Positions 1-64,000 of a DNA stretch of 64,000 nt are shown one piece after another. The stretch spans positions 416,001 through 480,000 of the forward strand of contig CAWGAA010000001.1 of NCBI GenBank assembly GCA_963820525.1. Reading direction: 5' to 3'. Position 1 is the stretch's first letter, and the number at the start of each line of letters is the position of its first letter. This stretch comes from an uncultured Spirochaetota bacterium (GTDB taxonomy: Bacteria; Spirochaetota; Spirochaetia; SZUA-6; Fen-1364). A program made the position numbers and the translations under genes. The notes beneath the pieces are model-generated. The model had not been told where the DNA came from and ran no database searches. It saw nothing but the letters and a program-made list of their open reading frames with translations.

Positions 1-1111
1 AGGGAGCAGACAGGGCATGAGCGGCCCACATGACGGCGTTCACGAGGACCTCAACCGCCGAGAAAACGGCGTTGATGTTCGCGGCCAGAGCCAGGCCGAT
101 AAGCATGCCCGCAAGGGCCCCCGCCATTCCGATGACGAGACCTTCGAAGATGAAGGCGTACTGGATGGAGCGGGGGGGGACTCCCACGGCCTTCAGGACG
201 GCGATCTCCTCCTTTTTCTCGAACACGGTCCTGCGAAGCGATGTATAGATGTTGAAGCCGACCACAACGAAAATCAGACCGACGAGGAGCATCATCATGA
301 GCTTTTCCATGAACAAAGCGTCGAAAAAGGAGCGGTTGTACTCCCTCCAGCTCTCGGCGCGGAACCCGCTCCCTTCGAGGGCGGCCGATATTCTTTTTAC
401 GGCGGCCGCGTCGAGGAACCGGTCGGTCAGCTTGATCCCGTAGGTGAGAGACGCGCCGCCCGGCGCCAGACGTCGAGCCGCCGAGAGGGAGATGAACGCC
501 AGGCCCACGTCGAAATCGTAGTAGCCGCAGGAGAATATCCCCGTCACGGTGAAAACCACTCTCCTCGGTGCGGGCAGGCCTCCCGAAGCGTCGACGGAGA
601 CGAGCGTGATCGAGTCTCCCACCCGTGTGCCCGTGAATGCGGCCAGTTCGGAACCGATCACGATGGAATCGTCCGTTGAAAGAGAAAAGGATCCGGAGCG
701 AAGGGCGAGAAGCCGCCGCTGGACGGGATCGCGGGCAAGCAGGTCGGGAGGCACGGCGCGAACCGTGCACGGCCTCGGCCGGAAAAACATCCCCTCGACG
801 AGGACCTGCCGCTCCGAAAAAGGAATAACCGCCGTGACCGACGGCAGCGAGCTCACGACGGTGAGGATCCGATCGGCAAGGGCACCCTCCGCGGCGCCCT
901 GCCCGTGGATCTGAACGTGATAGGAGCTGATCTCCACGATGCTCTCGATGAAGCCGAGCTGAAACCCGTTCATAACGCCCAGGACCACGGTAAGGGTCAT
1001 GACGCCTACCGCGACTCCGAGAACGGAGAGAAGAGATGGAGCCAGTCCGCGCGCCTTTCGCTTGGCCCGCAGGTAGCGCATGGCGATGAAGGGAACGAGC
1101 GAGAACCTCAT
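1..1111 (-). CDS. Lipoprotein-releasing ABC transporter permease, LolC/E (FtsX-like) family; partial, runs off the left edge
   Basis: Not in the ORF track. Manual translation from ATG at 1111 gives MRFSLVPFIAMRYLRAKRKARGLAPSLLSVLGVAVGVMTLTVVLGVMNGFQLGF, the typical LolC/E N-terminus. ATGA overlap with the upstream gene stop. Confidence 0.85.
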   Translation of the reverse strand, partial: MRFSLVPFIAMRYLRAKRKARGLAPSLLSVLGVAVGVMTLTVVLGVMNGFQLGFIESIVEISSYHVQIHGQGAAEGALADRILTVVSSLPSVTAVIPFSERQVLVEGMFFRPRPCTVRAVPPDLLARDPVQRRLLALRSGSFSLSTDDSIVIGSELAAFTGTRVGDSITLVSVDASGGLPAPRRVVFTVTGIFSCGYYDFDVGLAFISLSAARRLAPGGASLTYGIKLTDRFLDAAAVKRISAALEGSGFRAESWREYNRSFFDALFMEKLMMMLLVGLIFVVVGFNIYTSLRRTVFEKKEEIAVLKAVGVPPRSIQYAFIFEGLVIGMAGALAGMLIGLALAANINAVFSAVEVLVNAVMWAAHALSAP

Positions 1112-2211
1112 TCAAAGCTTCTCTCTCTCAAAAGCTTCCCCCCCTGGTAGACCTCCTCCTTGGTCTTCTTGTCGCCCGTGTAATAGATGCGCAGGAACAT
1201 TACCCCATCCTGGTAGAGCTCTTCGTAACGCTCGTCCTTCGCCGTATAGACAACCGTTTTCACATGGCTTCCCCTGAGGAAGTAGCGCTCCTCGGAAAGC
1301 TCTCCCGTCGTGCCGTAGGTGGAGACCCATTCCTCGATCCCCGCCGCGCTCCTGCGCCGCTTGGCCGTGTTGTGGCCCTCCGAATCCCAAACGTTATCGA
1401 TCTCCTCCGTGGGGGCGCCCCCGATGCTGTGCTTCTCGTTCACCAGGAGGCCCTTTTCGTCGTAGCTCCTCTCGATGAGGCTCTTCTCGGAAGGCCGCTG
1501 CTCGGTGGAGGAAAGCAGGACGCGCGAATCGGCGCGGTAAACGAATTGCACGCGGGAGACGAGATCTTCGTCCTTGAGCTGGTCTTCATTAACCATCCGG
1601 CCCTTCTTGTCGAACCGCGTCACGTAGGTGATCTCACCCACGCGATCGCGTTCCTCGCTGACGCCCTCGCTTCCCGCGACATAGGCGGAGGCCGACGAGG
1701 AACCGTCCGAGTTCTGCCGGCGCACCTGACGGAGAAAGCCCTTCGAGCTGGTGAGGTAGCTCTCCGTAGAGAGCAGAGCGCCGTCGGCCGCCAGGACCTT
1801 TACCGTTGAAAGCCGCCCCCCGGCGTACTCGAATAATGACTTCCCGGCGAGCTTGCCCTCCGCATACGTCTCCTCGGATTGGATATCGCCGGTTGCTCCG
1901 TAGAGCCTTCGCGCCGTGAGGACGCCTCCTTCGATCTCGCGCTCCTCCTTTTTCACCCCTTCAGGAGTGAAGCTCGACTCCCAGCGATGCGTCTCCTTTC
2001 CGTCCTGGTAGAGACGCCGCACTTCGCGAGCCACGCCCGTCTCGATTTCCAGCACGTAGGGAAACTCGTCCCTGCGGAAGGGAGCGATCTTCTGCAGGGG
2101 CATGCCGAGCGCATTGGAGCTGAAAAGGGCCCTGTCCGCGTCGACGCGCGTGACGGCGGCCAGCGCGATGAGCAGAAGGATCGTCGCGCGCCGGATCGCG
2201 GCCTCCCTCAT
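1108..2211 (-). CDS. Exported hypothetical protein with MORN/YwqK-like beta-hairpin repeats
   Basis: N-terminal signal peptide; repeated E-x-Y-x-x-G-K-L units; coupled to ftsY and lolC/E. Confidence 0.65.
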   Translation of the reverse strand: MREAAIRRATILLLIALAAVTRVDADRALFSSNALGMPLQKIAPFRRDEFPYVLEIETGVAREVRRLYQDGKETHRWESSFTPEGVKKEEREIEGGVLTARRLYGATGDIQSEETYAEGKLAGKSLFEYAGGRLSTVKVLAADGALLSTESYLTSSKGFLRQVRRQNSDGSSSASAYVAGSEGVSEERDRVGEITYVTRFDKKGRMVNEDQLKDEDLVSRVQFVYRADSRVLLSSTEQRPSEKSLIERSYDEKGLLVNEKHSIGGAPTEEIDNVWDSEGHNTAKRRRSAAGIEEWVSTYGTTGELSEERYFLRGSHVKTVVYTAKDERYEELYQDGVMFLRIYYTGDKKTKEEVYQGGKLLRERSFE

Positions 2212-3086
2212 ACGGTCCCGAACAGGGAGTCGAGGTAGCGGTCCACGTCGAAAACCGAGAGGTCCTCGAGCTTCTCTCCGAGTCCGACGAAAGAGAATGG
2301 AATACCCAGCTCCCGACAGATGGGGACGACCATCCCGCCCTTTGCCGTCGAGTCGGCCTTTGCGAGCACAATGGAATCGATGCCGACTGCCTTGTGAAAC
2401 ACCTCGGCCTGCTGGAGCGAGTTCTGGCCCGTGGTCGCGTCCACCACGAGAACACGCTTGTAGGAGCCGTCGGGGAGCCGGGATCGTGCGATCTTGTCGA
2501 TTTTCATCAGCTCCTTCACCAGGGCCTCCTTGTTGTGGAGCCTGCCCGCCGTATCGGCGATGATCAGCTCCATCCCCCGAGCGGAAGCGCTCGTGATGGA
2601 ATCGAATACCACGGCCCCCGGGTCGGCACCCGGGTCCTGGGCGATGATGGGAATGCCAAGACGCGCCGCATGGAGCTTGAGCTGCTCTACGGCGGCGGCG
2701 CGAAAGGTATCCCCGGCCACCAGGAGGATCTTCTCGATCCGCCGGACCGTATGAAAGTGATGAGCCAGCTTGGCGATCGTGGTTGTCTTTCCGACGCCAT
2801 TGACGCCGAGCACCAAGAGAAGGGTGAGGCGCCCCGGAGGAACCTCGATCTCCTTTACCTTGATGAAGCTCTTCACCTGCGCCTTGAGGGAGGCCACCAT
2901 GTCGCTTCGGCTGCGTATCCTCTGGCTTTTCACGCTCTGCCGCAGGGCATCGGCCATCTCGGAGGCGATCTTCACGCCCATGTCCGCCTCGATCATCGCG
3001 TCTTCCAGCTCCTCGAAGAACTCCTCGTTGAGCTCCCGCGTGGCGAGGAGCTCGCGGAGCTTCCTGCCGATGCCTCCAAACAGCAT
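2208..3086 (-). CDS. ftsY: Signal recognition particle receptor FtsY
   Basis: GVNGVGKTTTIAKLA, DTFRAAA, DTAGR and DATTGQN motifs; NG domain only. Confidence 0.95.
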   Translation of the reverse strand: MLFGGIGRKLRELLATRELNEEFFEELEDAMIEADMGVKIASEMADALRQSVKSQRIRSRSDMVASLKAQVKSFIKVKEIEVPPGRLTLLLVLGVNGVGKTTTIAKLAHHFHTVRRIEKILLVAGDTFRAAAVEQLKLHAARLGIPIIAQDPGADPGAVVFDSITSASARGMELIIADTAGRLHNKEALVKELMKIDKIARSRLPDGSYKRVLVVDATTGQNSLQQAEVFHKAVGIDSIVLAKADSTAKGGMVVPICRELGIPFSFVGLGEKLEDLSVFDVDRYLDSLFGTV

Positions 3087-3101
3087 AGTCGGCGCTTCCT
3101 C

Positions 3102-4601
3102 CTATCCGGCGGTCCGGTTGGCGACCGTGATGTAATGGATGAGATCGATGATCATCCAGGTTGCTAGGGAAGCGCTCAGGCCGATCCCCGCAAAATAGGA
3201 ATAGTAAAAGATGTAGTATGTGTTGACGGAGTTCTGCGCCGCGGTGCTGCCCGCCGGCTGCTGCGCGTATGCCCTGGCATAACTGGCGGAGAATGTGTAG
3301 CTGAAGAAGGGGATGGGGAGCGAGAGGAGGAAGAAGCCGAATGCCGTGTAGAAATCGTCGCGAGCCTTCTTCTGGAACTCCTGCAGGGAGCCGATGTCCT
3401 TCTGCAGATCGAAGGAGAGCTGGGGCGGCGAAGACGGCCCGATTGAAAAAGGCACATCATAAAATCCCGCGAGACCCAGCTGCACGCGGGTGCGTTCGGC
3501 GGGAAGCTCCAGGGTGAGCGGGGTCTTTCCTATCCAGATGGAGTCGAGGTACACGTCGGCGCCGGGAGGATTCGTTGAAAGGGTGAGGTTGGGCCTGTTC
3601 TCCTTTTCAAGCTGAATGGAGAGGGTTTGCTCTTCAAGGGGGGCGAGATCGACCGTTCTCACCTCCTCCTTGTATCCGGGGGCCGAGACGCGGATCTCGC
3701 GGGCGCCGGGCTCGAGGTAGGCCGATTGCACGCGGCCGGCGCCCATCGACTTTCCATCGATCGTCGTCAGGCTGTCCGGCGGATCGGGAACGAGCGTGAG
3801 CGATGCCCACTGCCTGCCCAGGATGACCCCCACCAGCCCCTTTGCGGCCTCGCCGAGGGACTCGTAGATTCTCTCGGGCTGGGCCGCGTCGCGAAACGTG
3901 TATACGGTCTGCTCCTGGACGGGCTCATATGCCCAGAGATCCACGAGGATGTAGCCCTCAATCTGTCTCACTGTGCCCCCGATGAGAAGGTCCGCGTCCT
4001 GCTCCAGCGCGTACTGGTAGAGGGAGTATTGCGGCGCGTCGAAGAGCTTCCCCACGCCGGTCCCTTCCTTGAACTGGACGGGCTTTGCCTTCTCCACCTT
4101 GATCTCGGCGGGATCCAGAGCTTCCAGCCAGTGGATGCGCTCCAATGCGTCTGAAAGCCGTTTCTCGGAATCGGCCACAGCCTTGGGATCCTGCGGCACG
4201 GCGAACAGGGATTCGTCCCTCTGCTGCCTGAGCTGGGCGAGGCCTTGATAGAGCCCGCGAAGCTCCTTGATGATCACGCTCTTCTGATAGGCGGCAAGCT
4301 CTTCCGGGGGAAAGGAGTGGTCGCTCAAGGCGCTGACCCGATCCTTGAGGAGCAGGGGTACGCTGAACGCAAGATAGCTCTCGTCGGGGGTGAGCCCTTC
4401 CCCCGTCAAAGACGTGAACGCGACGGCCCAATTCTTCCGCGCGTCGAGCGGCGCAGTCTGCCGGCCGCTTTGCGGGCCCTGGGGGGCAGGTGCAGGCGGG
4501 GTGCCGGGAGGCTGCTGGTCGGGAGGTGTGGGCGGCGCCTGGGGATACGAGCGGAAAAGGGGAAGGACCAAAAGCAATGCAAGGAGCGCCGGGGTTCTCA
4601 T
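3102..4601 (-). CDS. PEGA domain-containing exported/membrane protein
   Basis: Signal peptide, Pro-rich linker, PEGA-like repeats (STNPPGADVYLDSIWIGKTPL), two C-terminal hydrophobic helices. Confidence 0.75.
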   Translation of the reverse strand: MRTPALLALLLVLPLFRSYPQAPPTPPDQQPPGTPPAPAPQGPQSGRQTAPLDARKNWAVAFTSLTGEGLTPDESYLAFSVPLLLKDRVSALSDHSFPPEELAAYQKSVIIKELRGLYQGLAQLRQQRDESLFAVPQDPKAVADSEKRLSDALERIHWLEALDPAEIKVEKAKPVQFKEGTGVGKLFDAPQYSLYQYALEQDADLLIGGTVRQIEGYILVDLWAYEPVQEQTVYTFRDAAQPERIYESLGEAAKGLVGVILGRQWASLTLVPDPPDSLTTIDGKSMGAGRVQSAYLEPGAREIRVSAPGYKEEVRTVDLAPLEEQTLSIQLEKENRPNLTLSTNPPGADVYLDSIWIGKTPLTLELPAERTRVQLGLAGFYDVPFSIGPSSPPQLSFDLQKDIGSLQEFQKKARDDFYTAFGFFLLSLPIPFFSYTFSASYARAYAQQPAGSTAAQNSVNTYYIFYYSYFAGIGLSASLATWMIIDLIHYITVANRTAG

Positions 4602-4969
4602 CAGATGATATTGAGCACCTTCTTCAGCGCGGAGACGACGCGCTGGGGCTGGAAAGGCTTGACGATGAAATCCCTTGCGCCGAGCTGGATGGCCTGCACG
4701 ATGAGCCGCTGCTGCCCGAGGGCCGAGCAGATGATCACCCGCGCCGCGGGATCGAACTCGCGGATGCGCTTGAGAGCGGTGAGGCCGTCCATCCCCGGCA
4801 TGGTGATATCCATGAGCACCACGTCGGGCCTTTTCTCCTGGTAGAGCCTGATCGCCTCCTCTCCGTTGGACGCCTCTCCCACCACGCGGAACCCCGACTT
4901 CTCGAGAATGTCACGCAGCACGATCTTGATGAAAGCAAGGTCGTCTACGACCAGGATGTTGATCGCCAT
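4601..4969 (-). CDS. cheY: Single-domain response regulator, CheY-like
   Basis: Start at ATG 4969 (MAINILVVDD); phospho-acceptor in LMDITMP; CSA and KPF motifs; 122 aa. Confidence 0.85.
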   Translation of the reverse strand: MAINILVVDDLAFIKIVLRDILEKSGFRVVGEASNGEEAIRLYQEKRPDVVLMDITMPGMDGLTALKRIREFDPAARVIICSALGQQRLIVQAIQLGARDFIVKPFQPQRVVSALKKVLNII

Positions 4970-4971
4970 CT

Positions 4972-6109
4972 CTAGATTCCCTCGCGTCCCCCCGCCTTGG
5001 CCCCACCGCTGCGTTGGAGCCACTGCTGCTTGAGGAACTCTTCGATGAACGCGTCGATCTCGCCGTCCATGACGGCCTGGATATTGCCCACCTCGTGCTT
5101 CGTTCGGTGGTCCTTTACGAGGGTGTAGGGCTGGAAGGTATAGGAGCGGATCTGGTTGCCCCAGGAGATGTCCTTTTTCTCCTGCGCCATCTTCTCGCGG
5201 TCCTTGTCCCGCTCGCTCTTGTAGTATTCGTAGAGCCTCGACCGGAGCACCTTCATGGCAAAGGCCTTGTTCTTGTACTGGCTGCGCTCGTTCTGGCACT
5301 GGACCACGATACCCGTGGGCAGGTGCGTGATCCTCACCGCCGAGTCGGTCTTGTTCACGTGCTGGCCGCCGGCCCCGCCCGCCCGGTACGTGTCGATTCT
5401 CAAGTCCTCGGGGCCGATATCCACATCGATGGTGTCATCCAGAACGGGGAAGCAGAACGCGGAGGCGAATGACGTGTGGCGGCGCGCGTTGGAATCGAAG
5501 GGCGAGATCCGCACCAGCCTGTGGATTCCGGTTTCGGCCTTGAGGTACCCATAGGCGTAAGCACCGTTCACCTGGATCGTGACGCTCTTGATGCCGCCCT
5601 CGGCTTCAAGGATGTCTATGATATCGACGGCGTAGCCGTGGCGTTCAGCCCAGCGGGTGTACATGCGCAAGAGCATGCTCACCCAGTCGTTGGCTTCCGT
5701 GCCGCCCGCGCCCGAATGGATCGTGAGGAAAGCGGAGGAGGCGTCGTTCTCGTCGCCCAGGAGCTCGAGGACCTTGAGTTCCTGGTAGCGGCCTTCGAGC
5801 TTCTGGTACGTCCGCGCTAGGTCTTCCTCCAGCGATTCGTCCTTCTCCTCCAGCGCCATGCGGGAAATCTCCTCCAGCTCCTTGAACTCGGCGCGAAGCT
5901 TCTCCCACGGCTCGAAGCGGCGCTTGAGCGTTTTCAGCCGCGAGAGGGCAACTCCAGCGCCGTCCTTGTCCTGCCAGAAATCGGGAAGGGCGGTCCGCTT
6001 CTCGATTTCCGCGATCTGGCTGCTCATTATGTCGGGGTCAAAGACCCCTCCAGGTCTCTTCGATTTGCGCTCCAAGGCTCTGAAGCTTCGGTTCGAGCTC
6101 TCCCAGCAC
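4972..6109 (-). CDS. prfB: Peptide chain release factor 2, translated via a programmed +1 frameshift
   Basis: GTG 6109 opens a 23-codon frame MLGELEPKLQSLGAQIEETWRGL ending in CTT TGA C; the +1 frame continues DPDIMSS with SPF and GGQ motifs. Confidence 0.95.
6037..6052 (-). other. prfB programmed +1 ribosomal frameshift signal
   Basis: Minus strand reads GGAGGGGT CTT TGA C: internal SD-like sequence followed by the canonical slippery site. Confidence 0.95.
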
Positions 6110-6119
6110 AAGGCACCTC

Positions 6120-6392
6120 TCACGTCTTGACGATCAGCCGTCTCCACTTCTTCTCTTTCAACACCGTGATCGCGAGGGTATTCTCGACGGGGTATTGGTA
6201 GAAGCGGATACTATCATAGGAGTCAGCCAGCCTGTCAAGGTCCTTCTTCAGCCGGTTGAGGGAGGACTCTGACAGGGAGCTGGATTCGAATGCGTCCTTC
6301 AGCACTTTCGTGAATCCGTATTGAAGTATGAGGTTCTGCGCGGCGTTCCTGTGATCGTCGCTTGCAAAATCGCATACCACGGACACGAACAT
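6120..6392 (-). CDS. Orphan Cas2/VapD-like small protein (90 aa)
   Basis: MFVSVVCDF (beta1 with Asp), YGFTKVLKDAFES (compare Cas2 YGxRVQxSVFE), DSIRFY; Cas2 length; no cas1 or array nearby. Confidence 0.7.
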   Translation of the reverse strand: MFVSVVCDFASDDHRNAAQNLILQYGFTKVLKDAFESSSLSESSLNRLKKDLDRLADSYDSIRFYQYPVENTLAITVLKEKKWRRLIVKT

Positions 6393-6398
6393 GATTCT

Positions 6399-6427
6399 AG
6401 TGTATGCCACGCCGCCGCGCATGTCAA
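6399..6427 (-). promoter_or_regulatory. sigma70-type promoter of the cas2-like/prfB operon, predicted leaderless
   Basis: TTGACA-17 bp-TACACT-6 nt-ATG, no SD. Confidence 0.75.
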
Positions 6428-6551
6428 ACAGAGTCCCCGCCCGATGCCGGCGATCGGGCGCAGTGGCGCGGTGGACCGGCGGCGGCGCCCCGCGGGAGTT
6501 TTCCTATGGACATGATCCGGAAAAGCCGACTAGTATAGAAGAGGTATCATC

Positions 6552-7808
6552 ATGGTCCGACGGCGCGCCGTGCCAGCCTCTCTCCTTCTCCTGACCCTCT
6601 TTGGCCTCACCGCTTTCGCGGCGGAGCAGCCCAATGCAGTGTTCGCCCCCTTTGTCTCGAGACTCAAGGCGACCGTCGCCGACTACCAGATCAAGCTCAC
6701 CTGGAAGGACTCCTCCGATGTTCAGGGAGAGGACCTGCTCTACCGCTCCACGGAGGAGATCACGGACGCGAACCTGGACAAGGCGACCCTTCTGACGCGC
6801 ATACCGCTCGGAGTGGAGTACTACATCGACACCCCACCCGACGAGAAGGGATATTTCTACGCCGTTCTCGTTCAGGACACGTCGAAGAGGCTCTACCGGG
6901 TCCTGATCCCCTTCAGGAACAAGACGAGCCTTGCCATATCCGTGGCGACAACCGCCACGGAAGAGCAGCTTGCCTCCCGTATCACGGGAATCAAGGCCGT
7001 CGTATCCGCGGCGGGCGACGCCATCAACCTCTCCTTCACTTCCTCGAATCCCTCGCGGGACCTCCTCGTTTTCTGGAGCACGGCGCCTCTCTCCCTGCCG
7101 GAAGACCTCCTGCGGGGCACATCGAAAGTCTCGATCGACCCCGGCGTCACGATGTATCCCGTCGCCGGCATACCGGGAGTGGACTACTATTTTGCGATCC
7201 TGGATGCAGGGCTCTACAAGGTAGGCAAATCCCCCCTGGAGCTCGGCCAGAACGTTACCATTCAGCCGGTCCAGATTCCCCTTCCGGTTGGTGCGAGCCC
7301 CCAGCCGGCCCTCCCGCCGGGGCGGCCGCTGCCCCTGCCTCCGCTCCAGCTGACAAAGACGATAGAGAGCGGAAGGGACCTCCCTTCAGACCAGGCATTC
7401 GCGCTCCCCGAACAGAGGAACGTCTCTCTCAATACGGGACGGGCGATCACGCAGATCCTGTCCGCAATAAAGCTCCCCCCGCCGCCGGAGATGGAGCTGG
7501 AGATCCTCGAATCGGATCTCACCCCCGCCACGAGCGGGCAGCTTGCCTCGCTGCAGTTCGTCGTGACGAACCAGTTCGCCAAGAAGAACTTCGCGGATGC
7601 CGAACGGCTCATCCGCGATTTTTTGAGCCTCCCCCGCAAGCCGGAGGTGGAGGCCAGAGCGCGCTTCTACCTTGGAGAAATCACGTACTTCCAGAACAAG
7701 CCGCGCGATGCCGCAATGGAGTTCCTACTGGCCGAGGACTACCTCTACCACGATACGCAGCCCTGGCTCGACGCATGCTTCCGGAAGCTCGAAGCGTCGG
7801 CGCAGTAG
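6552..7808 (+). CDS. Exported hypothetical protein with beta-sandwich-like N-terminus and C-terminal TPR-like helices
   Basis: Signal peptide; GAGGT RBS; C-terminal ARFYLGEITYFQ TPR-like motif. Confidence 0.65.
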   Translation: MVRRRAVPASLLLLTLFGLTAFAAEQPNAVFAPFVSRLKATVADYQIKLTWKDSSDVQGEDLLYRSTEEITDANLDKATLLTRIPLGVEYYIDTPPDEKGYFYAVLVQDTSKRLYRVLIPFRNKTSLAISVATTATEEQLASRITGIKAVVSAAGDAINLSFTSSNPSRDLLVFWSTAPLSLPEDLLRGTSKVSIDPGVTMYPVAGIPGVDYYFAILDAGLYKVGKSPLELGQNVTIQPVQIPLPVGASPQPALPPGRPLPLPPLQLTKTIESGRDLPSDQAFALPEQRNVSLNTGRAITQILSAIKLPPPPEMELEILESDLTPATSGQLASLQFVVTNQFAKKNFADAERLIRDFLSLPRKPEVEARARFYLGEITYFQNKPRDAAMEFLLAEDYLYHDTQPWLDACFRKLEASAQ

Positions 7809-7866
7809 GACGCAGATCGCGGCAGGACGCCGCACCCCTCCGCCATCCCCCCGCATGGTTGCCCCC

Positions 7867-7940
7867 GCCTCTCGCTGTTTGCTGCGCAAACAGCTGCCGG
7901 CATGGGGCCTCCTAGCGGTTCGCCTTCGGCGAACCACTAG
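7867..7940. repeat. Intergenic modular hairpin repeat, copy 1
   Basis: GCC-TCTC-GCTGTTTGC-tgc-GCAAACAGC-TGCC-GGC, then CTAG-cGGTTCGCC-TTC-GGCGAACC-a-CTAG. Confidence 0.7.
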
Positions 7941-9976
7941 GGCGGGCTCGGGGTCTTTTCGAATCCCACGCTGAGGTGGTTCTCCCACGATTCTCCGGCC
8001 GCCAGGGAGAGCCGCCATTGGGGCACGAAACAATAGGACTGGAAAATCCGCTCCTGCCCGTCATCAGAATGCGGAGTGACCGTTTCCACGGGGAGGCTCC
8101 AGCAGAGGAACTCACGGGCCGATGAAAGGGTGATGGAGACTTCATTGAGCACGTCGCGGACCAGCAGGCCCCGCACTCCTTCCAGCTCGAAGCGCTCGCT
8201 GGCGAGATCGGTCTTCCTGTCCTCTTCCAGCAGGAAGAGACGGCCGCTTTCGGGAGAGCGGGAGGCGAGGGAGACATTGATCTCCACCGCGAAGCGCGCG
8301 GGAAGCTCCGCCTCTGCCTTGTTGGTCACGCGGTAGTAGACGTCAATGGATCGCGGACGAAAGATGAAGCGCTTCTCTATCTCTACCGGGTGGCTCGTCT
8401 CGCCGACGCGCACGGTCCCGAGCCTCCTCAACAGCACCTCGGGCAGGGAGCGGTTGAGCTCAACGACCTCGTAGAGGCCCTGAAGGAAATCCCCCGTTTC
8501 GGTGAAGCCGACGGCATCGAAGCTCTCGATGCTGCAATCCGGCGCGAGGAAATGGTCCATGAAGGCCCAGCGCGGGAGGCGATCCACGGGCCCCGCCTCC
8601 CGTTTCTTGGTCTGGCCGCTCTCGTCCCTGCGGGCGAAGGTGTCGAGGTAATTCCAAGCCGCGGGGAGGAAATCCAGCTCGAAGAGTACCCCGCCTCTCT
8701 TGTGGATGTAGCCGTTCAGCTCGGAGCCCTGGTAGAGGTACTCGTCATTGGTGTCCATGTCGAAATCGACGCTGATAATCGAGGGGGCGAAGATCTCCGT
8801 GGCGCGCGTGATCTTCTCCGCCTCGATCAGCGAGTGGTAGACGGCCTTCCTCAGGATATTCGAGTAGATGCCGCCGCTCGCTCCATGCCAGTATGCGTGG
8901 TGGCACTGCCCCTTCCACAGCTCGTTCTGCGCCGCTTTTTTCTTGTACTTGTCTCCCCTGACCTGATCCACGAGGATGTGGGTGTATATCATCTTCGCGT
9001 ACATCAGCTCGCCTTCGGGATACCGTGAGAGAAACTGGCGGAAAACGCCCCCTTTGATGAAGGAGGCCAGCTCCTCATCCCCGACGCTGCGCTTGAGAGC
9101 CTCGAGGTAGAGCCGGCGCCGCCGGGGGGGAAGCGCCCAGGCCGCCATCCGGGAAGACGAAGAGCAGGGGACGTAGAGCTTGCCCGCGGGAGCAAGCTCC
9201 CGCATGCAGGAGGTGGGAGTCACCGGCTCCAGCCACTCGGCGTTTTCCATTGCCAGGCGGAAGAACTCCTCGAACCAGCCTCCCGCGAAGCTTCCCCTCT
9301 CTCCGCTGGGCAGCTCCCCCAGACGCGCCCCGTCCTCCAGAAGCACGGCGACCTTCGTCCCCTCCTCGTCCGCGGCCCCATTGAGGAAATCGATCGCCTT
9401 TCCCGCCGTCCCCTCGGGGATGAGAGCGGCGAAGGGGCTCGACAGGGGGAAGATCGTGATGATCTTGCCCTGGTCTTCGGCGATAGCGGGCTGAAAGAGG
9501 TCTTCCTCCTCGACCCCCGCGGACCTGAATTGGCTGTCTTCGAGGAAAGTGTAATCCATTCCGCTGGTGCGCAGGACGGAGGCCATCGAGGGCTCCCAGA
9601 CGTTCTCTGCAAGCCAGCACCCCCGTGCCCGCGTCTCGAAGCGGACCCGCAGGTACGTCGTCATCTTCTCGATCTGGCCGAGCCTGTCGTTCGCCGGGAT
9701 CATCGTCAGAATCGGGTCATAGTACCCTCCCCCGAGAATCTCCACCTGCTTGCGCTTCACCATCTCGGCCAGGAGCATCACGAACTCCGGGTGATGCTCT
9801 TCCAGCCACTCCAGAAGGAGCCCGCTGTAGTGCAGGACGGCGGGAAGGTCGGGGAACGCGTACAGCACGCTGAGAAGGGGCTTGAGAGACTTCTGGTAGA
9901 TGTTCTCGGTCTGGAAATCCGGCTGCCCGATCGGCAGATGGTTGTGCGCACCGATTATCAACCTGATTTTTTTCAT
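7937..9976 (-). CDS. Glycoside hydrolase family 57 (4-alpha-glucanotransferase/alpha-amylase type)
   Basis: HNHLP, HYSG, EILGGGYYDPIL, GCWLAENVWEP (nucleophile Glu), QCHHAYWHG; long C-terminal beta domain. Confidence 0.9.
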   Translation of the reverse strand: MKKIRLIIGAHNHLPIGQPDFQTENIYQKSLKPLLSVLYAFPDLPAVLHYSGLLLEWLEEHHPEFVMLLAEMVKRKQVEILGGGYYDPILTMIPANDRLGQIEKMTTYLRVRFETRARGCWLAENVWEPSMASVLRTSGMDYTFLEDSQFRSAGVEEEDLFQPAIAEDQGKIITIFPLSSPFAALIPEGTAGKAIDFLNGAADEEGTKVAVLLEDGARLGELPSGERGSFAGGWFEEFFRLAMENAEWLEPVTPTSCMRELAPAGKLYVPCSSSSRMAAWALPPRRRRLYLEALKRSVGDEELASFIKGGVFRQFLSRYPEGELMYAKMIYTHILVDQVRGDKYKKKAAQNELWKGQCHHAYWHGASGGIYSNILRKAVYHSLIEAEKITRATEIFAPSIISVDFDMDTNDEYLYQGSELNGYIHKRGGVLFELDFLPAAWNYLDTFARRDESGQTKKREAGPVDRLPRWAFMDHFLAPDCSIESFDAVGFTETGDFLQGLYEVVELNRSLPEVLLRRLGTVRVGETSHPVEIEKRFIFRPRSIDVYYRVTNKAEAELPARFAVEINVSLASRSPESGRLFLLEEDRKTDLASERFELEGVRGLLVRDVLNEVSITLSSAREFLCWSLPVETVTPHSDDGQERIFQSYCFVPQWRLSLAAGESWENHLSVGFEKTPSPP

Positions 9977-9982
9977 AGGCTT

Positions 9983-10573
9983 TCACCCCACGAGGTTTCG
10001 CACGAAAGCTTCGTCAAAGGCGAGGAATGCCATCGCGACGAGCCCCGTTGAAATGAGCAGGATCGGCGCTCCGCGCAGGGCCCTCGGAATCTTCTCCTGA
10101 TCGAGCCTCTCGGCAATCGCCGAGATCAGGACGTACGCCGAAAGAAAACCAAGACCGGCCGCGAATCCCGCGGTGAGGCTTTCCAGCGGGCCGAACGCAT
10201 CCCGCGCGGCGATCAAGGCGATCCCCAGCACGGCGCAGTTCACGCCCATCGAAGAGGGGGAGAAGCCCATGCTCCGAAGGGAGTCCGGCGCCGCTTTTCG
10301 AAGCAGGAGCTCGGCAAGCTCGGCGATGAGGAATACCGCGACGATAAAAGCCGGCGTCTGAAGGTATTCGAGGTGAGCGGGTGAAAGGACGAGCTGCCGG
10401 ATGCTCAACGTCGAAAGGGCCGCCGCGGTCATGAGGAATACGGAGGCGATCCCGAGGGCGACGGCCCCCGAAATCCGCCGCTCGCCGCCTATGCAGGGGC
10501 AGACGCCGAGAAGCTGGGAAAGGACGATGTTGTTCACCAGCGCAAAGGTGAGGACGATCCCGAAGGTGCTCAC
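9983..10573 (-). CDS. rnfA: Rnf/Rsx complex subunit A
   Basis: GTG start 10573; LVNNIVLSQLLGVCP and VNCAVLG motifs. Confidence 0.85.
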   Translation of the reverse strand: MSTFGIVLTFALVNNIVLSQLLGVCPCIGGERRISGAVALGIASVFLMTAAALSTLSIRQLVLSPAHLEYLQTPAFIVAVFLIAELAELLLRKAAPDSLRSMGFSPSSMGVNCAVLGIALIAARDAFGPLESLTAGFAAGLGFLSAYVLISAIAERLDQEKIPRALRGAPILLISTGLVAMAFLAFDEAFVRNLVG

Positions 10574-11217
10574 TGCTTCTCCCCCTTGCGTCCCTCGGTG
10601 AGCATCCTCTTCGCCGCAATGAGGTACCCCAAGAGCAGGAGCCCTCCCGCGGGAAGCGCAAGGATGCGTACTGAGGTGTCCTTCAAACCGCCAAGCTCGA
10701 TCCTGCCGGAGAAGGCGCCAAAGGGCGGCAGGCTGATGGCTCCCGAGCCGATCGCCTCCCGCAGGACAGCGATGAGCAGGATGCCGGTCGCAAAACCGAT
10801 GCCCAATCCAGCGGTGTCCGCGAGGGCTTTGGCGGTTCTGGCGTTCCACGAGAACACGGCCGTCCGGCCCAGGATCAGGCAGTTGACAGCGATGACGGGA
10901 AGGTAGATGCCGAGCCTGCCCCGTGTCTCCGGCAGCCATGCGCTCAGGAGGAGGTCCAGCGCCCCCACCAGGGCGGCTACAAGGACAAGTGAAATGAAGG
11001 CGCGGGCCCTCGGAGGAGACTGGGGAGCCGGCAGGAGGATGCGAAAGGGCTGTGTGAGCAATGCCGTCGCTATCAGCACGCAAAAAACCCCAAGAGAAAG
11101 GACCAGGGCGTCGAAGACACGGGTTGAAACCGCGATCGCCGGGCACAATCCCAAAAGCAGCGAGAAGAGAGGGTTCTCTCTGACGATTCCCGCCGAGATT
11201 TCGCTCCTCCGGCTCAT
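10570..11217 (-). CDS. rnfE: Rnf/Rsx complex subunit E
   Basis: ENPLFSLLLGLCPAIAV and YLPVIAVNCLILGR motifs; ATG 11217. Confidence 0.85.
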   Translation of the reverse strand: MSRRSEISAGIVRENPLFSLLLGLCPAIAVSTRVFDALVLSLGVFCVLIATALLTQPFRILLPAPQSPPRARAFISLVLVAALVGALDLLLSAWLPETRGRLGIYLPVIAVNCLILGRTAVFSWNARTAKALADTAGLGIGFATGILLIAVLREAIGSGAISLPPFGAFSGRIELGGLKDTSVRILALPAGGLLLLGYLIAAKRMLTEGRKGEKQ

Positions 11218-12314
11218 GCACCGCCTCCCGCGGCACGGATGGCCGCGCCCGGCCGGAAAAGCGAATCGAGGAGCGGAACCCCGCAGTTCATCACGATGAT
11301 GGCAAGCGATACCCCTTCCGCGAGGGATCCGTAGAACCTGAGGAGAAACGTGAGCGCACCCAGGCATGCCGCGTACGTCATACGCGCGCGAAAGCTGAGG
11401 GGCGATGTCACCGGGTCAGAGGCCATGAAAAAGGCGCCCAGGATGATACCTCCCGCAAGGAGGTGAAACAGGATGTCCCCGGAAAAGAGTCCCTGGCCGG
11501 AGCTTATGCCGCCAAGCGTCCACGTGAGGGCAACGAACGTGATGAGGTAGGCGGCTGGAATCTCCCATCGGATCACCCTCCGCGCGAGCAGGAAAACGGC
11601 TCCCGCCAGAAGGAGCAGAGGAGAGATTTCTCCGATGGGGCCTGCAACGTTTCCCAGCAGAAGGTCCACGCAGCCTCGAGGAGCGCTGATGCCGAAGGGA
11701 CCGAGGAGGTGCGCATTCAGCCATTCCACCACGGAAGAATCAATCGAGCTGAACGGATACCCTTGAGCGCGAAGGATCTCGAAGGGGTCTCCCCGAGGAC
11801 CTGATGGGTCTGCGAGAGCGGCGAGGACCGAGGCGAGAGGAGTGGATGCGCCGGCGTGGGCGACGGGGAACAGGCCCGGGGCCGCAAATCTTCCCATGGC
11901 CTGCCGCCATGAAAAAAGAACGAATACGCGGCCGGCGATGGCGGGGTTCATCCAGTTTTTCCCCAGCCCGCCGAAGCTCTCCTTGACGACGAGGATGGCG
12001 AAAACCGACGCTGCTGCGGGAACGAAAAGGGGCACGCCGGGAGGCATGAGGCAGCCAACCAGGAGGCCCGTGAGAAACGCGCTCCCATCCAGCAGCGTGA
12101 ACCGCCGGGCAAGGAGCCCCGTCAGGAGCTCTGAGATCAAAGCCGAGCCGACCGAAACTGCCATGACGGCAAAAGCGGAAGGGCCGAAGACGAACACGCC
12201 CCATGCCCCGGCGGGAAGAAGGCTTGCGGCAACGCTCCAGATCATCCCGGTGGTGGTCTGACTGCCCGAGATGTGCGGAGAACGGACGGCTGCCGGAGGT
12301 CGAGTTTCTTTCAC
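11214..12314 (-). CDS. rnfD: Rnf/Rsx complex subunit D
   Basis: GTG 12314; SPHI, FGGLGKNWMNPA, ASTPL (putative FMN-Thr), GPIGEIS, FMASDPVTSP. Confidence 0.9.
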   Translation of the reverse strand: MKETRPPAAVRSPHISGSQTTTGMIWSVAASLLPAGAWGVFVFGPSAFAVMAVSVGSALISELLTGLLARRFTLLDGSAFLTGLLVGCLMPPGVPLFVPAAASVFAILVVKESFGGLGKNWMNPAIAGRVFVLFSWRQAMGRFAAPGLFPVAHAGASTPLASVLAALADPSGPRGDPFEILRAQGYPFSSIDSSVVEWLNAHLLGPFGISAPRGCVDLLLGNVAGPIGEISPLLLLAGAVFLLARRVIRWEIPAAYLITFVALTWTLGGISSGQGLFSGDILFHLLAGGIILGAFFMASDPVTSPLSFRARMTYAACLGALTFLLRFYGSLAEGVSLAIIVMNCGVPLLDSLFRPGAAIRAAGGGA

Positions 12315-12319
12315 GGCCG

Positions 12320-13603
12320 TTATACCCGCGCCGCCATGAACTTGCCGCGCCGCAGCCCTTCCACGAGGGGCATTGCCGACGGGCAGGCGTAAGCGCAGCA
12401 GCCGCACTCGGTGCATGCGAGGAGCCCTTCTCGGGCGGCTCCACGGCAGTCTCCGCGCTCCACGAGACCATACAACCGTGTGGGGGCCAGGCCCCAGGGA
12501 CACGCGTCGATGCATGCGCCGCAGCGGATGCACGGCAGGGTCCTGCGATGGGCGTCCCGCCCCGCGAAAGCGAGGACCGCTCCCACATCCTTGGTGATGG
12601 GCACGGCAAAGGAGCTCTGGGCGCGGCCGGTCATCGGCCCGCCCAGCACGATCGAGGCATATCCCTGGATGAGCCCACCGCACTCGTCGAACAGCTCTCC
12701 CGCCGGCGTTCCGAGCCTGACCTTGAGGTTGCGGGGGCGGACCACAGCGGGCCCGGCCACGGTGACGATTCTCTCGATGAGCGGCTTATCGAGCGCCACG
12801 GCCTCCCAGATCGCGTGGATTGTGGCCACGTTGAGAACGAACGCGCCCGGTGCCTGAAGGACGGCGGCGAGCCTCGACTCCTCACCCTGCGGGTATCTGG
12901 CAGCCAGGACCTCGACGCTGTATTCGCCGCCCAGATCCCGGAAGATGCGCTCGAAGATCGGCGCCGCGTCCTGGGAATCCTCTGAAACCGCCAGCACCGC
13001 GCGTTTGGCGGCGAGAATCCTCTGGACGATCCTCATCCCCTCGGCGACTTCCCGGGATTTTTCAAGCATGAGCCGGTGATCCGCGCTCAGGAAAGGCTCG
13101 CTTTCAACTCCGTCCGCGATAAAGGCTGAAACGCCCTTCCCCTGTGCCGAGGCGAGCTTCGCGTGGGAGGGCAGCCTGCTTCCGCCGAGCCCCACGACCC
13201 CCGCCGCCTTGATCCGCTGGATCAGCTCCGGCACCGACAGGCCTTCCCAGACGATGGGGCTTCGGCTCCGGCCGGACCTGTCGAACTCCCCTTCCAACTC
13301 GATGAACGCCGCCGTCGAGCTTTCACCGCTTGCCACGGAAACGGTTCCGACATCGGCCACCCTGCCGGGGATGGAGGCATGGACGTTCGCAGAGGACTCG
13401 CCTTTCGCCCTTCCTATCAGCATGCCTTCGCGGACCGCCTCACCGGGCTTCACGATGCAGTCAGCGGGTTCACCCGCGTGCTGGCGCATCGGGATCACGG
13501 CGAGCGAGGGAATCGGGGCATTGGAAATCGGCTGGAGGCGCGTTTCTTCCTTGAAGGAGGGCGGCTTCACGCCTCCCCTGGCGAAGGTCTTCAAGCGGGT
13601 CAT
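12320..13603 (-). CDS. rnfC: Rnf/Rsx complex subunit C
   Basis: GVVGLGG, ESEPFLSAD and two 4Fe-4S motifs CIRCGACIDACP and CTECGCCAYACP. Confidence 0.9.
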   Translation of the reverse strand: MTRLKTFARGGVKPPSFKEETRLQPISNAPIPSLAVIPMRQHAGEPADCIVKPGEAVREGMLIGRAKGESSANVHASIPGRVADVGTVSVASGESSTAAFIELEGEFDRSGRSRSPIVWEGLSVPELIQRIKAAGVVGLGGSRLPSHAKLASAQGKGVSAFIADGVESEPFLSADHRLMLEKSREVAEGMRIVQRILAAKRAVLAVSEDSQDAAPIFERIFRDLGGEYSVEVLAARYPQGEESRLAAVLQAPGAFVLNVATIHAIWEAVALDKPLIERIVTVAGPAVVRPRNLKVRLGTPAGELFDECGGLIQGYASIVLGGPMTGRAQSSFAVPITKDVGAVLAFAGRDAHRRTLPCIRCGACIDACPWGLAPTRLYGLVERGDCRGAAREGLLACTECGCCAYACPSAMPLVEGLRRGKFMAARV

Positions 13604-15294
13604 GCGTGACGATTAAAACGCCAAAGCTTGTTCGAGATCAAGGGGCCGAACCGTGAGCCGGCGAGCAGCACGGCGGCGAGGGCAAGGAGGCAGACGATCG
13701 GGAAAGGCAGCTCGCGAAGCGCGAGAAGCGCCGGACCTCGGATGCTCACGGAAGGAGGGGCGCCCTGATCGAGCAGCATCCGTTCGACGCTGCCCGGGCG
13801 CATCCGCAGGGCGACGCCGGCCAGCCAGGCCGAATCGAACGCCTTCACGGTCCGCTGGATCGCGATGATGCGCCTGCTGTCCGCGTTCCAGATGTACTCG
13901 GTGATCCTCACCCGCTCGTCCCGCGCGGGCAGCCGGTAGCTCCTGCCGAAGGAGAGGCCCTCCTGGTATGCCGCGTGAGCAACGGCATCGGAGAGATCCG
14001 GCGGTCCCGATCGAGGTCTCGCGAGCCGTTCTTCGATGTAGTCCCATGAAAGCCCGCGCGCAGCCGGGATCGCCGCCGGGGCCGGAAGCGCCGCGCCTCG
14101 AAGCATCGAAAGAACTGTCAGGAGCACGGTCGCCGCTGCGGCGAGCGCGAGAAGCTGATAACGAAACGCCAGGGGCTTGCTCTCACGGCGGACGATTGCA
14201 ACGGGCTCGAAGGGGGTGCGTTTCCGCCTGCCGCCCTTGCGCATTGCGGCGAGGGGAAACGGTACGAGGAGAATCAGCAGGGAGGACATGAATGGCGAAA
14301 GCATCGAAAGAGGGATCATCGGGGAGGCGCCGCGAGCCACGCCGCTCAGAATCAAAAGAAGAACGGACGGAAAGAGGAATTCGAAAAGCCTTTCAATCAA
14401 CTCCCCCAAGGCCGAATCCTTCCACCTGCGATCCCGCACATGGAGTATCGTCTCTCGGGCATAGAGACCGCTCTCTTTCAGAAGATGGAGCCAGGGCACC
14501 GAAAGCAGGAAGAACAGGCACAGTCCCGCAGTCCCGCTCTCCACGACAGCGGGAAGCCACACTGCGGCATGGAGGAACAGCAGGGCGTGAAGGCCCCTGC
14601 TCCTCCTGCCCAGGGAGAAGGAGAGAAGAAGTGAGAAAGCCAGGGCGCTCGCCGTCATGATGCCGACCTGCGCGGGATCGAACTCCAAGAGCCTCCAGGA
14701 AGAGAACGGCAGGCCGAGCAGGAAAACGAGCCTCGCGAACAGAGCCCCCGGATTCCTGTACGAGGGTATGTAGGCGATCTCCCACTGTCCGGCGGGATCC
14801 GCAGAAGAGAAGTAGCTTCCGATCCCCATGAGGAAAGGATCGAAGCGCGGGTCTTTGGCGTCGAGCCTGGCTGCGAGCTCCTCCATGCTGCAGCTCGTCA
14901 TGCCTTCGAAGTCATTGAAGGAGACGCTCGCCGTGAAGCGGGACACGGCCGGACGCCCGGCGCCAAGGCTGGGTGACAAGAGCGAGAGCCTCCCCTGCGC
15001 CGCCGAGCCCTTTCTGACCAGGAGCGTGTCGTATCCCCTCCAAACCGTGGTGAGCTTGGGGATGAGCGGGAGGAAATGCCGGGCGACGAGCGACGCCGCG
15101 ATGGCCGCGAGCAGCATGGGCAGAAGCGCCGGGTCCCGCAGAATAGAGGCGTTCCGGGGCGCTTTGCGCATTCGAGCCGCCGTCGTGGAGGCGTTCCGGG
15201 GCGCTTCGCGCAATCGAGCCGCCGTCGTGGAGGCGTTCAGGGGCGCTTCGCGCAATCGAGCCGCCGTCGTGGGGGTGCGTCTCATCCGCTTCAC
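13600..15294 (-). CDS. Multi-pass membrane hypothetical protein with an N-terminal 14-aa tandem repeat; start may be ATG 15285
   Basis: Several hydrophobic segments; ATGA overlap with rnfC. Confidence 0.6.
   Translation of the reverse strand: MKRMRRTPTTAARLREAPLNASTTAARLREAPRNASTTAARMRKAPRNASILRDPALLPMLLAAIAASLVARHFLPLIPKLTTVWRGYDTLLVRKGSAAQGRLSLLSPSLGAGRPAVSRFTASVSFNDFEGMTSCSMEELAARLDAKDPRFDPFLMGIGSYFSSADPAGQWEIAYIPSYRNPGALFARLVFLLGLPFSSWRLLEFDPAQVGIMTASALAFSLLLSFSLGRRSRGLHALLFLHAAVWLPAVVESGTAGLCLFFLLSVPWLHLLKESGLYARETILHVRDRRWKDSALGELIERLFEFLFPSVLLLILSGVARGASPMIPLSMLSPFMSSLLILLVPFPLAAMRKGGRRKRTPFEPVAIVRRESKPLAFRYQLLALAAAATVLLTVLSMLRGAALPAPAAIPAARGLSWDYIEERLARPRSGPPDLSDAVAHAAYQEGLSFGRSYRLPARDERVRITEYIWNADSRRIIAIQRTVKAFDSAWLAGVALRMRPGSVERMLLDQGAPPSVSIRGPALLALRELPFPIVCLLALAAVLLAGSRFGPLISNKLWRFNRHA
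15146..15271. repeat. Three tandem 42-bp repeats, in frame in the membrane protein gene
   Basis: Units 15146-15187, 15188-15229, 15230-15271; consensus GAGGCGTTCCGGGGCGCTTCGCGCAATCGAGCCGCCGTCGTG. Confidence 0.95.
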
Positions 15295-15300
15295 GGTGTT

Positions 15301-15783
15301 TCAGAGAGTGCAGAATGCGACGGCTATGAAAAACCCCAGAATGGCCCCGACGAAAACCTCGGAAACGGTATGGCCGTGGATCTCCTTCACGGTCTTGATG
15401 CGAATGGTGGAGTGCTTGGCCAGGTACTTGATGATCTGATTGATGGCGCGAGCCTGATGGCCCGCGGCGCGCCGCACGCCGAAGGCGTCGCGAAAGGTGA
15501 GAAGCGCGTAGAAAAGCGTCACGAAAAAGAGCGGCGAGTCGGCTCCTTCCACGAATCCGATGGACGTCGCCAGCGAGGCGACCAGGGCGGAGTGGCTGCT
15601 GGGCATGCCTCCCGTTGCCCAGAAGATGTTCAGCAATATCTCCTTTGCAGTATGCGGGCGGTTTCTGAGCAGGGCGATGCACGACTTGAGCAGCTGGGCA
15701 ATGAACCAGCTGGAGAAGGCGGACAGGAAGATGGGATTCCCGAGGACTCGCGTCGCAATATCGACGGCGCCTTGCGGTATCAT
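15301..15783 (-). CDS. Divergent PAP2 family protein (DUF212, acid phosphatase/haloperoxidase-related)
   Basis: TGGMPSSHSA, DAFGVRRAAG and GHTVSEV motifs. Confidence 0.9.
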   Translation of the reverse strand: MIPQGAVDIATRVLGNPIFLSAFSSWFIAQLLKSCIALLRNRPHTAKEILLNIFWATGGMPSSHSALVASLATSIGFVEGADSPLFFVTLFYALLTFRDAFGVRRAAGHQARAINQIIKYLAKHSTIRIKTVKEIHGHTVSEVFVGAILGFFIAVAFCTL

Positions 15784-15791
15784 CGGGGTTG

Positions 15792-15820
15792 AGTTTTCCG
15801 CGGAGCGCGAGCATTGTCAA
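15792..15820 (-). promoter_or_regulatory. Putative sigma70 promoter of the DUF212-rnf operon
   Basis: TTGACA-17-AAAACT (imperfect -10)-8 nt-ATG. Confidence 0.5.
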
Positions 15821-15924
15821 GGCCACGTGTGCGCCGAAGGCGCACGCTGATGGGGCCCCGGGGCTCTCGCTGTGTGCCCGGCGGCGTCGGCGCGAAGCGC
15901 GACGCCGCCGGGCTGCCGCCCTGG
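15821..15924. repeat. Intergenic modular hairpin repeat, copy 2
   Basis: GTGTGCGCC-GAA-GGCGCACGC followed by GGGC-TCTC-[GCCCGGCGGCGTCG..GCGAAGC..CGACGCCGCCGGGC]-TGCC-GCCC. Confidence 0.75.
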
Positions 15925-15970
15925 TGATAGCGCCGGCGCCTTCGCGAATGCCCGCACAAGCACCCATTTC

Positions 15971-15999
15971 TTGACAGGCGAAAGAGATGTCACTACTAT
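15971..15999 (+). promoter_or_regulatory. sigma70 promoter of mla operon 1, near-leaderless
   Basis: TTGACA-17-TACTAT-8 nt-ATG(16008). Confidence 0.7.
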
Positions 16000-16007
16000 C
16001 CGGCTGT

Positions 16008-16790
16008 ATGCCCATCGTGGAAAGCGAAGCAACACGCGAATGGCTGCACGCCGGAAAATCAGCGCTCAGCATGTATGGGAATTTCTTCTTCTGGCTGTTC
16101 CGGGAGCCTTTCCCCAACCGCCAGATCGGACAGCAGATCGTGCGGGTCATGCTCGAGGCCTTCGGCGTTCTCGTGATAACCTCCATCATCGAGGGCATGC
16201 TTTTCGCCTGGCTCGGCGGTTGGTATGCCGTCAAGTTCAGCTTCCTCGCCTGGTCGGGCGCCGCCATCGTGTACCTCCTGCTCTCGGAGAGCACGACGAT
16301 GATCGGGGCGATGATCTTCGCGGCGCGGATCGGCACCGCCTTCACCGTGGAAATCGGCTCGATGCAGATGAGCGGACAGCTGGATGCCCTGCGGTTGATG
16401 GCGGTGGAGCCGGTCCAATACATCGTCGTGCCGCGGGTCCTCGCCTCGATTCTCTGCCTGGTCGTCCTGAAGGCGCTGAGCGACGGGGTGGCGATCGTTT
16501 CATCGATGTTTCTGGCCCAGTGGTGGTTCGGCATCTCCTACCCCATCTTCCTCCAGCACGTCTTCGAGATCCTCCGGCACCCCATCCTCACCACGTCATA
16601 CGTCCGCTGCGCCATCCTTGCCTTCTTTATCGCGGTGAACGGCTGCGGACTGGGGTTCTATTTCAACGGCGGAGCCGTGGAGCTGGGCAAGACCACCACC
16701 AAGTCCATCGTCATCAACCTGCTCGTCGTCATCAGCGTGGACTCGATCTACGGAGTTATCGATTCGCTTACGGGGTGGAGCACCGTATGA
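16008..16790 (+). CDS. mlaE: MlaE family lipid ABC transporter permease
   Basis: AARIGTAFTVEIGSM..QLDALRLMAVEPVQYIVVPR motif. Confidence 0.85.
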   Translation: MPIVESEATREWLHAGKSALSMYGNFFFWLFREPFPNRQIGQQIVRVMLEAFGVLVITSIIEGMLFAWLGGWYAVKFSFLAWSGAAIVYLLLSESTTMIGAMIFAARIGTAFTVEIGSMQMSGQLDALRLMAVEPVQYIVVPRVLASILCLVVLKALSDGVAIVSSMFLAQWWFGISYPIFLQHVFEILRHPILTTSYVRCAILAFFIAVNGCGLGFYFNGGAVELGKTTTKSIVINLLVVISVDSIYGVIDSLTGWSTV

Positions 16791-17536
16791 TACGGGTGCG
16801 GGGCGTCACCTTCGCCTTCCCGAGCCACACCGTGCTGGACGGCCTGAGCGTCGACATCGAGGAAACCCGAACGACGGTGATCGTCGGCAGGAGCGGGATC
16901 GGCAAGTCGGTCCTCCTCAAGTGCATCACGGGGTTGCTTCGGCCGCAGAAAGGCAGCATCACGATCGAGGGGGACGAGGTTGTCGGGGCGGGCCGCCGGG
17001 AGCTCCTCGCCATCAGGCGCAGGATCGGGATGCTCTTCCAGGAAGGGGCTCTCTTCGATTCCATGGACGTCTACGCCAACGTGGCGTTTCCCCTCGTCTA
17101 CCATAAAAGCGCCACGTCCGCAGAGATCGACCGGAGGGTCCACGCGTTCCTCGACCTGGTGGGAATGCGCGAATCTGCGCACGCGCTCCCCCAGGAGCTT
17201 TCCGGCGGCATGAAGAGGAAGGTGGCGGTGGCCAGGGCCATGATCCTCGAGCCGAAGTATCTTCTCTACGACGAGCCGACCTCGGGGCTGGACCCGGAAA
17301 GCTCCGCGATCGTCGAATCGATGATGAAGCGCCTTCAGGAGGAAAGCTCCATCACCTCACTGGTGGTCACCCACGACATCGATCTCACGCGCTACATCGG
17401 TGACCGTGTCGCGCTCCTGGAAGACGGAAGGATCGAGACGGTGAGCTCCCGGGACGAGGCCTTCCGGGAGGGCTCGCCGATTTACGATCATTTCATAGAG
17501 AAACGGGAAAGGATCCGACTGGGAAATGCAGGTTAA
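16787..17536 (+). CDS. mlaF: MlaF/Mkl family ABC ATPase
   Basis: ATG 16787; GRSGIGKS, FQEGALFDS, LSGGMKRKV, LYDEPTSGLDP, VTHD. Confidence 0.9.
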   Translation: MIRVRGVTFAFPSHTVLDGLSVDIEETRTTVIVGRSGIGKSVLLKCITGLLRPQKGSITIEGDEVVGAGRRELLAIRRRIGMLFQEGALFDSMDVYANVAFPLVYHKSATSAEIDRRVHAFLDLVGMRESAHALPQELSGGMKRKVAVARAMILEPKYLLYDEPTSGLDPESSAIVESMMKRLQEESSITSLVVTHDIDLTRYIGDRVALLEDGRIETVSSRDEAFREGSPIYDHFIEKRERIRLGNAG

Positions 17537-18470
17537 AGCCAGCAGAGTCGTGAGGGTTTTCGTCATCACCCTCGTCGCCATAGCGACATCGGTATTTCTC
17601 TACCTCCTCATCAACAACTTCCAGTTCCGGCGCGGCACCACGGTGCGCGTCCATTTCAACACGGTCGGAGACCTGAACCCCGGAGCCTGGGTCCGCAAGG
17701 CGGGCGTCAAGGTGGGTTCCGTAACCAAGGTGGAGCCGGCCCCCGACGAGAAGACGGTCATCGTGAGCCTGACGTTCCGGCCGGGAGAAATCGTGCGAAT
17801 GGGCGACAAGTTCTCCCTGATCTCCAAGGGCATCCTTGGAGACGTGTATATCGAGCAGATCCCGGGGCCCAAGAGCGTCCAGGAGGTCCAGCAGGGGCAC
17901 CTCTTCGAGGGAGAGCCCTTCTTCAGCCTCAACGACCTGCTTGGCGGCAGCGGAATGCAGCTGGTCTCGGACGTGGGCTCCAGCATCAAGGTGATCGGAG
18001 ATATCTTGAGGAAGAACGAGGCCTCACTGAACAGCACCATCCAGGACATCCAGAAAACGGCGGCCAATGCGCGCGTGATCTCCGAGAACGTCGCCGCTGC
18101 GACGAAGAGCCTGCCGGAGCTCTCGGCCCAGGTCGTTTCCACCCTTCAGGAGATGGACACGACGCTTCGCGAGCTTCAAGCGACGACGGACAGGCTGGCC
18201 GCGACGCTGGAAGGAAACCTCTCCTCGGGATCTGAGGACCTGGCGGCCTCTCTGAAATCCATTCGAAAGACTTCAAACGATATCCAGCTCATCGTCGAGC
18301 AGCTCTCGGCGAAGGGCTCCGTGATCGGCACATTGAGCTCGCCCGAGACCTCCCAGCGCGTCGATGAAACGCTGAAGAATCTCCAGGCCATCTCGGCCTC
18401 GCTCTTGAAGACGTCCCAGGAAACCGAAAAAATCGTGGAAGGGGTCCGTTCGGTTCTCGGCTCTCCCTGA
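17526..18470 (+). CDS. mlaD: MCE/MlaD family protein with long helical C-terminus
   Basis: N-terminal TM; GDLNPGAWVRKAGVKVGSV MCE motif; coiled-coil tail. Confidence 0.85.
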   Translation: MQVKASRVVRVFVITLVAIATSVFLYLLINNFQFRRGTTVRVHFNTVGDLNPGAWVRKAGVKVGSVTKVEPAPDEKTVIVSLTFRPGEIVRMGDKFSLISKGILGDVYIEQIPGPKSVQEVQQGHLFEGEPFFSLNDLLGGSGMQLVSDVGSSIKVIGDILRKNEASLNSTIQDIQKTAANARVISENVAAATKSLPELSAQVVSTLQEMDTTLRELQATTDRLAATLEGNLSSGSEDLAASLKSIRKTSNDIQLIVEQLSAKGSVIGTLSSPETSQRVDETLKNLQAISASLLKTSQETEKIVEGVRSVLGSP

Positions 18471-18515
18471 ACAGGCAGCCTGCCCGGGGGCTCCGGCTTT
18501 CGCTCTCTCTGCGCC

Positions 18516-18544
18516 TTGACAAATCGTACGTATACGTATATTTT
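18516..18544 (+). promoter_or_regulatory. sigma70 promoter with a palindromic operator in the spacer
   Basis: TTGACA-17-TATTTT; perfect 12-bp palindrome TACGTATACGTA at 18527-18538. Confidence 0.65.
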
Positions 18545-18595
18545 ACACATAAATTGACCCCGTTCGACCGCTTACAGATAAAGGAGCCCCCCCAC

Positions 18596-20031
18596 ATGAT
18601 CAGAAAGATAACCTTCGTCGAGCCGAAGACGGACCACCTTCACATCTATTCCCGCTACGAGCTTCCCCGCCTTGGAGGAATCCTTCTGGCGACGATCCTG
18701 AAAAACGAGGGATTCCAGACCGAAGCGGTCTTCATGAAAACACGCGATATCCTGCGCAGGAGGACGGAGGCCGACCTGGTGGCCATCTCCACGATCACTC
18801 CAACCGCGGAGAGCGCCTACGCCCTTGGAGACGAGTTTCGCGCCCGAGGCATTCCCGTCGTCTACGGAGGGCCCCATGTCACCTTTTTTCCCGAGGAAGC
18901 CCTCGAGCATGGAGACTACTGCATCGTCGGGGAAGGAGAGCGGTCCATGCCGGCCCTCGCCCTGGCCCTGAACGGAGAGGGCCCCTTGAGCGAGGTTCCC
19001 GGCCTCGTGTGGAAGGAGAACGGAGTGGTGCGGCGAAACCCTCCCCCCCTCCCGTGGAGAACCTCGACGAGCTTCCGTTCCCCGATTTCTCCCTTATGGA
19101 CATGGGCGCGAACAAGCGGATGGGAAGCGTCGGGTTTGGGCATTTCATAATCCCGATACAGACCTCGCGCGGCTGTCCCTTCGACTGCACATTCTGCTCC
19201 GTCACGAAGATGTTCGGCAAGCGCTACAGGCACCGGTCCACCGAGAACATCCTGGCGGAGCTCTCCCGCTACGACTCCAAGCAGCACTATATCTTCTTTT
19301 ACGACGACAACTTCGCCGCCAACAGCAGGAGGACCAAGGAGCTTCTGCGGGAGATGATATCCCGCAACCTCGGTTTCAAGTGGTCCACCCAGGTGCGCGC
19401 CGATGTGGCGCGCGATCCGGAGATGCTCGACCTGATGGTCAGCGCGGGATGCACGACGCTCTATATCGGCTTCGAGTCCGTGGATCCGGAATCTCTCAAG
19501 GAGATGAAGAAAAGCCAGACCGTGGAAGAGATCAGGATCGCCATCGCGGAGATCAGGAAACGCAGGATCCACATCCATGGAATGTTCGTCTTCGGCTTCG
19601 ACACGGACACCCCCGAGAAGGCCCGCGCCACGGTGAGCTTCGCCATCAAGGAAAAAATCGACACGACGCAGTTCATGATCCTCACCCCCCTTCCGGGCAC
19701 CGAGATGTACTTCAAGCTGGACAGGGAGAAGAGGATCATCGATCACGAGTGGGAAACCTTTGACGCGCACCATGTCAAGTTCCGCCCCCTCCATTTCACC
19801 CCGTGGGAGCTGCAGCTGGCGCAAATCGAGGCGCATACCCGTTTCTACTCGCCCCTACAGGTTTTCCGCAGGCTCCTCCGGGGCAGGACCGGGGGTTTCA
19901 TCGTGGGCATCTATGCCCATGCGCTCAACCGCCGCTGGCAGAAGGCCGAAAAAGCGTACCTCGCTTTCCTTCAAACGGCCGCCGTCGGGCTGCGCGCGGC
20001 GGTATCCCGAGGCAGGGCCGCCCAGAGCTGA
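18596..20031 (+). CDS. B12-binding radical SAM protein, split by a frameshift near 19043-19049 (pseudogene, phase-variable, or sequencing error)
   Basis: AAGGAG RBS, ATG 18596; frame 1 has the cobalamin-binding GGPHVTFFPEEA/IVGEGE; frame 2 has LDELPFPDF, TSRGCPFDCTFC and IGFES; the switch occurs in a C7 run. Confidence 0.85.
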
Positions 20032-20092
20032 AGCCTCCATTTGCATTGCGGCGTCCGGGGTGTACATTACAGTTTAACCGGACGCTGAGCAG

Positions 20093-20737
20093 ATGAAACT
20101 TCCCTCTTTCATTCGCCGCCTGATCCCCTGGCTCGCTCGAAGGCCGCAGATCTATGCTCTGGTGGGAAAGAGCGGAACGGGCAAGAGCTTCAAGGCACGG
20201 GCGGTTTCCCAGCGGTATCGAATCGACCTCATCATCGATGATGGGCTTCTCATCAAAGGGCAGAAGATCGTCGCCGGCAAGTCCGCCAAGCGGGAGAAGG
20301 GGATCCTGGGCGCGATCAAGACAGCCCTCTTCGTCAACCCGGACCAGGTTGCCGAAGTGAAGAAGGCCCTGGCTGCGGAAAGCTACCACCGGATACTGCT
20401 CATCGCCACATCGGTCAAGATGATCGAGCGCATCAGGAAGAACCTGGAGCTTCCTCCCCTGCAGAGAACAATCTCGATAGAGGATGTCTCCAAGCCGCAG
20501 GAGATCGCCGCCGCGCTCGCGGTCCGGGCGAAGGAGGGCAAGCACATCATTCCGGTGCCGGCCGTGGAGATAAAGAGGAACTATCCCCATATCTTCTTCG
20601 AGTCCATCAAGATCCTCTTGAAGGGAAGGACCTTGCCGAGGGCGAGAAAGGACGCCTTCGTCGAGAAGACCGTTGTGCGGCCCGCCTACGGCAGAATGAG
20701 CCCCTCGCCGTCGAAAAAGATCGAAAAATCCATTTGA
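20093..20737 (+). CDS. P-loop protein of unknown function
   Basis: Walker A ALVGKSGTGKS followed by IIDDGLLI and SAKRE. Confidence 0.7.
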   Translation: MKLPSFIRRLIPWLARRPQIYALVGKSGTGKSFKARAVSQRYRIDLIIDDGLLIKGQKIVAGKSAKREKGILGAIKTALFVNPDQVAEVKKALAAESYHRILLIATSVKMIERIRKNLELPPLQRTISIEDVSKPQEIAAALAVRAKEGKHIIPVPAVEIKRNYPHIFFESIKILLKGRTLPRARKDAFVEKTVVRPAYGRMSPSPSKKIEKSI

Positions 20738-20762
20738 CAGGCAAAACCCGTCGCACTATGAT
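20734..20762 (+). promoter_or_regulatory. sigma70 promoter
   Basis: TTGACA-17-TATGAT, followed by AAGGAGG RBS and ATG 20780. Confidence 0.75.
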
Positions 20763-20779
20763 TTGCAAAAGGAGGCATT

Positions 20780-21976
20780 ATGCGGAAAATCCTCATCGCG
20801 GCCCTTTTTTTCTGCGGATGCTCCTTCGCCTTCGCACAGGAAATGAAGTTCTTCGCCTCCGAGTCCGCCCACTACAGGGTCTCCTCGGAGACGAGCCAAT
20901 CCCAGGCGGATGAGGTCTCCCGCATCATGGAGGCCAGCCTCTCCCTCTATAACGGAATCTTCCACTTCGACCTGTCACAGCTCCCGGGCAAGCTGCAGGT
21001 GAAGGTATTCAAGAGCGTCGACACCTTCAACGGATACCTCAACAACCTCCTGTCCCAGACCAGAAGCGATTTCGTCTTCGTTTCCTATGCGGATCCCAGC
21101 AAATCCGAGCTCCTCGCCTTCACGAAGGACGCCGCCAGCTTCCTCCCCTCCCTCATCCATCAGGGCTGCATCCAATTCCTGAAGGCTTTCATCGCGAATC
21201 CGCCGGTATGGCTTCGGGAGGGGGTCGCCACGTACCTCGAGGCCTCGCAGTACGACTCGAAAACGACGGCTCTCACCTTCAAAGCGAACTATCTCTGGCT
21301 CGACTCCTTGAAGGCAATCATGAGGGGCGAAGGCACCGCTCCCCTCATCCCCTTCTCGGATTTCCTGCTCCTCAACCGGGATACCGCTCAAGCGCAGCTC
21401 GACGTGTTCTATCCCGAGGCCTGGGGGCTCGTGACATTCCTCCTGCGCTCCCCGGACACGACGGACAACCGCATCATCTGGGACGCGATATCCGTCCTGG
21501 ATCCAAAGGCGTCGCTCGACGACAACTCCCAGGCCGTTCGCAGGCGCGCGTTCTCCTGGGTAAGCGACCAGACGCTCGCGAAGAGCTTCGCGAGCACCAT
21601 CGAATCCTTGAAAACCCCCCAGGAGCTTCTGCGCGGCGGGGTCGATTTCTACGCGAAGGGAGATCTCGATCAGGCCGAAAAATCGTTCCTCGCCTCCCTC
21701 GAGCAGGAGCCCGGCTCCAATGCTGCATACTACTACCTCGGGCTCATCGCATATTCGCGAAAGGACTACTCCCGCGCCGAGCAGATGTACGGCCAGGCCG
21801 CCAAGCTGGGCATCCCGACCAGCCTGGTGGACTATGCGCTGGGAGTCAATGCGTTTGCCGGCGGGAAGCTCGCCGATGCGGCCAATTATCTGAAGCTCTC
21901 CAAGGATGCCGACCCGAAGAGCTATGGAGACAAGGTGGATGTGCTTCTCAAGCGCATCGACGCCATGAAGAACTAG
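20780..21976 (+). CDS. Exported TPR protein with a degenerate zincin-like (DUF1570-type) N-terminal domain
   Basis: Signal peptide; LIHQGCIQF..PPVWLREGVATYLE; YPEAWGLVTFLL; C-terminal TPRs. Confidence 0.7.
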   Translation: MRKILIAALFFCGCSFAFAQEMKFFASESAHYRVSSETSQSQADEVSRIMEASLSLYNGIFHFDLSQLPGKLQVKVFKSVDTFNGYLNNLLSQTRSDFVFVSYADPSKSELLAFTKDAASFLPSLIHQGCIQFLKAFIANPPVWLREGVATYLEASQYDSKTTALTFKANYLWLDSLKAIMRGEGTAPLIPFSDFLLLNRDTAQAQLDVFYPEAWGLVTFLLRSPDTTDNRIIWDAISVLDPKASLDDNSQAVRRRAFSWVSDQTLAKSFASTIESLKTPQELLRGGVDFYAKGDLDQAEKSFLASLEQEPGSNAAYYYLGLIAYSRKDYSRAEQMYGQAAKLGIPTSLVDYALGVNAFAGGKLADAANYLKLSKDADPKSYGDKVDVLLKRIDAMKN

Positions 21977-21993
21977 GCCTGCATGATTTTTGG

Positions 21994-22020
21994 AAAGCCC
22001 CCGTTCGAAGGGGCTTTTTT
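21994..22020 (+). terminator. Rho-independent terminator, possibly bidirectional
   Basis: AAAGCCCC-cgttcgaa-GGGGCTTT-TTT between convergent genes. Confidence 0.8.
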
Positions 22021-23170
22021 ATTGGAGAGGCCGGGCGTGATGCTGGCCGCCTTCGGCAACCCGCCTCTTGTGCTCACCCGGCGATCTTGCCGTGAAGCGG
22101 TGAGCGGCGCGCGGGAACTGTTTGCCCGCTGCATGCCGGAACTCCCTCAACAGCTCGTGGGCGGCCACCCCGAGGTCGCGCTTCGAGGGGAAGAGCGGAA
22201 ACGACACGGATTTGATGAGCTGCTGGAGCAGGAAGGCGGGATCGGAGTCGTGAAAGATGTCCTTCCGCGCCAGCGTCAGATCGCGGAAAAGGAAGACGAA
22301 CATCCTCTCTCGCTCCAACGGCTGTCCCTCTTGCAGGAGCGAGTCGAGGCTCTGCGCCCTCTTGTACAGTGGGGAGTCCGAGAACTTCTTGTACGCGTCC
22401 TTGATGAACTCGGAGAGGGCCGGAAACAGCGAATCGAAGAGCTTCAATCGGTGCGAAATCTCCAGGATTTCGGCAGCACAACCCGATGTGAGGATTTTGT
22501 AGACTTCTTCGGTCACACGCTCGCGCGAACATTCCAAAAGCGATTCCCGCATCCTCTTGATGAGCCCCGCCATCCCCATCGGTATGGGGAAGCCGGTAAT
22601 GCTCGCATACTTGACGGCGCGGATCATGCGTACCGGGTCTTCGGCGAAGGATGTCTCAGCCGGGATGAGCGTGCGCAGGTGCTTGTGCCGGATGTCCGGG
22701 AAGCCTTCAACGTAGTCGATGATCTGTTCGTCGACGGGACAGTAGTAGAGGGCATTGAAGGTGAAATCGCGCCTCTGGGCGTCTTCCTCCATCGTGCCGA
22801 ACAGGTTGGTCGACTCGGCGGCCTTGTTGGAGCGGAAGGTCGTCACCTCGAGGAACTTGTCGCGTCCGGCGTATACGTGGACGATGCGGAACCGCTTTCC
22901 AATGATGCGGGATGAGCGGAAGATGCGTCGAATTCTTTGGGGAAATGCGTCCGTTGCGACATCGAAATCTTTCGGTTTTCTGCCGAGAAGCATATCGCGA
23001 ACAGCACCGCCGACGATATAGGCGTGGAAGCCTTCCTTGCGCAGGCGCCTGACCACCCAGACCGCATCCGCATCCACCGAGCCCGGGTCTATGCCGTGCT
23101 CCTGCCGGAGGTAGATGTGGGCCTTCTTTACGATCTCTCCTTCTTGCGAAGTGCCGTACCTAAGGAGCAA
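22019..23170 (-). CDS. pcnB: Poly(A) polymerase PcnB; probable TTG start at 23170
   Basis: VGGAVRDMLLGRKPKDFDVAT, IIGKRFRIVHV (PAP-specific signature), RRDFTFNAL, EDPVRMIRA. Confidence 0.9.
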   Translation of the reverse strand: MLLRYGTSQEGEIVKKAHIYLRQEHGIDPGSVDADAVWVVRRLRKEGFHAYIVGGAVRDMLLGRKPKDFDVATDAFPQRIRRIFRSSRIIGKRFRIVHVYAGRDKFLEVTTFRSNKAAESTNLFGTMEEDAQRRDFTFNALYYCPVDEQIIDYVEGFPDIRHKHLRTLIPAETSFAEDPVRMIRAVKYASITGFPIPMGMAGLIKRMRESLLECSRERVTEEVYKILTSGCAAEILEISHRLKLFDSLFPALSEFIKDAYKKFSDSPLYKRAQSLDSLLQEGQPLERERMFVFLFRDLTLARKDIFHDSDPAFLLQQLIKSVSFPLFPSKRDLGVAAHELLREFRHAAGKQFPRAAHRFTARSPGEHKRRVAEGGQHHARPLQ

Positions 23171-23265
23171 GTATTCGATCCCGACAACCGCTTTGTGTCG
23201 CATTCTATCCTAGCGACTCCTCGAAAAAAGTCAAGGCGCCGGTGCGGCAGCGGCGCTGCGCTTCC

Positions 23266-23386
23266 CCGAGTGTGCGCCTTCGGCGCACACTCGGTCCTAG
23301 GGCGCTCCCCAGGGCTCTCGCCGTTTGCTCCTGGAGGTGTCGCGCTTCGCGGCTCTCGCGGTGCAGCAACACCGCTGCCGCCCTAG
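23266..23386. repeat. Modular hairpin repeat, copy 3, left part (interrupted by the IS)
   Basis: CCGAGTGTGCGCC-TTC-GGCGCACACTCGG; GGGC-TCTC-GCCGTTT; nested GGC-TCTC-GCGGTG..CACCGC-TGCC-GCC. Confidence 0.8.
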
Positions 23387-24920
23387 GAGCCTGTCGCGAA
23401 ACCCTCTTCCGGGAAGCCATTGAATTGAAGGTCCCGGCCATTGATAGAGTGGCCGCATGGGAGAGGGAACTTTTCGATCCTATCAGCCTGATCAGCCGTA
23501 CCTCCTTCCACCCCGAGTGGATGAATGGCTGCCCGACGGCCACTTGGTGTACTTCATGCGCGACGTGGTGGAAACGCTGGACCTCGAGGCGATTTATTCA
23601 AGCTATCAATTGAGCGAAGGCGGACGTCCGCCGTACGAGCCGCGGATGATGCTGGCCTTGGTTCTGTATGCCTACAGCGTCGGGGTATACAGTTCGCGAA
23701 AGATCGAGCAGGCCTGCTGGGAGTCGGTGGCCTTTCGGGTACTCAGTGCGGATCAACATCCCGACCATGCGACGATCGCCAGCTTCCGCAAGCGGCATTT
23801 GAAGGAGTTGGGGTTGTTGTTCAACCAGGTGCTGAAGCTGTGCCAACGGGCGGGGTTGGTGAAGTTGGGGCACGTGGCGCTGGACAGCACGAAGGTGAAA
23901 GCCAACGCCTCCAGGCACAAAGCGATGAGCTACGGGCGAATGCTGAAGAGTGAGCAGCGGCTGAACGATGAGATCGCGGCGCTGTTGAAGCGGGCGCAGC
24001 GTGAGGATGAAGAAGAGGACGCACGCCTGGGGCCCGGGGGCAAGGATGAGGATCTGCCCGAGGAGTTGAAGCGGCGGCAGACGAGGCTGGCCAGGATTCG
24101 GGAAGCCAAGGCAGCGTTGGAAGCCGAGGCGCAAGAGAAAGCAGAGGAAGAGGCTCGGCGCAAGGGGGGAGACCCTGGGGCCGCCGGTGGGAAGGGGCGG
24201 GCGGAGGTAAAGCCAGCCGAGAAGGCGCAACGCAATTTCACCGACCCGCAATCGCGGATCATGCTGGACAAGTCCAGCAACAGCTTTGTGCAGGCCTACA
24301 ATTGCCAGGCGGCGGTCGACGGGAAGGCCCAGGTGATTGTTGCCGCCGAGGTCACGCAGGAAACCAACGACAGCCGTCAACTGCATCCGATGCTGGAGAA
24401 GCTCAAGGCCAACACCGACGGGCAACTTCCCCGGCGTCTGACTGCCGACAGTGGCTACTACAACGGGGAGCATGTGCAATCCCATGAAAAGGAAGTGGAC
24501 CTCTACATTGCTACCGAGCAGTTCCGCCATGGGGAGCGTGTACCGGCTCCGAGGGGGCGCATTCCTTCCGGATTGAGCAAGAAGCAACTGATGGGGCGCA
24601 AGGTGCGGAGCGCACGGGGGCAACGGATCTACGGGAAGCGTAAACAGATCGTGGAGCCGGTATTCGGGCAGATCAAGGAAGCGCGGGGCTTTCGTCAGTT
24701 CTTGCTTCGTGGGCTGGAGAACGTCTGGGGTGAATGGCAAGTAGTATGTACGACGCACAACCTATTGAAGCTGTTCAGAAGCGGATGGAGATTGAGCGAA
24801 GCGTAGGAGAGAGAAGGAATCCCGGCTCGATGACAAGTTGAGTTGGGGGCGCCTCATCATGAAAACGGCCCGCTCGCCTACCACAAACGGAGACTTGCGG
24901 GCCGGTTTCGCGACAGGCTC
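23387..24920 (+). mobile_element. IS1182-family insertion sequence, 1534 bp
   Basis: Perfect 17-bp terminal IRs GAGCCTGTCGCGAAACC (23387-23403) and GGTTTCGCGACAGGCTC (24904-24920); CTAG direct repeats at 23383-23386 and 24921-24924. Confidence 0.92.
23457..24806 (+). CDS. IS1182 family DDE transposase
   Basis: GRPPYEPRMML, YSSRKIE, PDHATIASFR, ALDSTKVKANAS, TDPQSRIM, ADSGY, RKQIVEPVFGQIK. Confidence 0.92.
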   Translation: MGEGTFRSYQPDQPYLLPPRVDEWLPDGHLVYFMRDVVETLDLEAIYSSYQLSEGGRPPYEPRMMLALVLYAYSVGVYSSRKIEQACWESVAFRVLSADQHPDHATIASFRKRHLKELGLLFNQVLKLCQRAGLVKLGHVALDSTKVKANASRHKAMSYGRMLKSEQRLNDEIAALLKRAQREDEEEDARLGPGGKDEDLPEELKRRQTRLARIREAKAALEAEAQEKAEEEARRKGGDPGAAGGKGRAEVKPAEKAQRNFTDPQSRIMLDKSSNSFVQAYNCQAAVDGKAQVIVAAEVTQETNDSRQLHPMLEKLKANTDGQLPRRLTADSGYYNGEHVQSHEKEVDLYIATEQFRHGERVPAPRGRIPSGLSKKQLMGRKVRSARGQRIYGKRKQIVEPVFGQIKEARGFRQFLLRGLENVWGEWQVVCTTHNLLKLFRSGWRLSEA

Positions 24921-24992
24921 CTAGGGCCGACGCCGCCGAAACGGCTGCCGCCCCGGGGCCTCATGAGTGTGCGCCGAAGGCGCACACTCGGC
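24921..24992. repeat. Modular hairpin repeat, copy 3, right part
   Basis: GCCGACGCCGCCG-AAACGGC-TGCC-GCCC and GAGTGTGCGCC-GAA-GGCGCACACTC (reverse complement of the 23268 hairpin). Confidence 0.8.
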
Positions 24993-25044
24993 TTGACACT
25001 CCCGCGGGCGAAACGTAACACTGAATGTCGCTTGAGGAGGAGCA

Positions 25045-26181
25045 ATGCTGCCAATCGAGATCCGACGCGTGAAATCGAGAGCCGAGCGGGCCACCTTCGT
25101 GAAGATGGCCTTTCGGTTCTACAGGCAGGATCCCCTCTGGGTCCCCCCGCTGATCTCCGAGCAGATCGACTTCATCGATCCCGCCAAGGGCGTGTTCTTC
25201 GACCATGGCGAAGCGGAGCTGTTCCTCGCCTACCGCGGGGACCAGCCCGTCGGCAGAATCTCGGCCCACATCAACCGCCGCCACGACGATATCTACGGCG
25301 GGGGAAAGGGATTCATAGGATTCTTCGAGTGCGAGAACTGCCTCGACACGGCGAAAACCCTCTTCACGACGGCGGAGAATTGGCTTCGCGGCAGGGGCAG
25401 GACCGTTGCGGAAGGCCCGATGAGCTTCGGCGTCTACGACGAGCTGGGCGTCCTTGTCGACGGCTTCGACACCCCGCCGTATCTCTTGACGGTGTACAAC
25501 CCGCCCTACTACCGGGAGCTGTTCGAGAAGTGCGAGTGGGAAAAGGCCGTTGACTGGTTCGCCTTCCGCGGCAGAAAAGGCTTCACGGACGCGCGGCTCG
25601 ACCCCAAGTACTTCAGGCTCTCGGAGAAGGCCCTCAAGAGGGAGGGGATCGTCCTGCGGCCCATGGACGTCGCCGGGCATCTGGACAGGGAGGCGCAGAT
25701 CGTCAAGAGCATCTTCGCCGAGGCCTGGAGCGAAAACTGGGGCCACGTCCCCCTCTCCGACGGGGAGTTCGAAAGGCTCAAGGGATCGCTGGTGCACATG
25801 GTCGTGCCCGAGCTTTGCCTGGTTGCCGAGCTGGGCGGAAAGCCCATCGCGTTCACTCTCTCGGCGTATGACGCCAATGTGGCCGTGAAAAAGACGAACG
25901 GCCGCCTCTTCCCCTTCGGTTTCATAACGCTCCTCACGGGGATCAAGAAGACCGACCGTTTCCGGCTCATCCTCATGGGCGTGGTGGAGGAAAACAGAAA
26001 GCAGGGCATCGAGGTGGCCATGTACACGAGAATGATCGAGGAGGGCGTGCGCCTGGGATTCCGCGAGGTGGAGATGTCAATGATCGTGGAAAACAACGAG
26101 AGGATGCTCGCCTCAATCAGTCACCTGCCCGTGGAGCGATACAAGACCTGGAGGGTCTTCAGAAAGGACCTGTCGCAATGA
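25045..26181 (+). CDS. GNAT-fold N-acyltransferase of the YghO/bacterial ceramide synthase (bCerS)-like family
   Basis: YRQDPLWVPPL, FLAYRGDQPVGRISA, GFIGFFEC, GPMSF, GVLVDGF, YNPPYY, AWSENWG, NGRLFPFG, EMSMIVENN; GAGGAGG RBS. Confidence 0.75.
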   Translation: MLPIEIRRVKSRAERATFVKMAFRFYRQDPLWVPPLISEQIDFIDPAKGVFFDHGEAELFLAYRGDQPVGRISAHINRRHDDIYGGGKGFIGFFECENCLDTAKTLFTTAENWLRGRGRTVAEGPMSFGVYDELGVLVDGFDTPPYLLTVYNPPYYRELFEKCEWEKAVDWFAFRGRKGFTDARLDPKYFRLSEKALKREGIVLRPMDVAGHLDREAQIVKSIFAEAWSENWGHVPLSDGEFERLKGSLVHMVVPELCLVAELGGKPIAFTLSAYDANVAVKKTNGRLFPFGFITLLTGIKKTDRFRLILMGVVEENRKQGIEVAMYTRMIEEGVRLGFREVEMSMIVENNERMLASISHLPVERYKTWRVFRKDLSQ

Positions 26182-27485
26182 GCGAGCGTATCGAGCCCCG
26201 GGTGCTCAAGGGCTTCCGCGATTTCCTCCCCGATCGGGAGATGCAGAGACTGGCCATCATCTCACGACTCCAGGAGGCTTTCAGGCTCTTCGGGTTCGTT
26301 CCGATCGATACGCCTGTCCTGGAATACGCCGAGGTGTTGTTGGGCAAGGGCGGCGGGGAGACGGACAAGCAGGTCTACCGCTTCACGGATCATGGGGGAA
26401 GGGATGTCGCCATGCGCTACGATCTCACCGTCCCCTTCGCGCGCTTCATGGCGGCCCACCTGGCGGAGCTTCCCCTCCCCTTCAAGCGGTATCACGCGGC
26501 GAAGGTTTGGAGAGGAGAGAATACCCAGCGGGGAAGGTACCGCGAGTTCATTCAGGCCGATTTCGACATCGTCGGGGCGGACTCCGCCTCTGCCGATCTG
26601 GAGATCCTCCTTTTGATGCGCGAGTGCATGCGGAAGTTGGGACTCGAGAGATTCACGGTCAATTACGCCCACCGCGGCGTTTTCAATGCGTTTCTCTCCC
26701 GGCTTGGATTGGGGGATAAATCGGCCGAAGTGCTGCGGACCATCGACAAGGAACGCAAGATCGGGCTGGAGAAAACGCGCGAGACCCTCGTGCGGATCGC
26801 GGGAAGGGAGGCAGCGGACAGGATTCTCGAATTCACGCGCATGGAGCCCAGCGCCGATGAGACGTTATCGAAGCTTTCCTCCATGGTGGGAAGCGATGTC
26901 GAAGGAATCACCCGGCTCGCTGAAATCTCCCGATGCCTGAAGGAAAGTGGAGCGGCCTCGGAATTCGTTCTCGACCCTTCGATCACCCGCGGCCTGGACT
27001 ACTATACCGGTATAGTATGCGAGACCTTCCTCTCGGACCTTCCCCAGATCGGCTCGGTCTGTTCCGGCGGCAGGTACAACGACCTTGCGACGCTCTACAC
27101 GAAGCAGAGCCTTCCCGGCGTGGGGGCTTCCGTCGGCCTGGACAGGCTCATGGCCGCAATGGAGGAGCTTGGCGTCCTCACGGAAGAGAAGACGGCGGTT
27201 TCAGTCCTGGTTCTCTACCTCGAGGAGAGTCTCCTCCCCGCGTACCACAGGTTCGCCTCCGCCCTGCGCGAGGCGGGCGTTTCAGCCGAGGTCTATCCGG
27301 AGAAAAAGAAGCTTTCGGTCCAGTTCGCCTATGCCGAGAGGAAGGGCATCCGTCTTGCCCTCATCCATGGGGCGGAGGAAGCGGATCGCGGGACCGTCGG
27401 GCTCAAGGACATCGCCACTCGCGAGACCTACGCGGGGCTCAATCTCGAGGCGGCCATAGAAAAATCGAAAGAACTTCTTCGGTAA
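26178..27485 (+). CDS. hisS: Histidine--tRNA ligase
   Basis: KGFRDFLP, MRYDLTVP, WRGENTQRGRYREF, RGLDYYTG, SGGRYN. Confidence 0.96.
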   Translation: MSERIEPRVLKGFRDFLPDREMQRLAIISRLQEAFRLFGFVPIDTPVLEYAEVLLGKGGGETDKQVYRFTDHGGRDVAMRYDLTVPFARFMAAHLAELPLPFKRYHAAKVWRGENTQRGRYREFIQADFDIVGADSASADLEILLLMRECMRKLGLERFTVNYAHRGVFNAFLSRLGLGDKSAEVLRTIDKERKIGLEKTRETLVRIAGREAADRILEFTRMEPSADETLSKLSSMVGSDVEGITRLAEISRCLKESGAASEFVLDPSITRGLDYYTGIVCETFLSDLPQIGSVCSGGRYNDLATLYTKQSLPGVGASVGLDRLMAAMEELGVLTEEKTAVSVLVLYLEESLLPAYHRFASALREAGVSAEVYPEKKKLSVQFAYAERKGIRLALIHGAEEADRGTVGLKDIATRETYAGLNLEAAIEKSKELLR

Positions 27486-28329
27486 TCTCAAGCGATCTCT
27501 CGCACAGCGCCTCGGGGAGATCCTCATGCGTATGCCATGGGGGATAATCGATGTCGATGAGGATGCACGACGGTATCCCGCGCCTGAGAAACGGCCAGTG
27601 GTCGCAGATTATAGCTTTCAGCCTTCCCGGCTTGTCCCGCGTGAACGGCTCCGCCTCCATGGCGGCGCCGATGGAGAAAATTCGCCGCGTAAGCTCGCGT
27701 GACGGTTCGTGGTACAGAATATGGGCGTCGATATCGAGCACCATGTCCTTTCCGCCGATCATGTCGAGGATCACCGCCTCATCGATGGCGGGAACTCCGG
27801 CAAGCCCATGGGCGGCGAAGTGCTCGGCCCCCAGGGAGAATTGATTCCCGCTTATGTCGCCGAGGTCTTCTGCGTCGAAAAAGGCGACTGCCACGTCACG
27901 ATCGAGGGGTTCGCTTCCCAGACGCTGGAGCAGGTGAAGGAGAACAGCCGTGCCGGAGCCGCCGTCGTTGGCTCCGGGAATCGCCTGGCGCCGCCTGTCG
28001 GCGTCGCTCTCGCGGTCCGCGCGAGGCCGCGTGTCGAAATGGGCCCCCAGGAGGAGAGCCCCTCCCCGAGCCTCGTGCCCCGTGCCGGCCGGACCGCGAC
28101 GTGCGCGGAAGACTCCGACGACATTGGCGCACTCGACACTCGTGCCGTCGAATGATGCTGTGAAAGGCTGGAGGCATGCGTGATCCGCGGTCGCCGCGAG
28201 CCGCGTGCTGAGAATCTCGCGAAGCTCCTCGTTTGCCCGGCTTCCGGGGACCCGGGGGCCGAGGGCCGTCTGCATCCGCACGAGCTCCAGACGCTCAGCC
28301 CCGCGCGGCGGACCCGCAGGGTCATTCAA
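27439..28329 (-). CDS. M28 family metallopeptidase / glutaminyl cyclase-like, no signal peptide
   Basis: GAHFDTR, GANDGGSG, FFDAED, LDMIG, DHWPF, WHT motifs. Confidence 0.85.
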   Translation of the reverse strand: MNDPAGPPRGAERLELVRMQTALGPRVPGSRANEELREILSTRLAATADHACLQPFTASFDGTSVECANVVGVFRARRGPAGTGHEARGGALLLGAHFDTRPRADRESDADRRRQAIPGANDGGSGTAVLLHLLQRLGSEPLDRDVAVAFFDAEDLGDISGNQFSLGAEHFAAHGLAGVPAIDEAVILDMIGGKDMVLDIDAHILYHEPSRELTRRIFSIGAAMEAEPFTRDKPGRLKAIICDHWPFLRRGIPSCILIDIDYPPWHTHEDLPEALCERSLEITEEVLSIFLWPPRD

Positions 28330-29467
28330 GCTCGTAGTAGACCTCGCCGTCCCGCACCGTCAGGCTCACGCGCCTGCATGTCGCGTCGGAGAACGCCTCG
28401 AACGCGGCCTCCTCGAGGTGCCGGAGAAAAGAAGCCTCAAGCGCCCGGGCGCCCGTTTCCTTTTTCAGGCTCTCGGAGACCACCTTTTGCAGAACTTCTT
28501 CGCTCACGACGAGCTCCTTGCCCTCAAGGAGGAACTCGTTTCTATACTGGGAAAGAAGCCGGTCCCTGAGGATGGTGCCGAGCTGGTCCTTTGTCAGGGC
28601 ATGGAAGGGCACGATCCTCTTGAACCTGCCGATAATCTCCGGCAGGAAGCCGTAGTTCATGAAGTTTTTGGACAGCTCCATCTCTTCCTCGGAGTACGTA
28701 ACGGCGATCCGGTTCTGGTCTCCCGAGAGGGGATCCCGCCCGAACCCGATGTGCTCCTTGCCGTCGAGCTCGATGCTTCCCTTCAATCCGGAGAAGGCCC
28801 CGCACGCAATAAACCCGATGTCCTGGGTGGACATCACCGCCTTGGGAGCGTAATCGGAGTGGGTGTATTCGAGGGGGACCGGCATCTCGATGGATTCCAG
28901 CATCTTTAGAAGCTCGCGCTGGACCCCGAGCCCGGACACGTCCTTCGTCGTTCCCGCGCCCGAGAATACGGCATTGTTCTGGCCGGAAGCGAGCTTGTCG
29001 AACTCGTCGAGGCACACGACGCCGATGGCCGCCAGGGCGATGTTCATGTCCGCGGAGTACAACAGGCGGGTGAGGATCGAGTTCACGTCCTGGCCCACGT
29101 ACCCCGTCTCGGAAAAGCCGGTCATGTCCACGACCACGGTGGGAAGCCGCAGGATATCCCGAAAGAGGATCTCCACGAGATAGGTCTTGCCGCACCCCGT
29201 GGGCCCGACGAAAAGCATGTTGCTCTTCGGAGGAAGGGAATCGCGCTTGCCGGCCTGGATGTAGATCCTTCGCAGTCGCGCGATGTGGCGGTACGCGCCC
29301 AGAGAGATGGCCCGCACGGCCTTCTCCTGGCCCACGTACCCGCAGCTTCTCACATGCGTTTCGATCTCGCGAGGGAGGAGCATCGGGATGCTTCTCACGT
29401 AGAAGCCGATCTCCTGCTCGATGCGCTCCGGCCGGCCGCTTCTCTTCCCTTGAGTCAGTATATCCAG
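28322..29467 (-). CDS. ClpX-like AAA+ ATPase lacking the N-terminal zinc-binding domain; start uncertain (CTG 29467 or ATG 29383)
   Basis: YVGQEKA, GPTGCGKT, ETGYVG pore loop, LDEFDK, KDVSGLGVQ, IGF loop, TGARAL. Confidence 0.8.
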   Translation of the reverse strand: MDILTQGKRSGRPERIEQEIGFYVRSIPMLLPREIETHVRSCGYVGQEKAVRAISLGAYRHIARLRRIYIQAGKRDSLPPKSNMLFVGPTGCGKTYLVEILFRDILRLPTVVVDMTGFSETGYVGQDVNSILTRLLYSADMNIALAAIGVVCLDEFDKLASGQNNAVFSGAGTTKDVSGLGVQRELLKMLESIEMPVPLEYTHSDYAPKAVMSTQDIGFIACGAFSGLKGSIELDGKEHIGFGRDPLSGDQNRIAVTYSEEEMELSKNFMNYGFLPEIIGRFKRIVPFHALTKDQLGTILRDRLLSQYRNEFLLEGKELVVSEEVLQKVVSESLKKETGARALEASFLRHLEEAAFEAFSDATCRRVSLTVRDGEVYYELE

Positions 29468-29528
29468 TCCCTCCCCTTCTCTATTATAGTGTATCCGTAG
29501 TCGTCGGAATAAGACAAGAGAAGGATGC

Positions 29529-32006
29529 ATGAACCCCTACGCGCTGCCCGTCTACCTGCAGAGAGACAAGATCATCAAAGCCCTGGCCGACAACCAGGTG
29601 ATAATCGTAGAAAGCCCCACCGGCTCGGGCAAGACAACCCAGATCCCCCTGATCCTCCATGAGGCGGGCTACGCGAAAAAGGGGACCGTCGGAATCACCC
29701 AGCCCCGGAGGATCGCCGCCGTCTCCGTCTCCCAGTTCATTGCCCGCCAGATCGGTGAGAAGGTGCCGGGGACCGTGGGCTACAAGATGCGCTTCGAGGA
29801 CAAGACGCTTCCCTCGACGGCCATCAAGATCATGACGGACGGGATCCTCCTTCAAGAGATAAAGGGGGACAGGAACCTTTCTCGCTACTCCGTGATCATT
29901 GTCGACGAGGCCCACGAGCGCAGCCTGAACATCGACTTCATCCTCGGGCTCCTCAAGGGGGTGCTGGCCGCACGACCGGAGCTGCGGGTCATCGTCTCGT
30001 CGGCCACGATCAATGTGGAGGTCTTCTCCGAATACTTCGACGGGTGCCCGATCGTCAGCATCGACGCCCCCATGTTCCCCGTGGAGCTCGTCTACGATCC
30101 TCCCGAGGTGGAAGGCGACAGCGAGAGCATGCTGGACAGGATCGCCCAGATCGCGGCCCGGATCATGAAAAAAAACGCCCCCGGCGACATGCTCATCTTT
30201 CTCCAGGGCGAGCTCGCCATAAAAGACTGCGTGCAGAGGCTGCGCGAGATCGACCGCGAAGAAAAGCTTGAGATCCTGCCGTTGTACGCCCGGCTCTCCC
30301 ATGAGGAGCAGCAGCGGGTCTTCCTTGAGTTTGCGGGCAAGCGCAAGGTGATCGTATCCACCAACATCGCGGAAACCAGCGTCACCATAGATGGAGTCGT
30401 GTACGTCATCGATTCGGGCCTGGCGAAGATCAACTCGTACAATCCACGGACCTTCACCGAATCCCTCGTGGAGACGCCCGTTTCCAAGGCTTCCTGCAAC
30501 CAGCGGCGCGGCCGCGCGGGACGAACCGCGCCGGGGGTCTGCTACCGTCTCTACAGCCACAAGGACTACGAGTCGCGCCCCATGTACACCATGGAAGAAA
30601 TCCTTCGCACCGACCTCTCCGAGGTGGTGCTGCGCATGGCGGAGCTTGACATCAAGGAGTTCGAGTCCTTCGACTTTCTTTCCCCGCCGAGCCGCGAGGG
30701 CATCGTGGGGGCCATCGAGACCCTCCGCCTGCTCGAAGCCCTGGACGGCGAGAGGGACCTCACGTCCATCGGCAGGATGATGTGCCTCTTCCCCATCCTG
30801 CCCAAGCACGCGCGGATGATCGTGGAGGCGGTCCGCGTCTATCACGACGTGCTGGAAGAGGTGATCGTGGCGACGACGTTCCTCTCCGTGAACTCGCCGT
30901 TCCTCCTTCCCGCGGGCGAGGAGCTGGAGGCGCGCAAGGCCCACCACTCCTTCCGCGACCCTTTGGGAGACTTCGTCTCCTATCTCAGGATGTTCGAGGC
31001 CTTCAAAAAGACCGCGGATCGCCAGAGGTTCTGCGGCATCTATTATCTCGATCTGCGCGTCATGAACGAGATCGAGAGCATCACCCGCCAGCTCGAGGAG
31101 ATCGTGAGCGCCCTCGGAGTGCCGATCGCATCGGGAGGAAGTCCCGAGGATTACCTCTGCTGCGTGTCACGCGGCCTCATTCAGTTCGTCTGCACGCGCG
31201 CGGGAAAGAGCGTCTACAGGAGCCTCACGGCGGACCGGGTCCAGATCCACCCCAGCTCCCTCATGTTCCGCGAGAACCCGCCGTACATCGTGGCGGGAGA
31301 GATCGTTCGCACGACGCGGATGTACGCGCGCTCCGTCTCGCCCCTGAAGAAGCACATGCTTGCCAAGATCTCCCCCCTGCTGCACGAGAGCTTCGTGCGC
31401 GGGGTGCCCTACAGCAAGGAAAAGGAGGAGGCGAAGAAGCGCGACTTCACCAACCAGATAAATATCGGCGGTCTGGCGTTCCCCATCCGCCTCATGAAAG
31501 GGGGCAAAAAGACCGTGTTCATCGAATGGGAGGGTGTGAAGAAGATCTTGAGCGAGCTTTCCCCCGCAAGCCTCCATGGGTTGAAGAACCTGCGGGGCAC
31601 CATCCTCTGGGACGGCAGGGAGATATTCTCCGGCATGAAGCTCACGACGATTTTCAGCCTGGCCCCGCACATCCATCCCGAGCGGGGCGTTTGGGAGGAT
31701 TGGCCGGAGAAACGGACGTTCGATTTCAGCACGGAGGCGCGGGAGCTGGCCGGCTCCCTTCCCCGTCTCCTCGGCCTCTGCCCCATCAAGCAGGGCTCCA
31801 AGAAACTGGGGTTCCTCACCCTCTACACGGACTGGGGCGGAAGATACTGGTTTCGAGCCGAGAAGAGCCTCAACACGGCGCGCCTGGAGAGCCTCGCAAG
31901 CCTGGAGAACCTCGCGGACGAGCCGGGGCAGGGGCTGGACAACGAGAAGCGGGAAACCATTGCGAGATTGTATCGGGAAATCGACGCCGCGCTTGAGGAG
32001 GAATGA
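29529..32006 (+). CDS. hrpA: HrpA-type DEAH-box RNA helicase
   Basis: SPTGSGKTTQ, TQPRRIAA, DEAHER, SAT, STNIAETS, QRRGRAGR. Confidence 0.9.
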   Translation: MNPYALPVYLQRDKIIKALADNQVIIVESPTGSGKTTQIPLILHEAGYAKKGTVGITQPRRIAAVSVSQFIARQIGEKVPGTVGYKMRFEDKTLPSTAIKIMTDGILLQEIKGDRNLSRYSVIIVDEAHERSLNIDFILGLLKGVLAARPELRVIVSSATINVEVFSEYFDGCPIVSIDAPMFPVELVYDPPEVEGDSESMLDRIAQIAARIMKKNAPGDMLIFLQGELAIKDCVQRLREIDREEKLEILPLYARLSHEEQQRVFLEFAGKRKVIVSTNIAETSVTIDGVVYVIDSGLAKINSYNPRTFTESLVETPVSKASCNQRRGRAGRTAPGVCYRLYSHKDYESRPMYTMEEILRTDLSEVVLRMAELDIKEFESFDFLSPPSREGIVGAIETLRLLEALDGERDLTSIGRMMCLFPILPKHARMIVEAVRVYHDVLEEVIVATTFLSVNSPFLLPAGEELEARKAHHSFRDPLGDFVSYLRMFEAFKKTADRQRFCGIYYLDLRVMNEIESITRQLEEIVSALGVPIASGGSPEDYLCCVSRGLIQFVCTRAGKSVYRSLTADRVQIHPSSLMFRENPPYIVAGEIVRTTRMYARSVSPLKKHMLAKISPLLHESFVRGVPYSKEKEEAKKRDFTNQINIGGLAFPIRLMKGGKKTVFIEWEGVKKILSELSPASLHGLKNLRGTILWDGREIFSGMKLTTIFSLAPHIHPERGVWEDWPEKRTFDFSTEARELAGSLPRLLGLCPIKQGSKKLGFLTLYTDWGGRYWFRAEKSLNTARLESLASLENLADEPGQGLDNEKRETIARLYREIDAALEEE

Positions 32007-32115
32007 ACTCGCTCACCGGCGCGACGGCCGCGGCAGTCCCGTGAGCGCGGCTCTCCGCTGAGCCGCCTCACCTGCGACGCAACTCGGCTTCCGCAGGCCG
32101 AAGGCTCCGCGCGTT

Positions 32116-32751
32116 TCAGATCTCGGGCAGCGGTATGCCTTCCCTCGGCATCACCAGGATCTCCTCCGCGCCTTTTGCCGAGTACGTAATGACCCCGCGC
32201 TTGATCAATGCCCCAAGGAGAGATTCCACGTCCCTCTCCGTCATTCCCACATGCTCGGAGGCCCATTGCCCGAAATCCGCCACGTTCACCCTGCTGCCCT
32301 TGAAGGTGGAGACTCCCTTTTCCCTGGCGTATTCCATGAGGCCGGTCCACAGCTGGTTCAACCTGTTGGTGGACATCAGATGCTGGATGATCGCGTTGGA
32401 TTTGCGGATGCGCTCGGAGAGGATGCGGCTCATCTTGCGGGCGAAATCGGGGTTGGACCCGATCATGTTTTCGTAGAGCCTCTCGTTTATCCCCAGGAGC
32501 TTGGTCGGCTCGACCGCGACGGCGGTTGCCGAGCGGGGCTTCTTCTCGATGATCGCCATCTCGCCGAAGATGTCGCCTTTCCGGAGCCTGATCAGGGTCT
32601 TCGCCGACGAAGGGCCCGTGGCCTTCCTGATCTCCACGGAGCCCTGGATGATGATGAACATGTCGCTTCCCTGCTCGTTCTCGCGGAAGATCACCTGATC
32701 CGTCTCGAAGAAGCGGACGTAGTTCTCGAATGTGCTCTTGTCGATCTTCAT
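32116..32751 (-). CDS. Cyclic nucleotide-binding (Crp/Fnr-like) protein
   Basis: IFRENEQG, IIQGSVEI, FGEMAI..PRSATA cNMP cassette. Confidence 0.85.
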   Translation of the reverse strand: MKIDKSTFENYVRFFETDQVIFRENEQGSDMFIIIQGSVEIRKATGPSSAKTLIRLRKGDIFGEMAIIEKKPRSATAVAVEPTKLLGINERLYENMIGSNPDFARKMSRILSERIRKSNAIIQHLMSTNRLNQLWTGLMEYAREKGVSTFKGSRVNVADFGQWASEHVGMTERDVESLLGALIKRGVITYSAKGAEEILVMPREGIPLPEI

Positions 32752-33824
32752 CTGCCGTGATCGCTCCTTTTCACCTTTCTCGATTCCGGACCGCGAGCCG
32801 AAAGGACACGCGCAATCAGGTCTTCTTCGACTTCGACGATCTCCACGCTGCCGGCAGATCGGGGTACCGCGAGGCGGATGCGCCCCCTTCTGCGCTTCTT
32901 GTCCATGAGCATCGCGGCCGCGAGATCCCTCTGGTTTGCATCGGTATCAAGCCGATAGCCGTAACCCTCCAGCATTTCAACCACTCCTTCGGCGTACCCG
33001 CGTTCCGTCATGCCGAGGGCAATTCCCGCCTCCAGGGCCTTGGAGATTCCCCAGGCAACGGCCTCCCCGTGAGTCCAGCCGGCAAAGCCCATGCAACTCT
33101 CCAGGGCGTGAGCGAAGGTGTGGCCCAGGTTGAGGACCGCCCTCCCGCCTTCCTCTCTCATGTCGGCGGAGACGACCTCCCCCTTCACGGCGAGGCACCT
33201 CCTCACCACATCGGCAAGGAAAGCGGGATCCCGCGCCATGACCTCCGATCGTCTCCCCTCCAGAGCTTCCAGCAAAATCCGGTCCCCGATCATGGCGGTC
33301 TTGATTGCCTCGGCGAGCCCGGAAAGGTATTCCCTCTGCGGGAGGCTCGACAGGACCGCGGCGTATACGATGATTCGGGAGGCGGGATAAAAAGTCCCCA
33401 CGAGGTTCTTGTAGCCGGCGAAATCGATTCCGGTCTTTCCCCCCATGCTCGCGTCAACCATGGCAAGGAGGGTCGTCGGAACGAGCGTGAGGCCGCATCC
33501 CCGCATGTAGATCGAGGCCGCGAAAGCGGCGAGGTCCGATACCACTCCCCCGCCCACGGCGATTACCATGCCGTCCCGTCCCAGGCCGCGGTCCACCATG
33601 AAGGAGAGAATGGTCTGGGCGCTTTCCCATTTCTTCGCGGCCTCCCCGGCGGGAAGCACGACGGCGCTCGGGGCGCCGGCGCCGAAGAGGGCGTGCGTCG
33701 TGGCGTCGAACACCAAGATGCATCCCGCCGGGCACGAGGAGCCGAGTGCCGCACAATCGAGGGCATCGGGGAACGTGACCTCGGTGGAGAAACCGTCGAA
33801 ACGGAAGGAAAGCGGCTCCATCAT
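32748..33824 (-). CDS. aroB: 3-dehydroquinate synthase
   Basis: GGGVVSD, PTTLLAMVDASMGGKTG, KNLVGTF, LNLGHTFAHALE, HGEAVA. Confidence 0.93.
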   Translation of the reverse strand: MMEPLSFRFDGFSTEVTFPDALDCAALGSSCPAGCILVFDATTHALFGAGAPSAVVLPAGEAAKKWESAQTILSFMVDRGLGRDGMVIAVGGGVVSDLAAFAASIYMRGCGLTLVPTTLLAMVDASMGGKTGIDFAGYKNLVGTFYPASRIIVYAAVLSSLPQREYLSGLAEAIKTAMIGDRILLEALEGRRSEVMARDPAFLADVVRRCLAVKGEVVSADMREEGGRAVLNLGHTFAHALESCMGFAGWTHGEAVAWGISKALEAGIALGMTERGYAEGVVEMLEGYGYRLDTDANQRDLAAAMLMDKKRRRGRIRLAVPRSAGSVEIVEVEEDLIARVLSARGPESRKVKRSDHGR

Positions 33825-35152
33825 TCGACGATACCCCCCAGCCGCCTGAAATCGTCGATGAAATCGGGATAGGAAACCTGGGCAGCCTCGAATCCCTTTA
33901 CCCTCACCCCGGCAGGGATCCCCGCGCCTGCCACGGCCGCAGCCATCGCGATCCTGTGGTCTCCCATCGGATCCACCGTCCCCGCCCGCAGGACTTGCGG
34001 GCCTTCCACGGCGAAGCCTTCGTCCGAAATCTCGATTCTCCCGCCGAAGCTTTCCACGAGGCGGCCGATCATGGCCAGCCTGTCGCTCTCCTTGTACTTG
34101 AGCTCCGCGGCTCCCCGCACTTCGGTCCTGCCGCGGGCGAAGAGGCCGAGCACCGCCACCAGCGGAATCTCGTCGATGAGGTCCGGCACTTCCCCGCTCT
34201 CCACTGCGGCGGCCGAGAGCGGGGCCGGGGATGCGCGGATGCTTCCAATCGGCTCTCCCAGAGAGGATCGATCCTCGGCGACCTCGATCGATGCGCCCAT
34301 GCGGCGGAGCACTGAAAGAAATCCCAGGCGCGTGGGGTTGATCCCGCAGCCCGTAACCGTGATGGCGTGACCCGAGATGAGCGCGGCGGCAAGGAAAAAC
34401 GAGGCCGAGGAGATATCGCCGGGGACCTCGAAGGAGAAGGAGGGGAGTCGGGGCACCGGGGTCACTTCCAGCGTGCCGCGCTCCGCTTTGAGCGGGACGC
34501 CGAGGGCTGAAAGAAGCCTCTCGGTATGGTCCCGCGATGAGCCGGCTGCCTCCTGGATCCGCGTGGTTCCCTCCGCCCGCAAGGCGGCAAGCAGGATGGC
34601 GCTCTTTACCTGCGCGCTCGCTACGGGGAGGGCGTAGCTGATGGGAGAGAGGCTTCCGCCGCCGGGGAGAAAGCACAGGGGCGCAAGCTTCCCCCCCTCC
34701 CTGCCTTCGATGCGGGCCCCCATGCTGCGGAGGGGCTCCACCACTCTCGCCATGGGGCGTTGTCTGAGGGAGGAGTCTCCCGTCATCACGGCAAAAAGGG
34801 GAAGACCGGCAAGGAGGCCGGAGAGCAGGCGCATGCTGGTGCCCGAGTTTTCCGCGTCGAGCACCCCGGCGGGCTCGCGCAGGCCGCGCAGGCCGAGCCC
34901 CCGGATCGTGACTTCACGCGCACCACCGCCGGCGGACGGCCTTCCAGCGCCGCGGCCCCCCTCGCAGACTGCGCCGAGCGCCTCCATGCAGCGCCGCGTG
35001 GAGAGGCAATCCCCCGTCTCCAGAGGGTTTGAAACACGGCTCTCGCCGTCAGCGATCGCCGCGAGCATGAATGCCCTGTGCGTGAGGGATTTGTCGGCGG
35101 GCGGAACGATCTCGCCGCCGATGCCGCGCGGGGCACGAAACCGCATCTCCAT
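33821..35152 (-). CDS. aroA: 3-phosphoshikimate 1-carboxyvinyltransferase (class II EPSPS)
   Basis: DKSLTHR, NSGTSMRL, SAQVKSA, RDHTER, KESDR, DHRIAM. Confidence 0.95.
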   Translation of the reverse strand: MEMRFRAPRGIGGEIVPPADKSLTHRAFMLAAIADGESRVSNPLETGDCLSTRRCMEALGAVCEGGRGAGRPSAGGGAREVTIRGLGLRGLREPAGVLDAENSGTSMRLLSGLLAGLPLFAVMTGDSSLRQRPMARVVEPLRSMGARIEGREGGKLAPLCFLPGGGSLSPISYALPVASAQVKSAILLAALRAEGTTRIQEAAGSSRDHTERLLSALGVPLKAERGTLEVTPVPRLPSFSFEVPGDISSASFFLAAALISGHAITVTGCGINPTRLGFLSVLRRMGASIEVAEDRSSLGEPIGSIRASPAPLSAAAVESGEVPDLIDEIPLVAVLGLFARGRTEVRGAAELKYKESDRLAMIGRLVESFGGRIEISDEGFAVEGPQVLRAGTVDPMGDHRIAMAAAVAGAGIPAGVRVKGFEAAQVSYPDFIDDFRRLGGIVE

Positions 35153-35159
35153 GGAACCG

Positions 35160-35188
35160 AGCTTATGCAATGATGTATATCGTGTCAA
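35160..35188 (-). promoter_or_regulatory. sigma70 promoter of aroA-aroB-crp, predicted leaderless
   Basis: TTGACA-17-TAAGCT-7 nt-ATG(35152). Confidence 0.7.
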
Positions 35189-35259
35189 ATGTCAGGCGCG
35201 AAAGCGCGCGGCGGTGCACCGCGTGTTGGGCGGCGAGCGCCGGGTTGCGGGACTCCTCC

Positions 35260-35715
35260 TCACTCCCACTTCTGCAGCTCTATGATGTTTCCTTCAGGAT
35301 CGCGAGCGTAGACGAAGAGAATCGATCCCATCCCGCTGATCCGCGTGGAAACGATTGAGCCGACTCTGCTGCCGCCGTATTTTTCGATCTTTCGAAGGGC
35401 GCGATCGACATCCTTCACGGCGAATGCGATATGCGCCAGGCCCGGCCTGTTGACGGCAGATCGTGTTCCCCGTGTTTCCCGGGAGTATTGAAAAATCTCC
35501 AGCGTGGGGCCATCCGCGCCGTATCCGGGAAGACGAAGATGGATCCCCTCGATGTGGGCATCTTTCAATGCGGTGGCTTCATCGAGCCACCTGCCTTTCA
35601 AGTTCCGCTTCGGGGGCTTGCGCGTGCAGCCGAGGGCGGTGACGTAGAACTGCGCCAGAGGTTTCCAGGCCTTTGCAACGATGTTCGTGTGGACATATCT
35701 GGTTTCGTATTTCAT
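35260..35715 (-). CDS. VOC/glyoxalase family protein
   Basis: HTNIVA, LEIFQY, GLAHIAFAV, YARDPEGNIIEL. Confidence 0.9.
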   Translation of the reverse strand: MKYETRYVHTNIVAKAWKPLAQFYVTALGCTRKPPKRNLKGRWLDEATALKDAHIEGIHLRLPGYGADGPTLEIFQYSRETRGTRSAVNRPGLAHIAFAVKDVDRALRKIEKYGGSRVGSIVSTRISGMGSILFVYARDPEGNIIELQKWE

Positions 35716-35851
35716 TGAAGCTCGATCGGATGATACGACGCGACCCGTGAAAACGCAATTCCCTGCCCAAGGTGACCCAGGACTGCTGCGCGATCAATTG
35801 ACAGGGGAGCCTCGCGGGATCTACCCTCGCGGAGGGGTTTCCCCCACACGT

Positions 35852-36688
35852 ATGATAGACCTGCACACTCACTCGACGGCGTCCGACGGGACGTGTTCGC
35901 CGGGCGAGCTCATCGACCTCGCCGCCCAGCGAGGTATTTCCGCTCTCGCCCTGACCGACCACGACACCCTCTCCGGCCTTGAAGCCGCGCAGGACCGCGC
36001 ACGGACTGCCGGCATCCGATTCATCCCCGGCGTGGAGATCGAGATTGAAAGCCTCCGGGGGGAGTTCCATCTGCTCGGGCTGGGGCTTTCGGGGGACCGC
36101 AGCCGGCTCGCCGATGCGCTCCAGGAGGTCCGCCGGAGAAGGCACGAGAGGAACCTCGTGATGATCGGGAAGCTTCGAAACGCGGGATTCGACATCAGCC
36201 TGGAGGAGCTCTCCGCTGCGGCGGGGGGAGAGGTTGTCAGCCGAGCGCATTTCGCGCGCCTTCTCATGGCAAAGAAATACGTGAGCTCCATTGAGAAGGC
36301 CTTCAAGCGCTATCTTGGAAAAGGGCAGCCCTTCTACGAGGCCAGAAAATGCCTCTCTCTTTCCGAGGCGGTGTCCATCATACGCGGCGCCGGCGGCATT
36401 TCCGTCATCGCGCATCCGCTCTCACTCCAGATGCGGGGCCCGGCCTTGCGCCAGTTCCTCGAGCACTGCAGGGGGATAGGCGTGGCGGGGATCGAAGCGT
36501 ATCACCCCACTCATCCCCTCAAGGACGCGCGGCGGCTCGAGCGGCTGGGCCGGAGGCTGGATCTGCTCATCACGGGAGGCTCGGACTTCCATGGCAGCGC
36601 CATCCCCCAGCGCCGCCTCGGCTATGCGTCGGGAGGGCTTCCGATCCCCGATGCGCTTCTCGATGCGTTGCGCTTGGACCCGAGTTGA
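35852..36688 (+). CDS. PHP domain phosphoesterase (YciV/TrpH-like)
   Basis: DLHTHSTASDG, LTDHDT, GVEI, HLLG, AHP, GGSDFHG. Confidence 0.9.
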   Translation: MIDLHTHSTASDGTCSPGELIDLAAQRGISALALTDHDTLSGLEAAQDRARTAGIRFIPGVEIEIESLRGEFHLLGLGLSGDRSRLADALQEVRRRRHERNLVMIGKLRNAGFDISLEELSAAAGGEVVSRAHFARLLMAKKYVSSIEKAFKRYLGKGQPFYEARKCLSLSEAVSIIRGAGGISVIAHPLSLQMRGPALRQFLEHCRGIGVAGIEAYHPTHPLKDARRLERLGRRLDLLITGGSDFHGSAIPQRRLGYASGGLPIPDALLDALRLDPS

Positions 36689-36696
36689 ACTATACT
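36668..36696 (+). promoter_or_regulatory. sigma70 promoter of mla operon 2
   Basis: TTGCGC-17-TATACT, ATG 13 nt downstream, no SD. Confidence 0.6.
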
Positions 36697-36709
36697 GCCA
36701 GACACCACG

Positions 36710-37486
36710 ATGATCGCAGCGCTCGGCAAATGGGCCAATGAAAAGGCGCGGGATTTCTCATATGCCCTCGGCTTCTTTTTCCAGGTCCTCAAGGAGACGG
36801 TGTTCTTTGTCCGCCGTAAACAGGTCGCCTTCAAGGTCCTGGTCATGCAGATCCTCTTCACCGGCGTGGATGCTCTTGGCATCGTCGCCCTCGTGGCGCT
36901 GTCAATCGGGGCGGTCATCATCGTGGAGGGAAACACGATCCTCCCCCGCTTCGGCCAGACCAGCCTCCTGTACTCGATCCTCATCGTCGTGATCACCCGC
37001 GAGCTGGGTCCGATCCTGACGGCCTTCATCATCATCGCGCGGTCCGGAACCGCCATCACAACGGAGCTTGCCAACATGGTGGTGTCCCACGAGATCGAGG
37101 CCTATATCTCGGTCGGCATCAACCCCATCTCCTACCTCGTCGTGCCGCGTTTTCTCGGGGTCATCATCTCGGTGATGCTCCTCACCGTGTACTTCGACTT
37201 CTTCGGGCTGTTCGGCTCCTTCCTGGTGTCCCAGATCATCAGGCCGGTCCCCTTCCTGGAGTATTTCAGGTCCATCCTCGCCACCCTCCAGGTCAGGGAC
37301 GTAATCTCCACCTTCGTGAAGAGCTTCGTTTTCGGGGTCATCGTTTCGGTGGTGGCCACCTACCAGGGATTCCGCGTGCGCACATCGACAACCGAGATCC
37401 CGCCGGCCGCCATCCGGTCCGTGGGGCAGGGTTTCGTGCTCTGCTTCCTTGCCGATGCGGTCATCACCCTCATCTACTATGTCTGA
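36710..37486 (+). CDS. mlaE: MlaE family permease (second system)
   Basis: RELGPILTA, ARSGTAITTEL, GINPISYLVVPR. Confidence 0.9.
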   Translation: MIAALGKWANEKARDFSYALGFFFQVLKETVFFVRRKQVAFKVLVMQILFTGVDALGIVALVALSIGAVIIVEGNTILPRFGQTSLLYSILIVVITRELGPILTAFIIIARSGTAITTELANMVVSHEIEAYISVGINPISYLVVPRFLGVIISVMLLTVYFDFFGLFGSFLVSQIIRPVPFLEYFRSILATLQVRDVISTFVKSFVFGVIVSVVATYQGFRVRTSTTEIPPAAIRSVGQGFVLCFLADAVITLIYYV

Positions 37487-38273
37487 GCTGATAGAGCTTC
37501 GCGGCGTGACGGTCACTCTGGGAGACTACGCGGTTCTGCGAGACGTGACCGTGGCATTCCCCGAGGGCAAGAGCACCGTCATCATGGGCCCCTCGGGCTG
37601 CGGCAAGAGCACCCTCCTGAAGGTGGCGGCCGGAATCACGCCTCCGGACAAGGGCAGCGTGTTCTACCGCGGAGAGGACATTTTCTGGATGTCCGAGCGC
37701 AGGGTGCGCGAGATGCGCGCGGTCAACGGATTCGTGTTCCAGGACGCCGCCCTCTGGGAGAACAAGACGATCTTCGACAACCTCGCCCTTCCCCTCCAGG
37801 TGCACGCGCCGGGGCTTTCCCGCGCGGAGATCGAGCGGCGCGTTGTTCGGATGCTTGAGCGCGGCGAGCTGGTGGATTCCATCACCCTGAGGCCCGCGCA
37901 GCTTTCCGGCGGTGAGCGCAAGTTCGTCTCGTTTCTGCGCGCCATCATCCTCGAGCCGTCCCTGCTCTTCCTCGACTCCCCCACCGGCACGATCGATCCC
38001 GCGCTCGCCGACCGCATAACGGGGATGATACGGGAGATCAAGGCGGGAGGCTGCTCCATCCTTGCCGTCAGCCACGACCGCAGGCTCGCCTCCACCCTTG
38101 CGGATCGCCTGGTCGTGCTCTCCGAGGGCTCTCTCCTGGCGCAGGGGGATTTCGATTCGGTGAAGAGAAGCTCCGATGCGAGGGTTCGCGCCGTGCTCTC
38201 CGAGGTGCTGGGAGAGATCGCCTCTTTCGACACGGATCTGCTCACCCTCCTGGGCGGGGAGGACGCGAATTGA
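37479..38273 (+). CDS. MlaF-like ABC ATPase with non-canonical Walker B (LDSPT)
   Basis: GPSGCGKST, FQDAALW, LSGGE, LFLDSPT, SHD. Confidence 0.85.
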   Translation: MSELIELRGVTVTLGDYAVLRDVTVAFPEGKSTVIMGPSGCGKSTLLKVAAGITPPDKGSVFYRGEDIFWMSERRVREMRAVNGFVFQDAALWENKTIFDNLALPLQVHAPGLSRAEIERRVVRMLERGELVDSITLRPAQLSGGERKFVSFLRAIILEPSLLFLDSPTGTIDPALADRITGMIREIKAGGCSILAVSHDRRLASTLADRLVVLSEGSLLAQGDFDSVKRSSDARVRAVLSEVLGEIASFDTDLLTLLGGEDAN

Positions 38274-38306
38274 CAGTAACGGAAGCGCGGGGATAGGATT
38301 CAAGGG

Positions 38307-39422
38307 ATGAAGTTCAGGATCCGTTTCGTGGATCAGATCGTGGGCATCTTCGTTCTGCTCGCCATTGTCGGCATCGCCGTGATCCTCATCTTCATCGGCA
38401 TCAACCAGAGATGGTTCGCCAAGAACTACTATTTCACGAGCACGTTCCCCTCCGGGGAGGGGCTCGCCGTGGGGATGCCCATCATGCTGCAGGGCTTCGA
38501 GATAGGGAAGATATCGCGCTCTTCCCTCACCACCGACAACCGCGTTGATATCGAGTTCTCCGTCGAGGATACCTACTACGACAAGATCCTTCCCTATACC
38601 GTGATCGAGCTCATCTCGAGCCCCATCGGTCTGGGCACGACCCTGAAGCTCCACCCCGGCAAGGCCAAGGGAAGCCCATTGCCGGAGCACTCCCTCATTC
38701 CCTCGCTGAACTCGCCCGAGGGACAGGAATACGTGGACAAGGGCCTCGTCGAGATGCCGAAGGGGGAGGACGTCATCGGCTCCGTCCTGGCCAAGGTCAA
38801 CCCGATCCTCGACGAGACGAGGAACACCATCGCGCAGCTTCGGCGCGTGGCAACGGATGTGGACCTCGCCCTCAACGGCAAGGGCGGGCCGGTCGGTTCG
38901 ATGGTAAACGAGCTCTCCCTGACCCCCGCCCGGCTCAACCGCACCATCGACATCGTCAACGACAGGGTGGACACCATCACCAATGATGTGAACGTCATCA
39001 CGGGCAAGACCGAAGACATCCTCGGCCGCATCGACACGGTGACAAAGAACCTGCAGGAGATATCGGAGAACCTCAAGGCCACCTCGGAAGGCCTCAAGGA
39101 CACCAAGGGGCTGGCGATGCGGCTCCTGGATCCCAAGGGGTCGGTCAACAGCTTCATGAACGACGACAACGCGCTGTACAACCAGGTTGACGAGGCGCTG
39201 AAAAACCTCAACCAGATCACGGTGCAGATCAAGGGCTTTGTCGACTACGTCAACGGAACCCGGCCGCAGATCTCCAACCTCTTGGAAAAAGGGAGCACGA
39301 CGCTGGACCAAGGCAAGGACGTTCTGGAGGCCGTGAAGAACAATCCTCTGCTCAAGGGCGGGGTCCCCGAGAAGAAGCCTCAAAGCTCGACCCTCAACAG
39401 CTATCGGGACGAGGATTTCTGA
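38307..39422 (+). CDS. mlaD: MCE/MlaD family protein with long coiled coil
   Basis: TM, GLAVGMPIMLQGFEIGKI MCE motif, heptad repeats, NNPLLKGG tail; own promoter TTGACA-18-TAGGAT at 38270-38299. Confidence 0.85.
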   Translation: MKFRIRFVDQIVGIFVLLAIVGIAVILIFIGINQRWFAKNYYFTSTFPSGEGLAVGMPIMLQGFEIGKISRSSLTTDNRVDIEFSVEDTYYDKILPYTVIELISSPIGLGTTLKLHPGKAKGSPLPEHSLIPSLNSPEGQEYVDKGLVEMPKGEDVIGSVLAKVNPILDETRNTIAQLRRVATDVDLALNGKGGPVGSMVNELSLTPARLNRTIDIVNDRVDTITNDVNVITGKTEDILGRIDTVTKNLQEISENLKATSEGLKDTKGLAMRLLDPKGSVNSFMNDDNALYNQVDEALKNLNQITVQIKGFVDYVNGTRPQISNLLEKGSTTLDQGKDVLEAVKNNPLLKGGVPEKKPQSSTLNSYRDEDF

Positions 39423-40345
39423 TGTCCGGGACCGCGCGCATCCTCGCCGCCGTGGCGATTCTTGTCTCGGCCGCCTGCTCTTCCGCTCCCCCGAAGACAG
39501 ATACCGTCTCCGACGTGAAAAACCAGGCCGCCGACGCCACCGACACGGGAAACCGCTACTACCGCCAGGGCCGCTGGGACATGGCCCTCCGCTTCTTTTC
39601 CCAGGCCCTCGATTTCAACAGCTCGGTGGACAACCAGGCCGGGATCATCCAGTCCTACAATTCGATGGCGAAGGTCCACATGGCCATGGGCAGCTATGAC
39701 CTCGCCGAGGCGACGCTGATGAAGGCCCTGCCGCTCTGCCAGGGGGCGGGAAACGAGGCGCTCTTCTTCATCACATGCGACAACCTCGGGGAGCTGTACC
39801 TGCTGCGGGGGGATGCGCAGAAGGCAATCGATACGCTCCAGCAGGCCCTTGCAATCCCCCCGGGGAAGCTCAGCCGGCAGCAGACCGCCATTCTCTATCA
39901 CGACATGGGATCAGCCTACAAGACCGCGGGCGATTTCGCGCGCGCCAAAGAGCTCCTGGAAAAATCGCTCGCCATCAACCTCGCCGCGAAGCTGGGCGAG
40001 GAAACGGCCGCGGACTACTACATGCTCGCCTCCGTCTCCTCGAAATCGGGGGACTACAAGGCCGCCGATGCGAACCTCCAGCTCGCGCTTTCCTTCGACA
40101 AGAAGGTCGAGAACTCCATCGGAATAGCGAAGGACCTCTATGCCCTGGGGCTCGTCGCCGTCAAACGGGGGGATGCCCAAGGGGCATACGACTCTTTCAG
40201 GCGCTCCTACCTCGCGTACGCTTCCCTGGGATTCACGGAGGATACGAAGCGGGCCCTCGAGAAGCTGATCGCGAGCTCGGATGAGCTGGGCAGGGCGGAT
40301 GAGGCGGCGAGCTATCGCAAATCACTCCAGGAATTGGGGAATTGA
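39422..40345 (+). CDS. TPR lipoprotein
   Basis: Lipobox-like VSAAC followed by TPR repeats. Confidence 0.8.
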   Translation: MSGTARILAAVAILVSAACSSAPPKTDTVSDVKNQAADATDTGNRYYRQGRWDMALRFFSQALDFNSSVDNQAGIIQSYNSMAKVHMAMGSYDLAEATLMKALPLCQGAGNEALFFITCDNLGELYLLRGDAQKAIDTLQQALAIPPGKLSRQQTAILYHDMGSAYKTAGDFARAKELLEKSLAINLAAKLGEETAADYYMLASVSSKSGDYKAADANLQLALSFDKKVENSIGIAKDLYALGLVAVKRGDAQGAYDSFRRSYLAYASLGFTEDTKRALEKLIASSDELGRADEAASYRKSLQELGN

Positions 40346-40346
40346 T

Positions 40347-40811
40347 TTGGCAACCCCGATCTTCAGCCGGGTGCTTCGCGGGTACCTGGGGATATTCAAG
40401 GCGGTCGGTTTCATCCTGGCTCTCCTGGGGGCGAGCGCCGGCCTGGGATTTCTTGTCGCGTGGCCCCTCTGGTTTTTCGCCACATCCAGCCGCTTAGCCT
40501 ACTCGATCTTTACCACGGCGGTGCTCTGCGCGGGAGTCGCCTACTTCGTGTTCAACAAGATCCGGCGCCGTCAACCCCGTGGCTACGGCCGGCCGGGAAA
40601 TCGCAGACCGCTGGGCGCCGCCGCGCTGATTCTGCTGTGGGTCGTCCTCCTTGCCGCGGGAGCGTACCTGGTGATCCTGCTTGCGCTTCGCGGCATGTAC
40701 ATCCTGGCAATCCCGGTTTCGATCCTCCTGCTGGCGGCTCTCGGATACATCGCCTATGCCGCTTCTGCCGGCGGCAAGGCCGGCGATCTTCATCCCAAAA
40801 AACAACCCTGA
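40347..40811 (+). CDS. Four-TM membrane hypothetical protein; probable TTG start
   Basis: Hydrophobic helices; follows the TPR lipoprotein stop directly. Confidence 0.6.
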   Translation: MATPIFSRVLRGYLGIFKAVGFILALLGASAGLGFLVAWPLWFFATSSRLAYSIFTTAVLCAGVAYFVFNKIRRRQPRGYGRPGNRRPLGAAALILLWVVLLAAGAYLVILLALRGMYILAIPVSILLLAALGYIAYAASAGGKAGDLHPKKQP

Positions 40812-40854
40812 ACGGGGCCTCGAATCATGCCGAGAATGGGTATGAGTGGTCAGG

Positions 40855-41763
40855 ATGAAGAGAATATACGCGCTCGTCGTCTTCCTGCTTGTTCCTCTGG
40901 CGCATGGGGCAGCCGGCGACTACCCGCAAATCCTCTCCCTGTCGCGCGACGACATGCTTTTCGTCCAGCTCGAGGATGATATCGAGAGCTTCTACCGCAT
41001 CTCCCGCCAGCGGGAGCCGGAGAGCCCTCCGCCGCTTGGCATTTTCACATATCAAAGAAAGCAAACGGAAGACCTTTTCTCTCTCAACGCCCGGCTCAAC
41101 CTCTCTTACGAGACCCTGGCAACCTTGAATGGGATCGAAAGCCCCCAGGCCATGGGAAGGCTTGACAGCATCCTCATCTCCTCCCAGCCCGGAATATTCG
41201 TTTCAGACCCTCCGCGAACGGAGCTGGAGCAGATGATGCTCGGCTCACGCCTCCAGCAGGGAAAGCTGCCCCAAAAGGTCGTGGTCTGGCGCTGCGCAAA
41301 GAGGCAGAATCTCTCCTTTTTCCCGGGGAGCCAGTTCAGCGACGTTGAAAGGGCGTTCTTCCTGCGGATCCTCTTTCGCTTCCCCATAGCCGAAGGGTCG
41401 ATCACCTCCCGCTATGGGCCCCGTCAAAACCCTTTTTCCGGCCACCCCGAGTTTCATGGCGGCATCGATATAGGCGCCCATGAGGGAACGGAGGTGCACG
41501 CGGCGCGCGATGGCACCGTATCCGAGAGGGCGGTCAGCCCGATCCTCGGCAATTACCTCGTCGTGAGCCATCCCGGGGGCTACCAGACGGTCTATGGACA
41601 CCTTTCGGCATTCAATGTTACTCTAGGACAGGAGGTGAGCGCCGGATCGGTCATCGGGCGGGTCGGGAATACCGGCCTTGCCACGGGGCCCCATCTCCAT
41701 TTCGAGGTCAGGAACAGGGGAGCGACTGAGGATCCCTTCCTGGTCTTGCGCGTGAAGAGGTAG
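40855..41763 (+). CDS. LysM-like + M23 metallopeptidase
   Basis: Signal peptide; HGGIDIG and ATGPHLHFEV M23 motifs. Confidence 0.9.
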   Translation: MKRIYALVVFLLVPLAHGAAGDYPQILSLSRDDMLFVQLEDDIESFYRISRQREPESPPPLGIFTYQRKQTEDLFSLNARLNLSYETLATLNGIESPQAMGRLDSILISSQPGIFVSDPPRTELEQMMLGSRLQQGKLPQKVVVWRCAKRQNLSFFPGSQFSDVERAFFLRILFRFPIAEGSITSRYGPRQNPFSGHPEFHGGIDIGAHEGTEVHAARDGTVSERAVSPILGNYLVVSHPGGYQTVYGHLSAFNVTLGQEVSAGSVIGRVGNTGLATGPHLHFEVRNRGATEDPFLVLRVKR

Positions 41764-41790
41764 GCGAAAAAGGGGCTCAATATTACTATT

Positions 41791-41904
41791 CTTCCTGACG
41801 AAAATAAAGGTGTTGGTGTCCCAATATAGTTCCCCTCCCAGTTTACTATATGAAAGACACCACACCAGGCAGGCCGGCTCCTTCGGGAGTCGGCCTCTTT
41901 TTTT
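41791..41904 (+). ncRNA. Candidate structured small RNA with a C-rich loop and intrinsic terminator
   Basis: AT-rich island; GGTGTTGGTGTC/GACACCACACC and ATATAGT/ACTATAT stems enclose TCCCCTCCCAGTTT; followed by a terminator. Confidence 0.5.
41871..41904 (+). terminator. Rho-independent terminator
   Basis: AGGCCGGCTCC-TTCG-GGAGTCGGCCT-CTTTTTTT. Confidence 0.9.
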
Positions 41905-41982
41905 CACCCTGACGTCCGGCGCGGGATAAGGCCGTCCTGTCGGGCTTTCGCCGCCGGGACCTGCCGAGCCTCCCCCGACGAG

Positions 41983-42011
41983 TTGACAAACCACCCCTCC
42001 CTTTCTATCCT
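41983..42011 (+). promoter_or_regulatory. sigma70 promoter of the PBP1A gene, predicted leaderless
   Basis: TTGACA-17-TATCCT-6 nt-GTG(42018). Confidence 0.75.
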
Positions 42012-42017
42012 CGAAGA

Positions 42018-44492
42018 GTGGTTATTCTTCCCCGCAAGAAGCTCCTCTTTGAAATTCTTCTCATAGCCGCTTTTGTCGTGGCCGTTTCCATCGGAGTATC
42101 CCTCGGCCTCGCCCTGGCCGGCACGCGAAACGCCCGAGCGGACCTGCAGTGGGGAGAGATCAAGCCCGCCCTTCCCACGAAGATCCTCGACATCAATGAC
42201 CGCGAGATCACGCAGTTCTTCGGGGAGGAGAAAAGGGACATCATCTCGATCACCGACGTGCCCCAGAGCCTCATCAATGCCCTTCTCACGCGCGAGGACC
42301 AGCACTTCTACTCGCACCACGGCTTCCGCTTCCAGAGCATCCTGCGGGCCGCGTTCAACATCGTCACGGGCCAGTTCGTCTCCGGAGCAAGCACCATTAC
42401 CCAGCAGCTGGCCGGAAAGCTCTTCGCGGACCGCACCGAGTTCTCCCTGAAGCGCAAGCTCGTGGAGCTGTGGTGGGCCATTCAGCTGGAGCGGCAGTAC
42501 ACCAAGAGCGAGATCCTCGAGATGTACATGAACGAGATGCCCTTCGGCGCCGGGACTCAAGGGGTCGAGGCTGCCAGCAAGTTCTTCTTCGGCCACGGCG
42601 TGAAGGACATCACCCTCGCGGAATCCGCCATGCTGGTGATCCAGCTCGCGCGTCCCGGATTCTACTCCCCTATCAAGTATCCCGACCGCGCCATGAAGAT
42701 GCAGAAGAAGATCCTCGACGATATGGTGAGGCTGAAGTATTGCAGCAAGGAGGAGGCGGACGCATCGCTTCAGGACTTCTGGGCCCGGCACGACTACACG
42801 CGGTCAAGCTCCGCCTCCCCGTATTTCGAGCGCGAGGACAAGGCCCGCTATTTCAGCGAATACGTGCGCAGCCAGCTCGAGGACATGCTCTTCGGCTCGG
42901 TGAACATCCTCAAGGACGGCCTGGTGGTGCACACGACCCTCAACCTCGACTACCAGAAGGAAGCCGACCGCATCATGGGGGAAGGCATCGACAACATCAA
43001 CGAGAAGTACCTCAAATCTTCGGGCAACAGCGCTTCCTATGCCAATGCATCCTTTTTACCCCTGATCGACATGATCACCTCCACATTCAACATCGACGGC
43101 CTGCAGTACCGCCAGTCCAGCGCCAAGGCCAAGTGGAAGAGCTACTACGTGAAGAACGTCAATCCCGTCGTGGACCTCGTCTCCTCCCTGTTCTCGCTGG
43201 AAGGCGCCCAAAACGTGGCTTCGGCCGGCTACCTGTCCGCCCAGTTCACGGCGCGGCGGACGCAGGTGCAGGGCGCCCTCATCTCCCTCGACTCGCACAA
43301 GGGGTATATCCTCGCAATGGTCGGGGGACGGGAGTGGAAGTCAACGGACCAGTTCAACAGGGCGGCATCCGGGCAGGTGGAGCCGGGCTCGGCCTTCAAA
43401 CCCATGTATTACTCCGCCGCCATCGACTCGCGGAAGTTCACGGCGGCGACGATGATCCTGGACAAGCCTGTCGTCTTCACCAGCCCGGACGGCAGGCCCT
43501 ATGAGCCCCAGAACTACAAGGGCCAGTTCCACGGTCGGGTTCTCCTTCGAGACGCCCTGGCCGAATCGATGAACATCCCCTCCCTTGTCGTCCTCGATAC
43601 AGTGGGATTCGACGCGGCCATCCAGAGGGCAAGCAGGATGCTCGGCATCACGGATCCCGCCGAGATCGTACGCGTGTTTCCCCGCTACTATCCCCTGGGC
43701 CTCGGCGTCCTCCCCGTCTCGCCCCTTCAGATGGCCAGGGCGTACGCCGTGTTCGCCAATCAGGGCCGCGAGGTGGTTCCCATTACGATCCGCTATATCG
43801 AGGACAGAAATGGGAAAATCATCCTGGAGCCGGAGAAAGAGCTGCGGGCCCAGCAGGCGAGAAAGGGCGACGCCGCTCAGATCATGAGCCCCCAGACGGC
43901 GTACATCATGACCAGCATCCTGGAGAGCACCATTGCGGAAGGCTCCCTGCAGGGCATCACCGGCATCCTCACGGACCTGAACAAGAGGCCCATGGCCGCC
44001 AAGACGGGGACCACGCAGAACTGGTCCGACGCGTGGACCGTGGGATTTACTCCCCAGATCACGACGGCGGTCTGGTTCGGCTTCGATCAGGGCAACCGCT
44101 CCCTGGGCGTGAACCTGACCGGCGCCCTGGCCGCGGGCCCCATCTGGGCCAGGTACATGAAAGCAATCCACAAGGGCGTGCCTCCCGAGAAGTTCCCCCG
44201 GCCGGAGTCCGGCCTGGTGACGGTGAACGTGAGCGCCAGCTCAGGTCTCCTTCCCACCAAGTACTCCAAGAAGGTGATACCCGAGATATTCCTCGCGGGC
44301 ACGGAACCGAAAACCTTCGACGAGATCGACGAGTACGAATCCGTGCGAGGGCAGGATATCCAGGACAACCTCATGAAGAGCCAGCTGGGCGGCGGAATGC
44401 TCCCCTCGAACCCCGACGTGAACCTTCCGCCGCTCGACGACAAGGCTCCCGATTCCGGGACTCCCGATTCGGGCAACCCTCTCCTCGACTGA
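42018..44492 (+). CDS. Class A penicillin-binding protein (PBP1A family)
   Basis: EDQHFYSHHG, GASTITQQL, RKLVE transglycosylase motifs; GSAFK, SMN, KTGT transpeptidase motifs. Confidence 0.93.
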   Translation: MVILPRKKLLFEILLIAAFVVAVSIGVSLGLALAGTRNARADLQWGEIKPALPTKILDINDREITQFFGEEKRDIISITDVPQSLINALLTREDQHFYSHHGFRFQSILRAAFNIVTGQFVSGASTITQQLAGKLFADRTEFSLKRKLVELWWAIQLERQYTKSEILEMYMNEMPFGAGTQGVEAASKFFFGHGVKDITLAESAMLVIQLARPGFYSPIKYPDRAMKMQKKILDDMVRLKYCSKEEADASLQDFWARHDYTRSSSASPYFEREDKARYFSEYVRSQLEDMLFGSVNILKDGLVVHTTLNLDYQKEADRIMGEGIDNINEKYLKSSGNSASYANASFLPLIDMITSTFNIDGLQYRQSSAKAKWKSYYVKNVNPVVDLVSSLFSLEGAQNVASAGYLSAQFTARRTQVQGALISLDSHKGYILAMVGGREWKSTDQFNRAASGQVEPGSAFKPMYYSAAIDSRKFTAATMILDKPVVFTSPDGRPYEPQNYKGQFHGRVLLRDALAESMNIPSLVVLDTVGFDAAIQRASRMLGITDPAEIVRVFPRYYPLGLGVLPVSPLQMARAYAVFANQGREVVPITIRYIEDRNGKIILEPEKELRAQQARKGDAAQIMSPQTAYIMTSILESTIAEGSLQGITGILTDLNKRPMAAKTGTTQNWSDAWTVGFTPQITTAVWFGFDQGNRSLGVNLTGALAAGPIWARYMKAIHKGVPPEKFPRPESGLVTVNVSASSGLLPTKYSKKVIPEIFLAGTEPKTFDEIDEYESVRGQDIQDNLMKSQLGGGMLPSNPDVNLPPLDDKAPDSGTPDSGNPLLD

Positions 44493-44512
44493 AGCGGGGA
44501 AGGAGGCCGATC

Positions 44513-44887
44513 ATGTACCTCTACACGAAGGATCACGTCTGGGTCCGGGCCGCAGGCAATCGGGTCCGCGTCGGAATCTCCGATTTCGCTCAGAGGGAGC
44601 TCGGGGACATCGCGTACGTGGAGCTCCCCGAGGTTGGGAGGAAGCTGGCCAGAGGAGACGTGGCCTGCACCGTCGATTCCCTGAAGTCTTCAAGCGAGAT
44701 CTACTGTCCCGTTTCAGGCACTGTTGTCGAGGCGAACTCCGCCCTCGCGCAACAGGATGGATGCCAGGCGATCAACAGGGATCCACTGGGTGAGGGATGG
44801 ATCTTCGGCCTCGAGATGAGCGACCCGTCGGAGCTCGACCTCCTGTTGTCAGAGAAGGACTACGCGGACTACCTTCAGGAGAACTGA
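44513..44887 (+). CDS. gcvH: Glycine cleavage system H protein (lipoyl carrier)
   Basis: YTKDHVWV, VGISDFAQRELGDI, DSLKSSSEIYCPVSG (lipoyl Lys), DPLGEGWI; AGGAGG RBS. Confidence 0.9.
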   Translation: MYLYTKDHVWVRAAGNRVRVGISDFAQRELGDIAYVELPEVGRKLARGDVACTVDSLKSSSEIYCPVSGTVVEANSALAQQDGCQAINRDPLGEGWIFGLEMSDPSELDLLLSEKDYADYLQEN

Positions 44888-44896
44888 AAGAAGCCT

Positions 44897-45841
44897 TTAC
44901 CTCTGCCTGGCTTTCCCCTTCGCGCTTCCAAGAAGCCGCCCCGCGAACCGGCCGATCCAATTCCCCAGCCGCTTGAGCAGGGGGAACCGCGGCTGCCGCG
45001 AAAGGTCCACGGCCGCCTCCTCCAGCGTGAAGATGTGGCCGTAGCGCTTCCCGAGCTCACCCCAGTGCTTGCCGATGAAGACGTAGAGGTCGCTCTCCGT
45101 GGCCTCGGGGAAGCGCGAGAGAAGCTTCTCCTCGAGGATGACTCGAACGATGGGCATGTAGACCGTGTCGTACCAGGAGAGAAGCGCTTCCTCGAAGGGA
45201 ATCTCTTCCGTCTTCTTGAGGTTGATATACCACTTGTGCTCGCGCACGTGCTCCATGATCTCGTCGTAGCGGCCGACTTCCGTGAACTCCAGGCGGCAGT
45301 CCGGCCGCAGCTCGCACAGCCTGGTCTCCTCGAAGAACCTCTTTTTCTCGAACTCGATGACGGCTTTTTTCAACTCCTCCCGCCCCATAGCGGGGTGGAT
45401 GTCGATCTGCGATGAAAGGGAAATGACCTCCGCGTCGATGAACTCGGCCCCCCGCGCCTTTGCCACAGAGACGCGGTGGTTTCCGTCCCTCACGAAGTAC
45501 ACTCCCCCGATCTCGAAGAGCTTGATGGGCGGCAGGGTGACGTTCTGGTAATGGGCCATGTCCACGCGGGTCCACCGCGACATGAGCTTGTCGTGCCGGG
45601 GGAGGAAAGCCTTGTTGAAGTCCTTGTAGCGGCCTTCGCTGCCGACGATCTTGGAGATGGCAACGGCGCGCATGCCCCGGTAGTGCTCTGACTCCGGCCG
45701 CAAAAGCGAGCGCACGTCTCCCAGGGAGAGCATCTCGTCCTTCTGCGCCTTGAGCAGGCTCAGGATCCTCGTGATGATCTCCCTCTTCCTGACCCTTCCG
45801 AAATCGTCCTTGGCCATGAGGAAAAAGCTCTTGTCGCTCAT
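44897..45841 (-). CDS. ParB/Sulfiredoxin-like domain protein (DUF4032-type C-terminus)
   Basis: IVGSEGRYKDF, LPPIKLF, YFVRDGNHRVSVA; C-terminal HKWYI..SWYDTVYMP..DLYVFI. Confidence 0.75.
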   Translation of the reverse strand: MSDKSFFLMAKDDFGRVRKREIITRILSLLKAQKDEMLSLGDVRSLLRPESEHYRGMRAVAISKIVGSEGRYKDFNKAFLPRHDKLMSRWTRVDMAHYQNVTLPPIKLFEIGGVYFVRDGNHRVSVAKARGAEFIDAEVISLSSQIDIHPAMGREELKKAVIEFEKKRFFEETRLCELRPDCRLEFTEVGRYDEIMEHVREHKWYINLKKTEEIPFEEALLSWYDTVYMPIVRVILEEKLLSRFPEATESDLYVFIGKHWGELGKRYGHIFTLEEAAVDLSRQPRFPLLKRLGNWIGRFAGRLLGSAKGKARQR

Positions 45842-46500
45842 CGGGAGTTCTCCAGCTCGACCACGATGTGATCGTAGGCGTTGATGACGCGCGTCAGATG
45901 GTAGTGCGCCTCCCGCGCGGCGTTCCTGTCATAGAGGTGAACGTGGCCGTGGATGAGAACCTTGGGCTTGAAAACGCGCATGAACCACAGGAAGATCTTG
46001 AACCCGGTGTGGCACGGATCGGGAAGGTCGTTGATGCCGTAGGGCGGAGAATGCGTCACGAGGATGTCGAGGAAGCGGCCGCGCAAGATACGGTTCACGA
46101 GGAGCCGGGGGAAGAGGCGGACCATGGAGAGGAACATGGTGAAGTCCGTGTACTGGTTCTCTCCGCCGTTGTACCAGATGCTCCCGCCGAGGCCGGCGAT
46201 GATCATGCCCTTCTCCCGCATCACCTTTCCCTCGAGGTAGGTTGCGCCGACCTCGGAAAGGTAGCGGGGAGACCGGCCGGCGTAGGGGTCCCGAACCCGG
46301 GCAAAGCTTCCGCGATCCGCGAGGTGGTGGTTTCCGAAAACGAAGAACAGCGGCTTGTTCAGCGTGCTGACGATGAAATCGTAGTATTCGAGGGCGAGAT
46401 CCCCCGCGCTGATCACGAGATCCACGTCCGAGAACCGGGTTTTCAACCCATTGCTGTATATCAGTGGATCCACGTGATCCGCGATACAGAGAACCTTCAT
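45838..46500 (-). CDS. Calcineurin-like metallophosphoesterase
   Basis: ATG 46500; IADH, SAGDL, FGNH, THSPP, HGHVH. Confidence 0.88.
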   Translation of the reverse strand: MKVLCIADHVDPLIYSNGLKTRFSDVDLVISAGDLALEYYDFIVSTLNKPLFFVFGNHHLADRGSFARVRDPYAGRSPRYLSEVGATYLEGKVMREKGMIIAGLGGSIWYNGGENQYTDFTMFLSMVRLFPRLLVNRILRGRFLDILVTHSPPYGINDLPDPCHTGFKIFLWFMRVFKPKVLIHGHVHLYDRNAAREAHYHLTRVINAYDHIVVELENSR

Positions 46501-46611
46501 GGCCGTTGCATCACAAATATAGCCAAACGGCCCACCCGGCGCAATCTCCTTTGACAGGGTGAGCCTTCCCCCTGTATACTCACCGCCGCATCTTCCATCA
46601 AGGAGAGTTAC

Positions 46612-46890
46612 ATGGAAAAAGCCGAGATCCAGACCAGGTTGATTGAAATCCTCGCCAAGCACACGTCACTCGAGCCGTCCGCCCTTGCCCCCGACAAGAA
46701 CCTGAAGCTGGACCTGGGGCTGGATTCCCTCGATGTGGCCGAGATCGTCTACGAGATCGAAGAGGTCTTCGACATCTCGATCTCCGACGATTCCGCGGAC
46801 AAGGTCCAGAAGATCTGCGATATGGTCGATTTCATAGCGGAGAAGATGAGGTCCGCAGCCGAAGGCAGCCTCTCTCCCCAGGAGAGGTAG
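46612..46890 (+). CDS. Acyl carrier protein
   Basis: DLGLDSLDVAE phosphopantetheine motif; acidic; promoter TTGACA-18-TATACT (46551-46580) and AAGGAG RBS. Confidence 0.92.
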   Translation: MEKAEIQTRLIEILAKHTSLEPSALAPDKNLKLDLGLDSLDVAEIVYEIEEVFDISISDDSADKVQKICDMVDFIAEKMRSAAEGSLSPQER

Positions 46891-46918
46891 CCCGCCTTGC
46901 TGAAGGGGATCCCCCGCC

Positions 46919-48274
46919 CTACCCTTCAGTTTTTTTGAGAAGCTCCTGGAGGCGGTCCCTGTTGTAGAGCTCGATCGGCCTGTTCTCCGCGAACTCCAGG
47001 GCTTTTCGCGTGTAGACGGAGCTGGAGACGATCACTCCACGGATCACGTTGTTTTTCCTCATTTCCTCCAGCGTGTCCCGAACGACGGTCTCATCGAGAG
47101 GATCCGTGGTCCTGTAGAATCGCATGAGCCGCGGCATCTTGCGGGTGCCCAGCCGCTTGGAATCGGATTCGAATCCCGATACCTGCACACCTCCCCCCGC
47201 AAGTTCAGAAACGGACATGACCTGCATCCCGAGGCCCTCAGCCACGGTCTGGCAGATCTTGAGGAACTCCTCCTTCGGGGTGGTCAGGTAATCCTTCACC
47301 GAATCGTCCGCCCGAAGCTCCTGGTACTGGCTGAGCTTCTCCGCAACGTCCCGGAAGGTGGGCTTTCTCGCGTATATCTTCTCCCATTCCGAGATCGCCT
47401 TCTCCACCTCCCGCACCTTTTCGTAGCACACGGCGAGGAAGTATCTGCCGTAGAGGGTCACAGGGTCCGTCTCATTGGAGGCGAGGTTGACCGACCGCTC
47501 CAGCTCCGAGATGGCCCTGTCGAAGTTGTTCATGCTCATGAAGCAGCCCCCGCGCTCGACCAGCACCTTCTGCCTGAGCTCGGGGTCTCTCTGGGCTTTC
47601 TCGAACGCATTGAGAGCGGCGGCGTAGTCGTGACTGTCCTTCAAGAGCTTTCCCAGGTAGTAGGAGGCGCCGGCGTTGGAAGGATCTATCTTCACCGCCG
47701 TCTCCAGATCCCTGCGCGCCTCCAGAAGCTTTTTCTGCCTGTACTCAAGCAGGCCGAGCTGGAAGTGGGCCTGGGCGTGATTGGGATCGAGCTGGATGGC
47801 CTTGGCATAGTAGCCCAGAGACTTGTCCGCGTTGCCGCGCTCCTCGAAGAGCATTCCCGTCTTGAAGTAGAAGTCGGCCTCCGCCGGCTGGCTCGTGATG
47901 AGGAGGAGGTACTCCTTGAGCGCCTCGTCCTTCTGATTGAACTTCCAGTACAGCTCGGCGATCTGCCTCCTGAAGGGGATCTCCCTGCAGATTCCCGTGA
48001 AGTCCCCGATCTGATTCACGGCCTTCAGCTCCATCAGCGCCAGCTCGGGCTTCTTCTCCTGGAGAAAGGCCATCCCCAGAAGGTAGTGGGCATCGGCATT
48101 GCGAGGGTCCTTGGCCAACAGCCGCCTGGCCAGACGGATCACCTGCTTTGTCTTTCCGGACTTGAGCATACCTTCGATCGTGGAAATCCGCTGAGGAGAG
48201 AAGAATATGAAATAGGCGAAAATGATCAGAAAGACGAGGACAATTCCGAGAATGACAATGAGAGAAATGAGCAT
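46919..48274 (-). CDS. Membrane-anchored TPR protein with a C-terminal Mrr-like (restriction endonuclease fold) domain
   Basis: N-terminal TM, multiple TPRs, C-terminal GVIVSSSVYTRKALEFAENRPIELYNRDRLQELL. Confidence 0.7.
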   Translation of the reverse strand: MLISLIVILGIVLVFLIIFAYFIFFSPQRISTIEGMLKSGKTKQVIRLARRLLAKDPRNADAHYLLGMAFLQEKKPELALMELKAVNQIGDFTGICREIPFRRQIAELYWKFNQKDEALKEYLLLITSQPAEADFYFKTGMLFEERGNADKSLGYYAKAIQLDPNHAQAHFQLGLLEYRQKKLLEARRDLETAVKIDPSNAGASYYLGKLLKDSHDYAAALNAFEKAQRDPELRQKVLVERGGCFMSMNNFDRAISELERSVNLASNETDPVTLYGRYFLAVCYEKVREVEKAISEWEKIYARKPTFRDVAEKLSQYQELRADDSVKDYLTTPKEEFLKICQTVAEGLGMQVMSVSELAGGGVQVSGFESDSKRLGTRKMPRLMRFYRTTDPLDETVVRDTLEEMRKNNVIRGVIVSSSVYTRKALEFAENRPIELYNRDRLQELLKKTEG

Positions 48275-48376
48275 ATTTTCAAGTGTAGAGAGTACTTGCT
48301 TTTCCTCCCCCTGTCAAACTCTCCCGAGGGCGGCTGGTCAGTGAGGCAAAGGCGGGGTATACTAGGGGAGAGCGCG

Positions 48377-49057
48377 ATGAAGAAAAGCCCCCTCGTCCTA
48401 TTTCTCCTTCTTGCCGCTGGGGCGGCCTTCCCCATATCGGTGACTCTCGAGCAGGCAGAAAGCCTCTATCAGCAGAACAAGCCCGCCGAGGCGAAGCCGC
48501 TGCTCGAAGCGGCTCTCAGCGAAGACCCCACAGACGAAAAGATCTACCTCTGGCTGGGAGTCACCTACAGGCAGCTGGAAGACCTCGACAAGGCCATCGC
48601 CGTTCTGAAGAGGGGCCTCGCCATTGCCGCCGACTACAAGGCCGAGTTCTACTGGAACATCGGGCTCGTCTACTTCAGCCAGAAACAGTTCACCTTTGCC
48701 GACAACATGTTCACTTCCGCCATTGCGACGGATAGAAAGTACACGGACGCTTACAAGGACCGTGCCCAGGCTCGCATGAAACTGGAGAACTACGACGGCG
48801 CCCTTGCAGACTACACCCTTTTCCTCCAGCTCGCGCCGCAGGATCCCCAGAGGCCTCAGATCGAGGCCCTCATTGCCCTTCTCACCAAAACGCTCGAGGC
48901 TCGAGCGAACAAGCAGAAGGAAGAAGAGGCCAGGCAGAAGGCCCTGATGAACGATGTCCTGAACTCCCTCAACAACGCCTCCGAGGATACGAAGAACCTC
49001 TCGGTTGAGTCGCTGCAGATCAAGCACGATGCGGAAGACGTCGATATAAAGGACTGA
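48377..49057 (+). CDS. Exported TPR protein
   Basis: ATG 48377; signal peptide MKKSPLVLFLLLAAGAAF; TPRs. Confidence 0.8.
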   Translation: MKKSPLVLFLLLAAGAAFPISVTLEQAESLYQQNKPAEAKPLLEAALSEDPTDEKIYLWLGVTYRQLEDLDKAIAVLKRGLAIAADYKAEFYWNIGLVYFSQKQFTFADNMFTSAIATDRKYTDAYKDRAQARMKLENYDGALADYTLFLQLAPQDPQRPQIEALIALLTKTLEARANKQKEEEARQKALMNDVLNSLNNASEDTKNLSVESLQIKHDAEDVDIKD

Positions 49058-49063
49058 AGCCCG

Positions 49064-50965
49064 ATGAAAAAGAATGCACCGAAGGTTTCCCTGACAGGGG
49101 AAAGACTGCACCCCTCCACCTCACCGTCTCCCGACAGCTCCCCCCGCGGGCCGCGCGCAATCGTTTTTGTCGCGATCGCGGCCGCCCTCATCCTCGCCAT
49201 CGGGGGCGGGGTGATCCTGTATTCCCGGATCGCCTCCTCCAACAGCCAGAGGATCCGGGAGAACACCCTGAAGGTCGTCACAACCTATGCCGACAAGGGC
49301 GAATACGATGCGGCCTTGAAGCTCCTCAACGACCTGCTGATCGCCAACCCGGACGATCCCCAGGCCAAGGCCGCCCTCGACGACATCCTGGGCAGGAAAA
49401 AAGCCACCGAGGAGGCGGCATCACAGAAGCTCGCATCCGAGCAGAAGCAGCTCCAGCAGGGGCTCGCCGAGCTCGGCGACACCCTCAAGAAGAGCAGCGC
49501 CCCCCAGATCGTCATCCAGGAGCCCAAGAAGCCTTCCGCGGAAGAGACCTCCGCCAAGGAAGCGGAGAAACAGAAGAAGCTCCAGGATCTGCTCAAGAAG
49601 GGGGCCGCCCTGTTCAATGCGCAAAAGTACCCGGATTCCCGCAAGGCGTTCTCCGATGCGCTGGCCATAGACCCCAACTCCGCCGCGGCCCTGGCATACT
49701 CAGGTCTCTCCTACCTGCGGGAGAACCCCTCGAGCCCTGAGAACATCCAGAAAGCGGTCGATCTTTCCAACCAGGCCATCGACAAGGATCCCAACTTCTG
49801 GGTTCCCCACGATACCCTGGGGGAGGTCTATGAATCCCGAAACCTGTATGACGACGCCTTGAAGGAGTACAAGAACGCCTCGCGCCTCAACCCGAGCAAT
49901 CCCGACGTGCTCTATTCCCTGGGCAAGATCCAGTACCTGAGCAAGCAGTACGCGGACGCCCTGCGCTCCTTCGACAGCTGCCTCCAGCTGAAGCCCGACC
50001 ATATGCTGGCCCACTACCGCCGCGGGTTGACGCTGATCAAGCTGGGAGACCAGGACAAGGCCCTGGAGGCGCTCCGCTCCGCCGTCGGGCTCAAGCAGGA
50101 TTTCCCCGAGGCCTGGTACTACGTGGCCACGATCCAGAGGGACAAGGGCAGCCTCGCGGCGGCGGTCGACTCCCTGAAGAAGGCCGTCGGTTTCGCGCCC
50201 GACAATCCCGTCTTCATGCGGGAGCTGGCCAACGTGTACACCCTGCGGGGAGACTTCGCCGGCGCCGAGGCCGCCTATGGGCGGGCGCTCGCGCTGGATC
50301 CCCAGCACGCCACCACGAACTTCAACATGGCAAACGTGGAGATCAAGCTGGACAAGCCCCAGGCGGCCCTCCCGTACGCCCAGAAGGCCGTTGAAAAGAA
50401 TCCGGATTCGGCCCAGTCCAACTACATCCTCGGGCTGGCCAACGAGCAGCTGGGAAAAACAGACGAAGCCATAAAGAACTATTCCACCGCGATTCAAAAA
50501 GACGGAAAGTTCACCCCGGCCCTCATCAACCTCGGCGCGATCTATGACAGCGAGGGATTCGCCGACAAGGCGCTGCCCCTCCTGCAGACCGCCGTGGCGG
50601 TGGACCCTTCATCCTACGAGGCGAACAACGACCTGGGCAACGCCTTCCTTCACAAGAGCATGTTCCCGGACAGCATTGCCGCCTTCAAGAAAGCGATATC
50701 CTTGAAGCCGGACAGCAAATCAACCCGGTTCAACCTCGCCCTCGCTTACCTCGAGGTGAACCAGACCGCGGACGCAAAGCAGTCGCTCACGGAGCTCATC
50801 AAGATAGACCCCGCCTATTGGGATGCCTACATGAAGCTGGCGCAGGTGTTCATCAAGGAAGGAAACCAGGCCGACGCGAAGACGCTTCTCACGACGCTGC
50901 TCACGAAAAACCCCGCCTACGAAAAAAAGGACGAAGCGCGGAGCCTCCTCGACAAGCTGAAGTGA
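49064..50965 (+). CDS. Membrane-anchored long TPR protein
   Basis: Single TM followed by more than ten TPR repeats. Confidence 0.85.
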   Translation: MKKNAPKVSLTGERLHPSTSPSPDSSPRGPRAIVFVAIAAALILAIGGGVILYSRIASSNSQRIRENTLKVVTTYADKGEYDAALKLLNDLLIANPDDPQAKAALDDILGRKKATEEAASQKLASEQKQLQQGLAELGDTLKKSSAPQIVIQEPKKPSAEETSAKEAEKQKKLQDLLKKGAALFNAQKYPDSRKAFSDALAIDPNSAAALAYSGLSYLRENPSSPENIQKAVDLSNQAIDKDPNFWVPHDTLGEVYESRNLYDDALKEYKNASRLNPSNPDVLYSLGKIQYLSKQYADALRSFDSCLQLKPDHMLAHYRRGLTLIKLGDQDKALEALRSAVGLKQDFPEAWYYVATIQRDKGSLAAAVDSLKKAVGFAPDNPVFMRELANVYTLRGDFAGAEAAYGRALALDPQHATTNFNMANVEIKLDKPQAALPYAQKAVEKNPDSAQSNYILGLANEQLGKTDEAIKNYSTAIQKDGKFTPALINLGAIYDSEGFADKALPLLQTAVAVDPSSYEANNDLGNAFLHKSMFPDSIAAFKKAISLKPDSKSTRFNLALAYLEVNQTADAKQSLTELIKIDPAYWDAYMKLAQVFIKEGNQADAKTLLTTLLTKNPAYEKKDEARSLLDKLK

Positions 50966-51062
50966 GCCCAAGGCTCTAAAGCGATCCCCCTCCCGAGCAC
51001 GGCTCCCGACGCGCACGCGGCTTCCGCAAGCCCCGCCGCCGTGCTATAGTGGGGCGCTTTTT

Positions 51063-51818
51063 ATGAGCAGATATCCTCCCGTTTCGCGGCTGAACGCTCA
51101 ACAACGCGTGGTTGTGGTCAAGGACATCTTCACCACTTCGTACTCGCGCTACGATTTCCTCAATCATCTGCTCAGCCTCCGTCGGGACGTGGGCTGGAGA
51201 CGGTTCACCGTGGAGCGAATGCGGTTTTTCTCCACGCGCCGCCTGCTGGACGTCGCAACCGGCACGGCGGACCTCGCGATAGCGGCCGCTCAGCGCTACC
51301 CCGACGTCGAGGCGACGGGCATCGACTTCGCCGAACCCATGCTCTCCATGGGGCGCAGGAAGCTTCGGCGGCTCGGACTCGACGGGCGGATCAGGCTGGC
51401 TGCAGGCGACGCGCTTTCCCTCGGCTTCCCCGACTCCGCATTCGACGTTTCGGCGATCGCCTTCGGCATGCGCAATATCCCGGACAAGCTGAGTGCCCTG
51501 CGTGAGATGGCGCGGGTCACCGTCGCCGGGGGCCAGGTCATGGTGCTGGAGATGAGCTTCGCCCCGGCCCCGTTTTTCCGCGGGATCTATCGGCTCTACC
51601 TCAACCGAATGCTGCCGCTCATCTCCGCGCCCTTCGCGCCCAACGGCGCCGCCTACTCCTATCTCGCCGATTCGATCATGCACTTCCCTTCACCCGAGGC
51701 CTTCCGCGATCTCATGCGGCAGGCAGGACTGACCGACATTGTGTATCACAGCCTCAGCTTCGGCCTGGCGCACCTGTACATCGGCAGGACGCCGGGGCAT
51801 CTGCCGGGAGGAGCATGA
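51063..51818 (+). CDS. ubiE: UbiE/MenG quinone C-methyltransferase
   Basis: YDFLNHLLS, LLDVATGTADLA, AFGMRNI, YSYLADSIMHFP. Confidence 0.9.
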   Translation: MSRYPPVSRLNAQQRVVVVKDIFTTSYSRYDFLNHLLSLRRDVGWRRFTVERMRFFSTRRLLDVATGTADLAIAAAQRYPDVEATGIDFAEPMLSMGRRKLRRLGLDGRIRLAAGDALSLGFPDSAFDVSAIAFGMRNIPDKLSALREMARVTVAGGQVMVLEMSFAPAPFFRGIYRLYLNRMLPLISAPFAPNGAAYSYLADSIMHFPSPEAFRDLMRQAGLTDIVYHSLSFGLAHLYIGRTPGHLPGGA

Positions 51819-52679
51819 ATGGAGCTCGCCGATATCTTCGCCCCCGTTGCCTCGGACCTGTCCCTCGTGGAGGAGGATCTCAAGAAGATTGCCCGGCTTA
51901 TAGCGACTTCACGGCAGGAGGAGCTGGGCAGCGGGGGGATTCTTTCGAAGATCGTGCAGCATCCATTCACCGTTCCCGGAAAGAGGATCCGTCCCGCCCT
52001 TGTGCTGCTCTGCTCGCGAACGGTCGGCGCCCCCGAGGATCCTCTGGCCGTTATCCGCCTTGCCACGTCGGTGGAGATGCTCCATGCCGCCTCCCTCGTT
52101 CATGACGATGTCATCGACGGCGCCGATACGCGCAGACATCAGGTCAGCCTGAACAAGCTGTTTGGAAACCGCGTCGCCGTCCTGGCGGGCGATATCCTGT
52201 ACACGCACTTCTTCACGCTCGTCACGGGCCTTCCCAATGTCCTTGCGGAGCGCCGCATCGCGATCCTGGACAAGTTCCTGGAGACGACAAAGGCCATGTG
52301 CATGGGAGAGATCCTCGCCCAGGAGGCTGGGGGCCCGGCGCGGAACACCCTCGGTTTCGAAGAGTATGTCGAGATCTCGGCGGACAAGACCGCTTCGCTT
52401 TTCTCGGCGTGCTGCGGGACCGCCGGCATGATTCTTGGAGCCGGGCAGCCCGTGGTCCGCTCACTCGAAGAGTTCGGTCTCTCATTCGGGCTCACCTTCC
52501 AGATGATGGACGACCTTGCGGACGGCGACTCCCGCCTGGATCCCCGCATCGACCTCCGCGCCAAGGCCCGGGAGTATGCCGCAAAGGCTCGAACTGTGAC
52601 CGATGCTCTCCCTTCGAACGCTTACCGTGAAAAATTGCGCGAGCTTGTCGATTTCGTGATTTCACCGGCTATTTGTTGA
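51819..52679 (+). CDS. Long-chain polyprenyl diphosphate synthase, shortened after the second DDxxD motif
   Basis: GKRIRP, EMLHAASLVHDDVID..RR, VLAGD, KTASLF, FQMMDDLAD. Confidence 0.88.
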   Translation: MELADIFAPVASDLSLVEEDLKKIARLIATSRQEELGSGGILSKIVQHPFTVPGKRIRPALVLLCSRTVGAPEDPLAVIRLATSVEMLHAASLVHDDVIDGADTRRHQVSLNKLFGNRVAVLAGDILYTHFFTLVTGLPNVLAERRIAILDKFLETTKAMCMGEILAQEAGGPARNTLGFEEYVEISADKTASLFSACCGTAGMILGAGQPVVRSLEEFGLSFGLTFQMMDDLADGDSRLDPRIDLRAKAREYAAKARTVTDALPSNAYREKLRELVDFVISPAIC

Positions 52680-52705
52680 CGCCGTTCGTCGGCTGTCAGT
52701 ATACT
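52676..52705 (+). promoter_or_regulatory. sigma70 promoter of the nuo operon
   Basis: TTGACG-18-TATACT; ATG 12 nt downstream with no SD. Confidence 0.65.
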
Positions 52706-52717
52706 TTCAGCAGAAAA

Positions 52718-53128
52718 ATGAACGAATTGCTCATGCTTGGCGCCTTTCTGTTCGTCGTAGCGGCCCTGGTTTTTTTCCTTCTCGTGGTGACGCATCTGCT
52801 GGGTGAGCGGCATTACGAGAAGAGGACGGGGATTCCCTACGAATCGGGGATCAACCCAACGGGGAGCGCGCGCATCCGCTTTTCAGCCGATTTCTATCTC
52901 ATCGGAGTCTTCTTCGTCATCTTCGACGTCTCTTCAGTGTTCGTCTTCGCCTGGGCCGTTGCCGCTCGCGAGCTGGGGTGGGCCGGCTACGCGGCCATCT
53001 TCCTGTTCATCGTCGAGACGGCGGCCGGGCTCGCGTATCTCTGGCGCATGGGGGCTTTCGATTGGGGAGCCCGCAGGCTGCGGGAGCATCGGGAAAGGCA
53101 TGGGTACGGACGTGGCGCGGTTCGCTAA
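52718..53128 (+). CDS. nuoA: NADH-quinone oxidoreductase subunit A
   Basis: [26 protein letters not shown]. Confidence 0.92.
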
Positions 53129-53705
53129 GGGCCCCTCTCCGGCGGGCGACATCGTGCTCGCCCGGCACAAAAGCCTCCTGGCATGGAGCCGCAAGTACTC
53201 GATGTGGCCCTTCAACTTCGGGCTTTCCTGCTGCTACGTCGAGTTCGCCACCGCCCTCACCAGCAGATTCGATCTTGCCCGCTTCGGCTCCGAGATCCTC
53301 CGCGGCTCTCCGCGCGAGGCCGACCTCATGGTGATCGCCGGAACCGTCTTCATGAAGATGGCGCCCATCATCCGGCAGATGTACCAGCAGATGATGGAGC
53401 CCCGCTGGGTGATATCGATGGGATCCTGCGCCAACTCGGGGGGAATGTACGACATCTACAGCGTGGTGCAGGGCGTCGATTCGTTCCTTCCCGTGGACGT
53501 CTACGTCCAGGGCTGCCCGCCGAGCCCCGATTCGTTCATGCGCGGCCTGGTGCTGCTCCAAGAGGCGGTCGCCACCGAGAAACGGCCCCTCTCGTGGGTT
53601 GTCGGTCCCCAGGGGGTCGTGAAGCTGGAGAAGCCCTCACTGCGGGACATCATGAGGGCGGAGAGACAGAAACAGACGGAGCTTGCCTCGCCCGATGGAA
53701 TCTGA
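53100..53705 (+). CDS. nuoB: NADH-quinone oxidoreductase subunit B
   Basis: [23 protein letters not shown]. Confidence 0.95.
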
Positions 53706-53806
53706 GGGCGGGGCGGGCATAGCGGCGCCTTGCGCGCCCTGTCCATCCATCGGCGTGGAGCGGCGCCGAGGCGGGTGAGCAAAAAGGCCGAGGGGAGAAA
53801 GTTCTG

Positions 53807-55555
53807 ATGGAAGAAGTGCCGGCAGTGATCCGGGAGCTCGTCGAGCGCTTCGGCGCGGACGCCCTGGCTACCCAATCGACGCGGGACGAAATCCCCACCG
53901 TGTGGGTGGACCGGGGAAAATTCCGCGAGGTGCTCGCCTTCCTCAAGGCGGCCCCCGGCGGCTCCTACCCCATGCTCTTCGACCTTACCGCGATTGACGA
54001 GCGCTTCCGCGTTCACCGCGAAGGCCAGCCGCTCTCGGATTTTTCGGTCGTCTACCACCTCCTTTCCTTCGACAGGAACCAGGACATCCGCGTGAAGGTG
54101 GCCCTGCGCGGCGAGCACCCCTCCATAGCCACGATCACGGACCTCTGGGCCAACGCCAACTGGTACGAGCGCGAGGCCTGGGACATGTTCGGCATCCGCT
54201 TCGAAGGCCACCCCAACCTGCGCCGCATCCTGATGCCCCCCTGGTGGGAGGGCCACCCCCTGAGAAAGGAGCATCACGCCAGGGCCACGGAGATGGGTCC
54301 TTTCACAATGACTGAAGAGGACACCGAGCGGATGCTCGCCTCCATGGAGTTCAAGCCGGAGGAGTGGGGAATGAAGCGTGAGGAGGGGGATCAGCAGTTC
54401 CTCTTCGTGAATATCGGCCCCCAGCACCCGGGGACCCATGGGCTCCTGCGCCTCGTGGCGCAGCTCGACGGCGAGGAGATCGTGGACCTGGTCTGCGACA
54501 TCGGGTTCCACCACCGCGGGGCCGAAAAGATGGCCGAGAGGCAATCCTGGCACACCTTCATTCCCTACACGGACAGGATCGACTACACCGGCGGCGTGAT
54601 GAACAACTTCCCCTACGTTCTGGCCGTAGAGAAGCTGGCCGGAATCACGGTCCCGGACCGGGCCCAGGTGATCCGCATCATGATGGCTGAGATTTTTCGC
54701 ATTATCAGCCACCTCGTCTACTACGGCACCTTCAGCCAGGACCTGGGACAGATGTCTCCCATCTTCTACATGTTCAACGACCGGGAGAGAGCCTTCGACA
54801 TCGTGGAGGCCGTGACGGGCGGCCGCATGCACCCGGGCTGGTTCCGCATCGGGGGCGTGGCCCAGGACCTCCCCGTGGGATGGGACGCGATGGTGCGGGA
54901 GTTCGTCGCCTCCATGCATCGCAGATTGAAAGATTACGACGTGGCCGTGATGAAAAACCGCATCTTCAAGATGCGGGCCAAAGGGATCGGCTCGGTATCA
55001 CTGGCGGAAGCAATCGAATGGGGCGCCACGGGCCCCTTCCTCCGGGCCTGCGGACTGGAGTGGGACCTCAGGAAGAAAAGGCCCTACGGCGGCTACGAGC
55101 GATTCCAGTTCGACGTTCCCACGGCCGCGAACGGGGATTCCTACGACAGGCTCGCGATACACGTGGAGGAGATGCGCCAGAGCCTGCGGATCATCGAGCA
55201 GTGCCTCAAGAACATGCCCGCCGGACCGTACAAGGCGGACCGTCCCCTCGCCACCCCGCCCATGAAGGAGCGCACGATGCACGACATCGAGACGCTCATC
55301 GACCACTTTCTGGGGGTGAGCTGGGGGCCGCCGATACCCCCGGGGGAAGCCACTGCGACCATCGAGGCCACGAAGGGCAACAATGCCTACTATCTGGTAA
55401 GCGACGGAAACACGATGTCCTACCGGACGCGGATCCGAACCCCTTCCTTCGCCCACATCCAGATGGTGCCCATGATGAGCCGCGGGCTCACGATCCCGGA
55501 CCTCATCACGATTCTGGGAAGCGTCGACTTCGTGCTTGCAGACCTTGACCGATAG
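53807..55555 (+). CDS. nuoC: NADH-quinone oxidoreductase fused subunit C/D
   Basis: NuoC motifs [12 protein letters not shown] and GHPLRK fused to NuoD motifs [20 protein letters not shown] and RIRTPSF; 582 aa. Confidence 0.95.
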
Positions 55556-55577
55556 AGGAGCGAAACGTGGAGAGCGT

Positions 55578-56072
55578 ATGCTGAGCGACCGGGAGCGGCA
55601 CCTGATAGAAACAGAAGCTCGCTCATTCCCCGACAGGAGGGCCGCCGTCTCCGAGGCCCTCATGATCGTGCAGGAGAGCCGGGGATGGGTTTCTGATGAA
55701 GCAGTGGCGGACGTGGCCCAGGCGCTGGGCATGAGCGCGGATGAAGTGGACGGCGTGGCGACGTTCTTCGAGCTCGTGTTCCGCAGGCCGGTGGGAAAGC
55801 ATGTAATTCTCGCCTGCGACAGCGTGAGCTGCTGGGTGACGGGGTATGAAGGAATCCTCGATCACCTGAAGCGCAGGCTGGGCATCGGGCTGGGGGAAAC
55901 GACGGCGGACGGGCTTTTCACCCTGCTTCCCGCCGGATGCCTGGGTGTCTGCGAACAGGCCCCGGCCATGATGATCGGCGACGAGGTTTTCGGGAACCTG
56001 ACTCCCGGGAAGGTCGATGAGATTCTTTCACAGTTGGGAGGCGGAGGAGATGCCGACACCCCTCACCGCTAA
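55578..56072 (+). CDS. nuoE: NADH-quinone oxidoreductase subunit E
   Basis: CDSVSC and CLGVC 2Fe-2S motifs. Confidence 0.93.
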   Translation: MLSDRERHLIETEARSFPDRRAAVSEALMIVQESRGWVSDEAVADVAQALGMSADEVDGVATFFELVFRRPVGKHVILACDSVSCWVTGYEGILDHLKRRLGIGLGETTADGLFTLLPAGCLGVCEQAPAMMIGDEVFGNLTPGKVDEILSQLGGGGDADTPHR

Positions 56073-57315
56073 CATCCGCCCCGGTCAGGGGCCGGTGGAT
56101 ATCGCCGCCTACGAGGCGGCGGGCGGCTATCAGGGCCTGCGCAAGGCCCTCGCACTTCCCCCGGGGGGGGTTCAGGACTCCGTAAAGAAGTCCGCCCTCC
56201 GCGGCAGGGGTGGCGCCGGATTCCCCACGGGACAGAAGTGGAGCTTCGTTCCCCTGGACGGCGCGGAGCAGCACTACCTCGTGGTGAACGCCGACGAGAA
56301 GGAGCCGGCCACCATGAAGGACCGCATCCTCATGGAAGGAGACCCGCATCAGCTGCTCGAAGGGCTGATCATCGCATCCTACGCGGTCCAGGCTTCAACG
56401 GCCTTCATCTTCCTTCGAAGGGAGTACGCAAGAAGCGCGCAGGCGCTGGAGCGTGCGATCGGCGAAGCTTCCAAGGCCGGCTACCTCGGCACCGGCATCC
56501 TCGGCTCGCCCTTCAACCTGGAAGTCCGCCTCCACAAGAGCGCGGGCCGCTACATGTGCGGGGAGGAGACGGGCCTTCTCAATGCCCTGGAGGGAAGGCG
56601 GGCAAACCCGCGCAACAAGCCCCCGTTCCCCCAGACCTGCGGCCTGTGGGGAAAGCCGACCGTGGTCAATAATGTTGAAACCCTGTGCAACGTCCCGCAC
56701 ATCCTGCGCGAGGGTTGGGAATGGTACAAGAGCTTGAGCGATTCCCCCGACACGGGAACAAAGATCTTCGGGGCGAGCGGCAAGCTGAAGAACCCCGGGC
56801 TGTGGGAGCTTCCCATGGGGGTGACGATCCGGGAAGTGATCTTCCAGCATGCCGGAGGGCTCGCCGACGGCGTTTCGCTCCGCGGCCTTCTGCCCGGCGG
56901 CGGCTCCACGGACTTCCTGACCGCGGATCACCTCGACGTGAAAATGGAATTCGATTCCGTGGTCAAAGCGGGCAGCAGGCTGGGAACCGGCACGATCGTC
57001 GTTCTGGACGATAAGACGTGTCCCGTCTCCATGGTGCTCAGTCTCGAGAAGTTCTTCGCGCGCGAGTCCTGCGGCTGGTGCACTCCCTGCAGGGAGGGGC
57101 TCCCTTGGGTCATGCGGACCCTGGAGGCGCTGGAGCAAGGCCGCGGCGAGATGGAGGACCTCGAGGTGCTGGAAGAGCAGGCTCGGCTTCTGGCTCCCGG
57201 GCGGACCTATTGCGCTTTTGCCCCCGGCGCGGTGGAGCCCCTGGGAAGCGCCCTGAAGCTCTTCCGGGAGGATTTCGAGGCTCACGTGAAGCAGAAAAGG
57301 TGTCCCTGGAGATGA
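56050..57315 (+). CDS. nuoF: NADH-quinone oxidoreductase subunit F
   Basis: RGRGGAGFPTG, YMCGEETG, ESCGWCTPCREG. Confidence 0.95.
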   Translation: MPTPLTANIRPGQGPVDIAAYEAAGGYQGLRKALALPPGGVQDSVKKSALRGRGGAGFPTGQKWSFVPLDGAEQHYLVVNADEKEPATMKDRILMEGDPHQLLEGLIIASYAVQASTAFIFLRREYARSAQALERAIGEASKAGYLGTGILGSPFNLEVRLHKSAGRYMCGEETGLLNALEGRRANPRNKPPFPQTCGLWGKPTVVNNVETLCNVPHILREGWEWYKSLSDSPDTGTKIFGASGKLKNPGLWELPMGVTIREVIFQHAGGLADGVSLRGLLPGGGSTDFLTADHLDVKMEFDSVVKAGSRLGTGTIVVLDDKTCPVSMVLSLEKFFARESCGWCTPCREGLPWVMRTLEALEQGRGEMEDLEVLEEQARLLAPGRTYCAFAPGAVEPLGSALKLFREDFEAHVKQKRCPWR

Positions 57316-60038
57316 AGATGCTCACCCTGACAATAGACGGAAAGCCCTACTCGGTGGACGCTGAAGGAAAGAACCTGCTCGCGATCTGCCTCTCCCTCGG
57401 CTTCAACCTCCCCTACTTTTGCTGGCACCCCGCCATGCACTCCGTCGGCGCCTGCCGGCAGTGCGCCGTGAAGCTCTTCCGCGACGAGAAGGACACCCAG
57501 GGCCGGATCGTCATGTCCTGCATGACGGCGGCAGTTGATGGGATGCGGATATCGATCGAGGACCCCGAGGCGCGCGAGTTCCGCTCAGGCGTTATCGAGT
57601 GGCTGATGGTGAACCATCCCCATGACTGTCCCATCTGCGACGAGGGCGGTGAATGCCACCTCCAAGACATGACCGTGATGAGCGGGCATGTCTACCGCCG
57701 CTACCGCTTCACCAAGCGGACCCACAAGAACCAGGATCTCGGGCCCTTCCTCAACCATGAGATGAACCGCTGCATCCAGTGCTACCGCTGCGTTCGCTTT
57801 TATCGCGATTACGCGGGGGGCAGGGACTTCGAAGTCCAGGGATGGCACGACAGCGTGTACTTCGGCCGGCACTCCGATGGCACTCTCGAGAACGAGTTCA
57901 GCGGCAACCTGGCCGAGGTCTGCCCGACCGGGGTTTTCACGGATAAGACGCTCAAGAACCACTACAGCCGCAAATGGGACCTCGCCACCGCCCCCTCGGT
58001 CTGCGTTCACTGCGGGGTGGGCTGCAACACGTCCCCCGGGGAACGCTATGGGATGATCCGACGCATCCGGCCCCGCTACAACGGCAAGGTCAACGGGTAT
58101 TTCCTCTGCGACCGCGGCCGCTACGGCTACGAGTTCCTGCACAGCGAGCGGATCATCCGCCGTACGCTTTTGAGAAGGGGCGGAACCCTGATCCCGGTTG
58201 ACCGTGAGCTGGCTTTCAAGGCGGCGCAGGAGGCGCTTTCCGGGACAGCCGCGATCGGGATCGGCTCTCCCCGCGCCTCCCTCGAGACCAACTATGCCCT
58301 GCGGCGGCTCGTCGGGGCTGAGAGCTTTTTCATGGGGGTGCCGGACGGACAGTTGGAGCTCACGCGCCTCATGGCGAGGATCCTTGCCGAAGGGCCGGTT
58401 GCCGGCGCATCGGTCAAAGACGCTGCGGATGCCGATGCCACAGTCGTCCTGGGTGAGGACGTGTGGAACACGGCTCCCATCCTCGCCCTGAACATCCGCC
58501 AGGCTTCCCGCAATGCGCCCATCTCCTCCGCCATGAAGCGCAAGGGCATCCAGCGCTGGGACGACGCGGCCCTGCGGCAGGCCATCCAGAGGGAGAACGG
58601 GCCCCTCTTCATCGCCACCGTGGAGTCGACAGGCCTGGATGTTTCAGCCCAGGCCGTATTCCGCGGCTCCCCGGATGAGATCGCCCGGCTCGGTTTCGCA
58701 ATTGCCCATGAGATCGATTCAGCCGCCCCCGAGGTGCCGGGGCTGACTGTGGAAGCGAAAAGTCTCGCCGGCCGCGCCGCCGCCGCCCTGCTCGCGGCGG
58801 AGCGCCCCGTAGTTGCAAGCGGCTCGAGCCTGGGGAGCGCCGGGATCATCCAGGCCGCGGCGAACATCGCCTGGGCGTTGAAGAAAAAGGGGCGCAGCCC
58901 CGCTTTGAGCTTCTCTTTCCCGGAGGCGAACAGCTTCGGGGCCGCGCTGATGTCGGCGGGTGGAATAGAGAGCGCTGCGAAGGCGCTCCGGGAAAAAAAG
59001 GCCGGCGCGCTTCTCATCGTGGAAACCGACATCGTGCGCCAGGTCGGCTCAAAGGCGGCGCGTGAGCTTTTCAGCGCCGCATCCCACGTCCTTGTCATCG
59101 ACTGCATTTCAAACGGTACGACGGAGGCGGCCGAGATCGTCCTTCCGGCAGCGCCCTTTCCCCAGTCGTCGGGAACCCTGGTGTCGAGCGAGGGCAGGGC
59201 GCAGCGATTCTTCGCCGTGCACCCTTCCGCGGCTCCCGCCCAGGAAAGCTGGCGCTGGCTTGGAGAGCTTTCCGCGGCCGTGGGCAGAAGCCCGCGCGCC
59301 TGGGAAAGCCTCGACGAGCTCATTACGGATATGTGCGCCGAGCTTCCCGCGCTTTCCGGCGCGCGTAAAGCGGCCTCCAGCGCGGCCTTCCGCATCAATG
59401 GGGCACAAGTTCCACGCGATCCCCACCGCGTGAGCGGCCGCACCGCCAAGTACGCGAACATCGACGTGCACGAGCCCAAGCCTCCGGAGGACCGCGATTC
59501 CCCCCTCGCCTATTCCATGGAAGGCTTCATCGAGGCACCGCCTCCCTCCCTGATTCCGAGGTTCTGGGCTCCGGGATGGAACTCGGACCAGGCCATCAAC
59601 AAGTTCCAGATCGAGGCAGGCGGCCCGCTTCGCGGAGGAGACCCGGGGGTGCGTCTGGTTGAACCGCGCGAGGGAGCCGAAGGCAGGTACTTCACCTCCA
59701 TCCCTCACGCCTTCGCGCCCGTGGATGGGCAGATTCTGCTCGTGGCCCACCACCACGTCTTCGGCTCCGAGGAGCTCTCCGCGCTGGCAAGCGCCATCGC
59801 GTCACGCTGTGCCCGGCCGTACCTCGCCATCGGAGAGGCGGATGCGCGGAGGCTTGGGCTGGAAGAAGGCAGGCACGCCAGGCTTATCCTCGGCGGGGAT
59901 TCATACGAGCTTCCCGTGGCCATCCGCGGCCTTCCCTCGGGCGTGGCGGCGCTTCCCGCCGGTGTACCGGGACTCACCGGTATCGGCCTTCCCGCCTGGG
60001 CATCCCTCGAGCCCGCCGGGCAAGGAGGCGCGCGATGA
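57312..60038 (+). CDS. nuoG: NADH-quinone oxidoreductase subunit G
   Basis: FCWHP..GACRQC, NHPHDCPICDEGGECHLQD, CIQCYRC, N7 motif CVHCGVGC..LCDRG. Confidence 0.95.
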   Translation: MKMLTLTIDGKPYSVDAEGKNLLAICLSLGFNLPYFCWHPAMHSVGACRQCAVKLFRDEKDTQGRIVMSCMTAAVDGMRISIEDPEAREFRSGVIEWLMVNHPHDCPICDEGGECHLQDMTVMSGHVYRRYRFTKRTHKNQDLGPFLNHEMNRCIQCYRCVRFYRDYAGGRDFEVQGWHDSVYFGRHSDGTLENEFSGNLAEVCPTGVFTDKTLKNHYSRKWDLATAPSVCVHCGVGCNTSPGERYGMIRRIRPRYNGKVNGYFLCDRGRYGYEFLHSERIIRRTLLRRGGTLIPVDRELAFKAAQEALSGTAAIGIGSPRASLETNYALRRLVGAESFFMGVPDGQLELTRLMARILAEGPVAGASVKDAADADATVVLGEDVWNTAPILALNIRQASRNAPISSAMKRKGIQRWDDAALRQAIQRENGPLFIATVESTGLDVSAQAVFRGSPDEIARLGFAIAHEIDSAAPEVPGLTVEAKSLAGRAAAALLAAERPVVASGSSLGSAGIIQAAANIAWALKKKGRSPALSFSFPEANSFGAALMSAGGIESAAKALREKKAGALLIVETDIVRQVGSKAARELFSAASHVLVIDCISNGTTEAAEIVLPAAPFPQSSGTLVSSEGRAQRFFAVHPSAAPAQESWRWLGELSAAVGRSPRAWESLDELITDMCAELPALSGARKAASSAAFRINGAQVPRDPHRVSGRTAKYANIDVHEPKPPEDRDSPLAYSMEGFIEAPPPSLIPRFWAPGWNSDQAINKFQIEAGGPLRGGDPGVRLVEPREGAEGRYFTSIPHAFAPVDGQILLVAHHHVFGSEELSALASAIASRCARPYLAIGEADARRLGLEEGRHARLILGGDSYELPVAIRGLPSGVAALPAGVPGLTGIGLPAWASLEPAGQGGAR

Positions 60039-60991
60039 GCGTCCTGGTCACTGCCATCTTTCTCATCGGCGGCGTGCTCCTCGGAGTGCTCCTCATCGCG
60101 GCCGGCACGATCTGGGTGGAGCGAAGGGCCCTCGGATTTCTCCAGGAGAGGTACGGACCCAACCGGGCAGGGCCCTTCGGCGCCCTGCAGGTCATCGCCG
60201 ACATGCTGAAGATCTTCACGAAGGAGAACTGGATCGCCCCGTTCTCGGACAAGGCCGTCTTCGTGCTCGCGCCGACCATCATCTTCACCGCCACCCTTGC
60301 CTCCTTCGCCGTCATTCCCTTCGCTCCCGCCATCTTCGTCTCGGACGTGAGCTTCTCCCTCCTGTTCTTCCTTGCCATGTCCTCCTTCGGCGTGTACAGC
60401 GTGGCGCTGGCCGGGTGGTCCTCGAACAGCAAGTATTCTCTCCTGGGCAGCTTCCGTGCCGTCGGGCAGATGGTGAGCTACGAGGTCTTCATGGGCCTCT
60501 CCCTCATGGGGGTCGTGATCCAGGCCGGCTCCTTCAGCCTGCGGGAGATCGTCGAGGCCCAGCGCGGGATGTGGTTCTGCGTGCCCCAGCTCGTCGGGCT
60601 CGTCGTATTCCTCATCGCGGGATTCGCGGAGACCCGCCGCATCCCCTTCGACCTCTCCGAGGCGGAGAATGAGCTGGTTGCCGGCTACCACACCGAGTAC
60701 TCGGGCTTCAAGTTCGCCATGTTCTACGTCGGTGAATACGTGGGCATCACCCTGATCTCCATGATGGTTGTGACGCTTTTTTTCGGCGGCTGGCTGGGAC
60801 CGATCCTCCCGCCCCTGGTCTGGTTCCTGCTGAAGAGTGCCGTCGGGGTGGGGCTCTTCATCCTCGTGCGCGGGTCCCTGCCGCGGCCCCGTTACGATCA
60901 GCTTTTGGCGTTCGGCTGGAAGCTGATGCTTCCCCTCGCCCTCGCGAACCTTCTGGCGACGGGGGCGATCGTGCTGGCCCTGCAAAAGTGA
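60035..60991 (+). CDS. nuoH: NADH-quinone oxidoreductase subunit H
   Basis: ERR..RYGPNR, SYEV, PFDLSEAENEL..TEYSG. Confidence 0.95.
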   Translation: MSVLVTAIFLIGGVLLGVLLIAAGTIWVERRALGFLQERYGPNRAGPFGALQVIADMLKIFTKENWIAPFSDKAVFVLAPTIIFTATLASFAVIPFAPAIFVSDVSFSLLFFLAMSSFGVYSVALAGWSSNSKYSLLGSFRAVGQMVSYEVFMGLSLMGVVIQAGSFSLREIVEAQRGMWFCVPQLVGLVVFLIAGFAETRRIPFDLSEAENELVAGYHTEYSGFKFAMFYVGEYVGITLISMMVVTLFFGGWLGPILPPLVWFLLKSAVGVGLFILVRGSLPRPRYDQLLAFGWKLMLPLALANLLATGAIVLALQK

Positions 60992-61006
60992 GGAGGTGAG
61001 CTCGAT

Positions 61007-61522
61007 ATGTGGAGCATCCTGAGGTCGATGTGGATCGTGTTCAAGCACCTCTTTTCCCCCAAAGTCACGGTCCGGTACCCCGACGAGAAGCGGCGGCTTC
61101 CCGCCCGCTGGAGGGGCCGCATCATTCTTTCCCGCGACCCTGACGGAGAGGAGCGCTGCGTGGCCTGCTACCTCTGCGCGGTGGCCTGCCCGCCCTCCTG
61201 CATCTCGCTTCAGGCCACGAGCGACGAGCACGGACGGCGCTATCCCGAGTTCTTCCGCATCAACTTCTCCCGGTGCATCTTCTGCGGATACTGCGAGGAG
61301 GCGTGCCCCACCTACGCCATCCAGCTGACGCCGGACTACGAGATGGGCGAATACCATCGCAAGAACCTCGTCTACGAGAAGGAGGACCTCTTGATATCGG
61401 GTCCCGGCAAATACCCGGGGTACAATTTCTACCGTGTCGCCGGCCTCGCCATCAAGGGCAAGGACAAGGGCCAGGCCGAGAACGAGCGCCCCCCCGTGGA
61501 CGTGAAAGAGCTCCTGCCATGA
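61007..61522 (+). CDS. nuoI: NADH-quinone oxidoreductase subunit I
   Basis: [12 protein letters not shown] and [12 protein letters not shown]. Confidence 0.95.
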
Positions 61523-62040
61523 ACGCCCTGTACGCCGTGGCCGCCGCAGTCGCGATCGTCTCCACCATCCTCGTCATCACGCGAAAGAACGCGGTGCATG
61601 CCCTGCTCTATCTCATCGTTTCCCTTTTCGCCGTGGCGGTGATCTTCCTCCTGCTCGGCGCGCCCTTCGTGGCGGCCCTCGAGGTCATCGTCTATGCCGG
61701 GGCCATCATGGTCCTCTTCATCTTCGCCGTCATGCTGATCGGCGCGGAAAGCGCGGTGGTGCGCCCCCTGGCCTGGCTCGGGCCCGCCTTTCTCGGCGCC
61801 GTGATCTTCGCGGAGATCCTCTACATCCTGACGTCGGGCGGCAGGGTGAGCGCGCCGCCGCCCATGCAGTCCATGCCCGTGGACCCCAAGCAGGTGGGAA
61901 GAGCGCTCATCGGGCCGTATGTCCTGGGGATCGAGGTGGCGGCGTTCCTTCTCCTGGCCGGCCTCATCGGGGCGTACCACCTCGGCCGCAGGCGTGTGGA
62001 GCGTTCGGCGGCGGAGCGGGAAGCACGGGGGAGCACCTGA
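61519..62040 (+). CDS. nuoJ: NADH-quinone oxidoreductase subunit J
   Basis: [22 protein letters not shown]. Confidence 0.93.
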
Positions 62041-62357
62041 TGGCGACTTTTCCCTTCGAGTACGGTCTTGCCCTGGCCGGCATCCTCTTCGTTCTGGGGT
62101 TGATCGGCGTGCTTGCACGAAGGAACCTGATCTTCATTCTCCTTGGCGTGGAGATCATGTTCAACGCGGCGGGGCTCGCCTTCATCGTGGCGGGCGCGCG
62201 CTGGGCCCAGCCCGACGGGCAGGTGATGTTCATTTTCCTCCTTGCCGTCGCGGCGGCGGAGGTGGCCGTGGGGCTCGCCTTGATCCTGCTCCTCTTCCAT
62301 CGAAAGAAGACATTGGACGCGGACCAGATGGGGTCCGCGGGGAGGATGAAAGCGTGA
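62040..62357 (+). CDS. nuoK: NADH-quinone oxidoreductase subunit K
   Basis: [22 protein letters not shown]. Confidence 0.95.
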
Positions 62358-64000
62358 GCTTTGCGTGGCTTATTCCCGCGCTTCCCTTCGCCGGGTTCTT
62401 CATCCTCATGGTGGGCTGGAAGATGCCGCGAAAAGCGGCCGCGTGCATCGGCGCGGGATCCGTAGGCCTCGCGATGGCTTTCGCCATCTGGGTGGCCGCC
62501 CTGTTCCTCGCCAATCCTCCCGCGGGCGGCTCCTCCACCTTCCTGCTGTGGCAGTGGGTCGCCGTCAGCGGCTTCTCGGCTCCCGTGGCGATCACCGTGG
62601 ATGCGCTCTCCGTGGTGATGCTCCTGGTGGTCACGGTGGTCGGCTTTCTGATCCACCTCTACTCGGTGGACCACATGGCGGGCGGAGAGGGATACTCGCG
62701 GTTCTTCGCCTACATGAATCTCTTTGTCGGATCCATGCTCACCCTCGTCCTGGCCGACAACCTCCTCCTCCTCTACCTCGGCTGGGAGGGAGTGGGGCTG
62801 TGCAGTTACCTGCTCATCGGATTCTGGTATGAAGACCCTGCCAACGGCAGGGCGGCGCGCAAGGCGTTCATCGTGACGCGGATCGGAGACGTGGCCCTGA
62901 TGATCGGGCTTTTCCTGATCGCTTTCAGCCTCGGAAGCCTCGGCCTGAAGGAGTCCTCGGCCAAGGCCCTTTCCTCGTGGGCGCCGGGCTCCGGCATCGC
63001 TGTGGCGGCGGCCGCCCTCATCCTGGGCGGGGCGGTGGGAAAGTCGGCGCAGCTTCCCCTCCAGACCTGGCTCCCCGACGCGATGGCCGGTCCATCTCCC
63101 GTGAGCGCCCTCATCCATGCGGCCACGATGGTCACGGCCGGAGTCTACCTCATTGCCAGAACCAACGTGTTCTTCTCACTGGCCCCCGCCGTCCAGCTCG
63201 CCGTTGGAATCGTCGGCGCCGCCACGCTGATCCTGGCGGGATCCAGCGCCGTGTCCCAGAGGGACATCAAGCGGGTGCTCGCCTACTCCACCATAAGCCA
63301 GCTCGGCTACATGTTCCTCGCCCTCGGCGTGGGTTCCTGGGCCGGCGCCATCTTCCACCTGGTGACGCACGCCCTCTTCAAGTCGCTTCTCTTCCTCTCC
63401 GCAGGGGTGGTGATCCTCGCCATGAACGAGGAGCATGACATCTTCGCCATGGGCGGGCTGGCCAGGAAGATGCCGTTCACGTTCTGGGTCTTCCTCATCG
63501 GCTGCTTCGGCCTCACTGCCCTGCCTCCGGTCACCTCCGGGTTCTCCAGCAAGGATCTCATTCTCGCGGCAGCGTGGTCCTCCGGAGGCGCGGGACGGAT
63601 CCTGTGGGCCGTAGCTCTTGCGGGAGTCTTCCTCACCTCGCTGTACACCTTCCGCATGGTGTTCATCGCGTTTTTCGGCCCGCCGCGGCCGCTTGCGGAA
63701 CATGGCGCGGAGGGAGGCTCACACGCCTCGCACGGCGGCCCCGGCCGGGGGTTCAGGGCCGGTCCCATCATGGGATTCCCACTCGCGGTCCTTGCCTTGT
63801 TGTGCGTGATTGGGGGATTGCTCAACCTCCCCGCCACACTGGGCGGGGCGCCATTCCTCTTCAATTTCCTGGACACGGTGCTCCCCCATCAGAGCCCGGC
63901 CGAGGGAGGCGCGCTTTCCGAGGGGATGCTCCAGCTCATCTCTCTTGTCGTCTCCCTGGCAGGCATCCCATTCGCCTACCTCATCTACAAGCGAAGCCTG
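62354..64000 (+). CDS. nuoL: NADH-quinone oxidoreductase subunit L; partial, runs off the right edge
   Basis: Not in the ORF track. GTG 62354 gives [69 protein letters not shown]. Confidence 0.93.

Follow-up and report, generated by a model that had tools for sequence, protein, structure and literature searches.

REPs are among the commonest repeats of bacterial genomes, and to our knowledge a REP enzyme is known for the GTAG type only. The hairpin modules examined here were found in a window of 64,000 nt (the whole stretch of DNA analysed) from a 5-Mb spirochaete genome. As far as the descriptions in PMC6006769 and PMC3733652 go, they resemble REP, BIME and REPIN repeats in being short imperfect palindromes with many intergenic copies, in the polarity that an internal mismatch region confers on the hairpin, in stem variation within the family, in being grouped as inverted doublets, as clusters and as mosaics that include other hairpins, in insertion into other palindromes and occasionally genes, and in being targeted by IS elements. 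However, canonical REPs have a RAYT, whereas neither this genome nor three of the carriers yielded one, and the conserved part of the module is a 4 × 4 internal loop together with a mini-hairpin apex. REP families are also usually lineage-specific, while the module core is common to different phyla, and many module copies of this genome lie between divergent genes. A REP-type NT[AG]G tag within 9 nt was observed on the folded strand of 21 of the 84 module copies, compared with 10 of 84 control flanks; a GT[AG]G tag was rejected as a general feature on this weak enrichment. The nested copies of the genome begin with CTAG or ATAG, and some Rhodobacteraceae copies with GTAG or GTGG.

A second described group, the CGTC-tagged REPs, is common in Alphaproteobacteria, has been reported in Spirochaetes and apparently lacks a dedicated transposase (Di Nocera et al. 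2013, PMC3733652). The modules, also palindromic repeats, are similar in these respects but differ in form: the group is defined by a CGTC tag, a stem of 8-9 bp that begins with A-T pairs, a loop of 4-5 nt and a CCA tail (PMC3733652), and none of these four fits the aligned copies. The subterminal hairpins of IS200/IS605 elements are likewise imperfect single-strand hairpins, recognised there by shape by an HUH enzyme, although in this genome all five IS200 copies have hairpins of their own that are unrelated to the module. Integron attC sites are similarly recognised as a folded single strand, by structure rather than sequence, and contain an unpaired central spacer; the aligned modules, on reading, contain no R or L boxes (R''/R', L''/L') and no GTTRRRY core, and they are shorter, dispersed and not located at cassette boundaries. 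Differing from MITEs, the modules show no target-site duplication at filled sites, and their ends are unrelated to those of the IS200 and IS5/IS1182-type copies. No description of the motif was found in the literature, though a related family may be among the REP consensus sequences that PMC3733652 and PMC6006769 list in their figures and supplements.

Three module types and their companion hairpins

The initial annotation had listed four modules with the layout outer stem, TCTC, inner stem, TGCC, outer stem, accompanied by four GCC-(TTC/GAA)-GGC hairpins. Reading the window confirmed each layout and each hairpin at its place (Table 1), as well as the interruption of the third module by an IS, with one half on either side. 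The four had also been treated as versions of one unit; instead, three module types nested in one another were observed. In the composite module, the GGGC-TCTC...TGCC-GCCC frame stands as described, but TCTC does not join the inner stem directly, since seven extra bases (15869-15875) intervene, which resemble a 5' arm left behind, without its partner, by an older module.

Table 1. Hairpin modules, companion hairpins and the insertion sequence in the window
Feature	Position	Strand	Details
Simple module	7867..7901	+	GCC-TCTC-9 bp stem-TGC-9 bp stem-TGCC-GGC; 3-bp outer stem; 60.8 bits (covariance model)
Companion perfect hairpin	7917..7935	.	GGTTCGCC-TTC-GGCGAACC; two CTAG flanking
Companion hairpin	15829..15845	.	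GTGCGCC-GAA-GGCGCAC
Composite module	15861..15921	+	GGGC-TCTC, orphan 7-nt arm, nested 14-bp GC-rich hairpin with GCGAAGC apex, TGCC-GCCC
Companion hairpin	23266..23294	.	TTC loop, 13-bp stem
Three-level nest, left part	23312..23386	+	Outer 5' half GGGC-TCTC-GCCGTTT 23312-23326; middle hairpin 5' arm 23333-23350; inner module; CTAG target 23383-23386
Innermost module, complete	23351..23382	+	GGC-TCTC-GCGGTGC-..-GCACCGC-TGCC-GCC; 32 bits (covariance model)
IS5/IS1182-type insertion sequence	23387..24920	+	1534 bp; 17-bp terminal inverted repeats
Nest, right part	24921..24953	+	Duplicated CTAG; middle hairpin 3' arm 24926-24937; outer 3' half AAACGGC-TGCC-GCCC 24939-24953
Companion hairpin	24965..24989	.	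GAA loop, 11-bp stem

The simple module lies between convergent genes, and we infer that its folded strand is the minus strand, while the composite module is flanked by the divergent genes DUF212 (-) and MlaE (+). The left part of the nest has an uninterrupted paralogue elsewhere in the genome (C1:299714-299915), and a metagenome contig carries an IS-free allele. The IS encodes a 449-aa DDE transposase (23457-24806) and has CTAG duplicated on both flanks, with all five of its copies in the genome being at CTAG. The idea that this IS hunts specifically for the module was rejected: all five copies are located at CCCTAGGG-like sites and just two within modules, so sequence choice suffices as an explanation. 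Perfect companion-type hairpins (stem ≥7) number 14 in the genome, seven of them within 100 bp of a module, and they are constant alongside the modules. Immediately after the last companion hairpin of the window comes a -35-like box, TTGACA, for the gene whose start is at 25045.

A genome-wide enumeration of hairpins with a 4 × 4 internal loop, in which a single hairpin may count more than once under different loop registers, yielded 384 instances of 248 loop-pair types. TCTC/TGCC was by far the most frequent (26), followed by TCCC/TGCC (13) and TCTC/TGAC (6), with every other type at ≤5. Contrary to the initial annotation, the loop is not strictly invariant across the genome, where the variants TCCC, TGAC and TGCT are present. 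The covariance model recovered about 22 simple copies, with nested copies in addition; the core pattern gave seven matches in the genome, and its backwards-read control none across 41 genomes. Against the reversed genome the count was 48 versus 14, a comparison that tests the loop letters alone, because hairpins survive reversal and the reversed genome is therefore invalid as a control for hairpin counts. The modules are flanked by housekeeping genes unrelated to one another, and no recurrent neighbouring gene was seen by eye among 62 flanking ORFs. TCTC-TGCC as an empty target frame that receives hairpins was also considered, and a search for empty frames found none.

Stem covariation and the probable folded strand

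Covariation was assessed on 84 distinct copies from at least 81 loci against 500 shuffles. Paired cells amounted to 92.0% (75.0 +/- 0.9 in the shuffles), and 166 cells were changed on both sides compared with 63.4 in the shuffles, none of the 500 reaching 166. All six free stem pairs varied on both sides, while slid controls paired in just 25-49%. Both 4-nt halves of the loop are kept, as are the closing pairs, whereas the stem letters vary freely and stay complementary. The claim of a repeat family whose stems change yet remain paired around two short unpaired motifs is therefore upheld, and the modules are genuine small hairpin repeats, kept by shape and those two motifs and not by stem sequence. 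The symmetric core TTGC...GCAA was fixed by the search pattern; in Azospirillum soli, other complementary pairs replace it. A hypervariable stem in a fixed frame proved only modest in that species, with a pairwise identity of 0.73 inside versus 0.80-0.87 in the frame. DNA palindromes can acquire compensatory change without selection.

Attention had been drawn at the outset to the purine-rich opposite strand and its C-GAA-G mini-hairpins, and the wobbles and GNA triloops are indeed found on that strand. Inner-stem mismatches on the written strand comprise 35 C.A or A.C cells and one G.T cell, so the wobbles belong to the GGCA strand, and GNA triloops occur in 51 of 84 copies on the GGCA strand and in one of 84 on the other. 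The GGCA strand was also predicted to be the more stable in 82 of 84 copies with RNA parameters and in 77 of 84 with DNA parameters. Wobble pairs, triloops and predicted stability agree, and point to GGCA...GAGA as the strand that would fold. The apex motif GCGNAGC is described as a DNA mini-hairpin of exceptional stability, with the tetraloop form as RNA, r(GCGAAAGC), far weaker (PMC13037366).

Putative insertion sites, carriers and candidate enzymes

About 40 bp are filled at C1:1261995 and C1:1270008 and empty at the paralogous C1:1300973 and C2:24630, with all four sites inside IS91-family transposase genes. In addition, one of the eight 5S rRNA genes carries about 75-78 nt of nested modules in loop D, and nests of modules within hairpins can be compared with intact hairpins. 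By sequence comparison, these filled and empty sites (IS91 transposase gene, 5S rRNA loop D, other hairpins) suggest insertion, although no target duplication or clean ends were definable at the filled sites in the IS91 and 5S genes, so deletion or template switching may also have produced them. The BIME-like organisation proposed earlier was borne out by the mosaics, nests and tandem arrays observed: the genome contains a four-copy array with a 77-bp period, other genomes contain arrays with periods of 66-116 bp, and Tateyamaria has an inverted pair 117 bp apart. The module repeats are probably mobile.

The same core was detected in 81 loci of other genomes, comprising Spirochaetia MAGs, Rhodobacteraceae, Azospirillum and gammaproteobacterial MAGs, with Azospirillum soli, Tateyamaria and Leisingera as cultured carriers. 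Of 24 further genomes of the same family, 20 gave model matches (1-15 per genome), as did five proteobacterial carriers (5-35 per genome), but none of 16 genomes from seven other families of the order did. In the spirochaete order covered by the search, the module is thus shown to be restricted to one family, yet Alpha- and Gammaproteobacteria have it as well. Copy numbers are low, at about 20-35 per genome.

The initial annotation had linked the hairpins to RAYT enzymes, a link that was not sustained, as the only Y1 HUH genes of the genome are the five IS200 copies with unrelated hairpins. PF01797 matched only these near-identical copies (99.8-100% over about 570 bp), none of which has a module within about 1.5 kb, and gave no match in three of five carrier genomes, including one complete Tateyamaria genome. 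Among 40 Y1 loci from relatives and carrier genomes, none was flanked by a module; a covariance-model search of these loci returned one noise-level match (E 0.96), and no REPtron (a single-copy RAYT between repeats) was found. A RAYT was consequently rejected as partner, as was an IS91-type Y2 transposase, which has 17 matches in the genome and is absent from the alphaproteobacterial carriers.

Readings of the module family

We favour, by a narrow preponderance, the reading of the modules as a RAYT-less relative of REPs and BIMEs, in which small, non-coding DNA palindromes act as single-strand hairpins. On the folded strand, the unit would be a hairpin of about 35-45 nt, in which a short outer stem leads through GGCA into a 9-bp stem with G-C closing pairs; the GCGNAGC mini-hairpin apex with its GNA triloop comes next, and then the return arm, GAGA and the outer stem again. 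Such a hairpin may form on single-stranded DNA, for example on the lagging-strand template, where a trans-acting enzyme would recognise the hairpin by its shape and its purine-rich internal loop and would copy or move the module, as HUH enzymes do REPs. In this genome the enzyme would not be a RAYT, and it may already have been lost.

Low copy numbers and the negative enzyme search would also suit inert relics of an old palindromic repeat, whose pairing is maintained without selection because one arm of the palindrome templates correction of the other (through template switching or gene conversion) and whose loops are shared by descent only; strain variants at 15890-15913 shift a bulge between the arms, as template switching would. 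However, templated correction should erase a non-complementary 4 × 4 loop, and spirochaetes, Alphaproteobacteria and Gammaproteobacteria all retain TCTC/TGCC despite stems that differ at most positions. The absence from the 16 sister-family genomes argues for a later arrival and the filled and empty sites in young IS copies (97-99% identical) for recent events, so that we consider relics unlikely.

A structured RNA, in which the GGCA...GAGA hairpin acts at the transcript level (for instance by stabilising 3' ends, by termination or by directing the processing of mRNAs, tRNAs and rRNA spacers), is likewise an improbable account, and this alternative of the initial annotation emerged as the weaker reading on gene context and orientation. 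The confinement of wobbles to one strand speaks for it, and G.T wobbles with a strand bias beside tRNA genes suit an RNA hairpin equally: at nine of 11 tRNA-linked loci the adjacent tRNA has the GGCA strand as its sense strand, and the same orientation holds for the copies of this genome in the 23S-5S spacer and downstream of a 5S gene. Most copies at the 81 loci are moreover located downstream of at least one gene, with 16 convergent, 17 tandem and three divergent contexts. Against this, two Rhodobacteraceae ITS copies and three rRNA-operon copies of this genome are oppositely oriented, and orientation in tandem-gene contexts is evenly split (nine with and eight against the genes, by a crude gene caller). 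Divergent genes flank two of the window's three loci (the composite module and the nest) and at least nine of the about 22 genome loci, with -35-like boxes downstream of the modules, and other copies sit within a transposase gene and a 5S gene. The apex motif, as far as PMC13037366 describes it, is far weaker in RNA form. Rfam gave no match on the motif, neither at gathering score nor at E ≤ 1, in line with the earlier suggestion of an undescribed element. As a guide to the orientation of copies relative to replication, the cumulative GC skew of the genome is weak and lopsided.

That the modules are duplex operators, bound by a dimeric protein at TTGC-N3-GCAA half-sites, is very improbable. 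The invariant symmetric core would speak for it, though this core was fixed by the search pattern itself and is exchanged in Azospirillum soli; a duplex binder needs no covariation of the NNN and outer pairs, and the one-strand wobbles, GNA loops and copies inside genes and in arrays do not fit it.

Within the favoured reading of a RAYT-less, REP-like DNA hairpin, a bolder proposal can be put forward tentatively, namely a RAYT-independent, horizontally spreading class of hairpin-invading ssDNA elements with a GGCA/GAGA loop, a GCGNAGC apex and an enzyme family not yet tied to REPs, which could lodge within the loop of another hairpin, structured RNA genes (5S rRNA loop D, rRNA/tRNA spacers) being among the targets. 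If this were true, the covarying stem would be a pure shape signal common to spirochaetes, Alphaproteobacteria and Gammaproteobacteria. The module signature is unusually sharp, since both 4-nt halves of the loop are fixed and one strand carries an ultra-stable DNA mini-hairpin; together with the free stems and the cultured carriers it offers a handle on the missing partner of RAYT-less REPs. These properties would also permit a test of whether the hairpin acts as DNA or as RNA, and the family illustrates how nested mosaics are built and how such repeats enter rRNA genes.

Hairpin modules of the window and their abundance

Rereading of the window sequence confirmed all four modules, hairpins laid out as outer stem-TCTC-inner stem-TGCC-outer stem, and the four GCC-TTC/GAA-GGC hairpins accompanying them, as shown in the table. 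The shared layout claimed by the initial annotation holds for TCTC and TGCC, except that the second module carries seven bases (15869-15875) between TCTC and the inner stem. The modules are not four versions of one unit but three module types nested one in another, and the supposedly invariant loop has the variants TCCC, TGAC and TGCT at other genome sites. The whole nest of the third module has an intact paralogue, free of the IS interruption, at C1:299714-299915 (C1, C2 and C3 denote genome contigs).

Coordinates of the hairpin elements, adjoining promoter-like boxes and insertion sequence in the window
Feature	Position	Length	Remarks
First module	7867-7901
Companion hairpin	7917-7935
Companion hairpin	15827-15847
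Second module	15861-15921
Nested hairpin in second module	15890-15913
TTGACA -35-like boxes	15951-15980
Companion hairpin	23266-23294
Third module	23312-23326 + 24939-24953		split by the IS
Innermost module	23351-23382
IS5/IS1182-type insertion sequence	23387-24920	1534 bp	17-bp terminal inverted repeats, duplicated CTAG
Companion hairpin	24965-24989
TTGACA -35-like boxes	24990-25020

The IS encodes a 449-aa product with DUF772 and DDE_Tnp_1 domains, and its five genome copies (99.8-100% identical) all lie at CCCTAGGG-like sites with duplicated CTAG. A wetland metagenome contig (4019 nt, ~98.6% identical) spans 19381-23387 and continues directly into the 13 bases 3' of the IS, so an IS-free allele exists and a related wetland strain lacks this copy. 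The nested hairpin of a related strain (runs X1 and X7) has its bulged base on the 3' arm instead of the 5' arm, the kind of change produced by template switching in a palindrome. The -35-like boxes directly abut the outermost hairpins of the composites and face outward on both sides, also at several paralogous loci; the composites seem to take up the untranscribed stretch that separates divergent promoters.

The host genome (5.05 Mb, 60% G+C, four contigs), of which the window is C1:416001-480000, contains 384 instances of hairpins with a 4x4 internal loop, in 248 loop-pair types, where a single hairpin may count in several loop registers. TCTC/TGCC was the commonest (26), followed by TCCC/TGCC (13) and TCTC/TGAC (6), with the rest at most five each, while a looser listing gave 25 loci, about three apparently chance. 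The core pattern TCTCGC-N3-TTGC-N3-GCAA-N3-GCTGCC matched seven times, and the same pattern read backwards matched nowhere in 41 genomes. A covariance model of the module (R1), built from 84 distinct 45-mers, found at least 22 copies at E ≤ 1 among the 150 candidates scored of ~2800. Tandem arrays were also observed: four copies repeat every 77 bp in the host genome, and the periods are 66-116 bp in other genomes. The four 77-bp units at C2:239933-240197 lie between convergent genes, each with a TCCC/TGCC module, and terminate with a 20-bp perfect hairpin. The module family is real and not a product of chance.

Covariation, strand asymmetry and signs of insertion

That the stems change yet stay paired was borne out in the 84 distinct copies, in which each of the six pairs left free by the search pattern (those of the outer stem plus three inner ones) shows changes on both sides. 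The free-pair cells are paired in 92.0% of cases, against 75.0 ± 0.9% in shuffles and only 25-49% in slid-register controls, and the doubly changed cells number 166 against 63.4 in shuffles, none of 500 reaching 166. Azospirillum soli harbors 13 copies of one ~130-bp composite that keeps TCTC and TGCC (or TGTC), with stems in four different, fully complementary forms in which the TTGC/GCAA core itself is replaced; identity differs only modestly, at 0.73 inside and 0.80-0.87 in the frame.

On the written strand, the inner stem has 35 mismatched cells of the C.A or A.C kind and a single G.T, which places the wobble pairs on the complementary GGCA...GAGA strand. This strand carries a GNA triloop in 51 of the 84 copies, against one on the other strand, and is predicted to be the more stable in 82 copies with RNA parameters and 77 with DNA parameters. 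Together with the pairs that close it, the apex is GCGNAGC. A 2026 review (PMC13037366) calls this DNA mini-hairpin extraordinarily stable (Tm 76.5 °C) and quotes 39 °C as the melting temperature of the RNA form r(GCGAAAGC).

A module-bearing stretch of ~40 bp occurs at C1:1261995 and C1:1270008 but is missing from the paralogous C1:1300973 and C2:24630; each of these four sites lies within an IS91-family (Y2_Tnp + Zn_Tnp_IS91) transposase gene. Four related Spirochaetia MAGs share the filled form. Such Y2 genes were located at 17 places on C1, C2 and C3, several truncated and two module-interrupted. Among eight 5S rRNA genes, a single copy, the second of a tandem pair (C3:326834-327033; locus L133:235-432), contains an insert: helix IV has ~75-78 nt of two nested modules in its apical loop (loop D), with GGCA on the 5S sense strand. 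This copy scores 65.4 bits in Rfam, against 99.5 for its intact neighbour. Modules likewise interrupt other hairpins of which uninterrupted copies exist. Neither a target duplication nor a constant junction could be defined at the filled sites. On the folded strand, nested copies in the host genome start with CTAG or ATAG, and a GT[AG]G-like tag is no general feature (21 of 84 copies, 10 of 84 in control flank).

Taxonomic distribution and candidate partner enzymes

Within the host's family, the core pattern was detected in eight of the 24 other genomes, and in none of 16 from seven other families of the order; R1 matched 20 and none of these, respectively. A scan with one genome per prokaryotic species gave 81 loci, in Spirochaetia MAGs related to the window, many Rhodobacteraceae (Shimia, Tateyamaria, Leisingera, Amylibacter and others), Azospirillum, Reyranella, Neomegalonema, several gammaproteobacterial MAGs and a few MAGs labelled, possibly wrongly, Mycobacterium leprae, Clostridia or Cyanobacteria. 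Five proteobacterial genomes hold 5-35 R1 copies each. With one spirochaete family and distant proteobacteria positive and the nearer relatives searched negative, the range is unexpectedly wide and patchy. At five Rhodobacteraceae loci (L052, L053, L054, L081, L084) the 16S-23S spacer contains modules, placed between tRNA-Ile and tRNA-Ala or following them, and their orientation differs among genera, which suggests independent arrivals in rRNA operons.

The proposed RAYT link found no counterpart in the host genome, where the Y1 profile PF01797 detects only five near-identical IS200 copies (~570 bp) with hairpins of their own, unrelated to the module. Every Y1 match in the 24 family relatives is IS200-like, none of 40 Y1 loci is flanked by a module, and PF01797 finds no RAYT-like or Y1 gene in the complete Tateyamaria genome, A. 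soli and one alphaproteobacterial MAG; two gammaproteobacterial MAG carriers have RAYT-like genes of ~300 aa. A Y2 transposase was rejected as partner, the alphaproteobacterial carriers having no Y2. By eye, no recurrent gene adjoins the modules.

Nature of the folded strand

None of the Rfam families fits the module, as the initial annotation had anticipated. The text of Di Nocera et al. 2013 (PMC3733652) sorts REPs into GTAG and CGTC superfamilies, notes REPs nested in palindromes and gives the CGTC REPs no dedicated transposase; its definition of the CGTC superfamily is unlike the module and does not fit. In the text of Quentin et al. 2018 (PMC6006769), the REP types at tnpA-REP genes all either have GT[AG]G at the foot or form atypical, weak structures. 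No published description of the motif was found in the literature searched, the two papers being compared by their text.

The GGCA...GAGA hairpin is unlikely to act as a structured RNA, even though the wobbles are one-sided and, in 9 of 11 tRNA-linked loci (of 81), the adjacent tRNA has the GGCA strand as its sense strand. None of the sequencing runs listed for the region is an RNA run. tRNA-type genes usually run with the replication fork, so the tRNA bias fits a lagging-strand template equally well; the GC skew of the host genome is too weak for placing the origin. A crude caller of flanking coding strands gave 16 convergent, 17 tandem and 3 divergent contexts, and in the tandem ones nine copies run with the genes and eight against. 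In the host genome, at least nine of ~22 loci lie between divergent genes, including window locus 2 (DUF212 / MlaE) and locus 3 (poly(A) polymerase-type / GNAT-type), both Pfam-confirmed, where the elements occupy the space between the two outward -35-like boxes. The preferred reading of the module is a REP/BIME-like hairpin element without a RAYT, acting as a folded single strand, probably of DNA.
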